Source of the DNA: an uncultured archaeon
GTDB taxonomy: Archaea > Iainarchaeota > Iainarchaeia > Iainarchaeales > Iainarchaeaceae
NCBI GenBank assembly: GCA_964577555.1
Contig: CAZNZM010000003.1
Location: 92,915-124,914, forward strand
DNA length: 32,000 nt
Reading direction: 5' to 3'
Positions 1 through 32,000 of this stretch are shown here, piece after piece. Position 1 is the stretch's first letter. The number at the start of each line of letters is the position of its first letter. The notes beneath the pieces were generated by a model. The model worked only from the letters and a program-made list of their open reading frames with translations. It ran no database searches and was not told where the DNA came from. Position numbers and translations under genes: made by a program.

Positions 1-132
1 TATGAAGATAAAAAACAGTGTGAATAGTAGTATTAAAAGTATTAAAATGTTGATTGCTATGTTGTTTTTTTTTGGTTGGGTTTTTAATTGTTCATTTGGA
101 TAAGTCATATTATAGGAACTACTGATGCTTAA

Positions 133-335
133 TTAATTTTTTCGTATTTTGGCGTTTTGCATGGATTTTTTGTTTTTGGTTTTTATAAAGTGTTTTGTTG
201 CTTGAGCTAATACAAACCATTTTTTTTATTTTTTTTTATGTTTTTTTTTTAATTTTGTGTTTTGGTTGTTATGGTTGGTTAAGCTAGTTTTTTTTGTTGT
301 TTTAAATCAAGGTTTGTTGGTCTTTTTATTTTTTT
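133..335 (+). repeat. T-rich intergenic repeat block A, a degenerate copy of the family seen at four other loci
   Basis: Long T runs on the + strand are punctuated by short GC islands (ttgagct at 202-208, ggttggtt). A taattttgtgttttggttg segment resembles the AAATTGTTTTGTC module of the other blocks. The block lies 3' of the minus-strand gene ending at 336. A further T-rich patch is at 61-95. Confidence 0.55.
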
Positions 336-3300
336 TTAATTTGAAAAGCATGTGTTGGCGTTGAATCCTTCGTTGGATAGGTTGTTTAGTTTGTCTCTGA
401 AATTAGAGATTATTTCTTGTTCGTTCCAGTATATTCCTACGTTTAGAGGTGCTTTTGAGTATCCTTGTTCGATTGTTCCGTATGCTATGCATGTTTGTTC
501 GTTTTCTATTTTGTTTAATGTATCGCTTATTGTCCATAATGCTTGGCTTGGGTTGTCGAGTGTGATTTCAGTATCTGTTCCTTTTATGTATCTTGCACCG
601 CTGATATTTCCATTGTCATTTAATGTTGGAACGTATATTACTCCTTGGTTTTGGCAGGCGTTTTTTATTCTTATTTGGTCGCCTTTACTTGGGGCATAAA
701 GTATTGTTTCAAGAGCAATGTCGTTTTTGGAAGTGCTTTCCCTTCCAAATACATATATTACGCGTGTGTTTTCCAATTCTTTGGCTATGTCGCATTTTGG
801 GCCAGTGTATGAGCTTAGTTGTGAGTCTGTTCCTATTAGTTCTGGCAATGGTTTTCGAGTGTCAAGATCGTTGCATATCGGGGTTTCATCTTTTAGATAT
901 GCTATTTCCACTAGCCTTGCAAGACTTGGGCCTGCATCTATGCTTCCTTTGCTATCTTTTATAATGTATCCCATGGCGTTTTTTTTGCCATCGTTTTCTG
1001 CTTTGAAAATTATTGGTATTGGCAGCGAGGCAGCGAATGTCATGGAGTATTCTGGGGTTTGGTTGTTTGTTTCTTTTTTTGAGATTGAAAGTATTTTTCC
1101 TGGTTCGTTTTTGCTTAAACTTATAAAGTCGTTTTTGCGTTCTACTTCAATTATTGCAATTGGTTTGGAGTCGTTTGTTGTTGGAATTGTATAAACGTCA
1201 AAGTCGTGCCTTTCGTTCAATATAAAAAATGGGACTTGGCTGTTTTGGTTTTTTAGTTTGAAGCCAACTCCGTAGCCGTCTCTATGCAATACGTCTCCGG
1301 TTTTTCCAACGTAGGCGTCGATTGGCAGATAGTATAGCAGGTTTGCTGGGAATTCTTCGTCAGTTATTTTTGTGAATTTGACTAATATTTTTGCTTTTGG
1401 GTTTCCTTCATTATCAAATAATTTTTGGAATTTTGAATCGTCCAATTCAAACGAAATTGTAATCAAGTATTTTCCTGGTTGGAGTATTGGTTCTGGCGTT
1501 GAGAATACAAGCCTTGTTTGGTCTTTGAAATATTTGTCCCAGGACATTTGTTTGGCGTTTCCTGTAGTATAGTATTTGATTATTTGTGCTTGGTTGTCAA
1601 AAAATCGTTCACGCATAAAGGCGTCAAAGTCGTTTCTGAAGTCTTGAGAAAAGCCGTCTCGCATCATATAAACTGGGAAAGATAGTTTAGAATTGGCTTG
1701 TGCAATGTTTCCTTCAGATATTAAATCGTTTATTGTGTTGAGTTTTTTTATTAGCATTATTGAAAATTGTGTTGAATCGCATACGTTATAATTGCCTAAA
1801 TTGTCTGGAGAACAAAAGTTTTCTGAAATGTTGTTGGGTCTCCATTCGTATTTTATTTTTGGTTTTACGTCTTTGCCTGTAAATGCAGTATTTCTGCCTG
1901 TTGAAATAATAGAGCCATCAAGTTCTCGGCATATGCCTGCTGAAACGGCTTTGATTTCAATCATGTATTTTTCCTTGTCAATCCAAGCCAAATTTGTATT
2001 TGTTATTATTGGCTCGTCAGTTATTACTTTTCTTGAAGATGTTCTTCCGTAAACTCTTGCACTGTTTGGGTTTTCTTGTATTATAAAAATTTCGGTGTCG
2101 TTGCTTGCTATTCTTTGTCCTAAAGTGTTAGTAGTGAATTTTTCTCTTGTTAATGTATTTGTGAAGCTGACTTTTCCGATTGTGAAAGAAACCATGCCGT
2201 GGTTGCCAATTGGAAGTTCAGGTGAGAACAAGCCAAGGTCTTTTGTACCTTCAAAAATATTGATTGTTGCTTTTTGTAATGGTGTTTCGGCTTTTGTATA
2301 GCTTTGAGGTCCAAAAGAGATGTCAATAATTCTGTCTTGAACTGTTTCTCCGTCAAAAGTTTTTCCTATGCGAAAGAAATCGCTTTTGTAATTGTTGCCT
2401 ATACTTGGATCATTTACTCCTATTATGCCTTCCATTTTCCAAGTGTAATTTTTGAATGTTTTGCCTTCTGGGTCTATTTCCCCTGGAACAGTGAATTCTG
2501 CTAATAGTGATTCTTCTATGTCGCCTGTGTGTGAATTATTGTAATATTTGAGTGTTTCTGGTTTGTTGCATGCGTCGCCAGAATTTGGAACGGCTACGCT
2601 GTGAAAGCTTCTTGACACCACTAGTCTTCCTGTTTCGTCATAAATTTCAAAGAAATGAACTGGGACGCCGTATGATGTTGTTTCGGGGCTGTCGTTGCAG
2701 AATTGTGCGTAATATTTTTTTCCAGGTTCTACTTGGAAACTTCCTGTTTTTAAAAATGGGGTGATTGCAATTGCGTTTACCGTGAATTCCACGTCCATAT
2801 TGATTGGCTCTATTTTTTTTCTTGAATCGGCTGTTTTTACCCCGTATATGTCTGAATATGTTATTTTTAGGGATAGTTGTTCTTGTTGTGGTGAAACGTT
2901 TGGTCTTTGAGCTGTTGCTTTCATTTTCAAAATATAACTTGCGTTTCTGCCTAATTCCAAACCTGGTTTGAAATCTGGAAAACTGCAATCTTTCAAATAC
3001 CCTCGCGAACCTCCGGTGCTGCAAAAACCTTCTGCGGGTTCCACGCTGTCTATTTTTATATCTACGTTGCTTTCATTTTTTACTTCCCAGAAGAAATTCA
3101 CTTCTTTTTCCGTTTCGTTTCCCCAAATGCTTTTAAGCAATCCTATTGTGTTGCTTTTTGCTGGTTTTATGCTTATTTGTCCTGGCACTACTATTATTTG
3201 TATATCCGCGTATTTTACCCAGTCATTAGGGTTTGTCGGATTTGCATTTATTTTTCTTGTGTATTCTATTCTGAAATCATATGTTCCGGCTTGGTTGAAA

Positions 3301-3704
3301 GGCAATGATTCCAAATAATCAGTTTTGATTCCATGCAATACGTTTCCTCCGTCGCATGCTTCGGCGTTTGTAATTTCATAGCCTTTTATCCATTCTTCTT
3401 CGGTTCCAAGCCCTGTTATTTTTACGACTTTTAAAGGCATTTTGACTTCTCTTCTTGCGCCATCCACGCATTGGTCTATGTATGTTGAAATGTTTGTCAG
3501 TTTTAGTTTTGTTCCTTCTGGCACAACAAATGTGCGTTTATTGTTGTTGGATGTTATTTCTTTGAATTCAGGTGTAAAAGTTATTGTCATGGATGGCGAT
3601 GTATTGATTTCAAAGTAATGGCAGTGCCTGCCTGCAAAAACAGGTGAAGAAAATAGCGTTAGGATTATTGGCAATAATAATGCAATTGCTTCAAAGCGTT
3701 TCAT
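336..3704 (-). CDS. Large secreted surface protein (about 1122 aa), beta-sandwich-rich (CARDB/NEW3-like segments), function unknown
   Basis: The track ORF is 336..3731. I trimmed the start to the ATG at 3704 because GGAGG (revcomp of 3712-3716) lies 7 nt upstream. The product then begins MKRFEAIALLLPIILTLFSSPVFAG, a classic signal peptide. There is no C-terminal TM and no catalytic motif. It overlaps the upstream gene by 14 nt. Confidence 0.85.
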   Translation of the reverse strand: MKRFEAIALLLPIILTLFSSPVFAGRHCHYFEINTSPSMTITFTPEFKEITSNNNKRTFVVPEGTKLKLTNISTYIDQCVDGARREVKMPLKVVKITGLGTEEEWIKGYEITNAEACDGGNVLHGIKTDYLESLPFNQAGTYDFRIEYTRKINANPTNPNDWVKYADIQIIVVPGQISIKPAKSNTIGLLKSIWGNETEKEVNFFWEVKNESNVDIKIDSVEPAEGFCSTGGSRGYLKDCSFPDFKPGLELGRNASYILKMKATAQRPNVSPQQEQLSLKITYSDIYGVKTADSRKKIEPINMDVEFTVNAIAITPFLKTGSFQVEPGKKYYAQFCNDSPETTSYGVPVHFFEIYDETGRLVVSRSFHSVAVPNSGDACNKPETLKYYNNSHTGDIEESLLAEFTVPGEIDPEGKTFKNYTWKMEGIIGVNDPSIGNNYKSDFFRIGKTFDGETVQDRIIDISFGPQSYTKAETPLQKATINIFEGTKDLGLFSPELPIGNHGMVSFTIGKVSFTNTLTREKFTTNTLGQRIASNDTEIFIIQENPNSARVYGRTSSRKVITDEPIITNTNLAWIDKEKYMIEIKAVSAGICRELDGSIISTGRNTAFTGKDVKPKIKYEWRPNNISENFCSPDNLGNYNVCDSTQFSIMLIKKLNTINDLISEGNIAQANSKLSFPVYMMRDGFSQDFRNDFDAFMRERFFDNQAQIIKYYTTGNAKQMSWDKYFKDQTRLVFSTPEPILQPGKYLITISFELDDSKFQKLFDNEGNPKAKILVKFTKITDEEFPANLLYYLPIDAYVGKTGDVLHRDGYGVGFKLKNQNSQVPFFILNERHDFDVYTIPTTNDSKPIAIIEVERKNDFISLSKNEPGKILSISKKETNNQTPEYSMTFAASLPIPIIFKAENDGKKNAMGYIIKDSKGSIDAGPSLARLVEIAYLKDETPICNDLDTRKPLPELIGTDSQLSSYTGPKCDIAKELENTRVIYVFGRESTSKNDIALETILYAPSKGDQIRIKNACQNQGVIYVPTLNDNGNISGARYIKGTDTEITLDNPSQALWTISDTLNKIENEQTCIAYGTIEQGYSKAPLNVGIYWNEQEIISNFRDKLNNLSNEGFNANTCFSN

Positions 3705-5406
3705 TTTTTTGCCTCCTTGCAGACAAAGCAATTAGAACTAATAAGACAATTATGATTGCGGCAAGTATGATAAATTCAAATTGAACACTGAATTGTTCTT
3801 TGTAATTTTCAATTTGTGTGCTTGATTCTTCTTCACATGTTCCTTTACAGCAAATTCCTTTTTCTGATGCAATGTCAATTTTGTTTCCGTTGCATTTTGT
3901 GTTTGATTCGCAAAGCACTCCGCCAAGTTCGTTGCACGATTTTGGTTTTTCAACTGTTAAATCTATTTCTTTTGATATTTGTTTGTTGTTTTTGAAGTCG
4001 TTTACAAGCACTAAATATTTTTTTCTTTCAATTGGGTAATATTTTTCAAGGCAATTGCCGGAATCGAAAGATTCATAATATCTTTCTAGGGAATTTTCTG
4101 CTTCAACAACCGAAATTGACAAATTAATGTCTTCTTCGTTGCCGTTTGCTGCAAAGCCGCAAGCCTTTATTTTGAGTTCTGATGGCTCTGAAAAAATCGT
4201 TTCAAGCCTGATTTCTCCCTTTTTTCCGTTATAATCTGTTTCTATTGGAAATATTTCAAAGCAATACTTGTCGTGGGTTGTGTTGTCTTTTTCTATTGCG
4301 CTGCATACTGTGAATTTTTGGTATGCCAAATCAGGCGTGAAATTTGCGTTTATTTCTTTTTCAATTTCTTTGAATTTTAAAGCAGGTATGTGTTGTTTTC
4401 CTTCGAATATTTTTTTTGCGTCTTTTTCTATCCAAATTGAAACGTTGAAATCGTAAAAATCCGGTTTTGTGTAATGGTCCGGAGAAGAGCCTATTAATGC
4501 ATAAATTTTGACTGGTTTGTTTGGTTTTAATTCATCTCCATAAAAAGCCATTTTTTTTATTTTTGCGGTGGGTCCTTCAACTATTGCTCTATTTCTGTAA
4601 AGCGAGATTGTTTTGCCGTCTTTGTCCATTAACTCTATTCTGATTGCGTATGCGCCTGGCATTGCTGGTGCTTTGAGTGTTAAATTGACTTGTTTTTCTT
4701 CGTTGGCTTCCAATTCAAGGTTTGTTTTTGCTTCTGTTAAAAATTTTTCGCATGCTGTGTCGTCCCAATCGCATAAACCAGTCCAAAGAACAAGGTTTTG
4801 TAATTTTTGATTTGACTGGTTTTTCAAGAAAATTTTACCTTCAATGTTTTGTTCTGGTTTAACCCAAGTTCCGATTGGTCCTGTGTCTCCGTTGAATTCT
4901 GTTTTTGTTCTTATTATGGTTGCGTTAGGGAAAGAGCCTGTTCCTTGTACTTTGAATTCTTTTTCAACAGGGTTGAGGAAAATATGAGGTATTCCGGTTA
5001 TTGGGGATCTTTTTGTTTTGAAGTATGCTAAAATAGTGTAAGTTCCTTCTTTGATATCTTTTGGCAGTGGGATTTCAAATGGGATTTTTTTTTCTTGGTT
5101 GGGCAACAATGCTATTGGGAACTTTTTTTCAAGGAAAATGTTTCCATTGTCTGAGAGTTGGGATGGATAACTTATGCTGCCTTTTGGTCCTGAAGCGATT
5201 TCTACAATTATTTCAGAATCATAAAATCCTGCTGAATCAGAATTGCCTGCTCTAAAATATCCTTTTAAATTTTCTCCCGCCTTGAGATTGTCTTTTTCAA
5301 GGTTTATTTCTACAAATCCTGTAAAAAATATGCTGGCTGATTGGGTTGGCATTGCCGAGAGAATCAGGATTATAATGCACATTGTTTTTGCAAAATAGGT
5401 TGCCAC
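3691..5406 (-). CDS. Type I membrane surface protein (571 aa): signal peptide, CARDB/NEW3-like beta domains, Cys-rich knot, C-terminal TM anchor
   Basis: The GTG start at 5406 directly abuts the TAA (5407-5409) of the upstream gene. The N-terminus MATYFAKTMCIIILILSAMPTQSAS looks like a signal peptide. Segments such as LELEANEEKQVNLTLKAPAMPGAYAIRIEL are CARDB/NEW3-like. The C-terminus reads CNELGGVLCESNTKCNGNKIDIASEKGICCKGTCEEE, then FEFIILAAIIIVLLVLIALSA, then RRQK. Confidence 0.85.
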   Translation of the reverse strand: MATYFAKTMCIIILILSAMPTQSASIFFTGFVEINLEKDNLKAGENLKGYFRAGNSDSAGFYDSEIIVEIASGPKGSISYPSQLSDNGNIFLEKKFPIALLPNQEKKIPFEIPLPKDIKEGTYTILAYFKTKRSPITGIPHIFLNPVEKEFKVQGTGSFPNATIIRTKTEFNGDTGPIGTWVKPEQNIEGKIFLKNQSNQKLQNLVLWTGLCDWDDTACEKFLTEAKTNLELEANEEKQVNLTLKAPAMPGAYAIRIELMDKDGKTISLYRNRAIVEGPTAKIKKMAFYGDELKPNKPVKIYALIGSSPDHYTKPDFYDFNVSIWIEKDAKKIFEGKQHIPALKFKEIEKEINANFTPDLAYQKFTVCSAIEKDNTTHDKYCFEIFPIETDYNGKKGEIRLETIFSEPSELKIKACGFAANGNEEDINLSISVVEAENSLERYYESFDSGNCLEKYYPIERKKYLVLVNDFKNNKQISKEIDLTVEKPKSCNELGGVLCESNTKCNGNKIDIASEKGICCKGTCEEESSTQIENYKEQFSVQFEFIILAAIIIVLLVLIALSARRQKNETL

Positions 5407-8400
5407 TTAATCAACTCCTTTATAGTAATCTTCAATTGTAATTAAAAAGAATGGATCTTCTAGGTTGTTTGTCAGGCCTGTGTTGGAAAGTATCAGTATT
5501 TCTTCTCTTGAGTTTGGGGTTTTGTTTATTTGCAATGGTGTTATATTGAGTTTTCTTGTGAATTTGTTGGCAAGGTCATTGTAAGGGTATGATTTGTTCA
5601 GGTTGTTTTCAGCTGGATCTTCTAGGCCTGTGTATGCTTTGTTTATTATGGCTACTTTCTCTTTGCCGTTTAAGAAGTCAAGCGTGTATTTGTTGTTGAG
5701 TTCGTCGCCCGCAAGCATTTCTGGGTTAATGCGTGTTATTACTAGTCTTGCTGTTTCGTCGTTAATTATAACTTTTACTATTCCTGCTCTATAAATTTTT
5801 GTTTCGCCTTTGTATTTTGCCAAAACATAAATCGGGTGTATCCCTAATTGCTTATTGGATGATACGTTGAAAGTCGCTTTGTTTCCAGGTGTTAGCGTAA
5901 TAGGTTCTGATTCGTTTAATGTTTCCGAAAGCCTTGTTATTGAATCTTTTATCACTATGTCGCTTTCCGTGTCTTTTGCAAGTTTTATTTCTATTTCTTT
6001 TTCGCATTCGTTTTGTATATTAAAATTGGTTGTATTTTTTCTTTGTATTTGAAGGATTAATTCATTTTCTATTTCTGGTGTTTCATTGTTTTCTTTTGAA
6101 AATTTTACGCATTGTATTGTTTCTTTTTGCGGCAAAGGGATTGACACGGTTTGCAATTCTGCGCTTGCGGTTTTATAATTTGGCAGTTTTTCAGCTTTAA
6201 CAATTATTTTTTTGCCGCTTTCAAAAGGCGGCACCGTCAAATTTACTATTCCTGAATTGTTTGTCAGGTAATTTGTGTTTTTTGATATTTGCGTGTCCGG
6301 GTCTTGAGGGTTTTCATACATTTTTATTTCGGCTTCGTTTATTGGGTTGTTTCTTTCATCTTTTGCGGTGGCAAGAACCATTGTTGTTATTCCTGCAGTG
6401 ATTGTAGTTGGTTGCAGTGTCAGTAAAATGTTTTTTAATCCTTCAACTGCTAAATTGGCTATAAATGTGTCTCCTTTGGTTCCAAGGTTCAAGCTTAAAT
6501 TCAAGTCTGCTTCTTGCAAAGGTTTTTTTGCAACGAATTCAACTCTGTATTCTTGTCCTGTTATTTGTTGGTTTGCGCCGAATTCTCCTATTGTTCTCTC
6601 GTTTCCAACAGTTATTTCAAGGGGGTTTAAAGCGTTTTTGTTTTTTACTGTCATTTTGACGTTTGAATAGCTTTTTCCTGATAAATTCAAAAGCGAGTAT
6701 GTTAACGTATATGTTTTTCCTTCAAGCAGCTTGTAAATTTTTTGTTCTTCCAGCGGAATGGTTCTTTCTTCATCAATCAAATTTACTGATGTGAAAACGA
6801 TTCCGCAATTAGATTTGCATATTGGGGCATCAAGTCTTGCACTCCAAAAATATAATTCTCTTGGTTTTGGTTTAAATGTTTCAACACCGTTAATTGTTCC
6901 TTTTGCACCCCAGCGCATTTCTATGATTGTATCTGGTTTTTGTGTTTCTGGAATTTCTTTTATTTTTACTGCCGCTGAAATTATGTAAGTGGTTTTTTCG
7001 GATGTGCCTAATGAAATTACTGCTTGTTTAGCGTCGCCAGAGGTTATGGAACAATCAGCATAGTCGTTTTCAGGGTTGAAGCATCCTGAATAAACCACTT
7101 CTGTTGATGCCGCATTTATTCCTGTTATTACTATTTTGCTGTCATTGGAGTTTGTTTGGTTTTGAAGCCCGGCTCTGAAAACCGCTTTGAGGTTTTCTAT
7201 TTTGTCTCCTGTTTGAAGCCTGAATTTGAAAACGTATTTTTTTCCTGATTCTATTTTGTCTGCAATTCTTCCATCTTCTTTGAAAACGTTTTCCAATTCT
7301 ATTTTGAATTCTGGATTTGCTGGGGGTTCTGGCAGTTTGACAAGTGTTACTGTTTCTATTTTTTTTACGTCTGGTTCTATTGTTATTTGTCCTGTTTCAG
7401 TTTTCAAATACCCGTTTTTTTGTATTATTAGTTTTGGTTTTGCATCTACTTTGAATTTTACTGATTCTGTCAATCCGTTGTTTTGAGTGATTTTTTTGGC
7501 TAGTTCTTTTCCGTTTATTGAATCTATGAAACTGACGTTTGCACTTTGCACTGCTTTGCCGTCAACGTCAACTACTTTGACTGCCAATTCGCCGTTAGCC
7601 AGTACAATGGTTATTGGCAATTCTAGAGTTCTGCCTGGTCTGAGGTCTGCTTTTGCCGATTTGCCTGTGTTTTTTGCACCATCCACGTATTTCACTGCTT
7701 CTGCGTAATAATTGCCCGGTGGCATGTTGTTTGCTTCAAATATTCCGTTTGAATCGGTTTCGCCTTCAACGAAAATAATTGGGTTGGATTTTTCATAAAT
7801 AGCCACGCTTGCGTTTGGTACGCTCTTTCTTGAATAGTCATTGACAATTACTTTGATTTTGCCCGAGTTAGATTGTTCAGCTTTTTCGATTTTGATTTCT
7901 TGCGGCTGTGTGCTGTCAATTGGTTTGAGATCTAAATGCGGTATTATTTTTCTGACATATTCTGGGTGGCTTGCTATTGCTGAATAGTTTTTGTCAGGTT
8001 CCAGGTTTATGAAAGAGACAATTCCGTCAGAGCCAGATGTTTTTAATACGCCTGAGTTTTGCAAGCCGATTATTAGGTTTGTATTGACTCCTTCTACTGC
8101 TGTTGAGGATTTTTTGTCAATAAATTTCAAGAGTGCCTTTTTTGCATTGTTTGGTTTTTCCAAGAGTATTTCTATTGTTTTTGTGTTTCCTTCTGAAAAT
8201 TCAGCAGCTCCTATTGTGAATTCGTTGCTTTGTCCTATTGTATAACCTGTGTTTTCTGGAGGAATTGCTTCTGCAATATAAGTTCCGAGTGGGACGTTTG
8301 GAATTATTTTGGATCCGCTGTCGTCTGTGTAGCCTCCGTCAATTATTGTTATGCCGTTAGATTTTATTTTGATTTTTGTTCCGCCTATGCCTGTAAGCAG

Positions 8401-9315
8401 TGTTTTGTCTTTGACGCTGACTCTTAAAGTTGCATTGATTTTCTTTTTTGAAAGCCTGATTACTTTTGTCCCTTCAAATGATGCCAAGTCGATTAATTCT
8501 CTTGCATCGTTGAAACCGGTTGCAGAAACATTTATTGTGAGCATTCCGCAATTTGATTGCACTGAAATCCTGTGGTTTGGTCCGTTGCCTCTTATTGGCG
8601 AGGGTGAAATTCCTGAATTGTTGCATGAAAATGTAAGGCTTACATTGACGTTTGGCGCTATTAGATTGCGCTCCTCGTCCCTTAGCTCTATTCCTATTTG
8701 TTTCACTTTTGTTTCTTCGTATTTTTTGAGTTTTATGCGGTAAAGTTTTTCAGGTTGTATATCCAATACATCGGCGTATTTTTTGAATCTGTTGTCATCA
8801 ACCGAAACATTGATTTTTTTTCCGTAAAATTCGGTTGTGAATTCCCCGCTTGCATTTGTTTTTTTTGTTTCAGTTTTTTTTCCAAGAGAAAAATTAACTG
8901 ATATGTCTTTGACTGGCTTGTTTGCTTCATCGGTTACGATGAATTTTGCCGGGCTTTTTGTAAAACCGAAAAATTTCAATATTGGGTCAAAAATCGTTTT
9001 TAAGATGTTGCCAATGGGTTCAAGTGGCCCGCCTTTTTCGAATAATTTTATTATTGGCGAAAGTGTTTCTGCAATGAATTTTACAACTGGTTCAAGTGGT
9101 CCGCCGTGTCCGCCAAAAAATAGAAGCAGAAGCAAAGAAACTACGAAAAGAAAAAATAGGATTACTAGTATGAATGATGGAAAGTATTTGTCAATTGGGT
9201 CGATTATATTGTATATTGGGATTTTTTCGTTTGCTTTGTCAAGTAGTTCATAATACTTGTCTTCAAAAAAATAATAAACTTCTTTGATTTGTTGTATAAG
9301 GTCCTCCAATGCCAC
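5407..9315 (-). CDS. Giant N-terminally anchored surface protein (1302 aa) with multiple CarboxypepD_reg-like beta-sandwich domains
   Basis: This is a single long ORF with a GTG start at 9315 and no in-frame ATG nearby. One TM (FILVILFFLFVVSLLLLLFF) follows about 46 cytoplasmic residues. At least five segments match the CarboxypepD_reg pattern, for example IKVIVNDYSRKSVPNASVAIYEKSNPIIFVEGETDSNGIFEANNMPPGNYYAEAVK and LAVKVVDVDGKAVQSANVSF. Confidence 0.88.
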   Translation of the reverse strand: MALEDLIQQIKEVYYFFEDKYYELLDKANEKIPIYNIIDPIDKYFPSFILVILFFLFVVSLLLLLFFGGHGGPLEPVVKFIAETLSPIIKLFEKGGPLEPIGNILKTIFDPILKFFGFTKSPAKFIVTDEANKPVKDISVNFSLGKKTETKKTNASGEFTTEFYGKKINVSVDDNRFKKYADVLDIQPEKLYRIKLKKYEETKVKQIGIELRDEERNLIAPNVNVSLTFSCNNSGISPSPIRGNGPNHRISVQSNCGMLTINVSATGFNDARELIDLASFEGTKVIRLSKKKINATLRVSVKDKTLLTGIGGTKIKIKSNGITIIDGGYTDDSGSKIIPNVPLGTYIAEAIPPENTGYTIGQSNEFTIGAAEFSEGNTKTIEILLEKPNNAKKALLKFIDKKSSTAVEGVNTNLIIGLQNSGVLKTSGSDGIVSFINLEPDKNYSAIASHPEYVRKIIPHLDLKPIDSTQPQEIKIEKAEQSNSGKIKVIVNDYSRKSVPNASVAIYEKSNPIIFVEGETDSNGIFEANNMPPGNYYAEAVKYVDGAKNTGKSAKADLRPGRTLELPITIVLANGELAVKVVDVDGKAVQSANVSFIDSINGKELAKKITQNNGLTESVKFKVDAKPKLIIQKNGYLKTETGQITIEPDVKKIETVTLVKLPEPPANPEFKIELENVFKEDGRIADKIESGKKYVFKFRLQTGDKIENLKAVFRAGLQNQTNSNDSKIVITGINAASTEVVYSGCFNPENDYADCSITSGDAKQAVISLGTSEKTTYIISAAVKIKEIPETQKPDTIIEMRWGAKGTINGVETFKPKPRELYFWSARLDAPICKSNCGIVFTSVNLIDEERTIPLEEQKIYKLLEGKTYTLTYSLLNLSGKSYSNVKMTVKNKNALNPLEITVGNERTIGEFGANQQITGQEYRVEFVAKKPLQEADLNLSLNLGTKGDTFIANLAVEGLKNILLTLQPTTITAGITTMVLATAKDERNNPINEAEIKMYENPQDPDTQISKNTNYLTNNSGIVNLTVPPFESGKKIIVKAEKLPNYKTASAELQTVSIPLPQKETIQCVKFSKENNETPEIENELILQIQRKNTTNFNIQNECEKEIEIKLAKDTESDIVIKDSITRLSETLNESEPITLTPGNKATFNVSSNKQLGIHPIYVLAKYKGETKIYRAGIVKVIINDETARLVITRINPEMLAGDELNNKYTLDFLNGKEKVAIINKAYTGLEDPAENNLNKSYPYNDLANKFTRKLNITPLQINKTPNSREEILILSNTGLTNNLEDPFFLITIEDYYKGVD

Positions 9316-9439
9316 GAAAAAACCCCGCTTTTATTTTGGACTCTTAAATAAAGGGTTATAAAGTATTTAAAGTAATTTATGGTTGTTTAATAGCTTAAAA
9401 ATCGTTTTTTCTTTGTTTTACGTTATTTAAGTCATTTTT

Positions 9440-9775
9440 TTCACTTTTAAAAAAATCAAAATTTTTGTTGTCTATTTTGGTAGTCGGCTTTTGGAATTTT
9501 TTTCGCCAAGCCAATTTTTGTATTTTTTTTGTCTTTGGTTTGGTTTTTTTTTGCGAGCCATTTTTTTTTAGTCATGTTTATTTTTTTTTTAATTAAAATT
9601 GTTTTGTTTTTTTTTGATTTTTTTTTATTTTGATATTTGCGGACTTTTTTTGTCATTTTTTTTGTTTTTGCCCTGTTTTTTTTGTTATCTGATTTTTTTA
9701 TTTTTTAATTTTTGAATTTTTTTTTAGATACAGATTATTTTTTTGTCTTTGTCTTGCTTTTTTGTTGTTTTTCAA
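9440..9775 (+). repeat. T-rich intergenic repeat block B, between divergent gene starts
   Basis: GC islands are GCCAAGCC at 9505-9512 and GCGAGCC at 9553-9559, each followed by a T run. An aaattgttttgttttttttt module starts at about 9596. The orientation matches the other blocks. Confidence 0.7.
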
Positions 9776-9785
9776 ACTAAACTTT

Positions 9786-9793
9786 TTTATATT
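9786..9793 (+). promoter_or_regulatory. TATA box (TTTATATT) for the GH130-like gene, which is probably leaderless
   Basis: TTTATATT is centred about 24 nt upstream of the ATG at 9814. No Shine-Dalgarno lies between them. Confidence 0.45.
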
Positions 9794-9813
9794 TTAATAT
9801 CCTAGTTAATGAA

Positions 9814-10905
9814 ATGAAAATTGAAAGTAAGTTGCTTGCGAAGCCGGAAGATGTTGTTCCAACCACGCCGAAGTTCAGGGTCAGGGGTGTTTTTAACCCT
9901 GCGGCTATAAGGTTGAAGAGTAAAAAAATACTTCTTTTGGCAAGAGTGGCTGAAACTCCTTTTCATGGTGAAAAATATTTTATTGCGCCAAGGTTTGCCG
10001 GCAAGTCAAAGACTAAAATTATAATGGAAAAAATTTTGAGAAAAGAAGGCAAATTCAAAGAAAATTATTTTCTCTTTGATTCTGAAATTGCTAGGTTGCC
10101 TACTATTTCTCATTTGAGAAAGATTTTGCTTGACGAGTCTGGCATGAATGTTGAAAAGATTTCCAACAAACCTGATTTTATGGGTTTGGAAAATGATGGG
10201 GATTTTGGCGTTGAAGATCCAAGGGTTACTTGTTTTAAAAAAGAGGGTTTTTGTGCAATGACTTATGTTTCTGTTTCAATGTACACTGGCGTCTCAACTT
10301 CTCTTGCAATTACAAAAGACCTTAAAAATTGGTCTCGTGAAGGAATAATTTTCAGGCAACAAAACAAGGATGTTGTGATTTATCCTGAGAAAATAAATGG
10401 TTATTATGTTGCTTTGCATAGGCCTGAAGGTACGATGATTTTTGACAAGCCGAGAATTTGGCTTTCTTATTCCAAGGACTTGGTGTTTTGGGGGCGGGAC
10501 AAAGCAATTATGAGTCCGCGGAAAGGGTGTTGGGACGGTTTAAGGATAGGTAATGGGAGCGTTCCGCTTAAAATTGATGATGGTTGGCTCGAGTTTTATC
10601 ATGGGGTAAGTCTTTCCGATCAAAACAATCCGGATTCTCAAAAAATTTATTGTGCAGGTGCGGTAGTATTTGACTATAAGGATCCTTCCAAGATTTTGGC
10701 TCGTTCTCCTGCAAAAAAGCCTTTGCTTTCGCCTGAACAAGATTATGAAAAATCAGGTTTTGTCAGCCATGTTGTTTTTCCTACTGCCGCTTTGCTTGAC
10801 TCTGACAAAAAGCATGTTTTGGTTTTTGGCGGAGGCGGAGATTCTTCGATTTTTGTCAAGAGGCTTGCCCTCAATGACGTTTTGAACTCGTTGGAATGGA
10901 GTTAG
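9814..10905 (+). CDS. GH130-family (DUF377/PH1107-like) glycosidase or beta-mannoside phosphorylase-like protein
   Basis: Family-typical motifs are RGVFNPAAIRL, GVEDPRVTCF and IGNGSVPLKIDDGWLEFYHGV. At 363 aa it fits a five-bladed propeller of this size. Confidence 0.85.
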   Translation: MKIESKLLAKPEDVVPTTPKFRVRGVFNPAAIRLKSKKILLLARVAETPFHGEKYFIAPRFAGKSKTKIIMEKILRKEGKFKENYFLFDSEIARLPTISHLRKILLDESGMNVEKISNKPDFMGLENDGDFGVEDPRVTCFKKEGFCAMTYVSVSMYTGVSTSLAITKDLKNWSREGIIFRQQNKDVVIYPEKINGYYVALHRPEGTMIFDKPRIWLSYSKDLVFWGRDKAIMSPRKGCWDGLRIGNGSVPLKIDDGWLEFYHGVSLSDQNNPDSQKIYCAGAVVFDYKDPSKILARSPAKKPLLSPEQDYEKSGFVSHVVFPTAALLDSDKKHVLVFGGGGDSSIFVKRLALNDVLNSLEWS

Positions 10906-10952
10906 CTATAAATACATCTTGTGCAACAAATTCTTATAGGTGAAAAATTACG

Positions 10953-13133
10953 TTGGTTTCATCTGCAAGAAAATATCTGATTTTATCATCTTATCCTCCT
11001 CGTGAGTGCGGGATTGCGACTTTCACTAAAGACCTCTCGGATTCTATACAAAAAAGGTTTGGCAATTCGCTTGTTTCTAAAATCGCGGCTATCAATGAAT
11101 CAAATTATGTGCTTAGGACTTATCCTAAAAAAGTTTCAATTACTTTGACTGAAAATGATATTTCAAGTTATGAGGCTTTGGCAAAAAAAATAAATCGTAT
11201 GAAGAATGTTGAAGTGGTGAATATTCAACATGAATTTGGTTTGTTTGGCGGTCTTTTTGGCAGTTATCTTTTGACTTTCATGGAGCTTTTGAATAAAAAA
11301 ATAATCACGACGTTGCATACTGTTCTTGAAGATCCTAAACAGGAAATGAAAGAGGTTGTGAGGCGAATATTTGAATTAAGCGATAAAGTAGTTGTTATGA
11401 CTGAAAATGCAAAGGAAATTCTTGCAGACCACTATCAAGTTGATGTTTCGAAGGTTGAGGTGATTCCTCATGGCGTGCCTGCAATTAGTTATGAAAAAAA
11501 CGAGAATGCTAAAAAGAAGTATGGTTTAAAGGGCAAGACAGTTCTAATGACTTTCGGCATGCTTAGCAAAGGAAAGTCGCTTGAAACTGTAATAAACGCG
11601 TTGCCAAAAGTTGTCAAAAAATTTCCAAATGTGGTTTATTTGATAGTTGGGCAAACCCACCCTGTTGTAAGGCAAAAAGAGGGCGAGTCTTACAGAAACA
11701 TGTTGAAAGAATTGGTTGCTCATCATAATTTGGGTGATAATGTCAAGTTTCTTGACAAATATTTGACTTTAAAAGAAATAATAGAGTGTTTGCAGATGGC
11801 TGATATTTATCTTGCGCCTTCTTCTGATGCAAGGCAAATATGCAGTGGCACGGTGAGTTATGCCATGGGCGCTGGAAGAGCCATAATAGCGTCAAAAACG
11901 AAGTATAATGGAGAGGTTTTGGCTTCAAAAAGGGGTATTATAATAAAAGAAAATGATCCTGATGCTTTTTCAAGAGCCATAATAAGGTTGCTTAAGAATC
12001 ACGAGCTAAGGGCTGTATTGGAAAAGAATGCTTTTGAGTATAGCAGAAAAATGACTTGGCAGAATGTTTCTACTAAATATTTCAATGTGATTCGTTCTTT
12101 GAGCCAATTTTCAATAAGCGAATTTGGAAAATTGCCTAAGTTTAATTTTAAGCATTTTTTTAGAATAACTGATGATTTTGGCATGATACAATTTTGCAAT
12201 TATACTACTCCGGACATTGAAAGCGGTTATACTCTTGATGACAATGCAAGAGCTTTGGTTGTTTCAAAGAAAGCGTTTGAATTGTTTGGCTACAAAAAAT
12301 TTGTAAAAATGGCGGACAAGTTTTTGGATTTTGTTGATTATTGTTATGAAAGCGATGGAGTAATACACAATGTCGTGAATTATAAAAGAGAATATGCTGA
12401 TGATATTGGAAGCGAAGATAGTTATGGTAGGGCTTTGTGGGGGCTTGCGGAAACGGTTGAGTCTAACATGCCGTTGCAAATCAAGGAAAAAGCCAAGGCA
12501 ATACTTTCCAAGTATATAAAAAGCGGAATTGAAGTCAGTTCTCCGAGAGCCGAAGCCGATTCTCTTATTGGATTGACAAAAGTAATGGATCATTTTCCAT
12601 CGGAAGCAGAAACACATGAAAAATTATTGGATTCTTTGATATGCAAATACAACGATTCAAAGGATGAAGATTGGAAATGGTTTGAAAGTTATTTGACGTA
12701 TGCTAATGGCAGAATACCTGAAGCTCTTTTTGAAGCGCATAAATTTGACAAGTCTGGCGAAGCGAAAAATATTGCAATTGAATCAATGGATTTTTTGACT
12801 AAAATTCTTTTTATTGAAGACAAACTTTTTCCAGTTGGACAAGAAAAATGGTATCATCGCAAAAGCGAAAGGTCAATGTTTGATCAACAACCAATAGAGG
12901 CTTCAGTGATGACAACCGCTTATATTAAAGCTTTTGAATCCACTGGGAACCAAATTTATATGAAAAGAGCCCATGACGCGTTTGATTGGTTTTTAGGCAA
13001 AAATGCGCATCATTTGATGGTTTATGACGAAGCAAGTGGAGGATCGTTTGACGGAATAACGCGCAATGGTGTTAATGCAAATCAAGGTGCCGAATCAACA
13101 GTGTCTTATTTGCTTGCAAGGCTTTCTTTTTGA
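10953..13133 (+). CDS. Glycosyltransferase family 4 (group 1) fused to an uncharacterised helix-rich C-terminal domain of about 340 aa
   Basis: The TTG start at 10953 has AGGTGA (10938-10943) 9 nt upstream. The N-terminus ILSSYPPRECGIATFTKDL is typical of GT4. The GT-B C-lobe region contains LAPSSDARQICSGTVSYAMGAGRAIIAS. Residues about 390-726 (YGRALWGLAETV, WFESYLTYANGRIPEAL) have no motif I can name. Confidence 0.85.
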   Translation: MVSSARKYLILSSYPPRECGIATFTKDLSDSIQKRFGNSLVSKIAAINESNYVLRTYPKKVSITLTENDISSYEALAKKINRMKNVEVVNIQHEFGLFGGLFGSYLLTFMELLNKKIITTLHTVLEDPKQEMKEVVRRIFELSDKVVVMTENAKEILADHYQVDVSKVEVIPHGVPAISYEKNENAKKKYGLKGKTVLMTFGMLSKGKSLETVINALPKVVKKFPNVVYLIVGQTHPVVRQKEGESYRNMLKELVAHHNLGDNVKFLDKYLTLKEIIECLQMADIYLAPSSDARQICSGTVSYAMGAGRAIIASKTKYNGEVLASKRGIIIKENDPDAFSRAIIRLLKNHELRAVLEKNAFEYSRKMTWQNVSTKYFNVIRSLSQFSISEFGKLPKFNFKHFFRITDDFGMIQFCNYTTPDIESGYTLDDNARALVVSKKAFELFGYKKFVKMADKFLDFVDYCYESDGVIHNVVNYKREYADDIGSEDSYGRALWGLAETVESNMPLQIKEKAKAILSKYIKSGIEVSSPRAEADSLIGLTKVMDHFPSEAETHEKLLDSLICKYNDSKDEDWKWFESYLTYANGRIPEALFEAHKFDKSGEAKNIAIESMDFLTKILFIEDKLFPVGQEKWYHRKSERSMFDQQPIEASVMTTAYIKAFESTGNQIYMKRAHDAFDWFLGKNAHHLMVYDEASGGSFDGITRNGVNANQGAESTVSYLLARLSF

Positions 13134-14778
13134 ATTTGTTCAAGTTATTTAAAATTTTTTTAGCTGCTTTTTTGTCAATGATTATTCTGCAATTTTTATG
13201 GGTTTGAAGCAACGAAGCAGGTGTTTTTTCGCTTTTTTTTCCGAAGAAAACTTTGTAAATAGCGTCTGCTTTTTTTTCACCGCTTGCAACGAGCAGTGCT
13301 TTTTTTGAAAGCATTATTTGTTTAGGGCCTATTGTTATTGCGTGCCATTTTTGGTTTTTTGGAAAAGACACTTTGTTTGCTTTTAATGTCTGGTTTGACA
13401 ATTTTGTCAAATGTGTTCCCAAATTGAATTTGGTTCCCGGCTCGTTAAAGGCTATGTGTCCGTTCTCTCCTATGCCGAGCAAAATCAGGTCTATTCCGAG
13501 TTTGTTGCAGATCAAATCAAATCTTTTGCATTCGTCTTTATAGTCATTTTCAAGTTTATTAATCAAATAAAGGTTTTTTTTGTTGAAATTTGCGTTTGAA
13601 AGAAAGTGTTTTTCAATATCGTGCAAGAGGGTTTTGTTTTTATTCAGTCCTATGTATTCGTCCATTTGTATGAAAGAAGCTTTTGAAAAATCCATTTTTT
13701 TGGTTTTGGCTAGTTTGCCGATTTTTTTGTATGCAATTCTTGGCGTCTTTCCTGAAGCAAAGCAAAAAACTGGGTTTGGTTTGTTATTCAAGGAAAATGT
13801 TATTTCTTCTACAATCCTGTTTGACATTGCTTCGTGGTTTTTTACTATTTCCAATTCAATCAAGTTTTGGGAGTTGGCAAAATTCCGAATATCTTGGCTT
13901 AGAGTATTGGCAAAGCCGTTCATGGAAATTTTTCTGAAAGCCACGTAGTTTCCTATTCTCAAACAATTCAAATCGCTGAAACCATTTATTAATCCGAATA
14001 CAAAACCGGCGTTGAAGAAATCCCCTGCTCCTGTTGAATCTTTGGATTTTCCTTTGAATGCGGGAAAATAATATTTTTGGCCGTTGGAAAAAAGAACTGC
14101 GCCTTTTGGGCCTTTCTTCAGCACGATTTTTTTGAATCCAATTGATGCTAATTTTTTCAAAGCTTGGTTTTCTTCATTTGTTTTGGTTATATGCCTTAAT
14201 TCCACTTCGTTGAGAAAAAACAAGTCAACGAATTTTGCAAAGTTTTTGACTTCCCATTTTCCATATTCGTCAAAAGTCGCGTCAAAAAAAACGAGGCCGC
14301 CTTTTTTTCTTATTTTTTTCAGCAAGTTTCTAAATCCTTTTTTCATACCTAAAAGGTGGAAAAATCCTCCAAAGTAAGTTATGTCATCTTGTGAAAGAGC
14401 TGGCAATAATTTTTTTGCAACTTTTTTTGAATCAAGTTCCAGCAAGCATCCTTTGTTTGAAAGTATTGCCCTTTCTCCAGATTTTGCAACCATTATGTTT
14501 GAAATTCCGTTTTGGTTGTTTGAATTGAATAGCATGCTTTTTACATTGAATTTTTCGAGTTCTGATTTCAAAAAATCTGTGTAAATGTCTTTTCCAATAA
14601 TACTGATTAATCTTGTATCAACGCCGAGGTTGCCAAGTGCGCATGCAAAGTTTGCCGCGTTTCCGCCTAAGGTGATTTGGAAATTTTTTGAAAAATGTTC
14701 TTCTCCAAAAATTGGTTTGCATGATACTTGGCTGTGCAAATCAACGTTCAAATCGCCTATCGCAAAAACTTTTTGCAT
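13072..14778 (-). CDS. Fusion protein: PfkB-family sugar kinase (N-terminal) and NagB-type glucosamine-6-phosphate deaminase/isomerase (C-terminal)
   Basis: PfkB motifs are GGNAANFA and DSTGAGDFFNAGF. NagB motifs are FASGKTP, MDEY and LLGIGENGHIAFNEPG. The track ORF starts at a TTG at 14802. I prefer the ATG at 14778 (MQKVFAIGDLNVD), which has a TATA-like element about 30 nt upstream. Confidence 0.9.
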   Translation of the reverse strand: MQKVFAIGDLNVDLHSQVSCKPIFGEEHFSKNFQITLGGNAANFACALGNLGVDTRLISIIGKDIYTDFLKSELEKFNVKSMLFNSNNQNGISNIMVAKSGERAILSNKGCLLELDSKKVAKKLLPALSQDDITYFGGFFHLLGMKKGFRNLLKKIRKKGGLVFFDATFDEYGKWEVKNFAKFVDLFFLNEVELRHITKTNEENQALKKLASIGFKKIVLKKGPKGAVLFSNGQKYYFPAFKGKSKDSTGAGDFFNAGFVFGLINGFSDLNCLRIGNYVAFRKISMNGFANTLSQDIRNFANSQNLIELEIVKNHEAMSNRIVEEITFSLNNKPNPVFCFASGKTPRIAYKKIGKLAKTKKMDFSKASFIQMDEYIGLNKNKTLLHDIEKHFLSNANFNKKNLYLINKLENDYKDECKRFDLICNKLGIDLILLGIGENGHIAFNEPGTKFNLGTHLTKLSNQTLKANKVSFPKNQKWHAITIGPKQIMLSKKALLVASGEKKADAIYKVFFGKKSEKTPASLLQTHKNCRIIIDKKAAKKILNNLNKFKKKALQANKTLLIRHLDLH

Positions 14779-14835
14779 CAAACCATTCCTTGTTTTAGAC
14801 AATTAATTTATACTTTTGCGTTGAAGTTATTAATA
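14779..14835. promoter_or_regulatory. 57-bp divergent promoter region shared by the kinase-deaminase fusion and the PIG-L gene
   Basis: One AT-rich element, aattaatttatac (about 14801-14813), reads as a TATA-like box on both strands. It sits about 26-30 nt from the ATG at 14778 (minus) and the ATG at 14836 (plus). Confidence 0.4.
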
Positions 14836-15417
14836 ATGGTTAACGCTTTGGTTGTAGTTGCGCATCCTGACGATGAAACAATCTGGATGGGTGGAAAAAT
14901 AATTCGTGAAAAGGATTGGAATTGGACTATTGTTTCTTTGTGCAGAAAAGATGATCCTGACAGGGCTCCAAAATTTTTTAAGGTTTGTCGCGAACTTAAT
15001 GCGAAGGGTTTCATATCTGATTTGGATGATGAACATCCTGAACAATGGCTTCCAAGTATTGATGAAGTTGTAAAAAGGGTTGAACCTGTAGTTCATGACA
15101 AAAAATTTGATTATGTTTTTACTCATGGAGCTAATGGGGAATATGGACACAAAAGGCATATTGAGACTCACAAAGCTTTGGTTGAAATGGCTAAATCAAA
15201 AATGTTAGATTTTAAAGAATTAATTTGTTTTGATTATAAGAGGAGAGAAGTGCCTTTTATGGCTGTTCCCTCTGGCGATGCTCCGATAAAATTGGAGTTG
15301 TCTGATAATGAATTTAAAAAAAAATTTTGGCTTGTGAACGAGGTTTATGGATTTAGGCGGGATATTTTTGAGTGTCTTAGTTGTTCGAAAATTGAAGCTT
15401 TTAGGAAGGTTTTTTGA
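14836..15417 (+). CDS. PIG-L/LmbE-family N-acetylglucosaminyl deacetylase
   Basis: The N-terminus is MVNALVVVAHPDDETIWMGG, carrying the AHPDDE zinc-binding signature, and a later THGANGEYGHKRH motif is present. I trimmed the start from the track's 14728 to the ATG at 14836. Confidence 0.88.
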   Translation: MVNALVVVAHPDDETIWMGGKIIREKDWNWTIVSLCRKDDPDRAPKFFKVCRELNAKGFISDLDDEHPEQWLPSIDEVVKRVEPVVHDKKFDYVFTHGANGEYGHKRHIETHKALVEMAKSKMLDFKELICFDYKRREVPFMAVPSGDAPIKLELSDNEFKKKFWLVNEVYGFRRDIFECLSCSKIEAFRKVF

Positions 15418-16575
15418 ATGAAAAATGGAAAAAAGTTTTCTGCTGCCGTGTTATATCCTTATCCTCCTGAAATGGACGGCGTAAGTTTGCAAGGCTATTA
15501 TCTTTCCAAAGGGTTGATTTATCATGGTTATGAAGTTTATCAGGCAAACAGGCGGGCAAGATTTGAAAAAGAATTTATTTATCGTCACTATAAACCTGAT
15601 GTTGCAATAGGCATAGGTTTTTGGGGGGATTTGCCTCAACTTTCAATGTATACTCAAAAATATGGGGTTCAGCTTGTTCCTTGGCTTAATGCGGACGGCT
15701 GGGTTGCAAATTATCATGAAATGATTGAGTCTTTTCCGCTTTTATTTACTACGAGCAGGTGGGTGAAAGAAACTTATATGAGAGATGGGCTTTCGGGAAA
15801 AAACATGGTGCCAATGCCGATTGGCATAGACACTGATGAAATGAAACCTATTTTAAAGGACGATCCTCGTGTAGTTTCAATGAGAAAGATGCTTGGTGTA
15901 AAAGATGACGAGTTGATGATTCTTACTGTTGGCGGGGATGTTACAAGCAAAGGTTTTCAAGAAGTGCTTAAAGCTTTGGGAAAAATAGGTGATAAATTTG
16001 TAAAATGGCATTATGTGGGTAAGGCATGGGAAAATCACCAGCCAACATATCATTACAGGGACGAATTGGACATAATAAAAAAATTTGGTTTTGATGACAA
16101 GATAGAATATATTGATGGAAGCACTTCAAGGCAAACTTTGAATGTTTTGCTTAGCGCGGCGGACATTTATGCGGCTCCAAGTAGGATAGAAGGCTTTGGC
16201 ATGATTCAAGTTGAAGCAATGGCGTGTGGAATTCCAGTAGTATCGGTTGATGCTGGCGGAATAAAAGATACAGTGGTTCATAATGAAACTGGCTTTCTTG
16301 CAAAAGTCGCGGAGACAATAGATTTGGATCAGGAATGGGTTTATCCTGAAATGGGTTTTGAAAAAAAGCAGATAATTAAGTTTGACAAGCCAAAAACATT
16401 TGCGGTAAGGGCTGATGTTGACGAATTGGCAGATTATCTTATTAGACTCATGGAGGATTCAGAACTCAGAAAAAAAATGGGTGAAAACGGAAGAAAGCAC
16501 GCTGTTGAAAACTTTGATTATAGGGTGACTTCGTTAAAACTTGCCAAAACTGTTGAGGAAAAGCTTGGGCTTTGA
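15418..16575 (+). CDS. Glycosyltransferase family 4 (group 1)
   Basis: The EX7E-region motif is APSRIEGFGMIQVEAMACGIPVVSVDAGGIKDTVVHNETGFL. The ATG at 15418 directly abuts the TGA of the PIG-L gene (15415-15417). Confidence 0.9.
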   Translation: MKNGKKFSAAVLYPYPPEMDGVSLQGYYLSKGLIYHGYEVYQANRRARFEKEFIYRHYKPDVAIGIGFWGDLPQLSMYTQKYGVQLVPWLNADGWVANYHEMIESFPLLFTTSRWVKETYMRDGLSGKNMVPMPIGIDTDEMKPILKDDPRVVSMRKMLGVKDDELMILTVGGDVTSKGFQEVLKALGKIGDKFVKWHYVGKAWENHQPTYHYRDELDIIKKFGFDDKIEYIDGSTSRQTLNVLLSAADIYAAPSRIEGFGMIQVEAMACGIPVVSVDAGGIKDTVVHNETGFLAKVAETIDLDQEWVYPEMGFEKKQIIKFDKPKTFAVRADVDELADYLIRLMEDSELRKKMGENGRKHAVENFDYRVTSLKLAKTVEEKLGL

Positions 16576-16589
16576 AAATTTGATTTTAA

Positions 16590-17076
16590 AATTAAAATTA
16601 TTTTGTCTTTTTTGGCTTGGTTTTTTTTGTCTTTTTTTGGCAGCCATTTTTTTTGTATGAGTTTTTGTTTAGCCAATTTGCTTATTTTTTTGAATTCTTT
16701 TTTTGTGGGCCATTTTGCCATTTTTTGTGAAGTTGTTTTTTTCTATTTTGTTTTCAATTATTTTTTTTGCAAGCCATTTTTTTAGTTATTTTTTTTGTTA
16801 ATTTTTTTTTATTTTGTTTTAATTGTTTTGTTTTTGTCTTTGTTTTAGCTGGTTTTTTTTGTTTCTTTTTTTTGAGTTGTTTTTTTAGATGTTTTTTTGC
16901 AAGCCGTTTTTTTTGTCATCTTGTTTTTTGTTGTGCCAAATTTTTTTGTTATTTTTCTTTTTTTGTTAGTCTATTTAGAGAATTTTATTTTTTTTAATTT
17001 TAAAAAATTGGATTATTTTTTCGGCAAGGATTTTTTTAATTTTTTTTAAGTTTTTTTGAATAATTTTTTGCGTGTT
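16590..17076 (+). repeat. T-rich intergenic repeat block C, between convergent gene ends
   Basis: A sampled line (16801-16860) is about 75% T. The module aaaattattttgtcttttttggcttgg plus a T8 run is at 16594-16628. GCAAGCC plus a T run occurs at 16769 and 16899, and related islands are ggcagcca at 16639, agccaa at 16671 and gtgccaaa at 16933. Confidence 0.75.
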
Positions 17077-18195
17077 TTAGATTTTTAATAAATTTTTTTT
17101 CTGATTTACGCATTCGTATGCTAGCAAATATCCTCCTGCGCTCCAAGCTTGGTGATATCCGCCAGCCGCTTTAATTGAAACAGGGTTTATCCATTCGTTG
17201 AAATCCCATTGGTTTTTTACTCCGAGTCTGTTTGCGCGTGCAAGCATTTCGAGTTCTGTTTTTGCTTTGTCAAATTGTTTCAATTCTACAAGTGCGGTAA
17301 CATAAAGCCCTCCTACGAATGGCCAAATTCCGCCATTTAAATAACTGTGTGGTTCCCTTGCATCTGATGTTTCAAAATAGTCTTTCCATTCTTTTGACCC
17401 TATTTTTATTACTGGAAAAATTACTCTAATTGGGTATGGTCTTGCAAGTCCATTATAAGCTATGAAATCCATGATGCTTTTGGCTTGGTTTTTGTTTGCC
17501 AAACCAAAAACTATTGCAAGCAAATTTCCCAGAGAATCAAACCATGTTTCTTTTTCTTGAAATTCTTTTCCGTGGTCTTTCCAATGCCAAGGCAAAAAAT
17601 ATCCTAATGAGTCATCCCATAAATGTGAATGGACGTTTTCAACGTATTTTTTCAATTTTTTTTCTTCCAAAGCTCGCAAGCAAGCGTAATAAAGTGCTTG
17701 GGTGCTTATTACGTGTCCGTACTTGTGCGGGAAACAATCCTGCCAATCGGAAGTTGGCAGTTGTTCTGGCAATAAATCTTCTCCTGCGTCCTGGAAACGC
17801 ACCCATTTTATCGCATTTTCAATATTTTTTTTATTCAGATTCCACAATTTTTTGCCGAATTTTTTTTTGTAAAAATAATGTCCTAGTACAAACCAAAGGC
17901 TTGAATCAATAGTTGCGTATGTAGCTGGTTTGTCAATAGAGCCTGTAAAATCCACTGCATTTGGGATTTGCCCGTTTTTTGATTGTTTTGCCGCAAGAGT
18001 CAAGAGGCTTCGCCTAAAAACCGATTCAAATTCATTAGTATGAAAACTGGCCCCTATCATGGAAAAATTAGAGTCCCTGGACCATACTTGCGTGTATCCG
18101 TGTTTTCCGCCTGAAGCATAAAGCCCATATTTGGTGGAGCAGTCTTTCAGGACTTCTACTGCCTTTATTGCCGCAATTTTTTGCAATTCTTCCAT
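17077..18195 (-). CDS. GDE_C / GH100-like (alpha/alpha)6-barrel glycosidase (amylo-alpha-1,6-glucosidase family)
   Basis: Motifs are YTQVWSRDSNFSMIGA, NGGIWPFVGGLYVTAL and HQAWSAGGYLLAY. The track ORF extends to a TTG at 18276. I prefer the ATG at 18195 (MEELQKIAA), which has an AT-rich TATA-like element upstream, but the start remains uncertain. Confidence 0.8.
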   Translation of the reverse strand: MEELQKIAAIKAVEVLKDCSTKYGLYASGGKHGYTQVWSRDSNFSMIGASFHTNEFESVFRRSLLTLAAKQSKNGQIPNAVDFTGSIDKPATYATIDSSLWFVLGHYFYKKKFGKKLWNLNKKNIENAIKWVRFQDAGEDLLPEQLPTSDWQDCFPHKYGHVISTQALYYACLRALEEKKLKKYVENVHSHLWDDSLGYFLPWHWKDHGKEFQEKETWFDSLGNLLAIVFGLANKNQAKSIMDFIAYNGLARPYPIRVIFPVIKIGSKEWKDYFETSDAREPHSYLNGGIWPFVGGLYVTALVELKQFDKAKTELEMLARANRLGVKNQWDFNEWINPVSIKAAGGYHQAWSAGGYLLAYECVNQKKNLLKI

Positions 18196-18292
18196 CGTGA
18201 TATTAAGAATGCCTTTTGAGTTTTTATTAATTGCTGCAAATTGAATTTTTATTTTTGTGGGGCATGGAAAAAACAATTTGCTTACTTTTGTA

Positions 18293-19099
18293 TTATGCTT
18301 GGATTGTTTGGGTTGTTTGGTTTTTTTCTTCGTTTTCCGTGTCGGTTTTCAGGCTTATGAAAATTTCGTCAAAGAATTTTTCTTGCCACATGACTATTTT
18401 TGCTTTGTTCATTAGAAAGAGGCAACAAATGAATGTTCTGACAATTGAAACCTTGTCTTTTTTGTCTTTTGTAAGTCGTGTGAAGGTTACCATGCCTTGA
18501 GAGTCAGCGTTTCTTTTTATTTTTTTGAATATTTTTTCCATGGCTATGTCTATTTTAAAGTTCATGTCTGGAAACACGAATTTTGTTCTTGCTCTTTTAA
18601 ATTGTGAATTTTCAGCCAACTTTTTGGAGTTTCGCATCATGTTTTCTATTGCGTTTACAAGTTCGTCAAGGCTTACTTTTCCTTCCCTGATTTTTCTGAT
18701 GTTTTTTAGGTCAGGTAGCATGGCTTCGAATTCTTTTAGTTCTTCTGGCGTCATTTTTCTTTTTTCTTCTTCAAGTTCTTTTTCATCTATTTGGCTGACT
18801 CTTAAAAAATTCGATTTGAATTTTAGCAAAAGGGCGCAAGCCAGTATTGCGTTGGCTGGTACTTTCAAATTGTTTTCTGAAATTGCTTTGATTTTTTCAA
18901 GGTATTTGCCAACTAATTCTGATATGTCTATTTCCCACGGGTTCATTCTTTCTTTTTTAACCAATTCTATAAGTATTGTCTTCCAAGCAGGTTGTTCTAT
19001 GAGGTCTACAAGATCGACTTTTTCAGGCAAGTCTGAAATTGAGCCTTCGCTTTCGTTGGCTTCGCTTTCTTCTAAAATATCCTTTTGCAACAAATCCAT
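18293..19099 (-). CDS. scpA: Segregation and condensation protein A (kleisin ScpA)
   Basis: The N-terminal region LIEQPAWKTILIELVKKERMNPWEIDISELVGKYLEKI and the overall size (268 aa) are typical of ScpA. The start is the ATG at 19099. Confidence 0.85.
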   Translation of the reverse strand: MDLLQKDILEESEANESEGSISDLPEKVDLVDLIEQPAWKTILIELVKKERMNPWEIDISELVGKYLEKIKAISENNLKVPANAILACALLLKFKSNFLRVSQIDEKELEEEKRKMTPEELKEFEAMLPDLKNIRKIREGKVSLDELVNAIENMMRNSKKLAENSQFKRARTKFVFPDMNFKIDIAMEKIFKKIKRNADSQGMVTFTRLTKDKKDKVSIVRTFICCLFLMNKAKIVMWQEKFFDEIFISLKTDTENEEKNQTTQTIQA

Positions 19100-19154
19100 A
19101 GCAGAAATACTGCGCCAGTATTATTATATATATCATAAACAGATTTATTTGGTT

Positions 19155-19496
19155 ATGAATCTTAGACCTTCAATAACTAAAATGGCTGTTTGTTTTGCCG
19201 GTTCTTTGTTTGTGGGTTTTTTATTAATGACTTTTGGTGATAGAGCCAAGGATTTTGTCGGTTCTATTAGTACTTTGTATATGGGTCTTTTTGTAGCAGG
19301 TTATGTAAGTTCTTATGTGTATTTTTATCTCATGGCTAGTCTGGTTTTTGATTTTTCAAATGAAAAAGTTGAGAAAAATTATTTTGCTTTGCGTTCTTTG
19401 CTTATAATTTTAGTCACTATACTTGTTTTTTTCTTGAGCGATTTTATTTTCTTTCAATTAAGGCATTATAGTTTTATTCATTTGCTTTTGACGTAG
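19155..19496 (+). CDS. Small multi-pass membrane protein (113 aa), function unknown
   Basis: The ATG at 19155 lies in frame inside the spurious track ORF 18525..19496. The product MNLRPSITKMAVCFAGSLFVGFLLMTFG... has three hydrophobic segments. No homology was recognised. Confidence 0.55.
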   Translation: MNLRPSITKMAVCFAGSLFVGFLLMTFGDRAKDFVGSISTLYMGLFVAGYVSSYVYFYLMASLVFDFSNEKVEKNYFALRSLLIILVTILVFFLSDFIFFQLRHYSFIHLLLT

Positions 19497-19506
19497 CTTG
19501 AAAATT

Positions 19507-20757
19507 TTATGTTCCTTCTTTCCAGCTTGAAAGGTATTTTTTTTGTTCTTTTGTCAAGCTTCCTGTTTTGATTCCCATTGCAGCCAATTGGAGTCTTGCA
19601 ATATTATCATCTATTTCTGTTGGTAATCTGTGCAATCCTGGCTTGAGTTTGTTTTTAAATCCGTATTCCAATGCAAGTGCCTGGCCGCAAAAGCTTAGTG
19701 ACATTACTGTTGATGGGTGTCCTTCTGCGGCTCCAAGATTCACGAGCCTTCCTTCCGCGCACAAATAAATTTTTTTTCCGTTTTTTAAAGTGTATTCGTC
19801 CAATTGCCATCTTATCCTTCTCTTTGATGAAGAAATTTTTTCAAGCGATTTGACGTCTATTTCCACGTCAAAATGTCCGGAATTTGCAAGAATTGCTCCA
19901 TTTTTCATTTTTGCAAAGTGTTCTTGTGCAATTACATGTTTGTTGCCTGTAACCGTAATAAAAACATCGCCTATTGGCAAAGCCTCTTCAATTGGCATTA
20001 CCCAATAACCGTCCATTTTGGCTTGCAACGCTTTTACAGGATCAACTTCTACTACTATTACGTTGCTTCCTAATCCCCGGGCTCTTAAAGCAACTCCTTT
20101 GCCGCAATCTCCGTAGCCAATGACAATAACCGTTTTGCCTGCAAAAAGTATGTTGGTTGCCCTTAATATTCCGTCAATAGTGCTTTGTCCCGTGCCATAA
20201 AAATTGTCAAACAAATGTTTGGTTTTATTGTCATTCACTGCAATTACGGGGTATTTTAATGCTCCTTCCCTTTCCATTGCTTTTAGCCTTATTACTCCTG
20301 TAGTTGTTTCTTCTGTGCCGACTTTTATTTCATCCAACAATTCCTTTCTTTTTGTGTGTATTTCTGTGACAAGGTCGAGACCGTCATCAATCGTTGCGGT
20401 TGGCTTGAAATCCAGGACTTTGTTCAGGTACTCGTAGTACTCTTCTTTTGATTCGCCTTTTTTTGCATAAACTTTTACGCCTTCTTCTGCCAAAGCTGCG
20501 GCAACGTCGTCTTGTGTACTCAAAGGATTGCATCCGGTGATTGCCACTTTGGCTCCGCCTGCAACAAGCGTTCTTACAAGCACTGCGGTTTCTTTGGTGA
20601 CATGCAAAGCCATTCCGATTCTTTCGCCTTTAAATGGCTTTTCTTTTTCAAATCTTTTTTTTACTTCCAAAAGGGCGCTCATTTGGGATTCGGCCCATTC
20701 AATGTTCATTTTTCCTTGTCCTGCCAATTTCGCGTCTTTTACAATGCTATCCGACAC
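19507..20757 (-). CDS. ahcY: S-adenosyl-L-homocysteine hydrolase (short archaeal form, 416 aa)
   Basis: The NAD-binding motif VIGYGDCGKGVA, the HFDVEID motif and the N-terminus IEWAESQMSALLEV are typical of AhcY. The GTG start at 20757 is preceded by AGGTGAT (revcomp of 20761-20767). Confidence 0.95.
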   Translation of the reverse strand: MSDSIVKDAKLAGQGKMNIEWAESQMSALLEVKKRFEKEKPFKGERIGMALHVTKETAVLVRTLVAGGAKVAITGCNPLSTQDDVAAALAEEGVKVYAKKGESKEEYYEYLNKVLDFKPTATIDDGLDLVTEIHTKRKELLDEIKVGTEETTTGVIRLKAMEREGALKYPVIAVNDNKTKHLFDNFYGTGQSTIDGILRATNILFAGKTVIVIGYGDCGKGVALRARGLGSNVIVVEVDPVKALQAKMDGYWVMPIEEALPIGDVFITVTGNKHVIAQEHFAKMKNGAILANSGHFDVEIDVKSLEKISSSKRRIRWQLDEYTLKNGKKIYLCAEGRLVNLGAAEGHPSTVMSLSFCGQALALEYGFKNKLKPGLHRLPTEIDDNIARLQLAAMGIKTGSLTKEQKKYLSSWKEGT

Positions 20758-20760
20758 CTA

Positions 20761-20796
20761 ATCACCTAACTATTCAAACCTGAAAAACAATATAAA
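20761..20796 (-). promoter_or_regulatory. ahcY promoter: TATA box (TTTATATT, 20789-20796) and Shine-Dalgarno AGGTGAT (20761-20767)
   Basis: The minus strand reads catTTTATATTgtttttcaggtttgaatagttAGGTGATtagGTG. The TATA box is about 35 nt upstream of the start, leaving a short leader that carries the SD. Confidence 0.45.
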
Positions 20797-20828
20797 TGTG
20801 GCTTGTTTAATAAATTGTTATTGTTTTT

Positions 20829-21170
20829 TTACAAGTATTTAACGAATTTGTTATTTTCGTCAACCAAAACGATTTTTGGTTTGATTGTTTTATCAGTTAA
20901 TTCAAAACCCATTATGATTATTTCCTCTCCAGTTTTAATCAAGTGGGCTGCCGCGCCATTCATGCAAATTATTCCTGAATTTTTTTTGCCTGAAATAACA
21001 TAAGTTTCCAATCTTGCACCAGAAGTATTGCTGACCACCAAAACTTTTTCGCCTTGTAAAAAACCTGCTTTTTCTATCAAGTTTTCATCAATCGTGATGC
21101 TGCCAATATAGTTCAAGTTGGCTTCTGTAACTGTTGCTTTATGAATTTTTGAACGCAACAACCATCTCAT
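20829..21170 (-). CDS. panD: Pyruvoyl-dependent aspartate 1-decarboxylase
   Basis: The sequence aligns by eye to bacterial PanD: KIHKATVTEANLNYIGSITID carries the Gly-Ser self-cleavage site, and NTSGARLETY and NGAAAH are present. Confidence 0.93.
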   Translation of the reverse strand: MRWLLRSKIHKATVTEANLNYIGSITIDENLIEKAGFLQGEKVLVVSNTSGARLETYVISGKKNSGIICMNGAAAHLIKTGEEIIIMGFELTDKTIKPKIVLVDENNKFVKYL

Positions 21171-21228
21171 ATTATGGCTTTCTATTAAGATGTTGTAATA
21201 AATTTTTATGGTTTGAAAGCAGATTTGT

Positions 21229-22137
21229 TTAAAATTTCACAAATTTTGAGAATTCTGCATATCTTTTTTTTACGTCCTTTATTGTTATTTCTTTGAGGCG
21301 GTTTATTGAAAAGCCTTCGGCGTTGTAGGATGCCACGCTTGAACCGTATACTATTGCTTTTCTCATGTTTTTTTCGGAAAAATCCTTTGTTTTGGACAAG
21401 TATCCTATGATGGCTCCGCCGAAACAATCGCCTGAGCCTGTTGGGTCTATTACATTTTCAAGCGGATATCCCGAACAAGCAAAATAAGTTTTTTTGGTGA
21501 ATGCAACGCAACCATGTTCACCTTTTTTGATAATCGCTATTTTTGAATCAAGTTTTAGGATTTCTTCAGCGGCTTTTTTCAGGTTTGAGGTTTTGAACAA
21601 TTGCCTGGCTTCTGCATCATTTATTAAAGCAATGTCAACTTCTTTTACAACTTCCAGCACTTTATTTCTTGAATTGGTTATCCACAAGTTCATGGTGTCT
21701 GCTATGGCAAGCTTTGGTCTTTTTTTGAATTGTGATAAAACTTGAAGTTGTGTTTCAGGGCTTAAGTTTCCAAGAAAAAGGAAATCAGTTTTTTTGTATT
21801 CTTCCGGGAGTTTTGGCTTGAAATCTTCAAGCACGTTTAAATCTGTTTTTAGCGTAATTGCTGTGTTGATGTCAAGCCCGTATTCTCCTGCCCAGTGAAA
21901 TGTGTTTCCTTCTGCAACTTCAAGTCCTTTCAAGTCTATTTTTTTGCTTTTCAGCAAATTTAATCCTTGCTCTGGATAATTTTTTCCAATTATGCTGACA
22001 ATTCCGGGTTTTGCGAACAAAGAACATGCGATGGCTGCATATATTGCCGAGCCGCCAAGAACGTTTTTTGCTTCGCCAAAAGGTGTTTTTATGTCGTCAA
22101 TGGCTGCAGAGCCGACTATTACTACTTCAGGTTTCAT
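21229..22137 (-). CDS. PfkB-family sugar/nucleoside kinase, substrate unknown
   Basis: Motifs are GGSAIYAA and DPTGSGDCFGGAIIGYL. The ATG at 22137 overlaps the adk stop codon as ATGA. Confidence 0.88.
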   Translation of the reverse strand: MKPEVVIVGSAAIDDIKTPFGEAKNVLGGSAIYAAIACSLFAKPGIVSIIGKNYPEQGLNLLKSKKIDLKGLEVAEGNTFHWAGEYGLDINTAITLKTDLNVLEDFKPKLPEEYKKTDFLFLGNLSPETQLQVLSQFKKRPKLAIADTMNLWITNSRNKVLEVVKEVDIALINDAEARQLFKTSNLKKAAEEILKLDSKIAIIKKGEHGCVAFTKKTYFACSGYPLENVIDPTGSGDCFGGAIIGYLSKTKDFSEKNMRKAIVYGSSVASYNAEGFSINRLKEITIKDVKKRYAEFSKFVKF

Positions 22138-22784
22138 TTTTTGTCCTCGTATTTTGAAAGAATTTTTTCCACTTCTTGGAATATTTCGTGCAGTGTCCTG
22201 TTGCCGTCAACTTTGACAAGTATTTTTTTCTTTTTGTAGAATTCTATGAGCGGTTTTGTTGTTTCATTATAAATTTTCAACCTTTTTCTGACTGTTTCAG
22301 GTTTGTCGTCTTCCCTGAGAATTGTTTCTGAATTGCAATCGTCGCATTTGCCTTCGATTTTTGAAGGCACGTCCAATCCGTAGATTCTTTTGCATTTTAT
22401 GCATTGTCTTCTTGCTGAAAGTCTTTTCACAATGACTTCGTCTCTTGAATCTATTTCTAAAACAATGTCTATTTGAATTTTCAATTCTGCAAGCAAATGG
22501 TCAAGCAATTCCGCTTGGTTTAAATTTCTTGGGAATCCGTCAAGTACAAAATTTGTTTTGAGTTTTGACAATTTGTCAATTAGTATTTTCAGCACTATTT
22601 CGTCTTCAACTAATTTTCCTTCAGCCATTATCGGCCCTATTTTTTTTCCAAGTTCTGTTTGCATTGCAACTTCTTCCCTTAAAAGGTCGCCGGTGGAAAC
22701 GTGGATGCAATTAAATCTTGTTTCAATGAATTTTGAAATGGTTCCTTTGCCTGTGCCAGGAGGCCCTAAAACAATTAAATTCAT
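22134..22784 (-). CDS. adk: Adenylate kinase, long bacterial-type form with a Cys4 zinc LID
   Basis: The P-loop is MNLIVLGPPGTGKGT, DGFPRN is present, and the LID carries CIKCKRIY...CDDCNSE. I trimmed the start to the ATG at 22784. Confidence 0.93.
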   Translation of the reverse strand: MNLIVLGPPGTGKGTISKFIETRFNCIHVSTGDLLREEVAMQTELGKKIGPIMAEGKLVEDEIVLKILIDKLSKLKTNFVLDGFPRNLNQAELLDHLLAELKIQIDIVLEIDSRDEVIVKRLSARRQCIKCKRIYGLDVPSKIEGKCDDCNSETILREDDKPETVRKRLKIYNETTKPLIEFYKKKKILVKVDGNRTLHEIFQEVEKILSKYEDKK

Positions 22785-22910
22785 AAAAAACCCAAACGAC
22801 AAAGAACGAAAAGAATTATAAAAGAATTATCAAAAGTGGCATAAAATCATTTTATAAAAACAAGATAATCAATATTAGAATAATATTTTCATGCTGTGAG
22901 TGGTTGGAAA

Positions 22911-23744
22911 ATGGTTAATGATTTTTTTTATGAGTATTTGTGCAGGCCGATGATTGACCCAAACGTTTCGCCGTATAATTTGGTTAATTATGCGGTTTAT
23001 ATTGGTGTTTTGGCTGTAATAGTTGTTTTTTTTCTTTATCCTTTTTTAGATCGCAAGGGGATAAAGTTTGATTTCAAATTTGTTGTAGCGCTTTTGCCTT
23101 TTGTTTTGTTTGGCTCTTCTTTCAGGGTGCTTAATGATATTGGCATTTTTAAGGACACTTGTGATCCTTTTTCATTCGATTTTTATACTTTTACTCCTGG
23201 AATTTGGTTTCTTACCGCTGCCTTGGCTTTGATTTCTCTGTTCGTTGCTAAAAAGTTTTCACATACTGAAGAAGGTTTTGAGAAGCTTTTTGCAGCTATT
23301 GGAGTGGCATTTTGCATACCTTTACTGTTGTTTGAATTTCAAATATTTAGATCGTGGAATGAGTTTGTTTTGGTAATAGTGTTTGTTGTTTTAATCACTC
23401 TTGCAACAAGGTTTTTTGTTACTATTTTAAACAAAAAATTTTTTTCCGACGGCTTGAATTTTCTTGCTATTACCGGCCAAGTTTTGGACGGTTCTGCAAC
23501 TTTTGTTGCGACAAAAGTTTTGAGGTGTGAGGAGCAACATCCGCTTAGCGATGCAATCCTTGGAATAAACCCGTTGTTTTTTGTTTTGATTAAAATTATT
23601 TTGGCTTTGCTTATAATTTATTATCTTGACAAAGAAATACCTGACAAAAACCAACGCGGTTTCATAAAAATGGTTGTCATCATATTTGGTTTTGCCCCGG
23701 GTTTAAGGGACCTTATGACTATCGGTGCAGGTACTTGCATTTAG
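22911..23744 (+). CDS. Multi-pass membrane protein, DUF63-like (archaeal family)
   Basis: The protein has about 7 hydrophobic segments and the motifs VLDGSATFVATKVL and CEEQHPLSDAILG. The family assignment is from memory only. The start is taken at the ATG at 22911; the track uses a GTG at 22896. Confidence 0.7.
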   Translation: MVNDFFYEYLCRPMIDPNVSPYNLVNYAVYIGVLAVIVVFFLYPFLDRKGIKFDFKFVVALLPFVLFGSSFRVLNDIGIFKDTCDPFSFDFYTFTPGIWFLTAALALISLFVAKKFSHTEEGFEKLFAAIGVAFCIPLLLFEFQIFRSWNEFVLVIVFVVLITLATRFFVTILNKKFFSDGLNFLAITGQVLDGSATFVATKVLRCEEQHPLSDAILGINPLFFVLIKIILALLIIYYLDKEIPDKNQRGFIKMVVIIFGFAPGLRDLMTIGAGTCI

Positions 23745-23842
23745 GCAACAAAATTGTTTTTGTCAGCAAAAATAAAAAATAGGGTTTAATGGTTTTGCTT
23801 GTTGCAAATGGAAATTTAAATATTAATGCCTATTTGTTGATT

Positions 23843-24604
23843 ATGCTTTGTCTTGTGGGGCTTGGTTTAAAACCTTCTCATGTTACTAAAGAGGCTATTG
23901 AAGCCTTGAAGAATTCGTCGGAAGTGTTTGTAGAGGATTATACTTCGAATTATTCTGATGGGGATCTTAAATGGCTGGAGGGTGAAATAGGCAAGTCTAT
24001 TACAATGCTTGGCCGCCAAGAAGTTGAAAGCGGGAAAATTTTGTTGCAAAAAGCAATGCAAAAAAAATCCGTTGTGTCGCTTGCAGTGTTTGGCAACCCA
24101 ATGAATGCAACTACTCATTTGCAACTTGTATTGGATGCTTGCGAGCAAAAAATTCCTGTTAAAGTAATACCCGGCATAAGCATATTCGAGTATGTTGCTT
24201 TTACAGGGCTTGACAGGTACAAATTTGGCAGGACAACTACAATTGTTTTTCATGAACATGATTACGAGCCTGAAAGTTTTTATGATGTCATTGTGTCAAA
24301 CAAAAAAGCAGGTTTGCATACTCTTTGCCTGCTTGATATAAAGCGAGAAGAGAACAAGCTTATGGAAATAAAGCATGCTTTGTCAACTCTTGAAATGATT
24401 GAAGAAAGAAGGGAATTGAATATTTTGGGGGATAGTATAATCGTCGGAATTGCTGGTGCTGGTTCCGAAGGTCAACAATTTAAGGCAGGGACTTTAGAAA
24501 GCTTGAAAAAATTTGATTTTTCAAAATTCCCGCAATCAATTATTGTTTGCGGCAAGCTGAATGAAAAGGAAATGGAAGGCTTGAAGGCTTTGTGTGGTTT
24601 GTAA
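23843..24604 (+). CDS. dph5: Diphthine synthase (diphthamide biosynthesis methyltransferase)
   Basis: The N-terminus is MLCLVGLGLKPSHVTKEAIEALKNSSEVFVEDYTS. VFGNPMNATTHLQLVLDA matches the GDP..ATTH motif of Dph5. I trimmed the start to the ATG at 23843. Confidence 0.9.
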   Translation: MLCLVGLGLKPSHVTKEAIEALKNSSEVFVEDYTSNYSDGDLKWLEGEIGKSITMLGRQEVESGKILLQKAMQKKSVVSLAVFGNPMNATTHLQLVLDACEQKIPVKVIPGISIFEYVAFTGLDRYKFGRTTTIVFHEHDYEPESFYDVIVSNKKAGLHTLCLLDIKREENKLMEIKHALSTLEMIEERRELNILGDSIIVGIAGAGSEGQQFKAGTLESLKKFDFSKFPQSIIVCGKLNEKEMEGLKALCGL

Positions 24605-24894
24605 TGAAAAAGGAAAATTTAAAGCAAAAAATTGAAAAATACCGAAACTTGACAAGAGAGGCTCTTGAAAAGGCGTCGGTGCAAAAGCATGCTACAAAAA
24701 AAGAAGCCTTGCTGGCGAATAAATTGCTTGAAATGGCCAGGGCATATTTTGAAGACGCTAAATATTTCGAGTCAAAAAAAATGTTTTTAACCGCGCTTGC
24801 AGCTTATAGTTATGCACACGCTTGGCTTGATGCAGGCGTAATGCTTGGGTTGCTTGACGGCAAAAATGATGACAAATTGTTTATATTGCCTTGA
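24604..24894 (+). CDS. Small helical protein, DUF357-like (archaeal)
   Basis: The ATG at 24604 overlaps the dph5 stop codon as TAATG. The motif ARAYFEDAKYFESKKMFLTALAAYSYAHAWLDAGVMLG resembles the DUF357 signature as I recall it. Confidence 0.7.
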   Translation: MKKENLKQKIEKYRNLTREALEKASVQKHATKKEALLANKLLEMARAYFEDAKYFESKKMFLTALAAYSYAHAWLDAGVMLGLLDGKNDDKLFILP

Positions 24895-24947
24895 AACAAG
24901 CAAAATGGCAATGATTAATAATATTTTCCAAATTATATTGCAATGCC

Positions 24948-25412
24948 ATGGGGATTTATGAACCTAATTTGTATTTGGATTTTTCAAGCAAGGAATGGAA
25001 ATTTATACTAATATTTATCGCATTAATTTTTATTAGTCTGATTCTTTATTTTGTTTTTTTTCAATCAACCAAATATGCTACGGATTTGATTACAATAAAA
25101 TTCGACAAAAACCCGTTGAAATCTTCTGAAATAGGCAAGGCCACTGTAATAGTGAGCAACAATACTGATTATGATGCACAAAACGTTGCAATATCATTGA
25201 TTTCAAAGGCAAAATCCGATTTTGACATATACCCTGCAAATCCTGCATTCAAAGGTTCGATAGATGAACTTTCAAAAGGCACTTCAAGGGAAATCACTTT
25301 TATAATAAACCCGTCAAAAAAAATATTGCCTGGCACATATACTTTTGTTGCCACAGCTACTTTGAATGGAAAAACAATTACAAACGAATCAATGCTTACA
25401 ATAAAAGACTAG
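24948..25412 (+). CDS. N-terminally anchored small surface protein with a single CARDB/NEW3-like beta domain
   Basis: The TM is WKFILIFIALIFISLILYFVFF. It is followed by ATVIVSNNTDYDAQNVAISL...SREITFIINPSKKILPGTYTFVATATL, a typical CARDB-like pattern. Confidence 0.75.
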   Translation: MGIYEPNLYLDFSSKEWKFILIFIALIFISLILYFVFFQSTKYATDLITIKFDKNPLKSSEIGKATVIVSNNTDYDAQNVAISLISKAKSDFDIYPANPAFKGSIDELSKGTSREITFIINPSKKILPGTYTFVATATLNGKTITNESMLTIKD

Positions 25413-25430
25413 AAAAAAGTAATTCAAAAT

Positions 25431-25703
25431 TTAATATTTGATTGAAAAATTTTGAAATTCATTTTTTGGCTTGCTCCACGAAACTTTTACATTTTCAACG
25501 AATGCTGTTGGCGGGCCTTTTTCAATCGCTTTTAAAAATTTTTTCAAATTTTTCGAATTGCCTTCAGCAACAACTTCAACGCTTTTGTCTGGAAGGTTTT
25601 TAACATACCCTGAAACTCCATGCATTAATGCTTCGGCTTTTGCAAAATATCTGAAACCAACTCCTTGAACCCTGCCAAAAACAATTGCGTGAAGCCTTTC
25701 CAT
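25431..25703 (-). CDS. acyP: Acylphosphatase
   Basis: Motifs are GRVQGVGFRYFA and GYVKNLPDKSVEVVAEG. The ATG at 25703 has AGGTGA 8 nt upstream (revcomp of 25712-25717). Confidence 0.92.
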   Translation of the reverse strand: MERLHAIVFGRVQGVGFRYFAKAEALMHGVSGYVKNLPDKSVEVVAEGNSKNLKKFLKAIEKGPPTAFVENVKVSWSKPKNEFQNFSIKY

Positions 25704-25711
25704 GAAAAATT

Positions 25712-26128
25712 TCACCTTTTGAGAATTCCAAGGGCTTCCCTGAAAACTTTTTTGTTGTCTTCATGGGTGAGCATTGATTCTACTTTTTCCTCTTCCACCC
25801 ATTGAAACGAATCGTGTTCTATTATTTCTTGTGTAAGGTCGATTGGTTCTGACATGTCAGCCTTGACCAAAAAAGGCGTGTAGTGGTATTCCAAATTTTT
25901 TGCAGTCCATGAAATCCTGGCTTGCAACCTTGAAAAAATCCTGGCTTTTAAAAGTCCTGTTTCTTCGCATATTTCCCGCAACACTGCTTGTTCCGGGTTT
26001 TCGCCTTCATCAATTCCGCCTTTGCAAAACTCCCACCCAACCCAATTTAATACTCTGTGCAAAAGCAGAAAATATCTTTTTCCGTTCTTTTCGTCAAATA
26101 TAATTGCTGTTACACCGTATTTTTTCAT
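25712..26128 (-). CDS. NUDIX hydrolase
   Basis: The NUDIX box is GGIDEGENPEQAVLREICEETGL. I trimmed the start to the ATG at 26128 (MKKYGVTAIIF), which has a TTTATATA box 27 nt upstream. Confidence 0.9.
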   Translation of the reverse strand: MKKYGVTAIIFDEKNGKRYFLLLHRVLNWVGWEFCKGGIDEGENPEQAVLREICEETGLLKARIFSRLQARISWTAKNLEYHYTPFLVKADMSEPIDLTQEIIEHDSFQWVEEEKVESMLTHEDNKKVFREALGILKR

Positions 26129-26151
26129 ATTCAAAAAAATATGTGTTGTAT

Positions 26152-26159
26152 TATATAAA
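26152..26159 (-). promoter_or_regulatory. TATA box (TTTATATA) of the NUDIX-acyP operon, implying a leaderless transcript
   Basis: The revcomp of 26152-26159 is TTTATATA, centred 27 nt upstream of the ATG at 26128, with no SD. Confidence 0.5.
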
Positions 26160-26446
26160 TCATAATGTAAAACTTGTAAAATAATGTAAAATACGCTTTC
26201 AACTTTGAAATTTATTTTTTTTCTCTTTTTTTTGGCATAATTCATTCGTTTTAGCTTTTTTAGTTATTTGGTTTGAATTTGCTGGTTTTTTGCTTGTTTT
26301 TCTTGTTCAATTTTTTTTACAAATTTTATTTTTTTTTTAATTCAAATTGTTTTGTGGGTTGTTTTTTTATTTTTTCTTGGCATTTTTTTTGTTTTGTTTT
26401 AATTATTTTTTTTGTCTTTGTTGGCTTGGTTTTTTTGGGGTTTTGT

Positions 26447-26526
26447 TTTTTTTGTTGAGCCAATGTTGTTTTTTTATTAGTATATTTTTTTGGCTAACTA
26501 ATTTTTTTGCCAAGTTTTTTTTGTAA
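26447..26526 (+). repeat. 80-bp perfect direct repeat, copy 1
   Basis: The sequence tttttttgttgagccaatgttgtttttttattagtatatttttttggctaactaatttttttgccaagttttttttgtaa is identical, base for base, to 26680-26759. Confidence 0.95.
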
Positions 26527-26679
26527 GCCGATTTTTTTGTGTTGTTTTTTTTGTGATTTTATTTTTTTTTAATTTTAAATTGTTTTGTCTTTTTTTTGTC
26601 TTGTTTTTTTTGTTTGTTTTTGGCGAGCCGTTTTATTTTTTTATTTTTTTTGTTTGAAATTTTGTTTTTTTTCGGGCTA

Positions 26680-26759
26680 TTTTTTTGTTGAGCCAATGTT
26701 GTTTTTTTATTAGTATATTTTTTTGGCTAACTAATTTTTTTGCCAAGTTTTTTTTGTAA
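26680..26759 (+). repeat. 80-bp perfect direct repeat, copy 2 (offset 233 bp)
   Basis: Identical to 26447-26526 by manual alignment. Confidence 0.95.
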
Positions 26760-26885
26760 ACTGTTTTTTTCAGTTATTTTTTGTGAATTTGTTTTTTTAG
26801 CCTTGTTTTTTTGTTTTTGTCTAGGCTATTTTTTGGGTCATTTTTTTGTTTTTGTTTTTTAAATGGTTTTCATCTGTCTAATATT

Positions 26886-27953
26886 ATGGAATCATTCGGG
26901 GTTGTGATAGAGGAGAAAAAAGCTCAGGATTTGCTTGTTTTTCTTTCTTCTGAAGGATTGTTGAATCATTCTTTAAAGCCAAAAAAAGAAGATAAGAAGA
27001 TAGTTTTTCCTGTTTGTGAAGATGCAAAAAAATTTTTTGAAAAATTGTCTGAAAATTTTCCAAGTGTGAAAGCCGGTGTTTTTGATTTTGAAGAAAGGCG
27101 CAGAAAGCCGCATAGTCTTAAAGATGCTTTGAAAGGCGTTTTGAATGATTCTGAATTGAAGTTTTGCCCTTCTTCTTTTGATACTATTGGCGATTGCGCC
27201 ATACTTGAGCTTGAAGAGGAAATAAAGTCAAAGGCGAAAATAATTGGCGAGGCTTTGCTTGGTTTTAATCCTTCAATAAAAACGGTTTATTTAAAGACCG
27301 GTGCGCATCAAGGAGTTTTTCGCGAGGAACCTGTCAAGTATGTTTGTGGTGAAAAAAAAGATTATGCTTTTTATAAGGAGCATGGTTGTGTTTTCAGGGT
27401 TTCTGTTGGAAAGGTTTTTTTTACTCCGAGGCTTTCAACCGAAAGAAAAAGGATTGCCGGTTTGATTAAGCCTGGTGAAAGGGTTGCTTGTCTTTTTGCC
27501 GGTGTCGGTCCTTTTCCAATTGTTTTTGCAAAAAACTCGAAAATGTTTGAAGCTGTTGCAATAGAACTTAATCCTGTTGCTTTTGAGGATTTGAAAGAAA
27601 ATATAAAGTTGAACAAGGTTGAGGGCAAGATAAGGCCTTTTCTTGGTAATGTCAAGGATTTTTCTTTTGACAAGGATTTTTTAGGAAAGTTTGACAGGGT
27701 TGTAATGCCTTTGCCTAAAGGCGGAGAAGATTTTCTTGATGATGCGATAAGGTTTGTCAAGCCTGAAGGCGGTGTTATTCATTATTATCAATTTGTTTCG
27801 GTTGATGCTCCTTTTGTTGTTCCAAGGAGACAGATTGCCAATGCGTGTGCTAAGGCAAATAAAAAATTTGAGGTTGTTGGAGAGAAAAAAGTCAGGGATT
27901 ATTCTCCAGAAATGATTCAGGTTGTTGTTGATTTTAAGGTTTGGAGTGTTTAG
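26886..27953 (+). CDS. trm5: tRNA (guanine37-N1)-methyltransferase Trm5 / Taw22 (Met-10+ family)
   Basis: Motifs are VFFTPRLSTERKRI, the SAM motif CLFAGVGPFPI and the catalytic ELNPVA. I trimmed the start from 26811 to the ATG at 26886, because the upstream part translates the T-rich repeat as a Phe-rich artefact. Confidence 0.88.
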   Translation: MESFGVVIEEKKAQDLLVFLSSEGLLNHSLKPKKEDKKIVFPVCEDAKKFFEKLSENFPSVKAGVFDFEERRRKPHSLKDALKGVLNDSELKFCPSSFDTIGDCAILELEEEIKSKAKIIGEALLGFNPSIKTVYLKTGAHQGVFREEPVKYVCGEKKDYAFYKEHGCVFRVSVGKVFFTPRLSTERKRIAGLIKPGERVACLFAGVGPFPIVFAKNSKMFEAVAIELNPVAFEDLKENIKLNKVEGKIRPFLGNVKDFSFDKDFLGKFDRVVMPLPKGGEDFLDDAIRFVKPEGGVIHYYQFVSVDAPFVVPRRQIANACAKANKKFEVVGEKKVRDYSPEMIQVVVDFKVWSV

Positions 27954-27961
27954 TTTTTGTT

Positions 27962-28861
27962 TTATGTTTTTTGTTGTGTAACAAGTCCTGCTTTTTCAAG
28001 CAAGTTTTGGTAATTCAAATCTGCTTGTTTTTGGATGTGTTCTATTTGTTCTGGATTCAAGTGTTTGAATCTTTTTTGCAATTCTAATGCTTCTTTGACG
28101 GGTTTTGGGTTTGCAGGGTTGAAATTTAGTTTGTATTTGCCGTCTTCTATTTCGTATAAAAACCAGAGTCTGGATTGGACGTTAAGTTTTGCGACTTTCA
28201 TTGTTATTCCGCCTTCAAATCCAGCGCCTAGACAGCATGGGCTGTCAATTACTATGAATGTTGGACCATTGATTTCTTTTGCTTTTTTCAATTTCATTTG
28301 CAAGTCTGCATAATAAGCGATTGATGCTGATGCCACGTATTTTATTCCGTGTGCTGCCGCTATTTCAGCTATTGGTTTTCTTTCGGTTTCTTTTCCTTTG
28401 TGCAATTTTCCGACTTGTGTTGTTGTAGTGGCTGCGCCGTATGGTGTTGCGCCTGATTTTTGCACTCCTGTGTTTGCGTAAAGTTGATTGTCATAGCAAA
28501 CGTATAGTACATTGTCGTTTCTTTCAAACATTCCGCTCATTGCTCCGAAGCCAATATCGTATGTGGCGCCGTCTCCTGCAATTACTACTACTTTGGTGTG
28601 GTTGTTTCCTTGTGCTTTTAGTGCTCTGGCTACGCCTGATGCGACTGCTGGGGCGTTTTGGAAGAGCGAGTGTATATATGGGACTCTCCAGGAACTTTGA
28701 GGGTATTGTGAGGATGTGATTTCCATGCATCCTGTTGCTTGTACAATAATTATGTCTTTGCCGAGTGTATCGGTTACTTGTATTAGTGCGTTGCTTGGAC
28801 CGCAACCTGGGCAACCAGAGTGCCCTGGCGAGTATAAGTGCATTTCGCTTTGTTTGCTCAT
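27962..28861 (-). CDS. porB: 2-oxoacid (pyruvate/2-ketoisovalerate-type):ferredoxin oxidoreductase, beta (TPP-binding) subunit
   Basis: Motifs are GCPGCG and GDGATYDIGFG (TPP motif). GGTGA lies 5 nt upstream of the ATG at 28861. Confidence 0.9.
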   Translation of the reverse strand: MSKQSEMHLYSPGHSGCPGCGPSNALIQVTDTLGKDIIIVQATGCMEITSSQYPQSSWRVPYIHSLFQNAPAVASGVARALKAQGNNHTKVVVIAGDGATYDIGFGAMSGMFERNDNVLYVCYDNQLYANTGVQKSGATPYGAATTTTQVGKLHKGKETERKPIAEIAAAHGIKYVASASIAYYADLQMKLKKAKEINGPTFIVIDSPCCLGAGFEGGITMKVAKLNVQSRLWFLYEIEDGKYKLNFNPANPKPVKEALELQKRFKHLNPEQIEHIQKQADLNYQNLLEKAGLVTQQKT

Positions 28862-28865
28862 TTTT

Positions 28866-30017
28866 TCACCCTTTCATTGAAGCTCTTGGAGCTTCTGTTG
28901 CAATCCATTGTTTTGTAGGATTTCCTTTCAATTTTTCAAATATTTCTTTTATGTGGCTTCTTTTTACTCCTCTTCCGCCTAATCCTCCGTAAAAGCTTGA
29001 AACCAAGCTGTTTGTTCCGTTTAGTGCTTCAAGAACTTCTAAATATACTGGTGCTTGTCCGCCTATGCTTAAATCCCTGTCAATGACTCCTACTCTTTTT
29101 CCTGAAAGCGTTTTTCTTAGTTCTTCTCTTGGAAATGGTCTAAAGACTCTCAAATGTAATGCTCCGACTTTTTCGCCGTTTGCTCTTAGTTCGTCAACCA
29201 CGTTCATTACGTTATCCATTACTGAACCAAGTCCTACAATGACTCTTTCAGCGTCTTCCACTTTGTATTCTCTTATGAGTCCATATTCTCTGCCTGTGAG
29301 TTCGCCCCATTTTTTTCCGGCTTCTTCTAAAAGTTTTTTTGCTTCTTGCATGTCTTTTACCAAGTCTTCTCTGAATATTTGATAGTGTGTCGGATTGGCA
29401 TAGACTCCGAGGCTTATTGGGTTTTCAGGGTCAAGTTTCAATGGGTATTTGTATGGAGGCAAAAATTTTTGGATTGTTTCTTCATCAGGAACGTCCACTT
29501 GTTCAACTGCGTGTGTTAGGTAGTGTCCGTCAACACACACCATTGTTGGCAAAAGGATTTTTTCTGCAACGTAATATGCTTGCGGTATGGAATCAACCGC
29601 TTCTTGGTTGTTTTTGCAATAAATCTGTATCCAGCCTGTGTCCCGTTGGCTTATCGAGTCTTGTTCATCGTTCCAAATGTTTAAAGGCGAACTAACTGCC
29701 CTGTTGCCATTTAATATTACGATTGGCAGCCTCATTCCTGATGCGCTGAAAAGCGGTTCATGCATGTATAGTAGTCCTTGTCCTCCTGTTGTTGTAAATG
29801 TTCTTGCGCCCGCGGCACTGGCTCCTATGAGAGCGGAAATTGCTGAAAATTCTGCTTCTACTGTAATATATTCTGGTATTTTTCCGTCTGCGTGGTATTG
29901 GCTGAGTTCCGCAGTGAGTGAGGTTGTGGGTGTTATTGGGTAGCATGCAACTACTTGGGGTTTGCAATTAACAACCACTTCTGCAATTGCTTTTGTGCCT
30001 TCTTTGGTTTTTATCAT
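28866..30017 (-). CDS. porA: 2-oxoacid:ferredoxin oxidoreductase, alpha subunit
   Basis: AVACYPITPTTS, TTTGGQGL and its size and position between the delta and beta subunits support the call. GTGAT lies 7 nt upstream of the ATG at 30017. Confidence 0.9.
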   Translation of the reverse strand: MIKTKEGTKAIAEVVVNCKPQVVACYPITPTTSLTAELSQYHADGKIPEYITVEAEFSAISALIGASAAGARTFTTTGGQGLLYMHEPLFSASGMRLPIVILNGNRAVSSPLNIWNDEQDSISQRDTGWIQIYCKNNQEAVDSIPQAYYVAEKILLPTMVCVDGHYLTHAVEQVDVPDEETIQKFLPPYKYPLKLDPENPISLGVYANPTHYQIFREDLVKDMQEAKKLLEEAGKKWGELTGREYGLIREYKVEDAERVIVGLGSVMDNVMNVVDELRANGEKVGALHLRVFRPFPREELRKTLSGKRVGVIDRDLSIGGQAPVYLEVLEALNGTNSLVSSFYGGLGGRGVKRSHIKEIFEKLKGNPTKQWIATEAPRASMKG

Positions 30018-30036
30018 TAATTATCACTTGTTTTTT

Positions 30037-30288
30037 TTAACTTTCCTCGATTCTTTTCATTTCAATGCATTTTACTGGGCATTCGTTTGCGCATATGCTG
30101 CATCCTTTGCAATATTCATAATCTATTTCTGGAATTTTTTTTACTTCTCCCATTATTCCTTCTGGGCAGAAGTTTTGGCAGATTCCGCATTTGATGCATT
30201 TGTCTCCATTAACTATTGGCATGTATGCTTTCCATTCACCTGTCAGGTTTGTGACACTTGAACCTGGTTTTGCGTGCGGTATTATCAT
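30037..30288 (-). CDS. porD: 2-oxoacid:ferredoxin oxidoreductase, delta subunit (2x[4Fe-4S] ferredoxin)
   Basis: Two cluster motifs are present: CIKCGICQNFCP and CKGCSICANECP. I trimmed the start to the ATG at 30288, which overlaps the gamma-subunit stop as ATGA. Confidence 0.88.
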   Translation of the reverse strand: MIIPHAKPGSSVTNLTGEWKAYMPIVNGDKCIKCGICQNFCPEGIMGEVKKIPEIDYEYCKGCSICANECPVKCIEMKRIEES

Positions 30289-30851
30289 TTTGCCACCGCC
30301 TTTTCGACTTTTGTGAGATCGTATGTTTCTTGTACTGCATTTATATTTGCTGTAATGATTGATTCTGGAAGTTTGCCTGTGAAATTGGCTTGTATTGCTT
30401 TTTTTATTGAATCCAATTTGACAATGCCTGTTACTTTGCAAAATGCTCCAAGCATGACTGTGTTAAGTATCAATTTTTTAAAATTTTTAAGTGCGACTTC
30501 GGTTCCGTCTACTGTAAAAATTCTTTTTGCTTTTAGCCCGAGTTCTTCGGGTTTTTTTGGCGAATTCACTATCAGTATTCCGTTTGGTTTCAGGCCTGCA
30601 CATACGTCTACTGATTCCAATATTGATGGGTCTCCAACTACAACAACGTCCGGTTCAGCGATTTCTTCATGGATTGTTATAGGTTTATCGTCAATCCTGC
30701 AATATGCTTCAACTGGCGGTCCTCTTTTTTCCGAGCCAAAAAAAGGAAAAGCTTGGCTGTATTTGCCTTCCAAATTGGCGGCGTATGCAATAAGTTCCGC
30801 GCCTGTAACCATACCTTGTCCGGCTCTTCCATGTAATCTGATTTCTTTCAT
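30285..30851 (-). CDS. porC: 2-oxoacid:ferredoxin oxidoreductase, gamma subunit
   Basis: MKEIRLHGRAGQGMVTGAELIA is the typical gamma N-terminus. The ATG at 30851 has a TTTATATA box 27 nt upstream. Confidence 0.88.
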   Translation of the reverse strand: MKEIRLHGRAGQGMVTGAELIAYAANLEGKYSQAFPFFGSEKRGPPVEAYCRIDDKPITIHEEIAEPDVVVVGDPSILESVDVCAGLKPNGILIVNSPKKPEELGLKAKRIFTVDGTEVALKNFKKLILNTVMLGAFCKVTGIVKLDSIKKAIQANFTGKLPESIITANINAVQETYDLTKVEKAVAK

Positions 30852-30874
30852 GTAAATTATCAAACGCAAGAAAC

Positions 30875-30882
30875 TATATAAA
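30875..30882 (-). promoter_or_regulatory. TATA box (TTTATATA) of the oxidoreductase operon, implying a leaderless transcript
   Basis: The revcomp of 30875-30882 is TTTATATA, centred about 27 nt upstream of the ATG at 30851. Confidence 0.5.
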
Positions 30883-30915
30883 GATTACGTTAAATGTACA
30901 ACAAAAAATCGTCAA

Positions 30916-31218
30916 TCAACTTATAACCCAGTTGTAGAATTTTTTGTTTGCTTCTGTTTGAAAAACAAGAATGCATGGGGTTTCATATGGGTGGAGTTGT
31001 ATTAGTTTTTTTTTCATGTTTTTTGTTTTTTTTTGTGAAACCTTGAATATTGCCACGATTTCTTTGGCAGAGGTTTTTTTGCCTTTCCATTTGTAATAGG
31101 AATTGCTTTGAATGATATTGGCGCATGCTATGAGGTTGTTAGCCAATAGGTAATTTATTACTTTTTCGGCGGTTTTTTTGTCTGGGAAAGGACAGTAAAC
31201 CAAATTGATTTTACCCAT
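30916..31218 (-). CDS. cutA: Divalent-cation tolerance protein CutA
   Basis: LVYCPFPDKKTAEKV, LIACANI and LHPYETPCI are typical of CutA1 at 100 aa. GTGAT lies 5 nt upstream of the ATG. Confidence 0.88.
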   Translation of the reverse strand: MGKINLVYCPFPDKKTAEKVINYLLANNLIACANIIQSNSYYKWKGKKTSAKEIVAIFKVSQKKTKNMKKKLIQLHPYETPCILVFQTEANKKFYNWVIS

Positions 31219-31228
31219 TCAAATCACT

Positions 31229-31516
31229 TTAATTTTTTGGAAAATTGATGTTAAATATGGTTGTCAAAACGTAATAAATCAGCAGTGCAAAGACTATTAT
31301 TCCAAAGACAATGGCTATTATGCTCAATATATTCAAAAAAAGGCTTTCTCCTTTGCGTAACACGACTTTTTCTTCCAAGTTTTTGGCGTTGTCAAGTATT
31401 TCTTTGGCTTTCACAGATTCAGAGTCTTCGTCAAGCTCTGGCTTGTCTTCTATCTCACCTTCTATATAAATTTCCTTGGAATTTGTTTCGTTTTTCGTTT
31501 CTTCTTTTTCAGCCAT
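31229..31516 (-). CDS. Small tail-anchored protein: acidic N-terminal region and one C-terminal TM, function unknown
   Basis: The ATG at 31516 (MAEKEETKNE...) has TTTATATT (revcomp of 31539-31546) centred about 26 nt upstream, matching the leaderless pattern of other first genes. The track start at 31555 lacks such a box. The TM is LFLNILSIIAIVFGIIVFALLIYYVL. Confidence 0.65.
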   Translation of the reverse strand: MAEKEETKNETNSKEIYIEGEIEDKPELDEDSESVKAKEILDNAKNLEEKVVLRKGESLFLNILSIIAIVFGIIVFALLIYYVLTTIFNINFPKN

Positions 31517-31538
31517 TTTAAAAATTACAATAATGTTT

Positions 31539-31546
31539 AATATAAA
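31539..31546 (-). promoter_or_regulatory. TATA box (TTTATATT) for the small-protein/cutA unit
   Basis: The spacing to the ATG at 31516 is about 26 nt, the same geometry as at 26152 and 30875. Confidence 0.45.
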
Positions 31547-31646
31547 TTTACTCATTAGGTTTGTTTGTTTTTTTGCGAGGGTTTTTTCTTTTTTTGTTTT
31601 TTTAATGTTTTTTTGTTTGTTTATTTTTTAGACATTTTTTAATTTA

Positions 31647-31701
31647 AAATTGTTTTGTCTTTTTTTGTGGCTTGGTTTTTTTATGGAATTTGTTTTTTTT
31701 T
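31647..31701 (+). repeat. 55-bp perfect direct repeat, copy 1 (period 299 bp)
   Basis: aaattgttttgtctttttttgtggcttggtttttttatggaatttgttttttttt is identical to 31946-32000. Confidence 0.93.
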
Positions 31702-31945
31702 TAGCAAGCCAAATTTTTTTGAGACTTTTTTTAATTCTTTTTTTGATTTTTGTTTTTTTTGTTTGAAATTATTTTTTGCGAGCCGTTTTTTTTTGGCGTA
31801 TTTTTCATTTTTTTGTTGTATTTCTGCTTTTTTGCAAGCCAATTTTTTTATTTTTGAAATTTAATTTGTTTTTTTTTGTTTGGTGTTTTTTTTTGAATTT
31901 GTTTTTTTGTGTTGTTTTTTTTTGTGATTTTATTTTTTTAATTCC

Positions 31946-32000
31946 AAATTGTTTTGTCTTTTTTTGTGGCTTGGTTTTTTTATGGAATTTGTTTTTTTTT
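31946..32000 (+). repeat. 55-bp perfect direct repeat, copy 2 (truncated by the window end)
   Basis: Identical to 31647-31701 by manual alignment. The identity may continue beyond the window. Confidence 0.93.

What the first reader, a model, noticed from the sequence alone, without database searches (positions are those of the whole stretch)
133..32000. Strand-polarised T-rich repeat family fills every large intergenic gap and partitions the locus into 5-9 kb modules
Five blocks share this character: 133-335, about 9440-9775, 16590-17076, 26246-26870, and 31556 to the window end. Sampled lines are roughly 70-75% T on the + strand, with very little A or C apart from short GC islands.

The blocks share two modules:
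- Module i is AAATTGTTTTGTC-T7-G(T)GGCTTGG-T7. It occurs at 16594, 26401, 26577, 31647 and 31946, and in degenerate form at about 9596, 26344 and about 250.
- Module ii is G[CT][AG]AGCC[AG] followed by T6-9. GCAAGCC occurs at 16769, 16899, 31704 and 31834. GCGAGCC occurs at 9553, 26623 and 31778. GTAAGCC occurs at 26523, TTGAGCC at 26455 and 26688, and GCCAAGCC at 9505.

Every copy has the same orientation. Yet the flanking contexts are all different: the 3' end of a minus gene, divergent starts, convergent ends, divergent starts, and the 5' end of a minus gene. Orientation therefore tracks the chromosome strand, not transcription, so a simple promoter or oligo-T terminator role cannot explain the blocks.

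All other spacers here are about 110 bp or less and many genes overlap. About 2.3 kb (roughly 7%) of shared non-coding repeat is out of character for so compact a genome. The blocks bracket coherent gene modules: the surface operon, the sugar cassette, a housekeeping stretch and the oxidoreductase unit.

Candidate roles are replication-polar or architecture-imparting sequences, domain boundaries formed by rigid dA:dT tracts, a binding array for a protein that recognises the GC islands, or a U-rich/A-rich ncRNA family. I know of no described element that matches.
Basis: seen in the sequence. Interest (0 to 1): 0.75.

Follow-up and report, generated by a model that had tools for sequence, protein, structure and literature searches.

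The report
T-rich repeat blocks, strand-skewed archaeon
The T-rich blocks are real, fast-changing non-coding repeat DNA in a small DPANN archaeon, and they all point the same way because the whole region has an unusually strong excess of T and G on one DNA strand, visible even at silent codon positions, whichever way the genes run.

Summary
Five blocks in the window, plus a sixth found 0.9-1.6 kb to its left, are 62-67% T on the + strand. They hold 112 T runs of 6 or more against 3 such A runs. They share two short modules far above block-matched shuffles. The same DNA appears in other assemblies.

The polarity is not special to the blocks. At fourfold-degenerate sites, + genes have T 0.52 and A 0.20; - genes have A 0.51 and T 0.20. 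In + strand terms the AT skew is about -0.43 in both gene orientations.

Strains about 88% identical share this skew. Relatives with 82-89% identical AdoHcyase protein have neither skew nor blocks.

The blocks turn over quickly. Blocks 3 and 4 are missing from sister strains. Blocks 2 and 5 sit at the same sites there but cannot be aligned, although modules i and ii persist.

I found no RNA structure, Rfam match, terminal inverted repeats or helical phasing.

Best reading: lineage-specific, satellite-like intergenic DNA that grows by slippage, duplication and ectopic copying, in a Diapherotrites lineage with extreme chromosome-strand asymmetry. Any polar termination of + strand transcription is probably incidental. 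A strand-specific mobile element is not excluded.

The parts
133..335 (+). Block 1. T-rich block between two minus-strand genes: the 3' end of the 1122-aa surface protein gene and the start of a 334-aa gene at 108.
   Evidence: 62% T. Weak module i-like stretch at 213-256.
9440..9813 (+). Block 2. T-rich part of the divergent spacer 9316-9813. The last ~55 nt form the conserved GH130 promoter region.
   Evidence: 63% T over 9440-9775. Module i at 9590-9607; module ii at 9548-9565. Present at the same site in sister strains but alignable only in the last ~75 nt.
16576..17076 (+). Block 3. It lies between convergent stop codons. Positions 16578-17074 are an insertion relative to the sister strains.
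   Evidence: 63.5% T. Module i at 16589-16606; module ii at 16764-16781 and 16894-16911. The site is only 9-17 nt long in L135, L142, L143 and L144. 78% identity over 236 nt to block 0.
26246..26885 (+). Block 4. Divergent spacer between the NUDIX and TYW2 genes. Window 26176-26840 replaces ~280 nt of ordinary sequence found in the sister strains.
   Evidence: 65% T. Module i at 26338-26355 and 26571-26588. Internal tandem duplication 26312-26621 against 26545-26859 (77%, 223 bits). 26447-26537 against 26680-26770 is 97% identical. Absent in L138-L141.
31556..32000 (+). Block 5. Upstream of the minus-strand 108-aa gene; it runs off the window end.
   Evidence: 66.5% T. Module i at 31641-31658 and 31940-31957. 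Module ii at 31773-31790 and 31829-31846. ~300-nt repeat 31560-31701 against 31865-32000 (82%). A 650-nt counterpart with several module i copies lies at the same site in strain B.
31641..31681 (+). Best copy of module i: AATT-N2-3-AAATTGTTTTGTC-T7-GTGGCTTGG-T7. The AT-rich core resembles an archaeal TATA box.
   Evidence: Six copies within 2 mismatches of the core, all on +. 0 of 1000 block shuffles reach this count. The nhmmer model scores 32 bits or more on 14 copies in two strains, all in the + orientation. It resembles the TYW2 promoter at 26856-26872.
16764..16781 (+). Typical copy of module ii: T5+-G[CT][AG]AGCC[AG]-T5+.
   Evidence: Six copies against 0.02 expected. The same GCGAGCC islands occur in blocks 2 and 5 of the sister strains and in block 0.
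1..32000 (+). Region-wide strand asymmetry: T over A and G over C on the + strand at silent sites of genes in both orientations.
   Evidence: Fourfold sites: + genes T 0.52 / A 0.20; - genes (coding strand) A 0.51 / T 0.20. In + strand terms the AT skew is -0.44 and -0.42, and the GC skew is +0.11 and +0.31. It holds gene by gene. Cumulative GC skew rises across the window.

Best explanation
What it is. The window comes from a DPANN archaeon (Ca. Diapherotrites/Iainarchaeota). Its chromosome, at least over the ~45 kb seen here, carries an extreme strand-specific base bias. The + strand is rich in T and G at unconstrained sites whichever way the genes run. Shown.

What the blocks are. They are non-coding, satellite-like DNA specific to this lineage. 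Their base make-up is a more extreme form of that same strand bias, which is why every copy has the same polarity. Shown for composition; inferred for cause.

How they arise. The blocks are not stable elements. They are gained, lost and rewritten between strains about 88% identical. They grow by T-run slippage and tandem duplication of 230-300 nt units, and segments are copied from one T-rich spacer to another. Turnover and duplications are shown; the copying mechanism is inferred.

What persists. Two short modules survive the turnover. One is a TATA-like AATT..AAATTGTTTTGTC-T7-GGCTTGG head. The other is the GC[AG]AGCC islands. Either they are the part that is copied, or they are under some constraint.

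Likely effect. By analogy with archaeal U-tract terminators, the dense T7-8 arrays would stop any transcription running in the + direction and let - direction transcription pass. I take this as a side effect rather than the reason the blocks exist. Inferred.
For: - Strand rule at fourfold sites in both gene orientations, and for nearly every one of 28 genes.
- The same rule holds in sister strains L117, L135 and L138, including oppositely oriented neighbouring genes.
- It is absent from L118, L113 and L114. Those relatives have 45-53% G+C overall where measured (L113, L114, L115), no T-rich blocks and compact spacers.
- Block composition (T 0.64, A 0.15, G 0.145, C 0.065) has the same ranking as fourfold sites in + strand terms (about T 0.52, A 0.20, G 0.16-0.19, C 0.10-0.125).
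- Divergence from strain B is strand-asymmetric: G/T 345 against C/A 159, p = 8e-17.
- Amino-acid usage differs by strand: F 6.9% and V 7.7% in + genes against 4.7% and 5.7% in - genes.
- Turnover: block 3 is a 497-nt insertion missing from four sister contigs. Block 4 is replaced there by ~280 nt of ordinary DNA. Blocks 2 and 5 keep their site, polarity and modules but cannot be aligned.
- Contigs that encode the identical GH130 protein differ in block 2.
- The only two differences between near-identical assemblies over 12.9 kb both lie in T runs of block 5.
- L117 has a 41-42 nt T8/GGCTT/AAATTG insertion in a short spacer.
- Tandem duplications lie inside blocks 4 and 5, and homologous segments link blocks.
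- Homopolymer runs are in mild excess even within genes.
- No RNA structure, Rfam family, tRNA, long ORF, inverted repeat or 10.5-nt phasing.
- A Diapherotrites genome with a bacterial-type origin-to-terminus GC skew is on record (PMC5905446).
- Two or more U4 tracts make strong aCPSF1-dependent archaeal terminators (PMC8716108).
Against: - T-run length peaks sharply at 7-8, with none of 11 or more. T runs are followed by G 62% of the time against 40% expected. Modules i and ii survive complete turnover of the surrounding sequence in two strains. Pure neutral drift does not predict these regularities; they hint at constraint or a copying mechanism with sequence preference.
- A 497-nt block appearing between two stop codons 9-17 nt apart needs an insertion event, not gradual drift.
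- Three + strand genes left of the window (-9664..-5670) do not follow the strand rule.
- Only about 45 kb of one strain could be examined, so a link to replication direction is an inference.
- Streamlined DPANN genomes are not expected to tolerate about 7% junk.
Confidence: 0.55

Rival explanations
1. The blocks are copies of a non-autonomous mobile element that inserts in one orientation relative to the replication fork. Single-strand DNA transposons of the IS200/IS605 type behave this way. Module i would be its conserved head, and after insertion the body decays quickly under the strand bias.
For: - Presence/absence differences between strains at precise sites: block 3 between two stop codons and block 4.
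- Module i sits 14 nt from the left edge of the block 3 insertion and heads each 230-300 nt unit in blocks 4 and 5.
- Homologous segments link distant blocks (block 0 to 3 at 78% over 236 nt).
- All 14 strong module i copies have one orientation.
- No terminal inverted repeats or target duplications are expected for that transposon class.
Against: - No transposase or TnpB-like gene in the 42 kb examined.
- No subterminal hairpins or defined right end. Folding shows no excess structure.
- Block lengths and internal order differ at every site.
- No common target sequence is evident at the two junctions examined.
- Most block-to-block similarity is compositional.
- Nothing similar was found in genome, metagenome or viral collections.
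Confidence: 0.17
2. The blocks are selected one-way transcription barriers. Arrays of U7-8 tracts recruit the termination factor aCPSF1/FttA and stop + direction transcription, insulating neighbouring units.
For: - T7-8 runs spaced 11-17 nt apart fit and exceed the 'two or more U4 tracts within 18-36 nt' signal that binds aCPSF1 best (PMC8716108).
- T-run length is tightly controlled at 7-8.
- Block 3 follows the + strand GT4 gene directly.
Against: - Only one of six blocks lies downstream of a + strand gene. Five lie upstream of, or between, - strand genes, where the RNA would be A-rich.
- Other convergent gene pairs make do with 8-18 nt spacers or overlap.
- Sister strains do without blocks 3 and 4.
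- Sense-strand T runs are not avoided inside + genes relative to synonymous shuffles.
- Hundreds of nt are far more than termination needs.
Confidence: 0.12
3. The blocks have a replication-linked role. They might be preferred primase start sites on a T-rich lagging-strand template, or polar sequences read by a fork-associated or segregation protein. In that case polarity is the function.
For: - Uniform polarity that coincides with the strand bias.
- Conserved GC islands that could be protein sites.
- From general knowledge, not tested here: archaeal primases initiate well on pyrimidine-rich templates.
Against: - No direct evidence.
- Presence is not conserved between close strains.
- Spacing is irregular.
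- Six of six in one orientation is only p = 0.03 on its own, and the compositional bias already explains it.
Confidence: 0.06
4. The blocks encode a family of small U-rich RNAs, or are arrays of decoy or alternative promoters. Module i would be a TATA box and the first U tract a terminator.
For: - The module i core TTTTAAAT/TTTAAAAT looks like the TATA boxes of real genes here and is nearly identical to the TYW2 promoter.
- The same 22-mer lies 16-37 nt upstream of an ATG in an unrelated archaeal MAG.
- A GGCUUG...CAAGCC hairpin is predicted after module i in block 5.
Against: - No excess folding energy and no Rfam hit.
- The hairpin is not maintained in the other copies.
- A T7 run immediately after the predicted start would give only abortive products.
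- The BRE-like purines lie on the opposite strand, so the direction is ambiguous.
Confidence: 0.06
5. The blocks are assembly artefacts of low-complexity reads.
For: - Contigs often break inside blocks 4 and 5.
- The last 200 nt of the window extend beyond every other contig and are an 82% repeat of 31560-31701.
Against: - Blocks 1, 2, 4 and 5 are reproduced at 99.96-100% identity in assemblies from different samples.
- Sister strains carry their own versions at the same sites.
- Flanks on both sides are unique sequence.
Confidence: 0.03

Closest known systems
Replication-associated strand compositional asymmetry (leading strand rich in G and T; classic strong cases such as Borrelia burgdorferi, recalled from general knowledge)
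   Same: Silent sites and amino-acid usage depend on which DNA strand carries the gene, not on gene function. The bias favours G and T on one strand. Cumulative GC skew is monotonic across the region.
   Different: The organism is an archaeon. A recent survey attributes archaeal skews to gene orientation rather than to mutation (bioRxiv 10.1101/2023.11.15.567178). The size of the bias (fourfold AT skew about -0.43) is very large, and it arose within a narrow lineage. A sign change at an origin or terminus could not be tested.
Cumulative GC skew in the Diapherotrite 'Candidatus Forterrea' (PMC5905446)
   Same: Same phylum. That genome has a bacterial-type origin-to-terminus skew with the origin next to cdc6, so replication-linked asymmetry exists in this group.
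   Different: That paper describes transposons and a skew curve used to check the assembly. It does not describe T-rich intergenic blocks or codon-level strand bias of this size.
Archaeal U-tract (oligo-T) terminators acting with aCPSF1/FttA (PMC8716108)
   Same: Several T tracts of 4 or more within a few tens of nt on the sense strand. The blocks are extreme arrays of such tracts for + direction transcription.
   Different: Real terminators are tens of nt long and sit at the 3' end of a co-oriented gene. Five of the six blocks are not in that position, they are 200-730 nt long, and they are dispensable in sister strains.
Minisatellite-like or low-complexity intergenic expansions by slippage and unequal exchange
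   Same: Tandem units (233 and ~300 nt), T-run length differences between near-identical assemblies, rapid loss of alignability between strains, and presence/absence differences.
   Different: The units are imperfect and punctuated by conserved short modules shared between distant loci. Polarity is uniform over 40 kb or more. T-run length is narrowly set at 7-8.
Strand-specific non-autonomous elements (IS200/IS605-derived MITEs, REP/BIME with RAYT transposases)
   Same: Short intergenic repeats without terminal inverted repeats or target duplications. Their orientation can follow replication direction, and they occur as clusters in spacers.
   Different: Those elements have defined ends with stable GC-rich hairpins and a cognate Y1 transposase. 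None was found here.
Poly(dA:dT) tracts as rigid or nucleosome-excluding DNA
   Same: Dense homopolymeric dA:dT tracts of 7-8 bp in intergenic DNA.
   Different: That role does not need strand polarity. No helical phasing was found, and chromatin could not be tested.

Membership tests
Replication-associated strand asymmetry | Base bias at unconstrained (fourfold) sites that follows the DNA strand, whichever way the gene points | tested here: met
   AT skew is -0.44 in + genes and -0.42 in - genes, in + strand terms. The gene-orientation component is -0.009. It holds gene by gene and in sister strains.
Replication-associated strand asymmetry | The skew changes sign at the replication origin and terminus | not testable with these tools
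   Only about 45 kb of this strain was reachable. The 147-kb NCBI contig listed could not be fetched. Three + genes at -9664..-5670 depart from the rule, but GC skew does not reverse there.
Replication-associated strand asymmetry | Ongoing substitutions are themselves strand-asymmetric | tested here: met
   Window against strain B over 20,030 nt: G/T differences 345 against C/A 159 (p = 8e-17). C/T 745 against G/A 768. The direction of change was not polarised; the within-clade sample was only 24 changes.
Archaeal U-tract / aCPSF1 terminator | Two or more T tracts of at least 4 within about 18-36 nt on the sense strand | tested here: met
   110 T runs of 6 or more in the five blocks as delimited, mostly spaced 11-17 nt apart.
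Archaeal U-tract / aCPSF1 terminator | Located at the 3' end of a gene transcribed in the same direction | tested here: not met
   True only for block 3, after the GT4 gene that ends at 16575. The other five blocks adjoin - strand genes.
MITE / IS-derived element | Terminal inverted repeats and target-site duplication, or defined hairpin ends with a partner transposase | tested here: not met
   No inverted repeats within or flanking the blocks. No duplication at the block 3 junctions. No transposase among 35 proteins scanned.
Structured non-coding RNA family | Match to a curated family, or folding energy beyond shuffled controls | tested here: not met
   No Rfam hit at gathering thresholds. 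Folding z-scores were 0.12, -0.91 and +1.2.
CRISPR or other regular repeat-spacer array | Near-identical repeats at a constant period | tested here: not met
   Tandem Repeats Finder gives only low-scoring overlapping periods of 8-43 nt at 64-85% match.
Phased A-tract curved DNA | dA:dT tracts repeated every 10-11 bp | tested here: not met
   The strongest periods are 13-22 nt and differ between blocks. Power at 10.5 nt is near background.
Protein-coding low-complexity gene (Lys-rich on the - strand, Phe-rich on the + strand) | A long open frame with homologues | tested here: not met
   Only 25-76 aa ORFs in several frames. A search with the concatenated peptides found nothing, though that search may have been blinded by low complexity.

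The most novel reading that the evidence does not exclude
This Diapherotrites lineage may have acquired a replication-coupled, strand-specific process, such as an asymmetric oxidised-guanine or deamination mutator, or an unusual fork. That process would both drive the strongest strand bias yet seen in an archaeon and seed or spread T-tract arrays headed by a conserved module. The blocks would then be polar elements that mark fork direction, either as a new single-strand mobile repeat or as priming or termination sites, and not merely junk.
Probability: 0.2. Interest if true: 0.85.

Novelty: new variant of a known kind. Interest (0 to 1): 0.6.

Why it matters
Strand asymmetry caused by mutation, as opposed to gene orientation, is debated for archaea. 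Here a natural lineage shows it at silent sites at a size that reshapes codon and amino-acid usage. Close relatives lack it, so the genetic change behind it could be found by comparing genomes.

The hypervariable T-tract blocks offer a live example of non-coding DNA expanding in an otherwise streamlined DPANN genome. They also explain why assemblies of this organism break.

If the blocks prove to be polar with respect to replication, they would give a sequence marker of fork direction in uncultured archaea.

Tried and rejected
- Collection scans with TTTTAATTNNAAATTGTTTTGT in genome, metagenome and viral contigs, and with TTTTTTGCRAGCCRTTTTTT in viral contigs, gave only single chance matches. 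The T-rich loci among them are eukaryotic-looking. The source genome is not in those collections.
- A protein search with concatenated Lys-rich peptides translated from the blocks, meant to find other blocks through spurious gene calls, found nothing.
- A search with the N-terminal 98 aa of the left neighbouring gene also found nothing.
- The structured-RNA idea was rejected.
- Phased curvature was rejected.
- Coding capacity was rejected.
- Avoidance of sense-strand T runs, as a proxy for terminator activity, gave no signal.
- Polarising substitutions inside the sister clade failed, because strains B and C are 99.6% identical and gave only 24 changes.
- Relaxed BLAST between blocks overstated homology. 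A scrambled-island control gave the same number of hits.
- The idea that module i was copied from the TYW2 promoter is not supported by relatives, whose TYW2 promoters differ.

Full report
**What the window is.** Pfam scans of the ORFs give an archaeal gene set. It includes a four-subunit pyruvate:ferredoxin oxidoreductase, diphthine synthase, TYW2/Trm5, DUF63, DUF357, ScpA, adenosylhomocysteinase, glycosyltransferases and large Ig-like surface proteins. The closest adenosylhomocysteinases are labelled Candidatus Diapherotrites or Iainarchaeum. The same DNA lies on JGI contig Ga0394875_0000993 (50,612 nt) and on contigs from JGI 3300043177 and Logan SRR12686701, at 99.96-100% identity. Window proteins are also listed on an NCBI contig of 147,078 nt, which I could not fetch.

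**Checking the observation.**
- The five blocks are 62-67% T, 13-16% A, 12-17% G and 5-8% C.
- They hold 112 T runs of 6 or more against 3 A runs, and no part of the window reaches 60% A.
- All other spacers are 111 nt or shorter.
- T runs cluster at 7-8 nt: 46 and 26 observed against 15.5 and 11.4 in dinucleotide shuffles of the blocks. None is 11 or longer.
- T runs start mostly 11-17 nt apart and are followed by G 62% of the time, against 40% expected.
- Module i, module ii and GGCTTGG occur 6, 8 and 4 times against 0.05, 0.03 and 0.06 in block-matched shuffles. None of 1000 shuffles reached those counts (positions).

A caution applies to overall block similarity. The general 60-70% similarity between blocks is a low-complexity effect, because scrambling the islands while keeping the T runs gives as many BLAST hits. 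Seven alignments exceed that control (best control score 118 bits):
- tandem copies in block 4, 223 bits;
- block 0 to block 3, 171 bits;
- block 0 to block 4, 147 and 132 bits;
- tandem copies in block 5, 136 bits;
- block 4 to block 5, 136 bits;
- block 3 to block 4, 123 bits.

So the repeat family is real but thinner than it looks by eye.

**A sixth block.** Extending left along the JGI contig shows a 732-nt block at window -1629..-897. It has the same composition, polarity and T-run peak, two module ii copies, and a 236-nt stretch 78% identical to block 3.

**The key result: polarity belongs to the region, not to the blocks.**
- At fourfold-degenerate sites, + strand genes have T 0.52 and A 0.20. 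Minus-strand genes have A 0.51 and T 0.20 on their coding strand.
- In + strand terms the AT skew is -0.44 and -0.42, and the GC skew is +0.11 and +0.31. The gene-orientation component of AT skew is -0.009.
- The rule holds for nearly every one of 28 genes. It shifts amino-acid usage: F and V are higher in + genes, N and T higher in - genes. TYW2 is richer in F and V than its orthologues.
- Block composition ranks the bases as fourfold sites do, only more strongly.
- Divergence from a sister strain over 20,030 aligned nt is strand-asymmetric. G/T differences number 345 against 159 for the complementary C/A class (p = 8e-17). C/T (745) and G/A (768) are equal in count.
- A recent preprint argues that archaeal skews reflect gene orientation rather than mutation (10.1101/2023.11.15.567178). 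This lineage is a clear exception at the codon level. A Diapherotrites genome with a bacterial-type cumulative GC skew is already known (PMC5905446).

**Phylogenetic depth.**
- Strain L117 (AdoHcyase 96% identical in protein) and strains B and C (about 88% nucleotide identity; L135, L138, L142-144) share the strand rule. The rule holds there even for a gene oriented opposite to its neighbours.
- Relatives with AdoHcyase 89%, 83% and 82% identical (L118, L113, L114) show no skew and have no T-rich blocks. L113, L114 and L115 measure 45-53% G+C overall, and their gene order is largely conserved.
- The bias and the blocks therefore arose together in a narrow lineage.

**The blocks turn over fast.**
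- In four sister contigs the GT4 and GDE_C stop codons are 9-17 nt apart. The window has the 497-nt block 3 at that point.
- Block 4 is represented in the sister strains by about 280 nt of ordinary sequence.
- Blocks 2 and 5 are present at the same loci and in the same polarity in strains B and C. They carry several module i and GCGAGCC copies, but only the promoter-proximal ~55-75 nt can be aligned with the window.
- Contigs that encode an identical GH130 protein differ in block 2.
- The only two differences between the window and the JGI contigs over 12.9 kb are a T10/T9 change and a G-to-T change that lengthens a T run. Both lie in block 5.
- L117 carries a 41-42 nt insertion made of a T8 run, GGCTT and AAATTG-T8 in a short spacer.
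- An HMM of module i scores 32 bits or more on 14 copies in two strains. All are in the + orientation, and none is in the unskewed relatives.

**What the blocks are not.**
- There are no Rfam matches and no tRNAs in the window.
- Folding energies are no better than shuffles.
- There are no inverted repeats and no regular repeat-spacer pattern.
- Only short ORFs in mixed frames occur.
- T tracts show no 10.5-nt phasing.
- No transposase was found among the 35 proteins scanned.

**Possible activities.**
- Real promoters here carry TATA boxes such as TTTATATA or TTTTAAAT about 25-38 nt upstream of the ATG. The module i core resembles them closely, especially the TYW2 promoter. It could therefore bind TBP, but its direction is ambiguous and a T7 run follows at once.
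- Archaeal termination relies on U tracts, and two or more U4 tracts bind aCPSF1 best (PMC8716108). The blocks should therefore stop + direction transcription and let - direction transcription pass.
- Only one block lies behind a + strand gene. Other convergent gene pairs need 8-18 nt. Sister strains lack blocks 3 and 4. Sense-strand T runs are not avoided in + genes. I therefore treat termination as a side effect.

**Conclusion.** The most economical account is lineage-specific, satellite-like non-coding DNA whose polarity is set by an extreme chromosome-strand bias. It grows by slippage, tandem duplication and ectopic copying.

Three regularities keep a strand-specific mobile element or a functional polar element in play: the narrow T-run length, the preference for G after a T run, and the survival of the two modules through turnover.

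The replichore test that would settle this needs the rest of the genome.

Noticed in passing
L119 19375-23369 (window -9664..-5670): Three + strand genes left of the window (456 aa, a 711-aa Ig-like surface protein, and a partial 265-aa gene) do not follow the strand rule. Their fourfold AT skew is -0.03 to +0.24 on the coding strand, while GC skew stays positive. This could mean recent acquisition, a recent inversion, or proximity to a skew switch.
   Followed up: partly
L119 17313-17409 and 18877-18993 (window about -3704..-3608 and -5288..-5172): Two intron-containing tRNA genes lie in ordinary, non-T-rich spacers: tRNA-Arg CCG by ARAGORN and a 117-nt tRNA by Rfam. A G+C-rich RNA-like stretch at about -5470..-5380 had no Rfam hit.
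   Followed up: partly
window 25712-26245 (minus strand): The NUDIX gene, which JGI calls an 8-oxo-dGTP pyrophosphatase of the MutT type, borders block 4. Its first 39 codons in the window (177 aa against 138 aa in sister strains) lie in sequence that is replaced relative to those strains. The true start is probably the internal MKKYG. This is worth noting because the strand-asymmetric class of differences is G/T.
   Followed up: partly
window 20829-21170 (minus strand): A pyruvoyl-type aspartate decarboxylase (PanD, PF02261) is present. From general knowledge this is more typical of bacteria than of archaea. It is conserved next to AdoHcyase in L117, in strains B and C (L138, L142) and on the window-strain JGI contig.
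   Followed up: no
window 13072-14802 (minus strand): A single ORF fuses a PfkB sugar kinase to a NagB/6-phosphogluconolactonase-like domain (568-576 aa). It overlaps the end of the convergent GT4 gene by about 60 nt. The fusion is conserved in relatives (L114, L135).
   Followed up: no
window 336-9315 (minus strand): An operon of three large secreted or surface proteins (1122, 571 and 1302 aa). Only the last has recognisable Ig-like or CarboxypepD_reg domains; the 1122-aa protein has no Pfam match.
   Followed up: no
window 31800-32000: The last 200 nt extend beyond the ends of all other contigs that carry this locus. They are an 82% copy of 31560-31701, so this end of the window is the least certain part of the assembly.
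   Followed up: partly
whole window, coding regions: Homopolymer runs of both A and T (5 or more) are in mild excess over synonymous-codon shuffles in genes of both orientations. An example is sense T5+ in - genes: 57 against 33. This suggests a general tendency to run expansion.
   Followed up: partly
L021 4400-4421 (uncultured archaeon MAG, CAZYEE010000301.1): An exact match to the module i 22-mer lies 16-37 nt upstream of an ATG in an unrelated, very AT-rich archaeal contig. This fits the view that the motif is a generic archaeal TATA-type promoter sequence.
   Followed up: no

Follow-up and report, generated by a model that had tools for sequence, protein, structure and literature searches.

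What is made by three very large, tightly packed genes that fill positions 336 to 9,315 of the window, the 32,000-nucleotide stretch of archaeal DNA analysed here? An earlier note on this DNA had taken them for a coupled minus-strand operon of envelope proteins, with three different membrane topologies and no enzymatic motifs, perhaps assembled into an S-layer-like lattice. MAGs of Iainarchaeota (Diapherotrites) are collinear with the genome, whose source, judging from sequence, is a DPANN archaeon of that type.

The genes themselves are as first described, the ORF list and the junction reads agreeing with the lengths and couplings proposed. All lie on the minus strand, as do the features located below apart from two spacers: g1 (5407..9315; ORF list, Pfam, hydropathy) encodes 1302 aa from a GTG start, g2 (3691..5406; ORF list, family alignment, AF2 model) 571 aa, also from a GTG, and g3 (336..3704; ORF list, AF2 model) 1122 aa. 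The g3 frame is open over 3731..336 and it is the ATG at 3704 that gives 1122 aa, a length also obtained by independent gene callers on two public contigs. The g1/g2 junction reads ...GGAGTTGATTAAGTG..., the TAA of g1 (5409-5407) being directly followed by the GTG of g2 (5406), with a GGAG upstream of this GTG. The g2/g3 junction reads GCAAGGAGGCAAAAAAATGAAACGCTTTGA: the g2 TGA occupies 3693-3691 and the g3 ATG begins at 3704, a 14-nt overlap, with a GGAGG (3716-3712) 7 nt 5' of the ATG. The cluster proteins diverge faster than those of the neighbouring genes, yet the dN/dS of their genes, calculated against an 88%-identical relative, is 0.10–0.24; g1, g2 and g3 are therefore real genes, and they are under purifying selection.

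The three coupled genes are thus confirmed, but the unit has four: g4, which follows g3, belongs to the cluster. Its first 36 codons occupy 1..108, with the start at window position 108, and the gene runs off the left edge; it is complete in locus L001 (13255-14259), where it encodes 334 aa. The protein has an N-terminal TM and a conserved domain (52–57% identity across species in the alignment) of weak GldG/ThuA-type, i.e. class I glutamine-amidotransferase-like, similarity, all matches being below threshold. In relatives g4 occurs 3' of g3 or of a fused giant gene described below; its distant homologues lie in unrelated housekeeping contexts.

Hydropathy bears out the three topologies, and with them the predicted envelope location of the products. 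g1 has a single hydrophobic segment (about residues 40-74), in which the signal-anchor TM helix is placed at residues ~47-67 (9115..9177) by hydropathy and sequence. It is predicted to be a type II, N-in protein, an orientation deduced from its domain content and not from the charge distribution. The residues ahead of the helix (1-45; 9181..9315), presumed cytoplasmic, carry the motif K..YY..ED+YY..LDK.NEK.PVY..IDPIDK..PSF, which the alignment finds in all g1 orthologues and all fused giants; its HMM matches only g1-type ORFs (E 1e-23 to 5e-30), and no Pfam family matches it. Beyond the helix come six tandem units of ~90 aa, of CarboxypepD_reg/Big_1 type (residues 121-660; 7336..8955). Whole g1 matches CarboxypepD_reg at 8e-19 (68 bits) and Big_1 at 5e-14 in Pfam, and SpaA and SdrD_B-type families besides. 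When g1 was sliced, five of these six N-terminal units matched CarboxypepD_reg, individually weakly (1e-6 to 0.026). The remaining ~640 aa have no Pfam match except one extra Big_1-like unit near residue 1000.

g2 is a type I membrane protein, with hydrophobic segments at both ends (1-20 and 537-567 by hydropathy): a signal peptide, about five beta-sandwich domains and a C-terminal TM helix (residues 543-563; 3718..3780; AF2 model, hydropathy and sequence) followed by a basic tail, RRQKNETL. The AF2 model (pLDDT 81.8) is all-beta apart from the TM, its only long helix. The Cys-rich module called a Cys knot in the earlier note is found immediately before this helix (residues 491-524; 3835..3936; C-x7-C-x5-C-x13-CC-x3-C); its six-Cys pattern is kept in the family alignment, the module being missing in the Aenigmatarchaeota members.

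g3 is a secreted protein whose single hydrophobic segment is N-terminal (4-26 by hydropathy), corresponding to a signal peptide (residues 1-24; 3633..3704) with predicted cleavage at SSPVFA|GRHC; Cys28, which follows this site, is nearly invariant. In the AF2 model (pLDDT 83) residues 28-576 form beta-sandwiches and residues 590-1122 an alpha/beta module of ~500 aa, hereafter g3C (339..1937), whose pLDDT is ~90. g3C carries the motifs VCDSTQF, MRDGFSxDFRxDFDxF, LLYYLPID and HRxGYGVGF and forms the C-terminus of DPANN surface proteins of 700 to 2800 aa. Sequence searches of Pfam and the PDB gave no match to it, and none of the PDB chains in the top 50 of the g3 Foldseek list is attributable to it.

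The composition of these proteins also suggests a surface location. N-X-S/T sequons occur at 1.3–1.8 per 100 aa in the cluster proteins versus 0.24–1.1 in cytoplasmic neighbours, those of g1 exceeding shuffled sequences with z = 2.8, and Cys pairs are conserved in the g2 and g3 family alignments. Foldseek searches with the g2 and g3 models return adhesin, pilin, Ig and MG-type arrays. Family searches detected no enzyme in g1, g2 or g3, as the earlier note had supposed, and g2, g3 and g4 lack a match to any family in Pfam, NCBIfam or the PDB. The cluster appears to be built from undescribed protein families, g3C and the g1 N-terminal motif being undescribed as well.

Conservation in relatives, which had been set beforehand as a check on the three-gene arrangement, is found: the order g1-g2-g3(-g4) is kept in at least 12 GTDB species (loci L008-L014 and L016-L020), and g1 orthologues lie upstream of g2 in the loci of 14 (L008-L021). 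g4 comes next in several of the g1-g2-g3 loci, and it does so in L003, L005, L007, L037 and L043 as well. This order persists while g1, g2 and g3 are only 33–41% identical to their syntenic relatives, against 42–78% for flanking enzymes. The cluster is not viral or mobile, because its flanks are housekeeping genes and g2 has no relatives in IMG/VR.

Members of the g2 family were found in 29 species of GTDB, all of them apparently archaeal MAGs of DPANN type (two titles among them, Chloroflexi and Thaumarchaeota, look mis-labelled). Wherever the sequence 3' of g2 is long enough, which is so in 30 DPANN loci, a large ORF begins within -52 to +71 nt of the end of g2, mostly with an overlap of 1-43 nt, and this ORF always opens with a signal-peptide-like segment. 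In distant DPANN lineages the only part of g3 shared with this ORF is the N-terminal third, a beta-sandwich region placed by profile matches to the downstream ORFs at about residues 28-300 (2805..3623): profile positions ~30-294 match the ORFs 3' of g2 in L023-L033 (E 4e-13 to 5e-3). Being the sole part kept there, it is the candidate g2-binding region. The core pair is g2 and a signal-peptide protein that shares only this third of g3. In L036 both genes are even fused in one frame, the product keeping the g2 TM, a short basic loop and the downstream signal peptide, which is topologically consistent.

A second kind of fusion links g1 to g3. In about 40 cluster representatives, 2100-2800 aa long, the N-terminal motif of g1, its TM and its beta-sandwich array are joined to g3C at the C-terminus; those that carry names belong to MAGs of Diapherotrites and Micrarchaeota. 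The middle 500-700 aa of these giants have no convincing match to g2 or to the N-terminal part of g3—one weak stretch like the latter has an iE of 5e-4—so that the giant is strictly g1 plus g3C and not g1 plus g3. In L042 the giant (2359 aa, a single N-terminal TM) is directly followed by g4 and these two are alone there; as g2 is missing from this locus, it is not obligatory for the g1/g3C unit. That g1 and g3 are independent partners, as had been thought, is therefore disfavoured: since sister lineages have the stalk of g1 and the head of g3 in a single polypeptide, the operon appears as a split version of one giant anchored surface protein. Tandem paralogous giants adjoin the operon in L016, L017 and L020, which points to a variable family of surface proteins and not to a single lattice protein.

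We consider it probable that the four genes encode a heteromeric, glycosylated, membrane-anchored stalk-and-head complex at the cell surface, an adhesin or accessory envelope structure being more likely than the main S-layer. g1 would be inserted N-in by its signal-anchor helix and project the tandem beta-sandwiches as a stalk. g3, exported by a cleavable signal peptide and having no anchor of its own, would contribute further beta-sandwiches and the distal g3C head, although g3C, instead of being a binding head, might act as an enzyme or form a lattice. g2, translationally coupled to g3, may retain the N-terminal part of the latter at the membrane, an anchoring role that the adjacency of the genes, by itself, may suggest. 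g4 might be a membrane-anchored GldG/ThuA-like accessory for assembly, maturation or glycan binding. The likely job of such a complex would be contact with host or partner cells, or with a polysaccharide or surface outside the cell. The surface assembly first proposed is thus retained in part: coupling, synteny and fusions support a physical or functional assembly, but the S-layer lattice has no positive evidence, and the episymbiotic lifestyle invoked for a host-attachment apparatus is an assumption.

The cluster might nevertheless be the main S-layer, a multi-component lattice as in Sulfolobales, with g3, with or without g1, as canopy and g2 as the membrane stalk in the role of SlaB. We regard this as unlikely, even though the topologies resemble those of SlaA/SlaB: a large secreted putative glycoprotein rich in beta-sandwiches and devoid of TM (g3, ~1100 aa and Ig-rich) stands beside a smaller protein with signal peptide, beta-sandwiches and C-terminal TM (g2), the genes are adjacent and coupled, sequons are enriched, the pI is acidic (5.5), and both products would be expected to be N-glycosylated. 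The slaA gene precedes slaB in Sulfolobales; here, by contrast, the anchor comes before its cargo. Moreover there are two further partners, the N-anchored g1 and g4, the cargo has a non-Ig alpha/beta head, and the g2 model is devoid of a coiled-coil stalk. Neither single sequences nor profiles show similarity to any solved S-layer protein, no S-layer chain is among the top 50 PDB matches of g2 or g3 in Foldseek, and no Pfam S-layer family matches g1, g2 or g3. The occurrence of g2 in no more than the 29 species mentioned and the tandem giants beside the operon fit a main S-layer poorly, and so do the Aenigmatarchaeota, which carry g2 and also have reported MSTP-like S-layer proteins—a preprint describes orthologous ones in DPANN phyla including this one.

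A further argument for the S-layer reading comes from DPANN themselves. According to the Nanobdella study no DPANN S-layer protein has been determined, and exactly such a SlaA-like/SlaB-like pair is proposed there from fold and topology, the DPANN candidates having been identified by these and not by homology. The candidates, Nanobdella aerobiophila MJ1_0160 ("SlaA-like") and MJ1_0707 ("SlaB-like"), N. equitans NEQ300 and Micrarchaeum SLP_Mh, share with our cluster the DPANN lineage; those of Nanobdella and N. equitans either are signal-peptide proteins of ~1000 aa, with many sequons and several Ig-like folds, or combine an Ig fold with a C-terminal TM. Compared with g1–g3 by description, and through the Pfam S-layer families, none of which matches g1–g3, the candidates revealed no homology. 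Unlike g1–g4, known from genes alone, they are backed by expression rank or immunoblots, and a coupled operon and fused giants are unreported for them.

An extracellular complex that processes or binds carbohydrates, g3C being the catalytic or glycan-binding module on the stalk, is still less probable. It would link the cluster to its neighbours, the genes for GH130, a 726-aa GT4 protein, a PfkB-NagB fusion, PIG-L, GT1 and a GDE_C/GH100-like protein; the GH130-GT4-PfkB/NagB neighbourhood is retained in the Iainarchaeum locus L003. But these sugar genes are on the opposite strand, and the cluster lies beside different genes in L005 and L007. g3C does carry invariant Asp, Arg and Tyr residues, some g3C-bearing proteins have PKD and dockerin domains or a sub-threshold apiosidase-like domain, and the weak relatives of g4 (GldG, ThuA, the GH42 middle domain) belong to systems concerned with sugars. 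On the other hand the g3C alignments show no evident conservation of a His or of a nucleophile pattern, and g1–g3 contain no glycoside hydrolase, lyase or CBM at E ≤ 1, barring marginal beta-sandwich matches.

The weak matches of g4 raise another reading, which we hold very improbable: a reduced relative of the secretion or membrane complex predicted around arCOG01314 (DUF4350/GldG-like). That complex, itself only a prediction, comprises a membrane-anchored extracellular GldG/flavodoxin-like protein encoded together with Ig-like "S-layer-like" proteins (Makarova, Galperin & Koonin 2015, PMC5898192). The weak matches of g4 and its paralogues, to GldG/ABC_transp_aux, ThuA and Glyco_hydro_42M, are those by which arCOG01314 was defined with HHpred, and their partners are likewise membrane-bound or secreted Ig-like proteins. 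However, all these matches are below threshold and DUF4350 itself is unmatched by g4, neither the window nor any of the syntenic loci encodes a MoxR AAA+ ATPase or a vWA protein, and g4 has an N-terminal anchor where arCOG01314 has a signal peptide and a C-terminal TM (PMC5898192). Finally, an alpha-2-macroglobulin/complement-like protease trap split into chains like C3 beta/alpha—suggested by the best PDB folds of g2 (C3/C4/C5 beta chains, E. coli ECAM, CD109, TEP1; E 4e-14 to 1e-11, with TM-scores of only 0.17–0.25), by marginal bMG3 and MG2 Pfam matches and by a bMG3 above cut-off in giant P0037—is effectively refuted by the missing thioester domain, g1–g4 having no CxEQ motif and Pfam finding no TED, CUB, bait-region or receptor-binding domain, while g3C is alpha/beta and not an alpha/alpha toroid, and the g2 model is matched just as well by generic viral DUF11, Big_1 and fn3 arrays (E 7e-15).

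The proposed anchored stalk-and-head complex also resembles giant N- or C-anchored beta-sandwich adhesins, such as streptococcal antigen I/II (AgI/II) C123, Gram-positive pilins, Big_1/invasin-type arrays and the adhesin-like proteins of methanogens. All present an Ig-like stalk with a distal functional domain, the best PDB fold matches of g3 are the AgI/II C-terminal domains and the pilin BcpA, and g1 has the Big_1, SpaA and SdrD_B-type matches given above; as TM-scores are very low (0.1–0.2), only the domain class is shared. At the opposite of these systems, the structure described here belongs to an archaeon devoid of cell wall, is anchored by TM helices and not by sortase or a beta-barrel, and is split over several polypeptides, and its g3C and the presumed cytoplasmic motif of g1 are undescribed.

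Two T-rich spacers had been thought to border the operon. Block A (109..335, 227 nt) separates g3 from g4, genes that abut or overlap in relatives; since g4 starts to its left, block A lies inside the cluster and is not a boundary. Block B (9316..9813, 498 nt, 58% T on the plus strand) lies between g1 and the GH130 gene, which is on the plus strand. TATA-like elements, TTTATTTAA and TTTAAATA, occur in it 30-60 nt upstream of the g1 GTG, and it is presumed to be the promoter region of the cluster. T-rich blocks resembling A and B are also present at three further intergenic sites of the window.

The ORF list places three genes in a row on the minus strand, as the earlier note had claimed: g1 (9315..5407, 1302 aa, GTG start), g2 (5406..3691, 571 aa, GTG start) and g3 (from an ATG at 3704 to 336, 1122 aa). 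Both junctions read as described there: the TAA of g1 (5409-5407) abuts the GTG of g2 (5406), upstream of which a GGAG is read in the sequence, and the ATG of g3 lies 14 nt inside the end of g2 with a GGAGG 7 nt upstream of it. Independent gene callers made identical calls for g1-g3 on two public contigs, and dN/dS against an 88%-identical relative (locus L002) is 0.10-0.24 for all genes, which indicates that they are real and under constraint; the split of g1 in this relative is a scaffold gap (a run of N) and no true split. Hydropathy bears out the three topologies proposed for the products: a single signal-anchor segment (residues ~40-74) in g1, a signal-like N-terminal segment plus a C-terminal TM (543-563) in g2, and a sole hydrophobic segment, N-terminal and signal-like, in g3. 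Of the "Cys knot" attributed to g2, the cysteines stand—six of them at 491-524, right before the TM—and the knot topology is putative.

Two Pfam families exceed their curated whole-protein cut-offs in g1: PF13620 CarboxypepD_reg (68.1 bits for a cut-off of 32.3, E 8e-19) and PF02369 Big_1 (52.7 bits for 34.9, E 5e-14). The at least five CarboxypepD_reg-like domains announced for g1 were recovered by slicing, five of the six N-terminal units of ~90 aa matching this family, each individual match being weak and under the cut-off by itself; an extra Big_1-like unit lies near residue 1000. Neither g2 nor g3 matches anything over a curated cut-off in Pfam and NCBIfam, and the HMM check set in the earlier note gave no enzymatic or known S-layer family among the Pfam matches of g1-g3 at E ≤ 1. 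Just outside the TM, residues 68-120 of g1 (window ~8956-9114) contain GGPLEP-x(10-12)-P-I/L-x-K-x-F, a motif in two copies that the window, L002 and L010 have and that most orthologues lack or have in shortened form; on sequence grounds, this region is a variable juxtamembrane linker.

The three proteins bear the marks of exposure. Their N-X-S/T sequons reach 1.77 (g1), 1.40 (g2) and 1.34 (g3) per 100 aa, for 0.24-1.1 in twelve cytoplasmic neighbours, those of g1 being above composition-matched shuffles (z = 2.8), and conserved Cys are frequent in the cluster proteins. Identity to the orthologues of L003 and L005, two more distant syntenic loci, is 33-41% for g1-g3 and 42-78% for the flanking enzymes, with 53% for g4, the fourth gene of the cluster; exposed proteins typically diverge fast under purifying selection.

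A k-mer search with g2 returned 16 proteins at 31-45% identity, and a scan of GTDB species representatives found the family at 29 loci, apparently all in DPANN-type MAGs as judged by their titles, which include Iainarchaeum/Diapherotrites, Aenigmatarchaeota, 'Nanohalarchaeota', Nanoarchaeota and Altiarchaeia; two titles (Chloroflexi bacterium, Thaumarchaeota archaeon) look mis-labelled. ORFs were called in all loci, then scored with profiles, and the genes prove syntenic in relatives, which the earlier note had set as a check. Three tiers appear. L001-L014, L037 and L043 have g1-g2-g3, plus g4 if the flank is long enough; in L016-L020 these three genes recur with g1 longer (~1500 aa) and g3 shorter (790-950 aa); L023-L036 are without g1, and there g2 is followed without exception by a large ORF starting with a signal-peptide-like segment, which matches the g3 profile at positions ~30-294 only and often has its own TM at the end. 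In 30 of 30 loci with enough downstream sequence, the next gene starts between -52 and +71 nt from the g2 stop, mostly with overlaps of 1-43 nt. From this constant adjacency, the evolutionarily stable core is g2 together with the N-terminal part of g3 (g3N).

The k-mer-indexed search with g3 gave one relative only, at 88% identity, and a search with the alignment of its C-terminal alpha/beta "head" module (g3C) nothing further; an exhaustive HMMER search was needed to see the family, and returned 311 cluster representatives. About 17 of these are full-length, the others matching residues ~570-1100 (g3C) only, with the motifs VCDSTQF, MRDGFSxDFRxDFDxF, LLYYLPID and HRxGYGVGF. In every case g3C stands at the C-terminus, in proteins of 700-2800 aa. 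Re-scoring with g1-g4 singled out about 40 giants (2100-2800 aa) that open with the N-terminal motif and TM of g1, carry its beta-sandwich array and finish in g3C; those with names come from Diapherotrites and Micrarchaeota MAGs, where they are annotated as 'hypothetical' or 'carboxypeptidase regulatory-like domain-containing'. The metagenome locus L042 has g4 directly after a giant of 2359 aa (one N-terminal TM), and no g2 was found there. No convincing match to a cryptic g2 or g3N was obtained in the middle 500-700 aa of the giants, with the exception of one weak g3N-like stretch in L042. In three loci of the second tier, another giant g1-like gene of more than 1700 aa comes right after g1-g2-g3 and runs off the locus (L016 12207-17660, L017 12616-17697, L020 12076-17574), the start of a g3C match being visible in L016 and L020. 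Split and fused forms thus coexist as tandem paralogues.

A second kind of fusion is found in L036, an Aenigmatarchaeota MAG, where one ORF of 1200 aa (7809-11408) covers both g2 and the gene downstream of it. Its four hydrophobic segments correspond to the signal peptide and TM of g2, the signal peptide of the downstream protein and a C-terminal TM; the join retains the TM of g2, a short basic loop and the second signal peptide, so that the topology of the separate proteins is preserved. Either this fusion is natural, or the stop codon of g2 was lost through an assembly error. Together, the natural fusions are the strongest evidence for g1 and g3 acting as one unit, and likewise for g2 and g3.

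AlphaFold2 models were built with family alignments. That of g2 is confident and all-beta (pLDDT 81.8), with about five sandwiches, small hairpins within the Cys-rich stretch and only two helices, at residues 2-17 and 539-567, the latter with the C-terminal TM; that of g3 (pLDDT 83) has beta-sandwiches at 28-576 and a well-predicted mixed alpha/beta module at 590-1122. The top Foldseek matches of g3 in the PDB are streptococcal antigen I/II C-terminal domains, pilins, Fabs and hydin-like arrays, no match in this list being attributable to g3C, and the profiles of g2, g3, g3C and g4 gave nothing significant against PDB sequences. A papain/transglutaminase-like nature of g3C was considered and rejected: Cys642 does stand at the start of a long helix, but the alignments hold no conserved His partner, and from alignments and model this Cys is more likely in a disulfide.

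From these data we favour, as somewhat more probable than its competitors taken together when the architecture is considered as a whole, a membrane-tethered stalk-and-head complex for which we infer an adhesin or accessory envelope role. In such a complex, g1 would be anchored N-in with its beta-sandwich stalk outward, and g3 would be secreted and bear the distal g3C head; g2, through its C-terminal anchor and a synthesis coupled to that of g3, would keep the g3 N-terminal domain at the membrane, and g4 would be an accessory subunit. The giants of sister lineages have the g1 stalk and the g3C head in one covalent chain. A more ambitious version, which we regard as tentative, takes the split operon and the giants as two forms of an undescribed DPANN-specific surface organelle, used by Iainarchaeota-type cells for attachment to partner cells or substrates. 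It might combine an N-anchored stalk whose conserved cytoplasmic 45-aa tail motif would permit coupling to the cell interior, a new-fold g3C head, an ancient DPANN-wide g2 and g3N anchor-cargo pair and a dedicated GldG/ThuA-like g4.

Alternatively the cluster could be the primary S-layer, in line with the S-layer-like lattice suggested in the earlier note. Like the Sulfolobales SlaA/SlaB couple, it associates a large secreted partner without TM (g3) with an anchor encoded beside it (g2), which shares with SlaB a signal peptide, beta-sandwiches and a C-terminal TM; and the Nanobdella study, which notes that the S-layer protein has been determined for no DPANN archaeon, puts forward SlaA-like/SlaB-like pairs on the basis of just this kind of topology (10.1101/2023.10.27.564410). 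However g2 lacks the long coiled-coil stalk of SlaB, and neither single sequences nor family profiles gave a PDB sequence match that would attest homology to SlaA/SlaB. Pfam gave no match to MSTP/DUF1608-like or S_layer_N/S_layer_C families in g1-g3 at E ≤ 1 and no S-layer family among the matches of g3C members, and the top 50 Foldseek PDB matches of g2 or g3 contain no S-layer protein. Moreover the giants are paralogous and in tandem, and a preprint assigns MSTP-like S-layer proteins to Aenigmatarchaeota—which also carry g2—and to other DPANN phyla (10.1101/2024.05.28.596244). Because of this lack of matches, in sequence and among the top-ranked folds, and of a coiled coil, of the tandem giants and of the MSTP-like proteins of DPANN, we consider a primary S-layer unlikely.

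That g3C is an enzyme or a carbohydrate-binding module, for which the adjoining sugar genes and the PKD/dockerin-bearing relatives of g3C would speak, appears to us less probable still. A macroglobulin nature of g2 was rejected. Its top Foldseek matches in the PDB are indeed the beta chains of complement C3/C4/C5, the E. coli alpha-2-macroglobulin (ECAM), CD109 and TEP1, at E ~1e-13 but with TM scores of only 0.17-0.25; as a control, the viral library gave generic DUF11, Big_1 and fn3 arrays at equal E-values. The Pfam matches to MG2 and bMG3 are under their cut-offs, no CxEQ thioester motif is present in g1-g4, Pfam detects no A2M, TED, CUB, bait-region or A2M_recep domain, and g3C is mixed alpha/beta. 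With equal scores in the viral control and without CxEQ, TED, CUB or bait region, the match of g2 is best taken as 'tandem beta-sandwich array' and not 'macroglobulin'. A class II fusogen or fusexin, considered since g2 combines an ectodomain with a signal peptide, a TM and a Cys-rich stem, was dismissed as the top 50 PDB/BFVD matches are all tandem beta-sandwich arrays with no fusion glycoprotein, and a viral or mobile origin as no g2 relatives were found in IMG/VR.

The fourth gene, g4, starts at 108 on the minus strand and continues past the left edge of the window; it was read from L001, a public contig with an identical g2, where it encodes 334 aa on the same strand, 228 nt downstream of g3. 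In relatives it abuts or overlaps g3. It is the best-conserved member of the cluster (52-57% identity across species) and has an N-terminal TM. Its family gives only matches under threshold: ABC_transp_aux in four of five members (best E 0.0023), TIGR03521 GldG in two of eight (best E 0.024), and weak ones to IFT52_GIFT and ThuA, the latter being matched at 1.8e-5 by paralogues partnering distant g4 homologues; DUF4350 itself is not matched by the g4 family. These are the relatives reported for arCOG01314/DUF4350, which Makarova, Galperin and Koonin linked to GldG/ThuA-type proteins and described as marking a membrane complex predicted in archaea, whose partners are Ig-like, "S-layer-like" proteins (PMC5898192). 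By contrast the topology of g4 differs, and the MoxR-type AAA+ ATPase and vWA-domain protein that define that complex were not found in the window or in the syntenic loci L002-L007; the cluster resembles the arCOG01314 complex, of which it is probably not a member. More remote homologues of g4 (34-40% identity) have housekeeping surroundings and a ThuA-like paralogue beside them, in L053 (8914-11266), L046, L048 and L051, and one such pair lies on the 1.24-Mb contig Ga0066333_11. The g4 family is thus broader than the surface cluster.

Every member of the cluster families is annotated as hypothetical, and a literature search found no description of the families, the cluster or the fusions. Systems of this kind are familiar—archaeal surface assemblies built of Ig-like glycoproteins, one subunit being an anchor and another secreted—and nothing in the cluster, whose function we infer, is mechanistically surprising. 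Little is known of the way in which DPANN archaea make their envelope and interact with other cells, and the few S-layer candidates we know of come from cultivated Nanoarchaeota, Nanohaloarchaeota and Micrarchaeota. The cluster provides a concrete and conserved candidate set for Iainarchaeota and allied lineages, testable in DPANN cell biology. Its four co-inherited genes total ~10 kb, a notable share if this genome has the ~1 Mb typical of DPANN. It also offers new family-level units for domain databases (g2, the g3 N-terminal partner domain, the g3C head, the g1 N-terminal motif and g4), while the natural fusions, of g1 with g3C and of g2 with the downstream gene, lead to testable predictions of which parts touch. 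Even if the complex proves to be an ordinary family of adhesins, annotation would be gained for a large block of archaeal 'dark matter'.

Elsewhere the window is given to archaeal housekeeping genes, among them those for DUF63, Trm5/TYW2, a TP_methylase-family protein which we take to be probably diphthine synthase, ScpA, SAH hydrolase, adenylate kinase and a four-subunit pyruvate:ferredoxin oxidoreductase. Gene order is collinear with 'Candidatus Iainarchaeum/Diapherotrites' MAGs far past the cluster, which makes the source a DPANN archaeon of this type. A sugar block (9814-18276) adjoins the latter, with GH130, a 726-aa GT4 protein whose C-terminal ~350 aa are without Pfam match, a PfkB-NagB fusion (PfkB-glucosamine-6-P-isomerase), a PIG-L deacetylase, GT1 and a GDE_C/GH100-like hydrolase; the order GH130-GT4-PfkB/NagB is retained in the Iainarchaeum locus L003. 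This block may provide glycans for the surface proteins.

Five intergenic T-rich blocks were also observed, at 109-335 (block A), 9316-9813 (block B), 16576-17076, 26246-26810 and 31556-32000. They measure 230-565 nt each, with 58-67% T on the plus strand and 7-30 runs of T≥6; the plus strand carries the T in every case, independently of the orientation of the flanking genes. Spacers this long would be unusual in a compact DPANN genome. The blocks have on the plus strand the common motifs GCRAGCCRTTTTTT (6 matches for 0.31 expected) and AAATTGTTTTGT (5 matches for 0.14 expected), as well as internal duplications, and from their sequence they look like a dispersed, strand-locked element family. 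The blocks also contain Lys-rich mini-ORFs, one of which, of 66 aa in block B (9456-9656, minus strand, i.e. L001 3707-3907), was called as a gene on the public contig. From block to block these ORFs show no conservation, and A-runs probably account for them. Finally, a second cluster of large secreted or membrane proteins lies a few kb from the first in L002 (14294-19457, minus strand), with lengths of 469, 711 (faint NPCBM_assoc), 265 and at least 930 aa (faint Big_9/DEX1 beta-sandwich).
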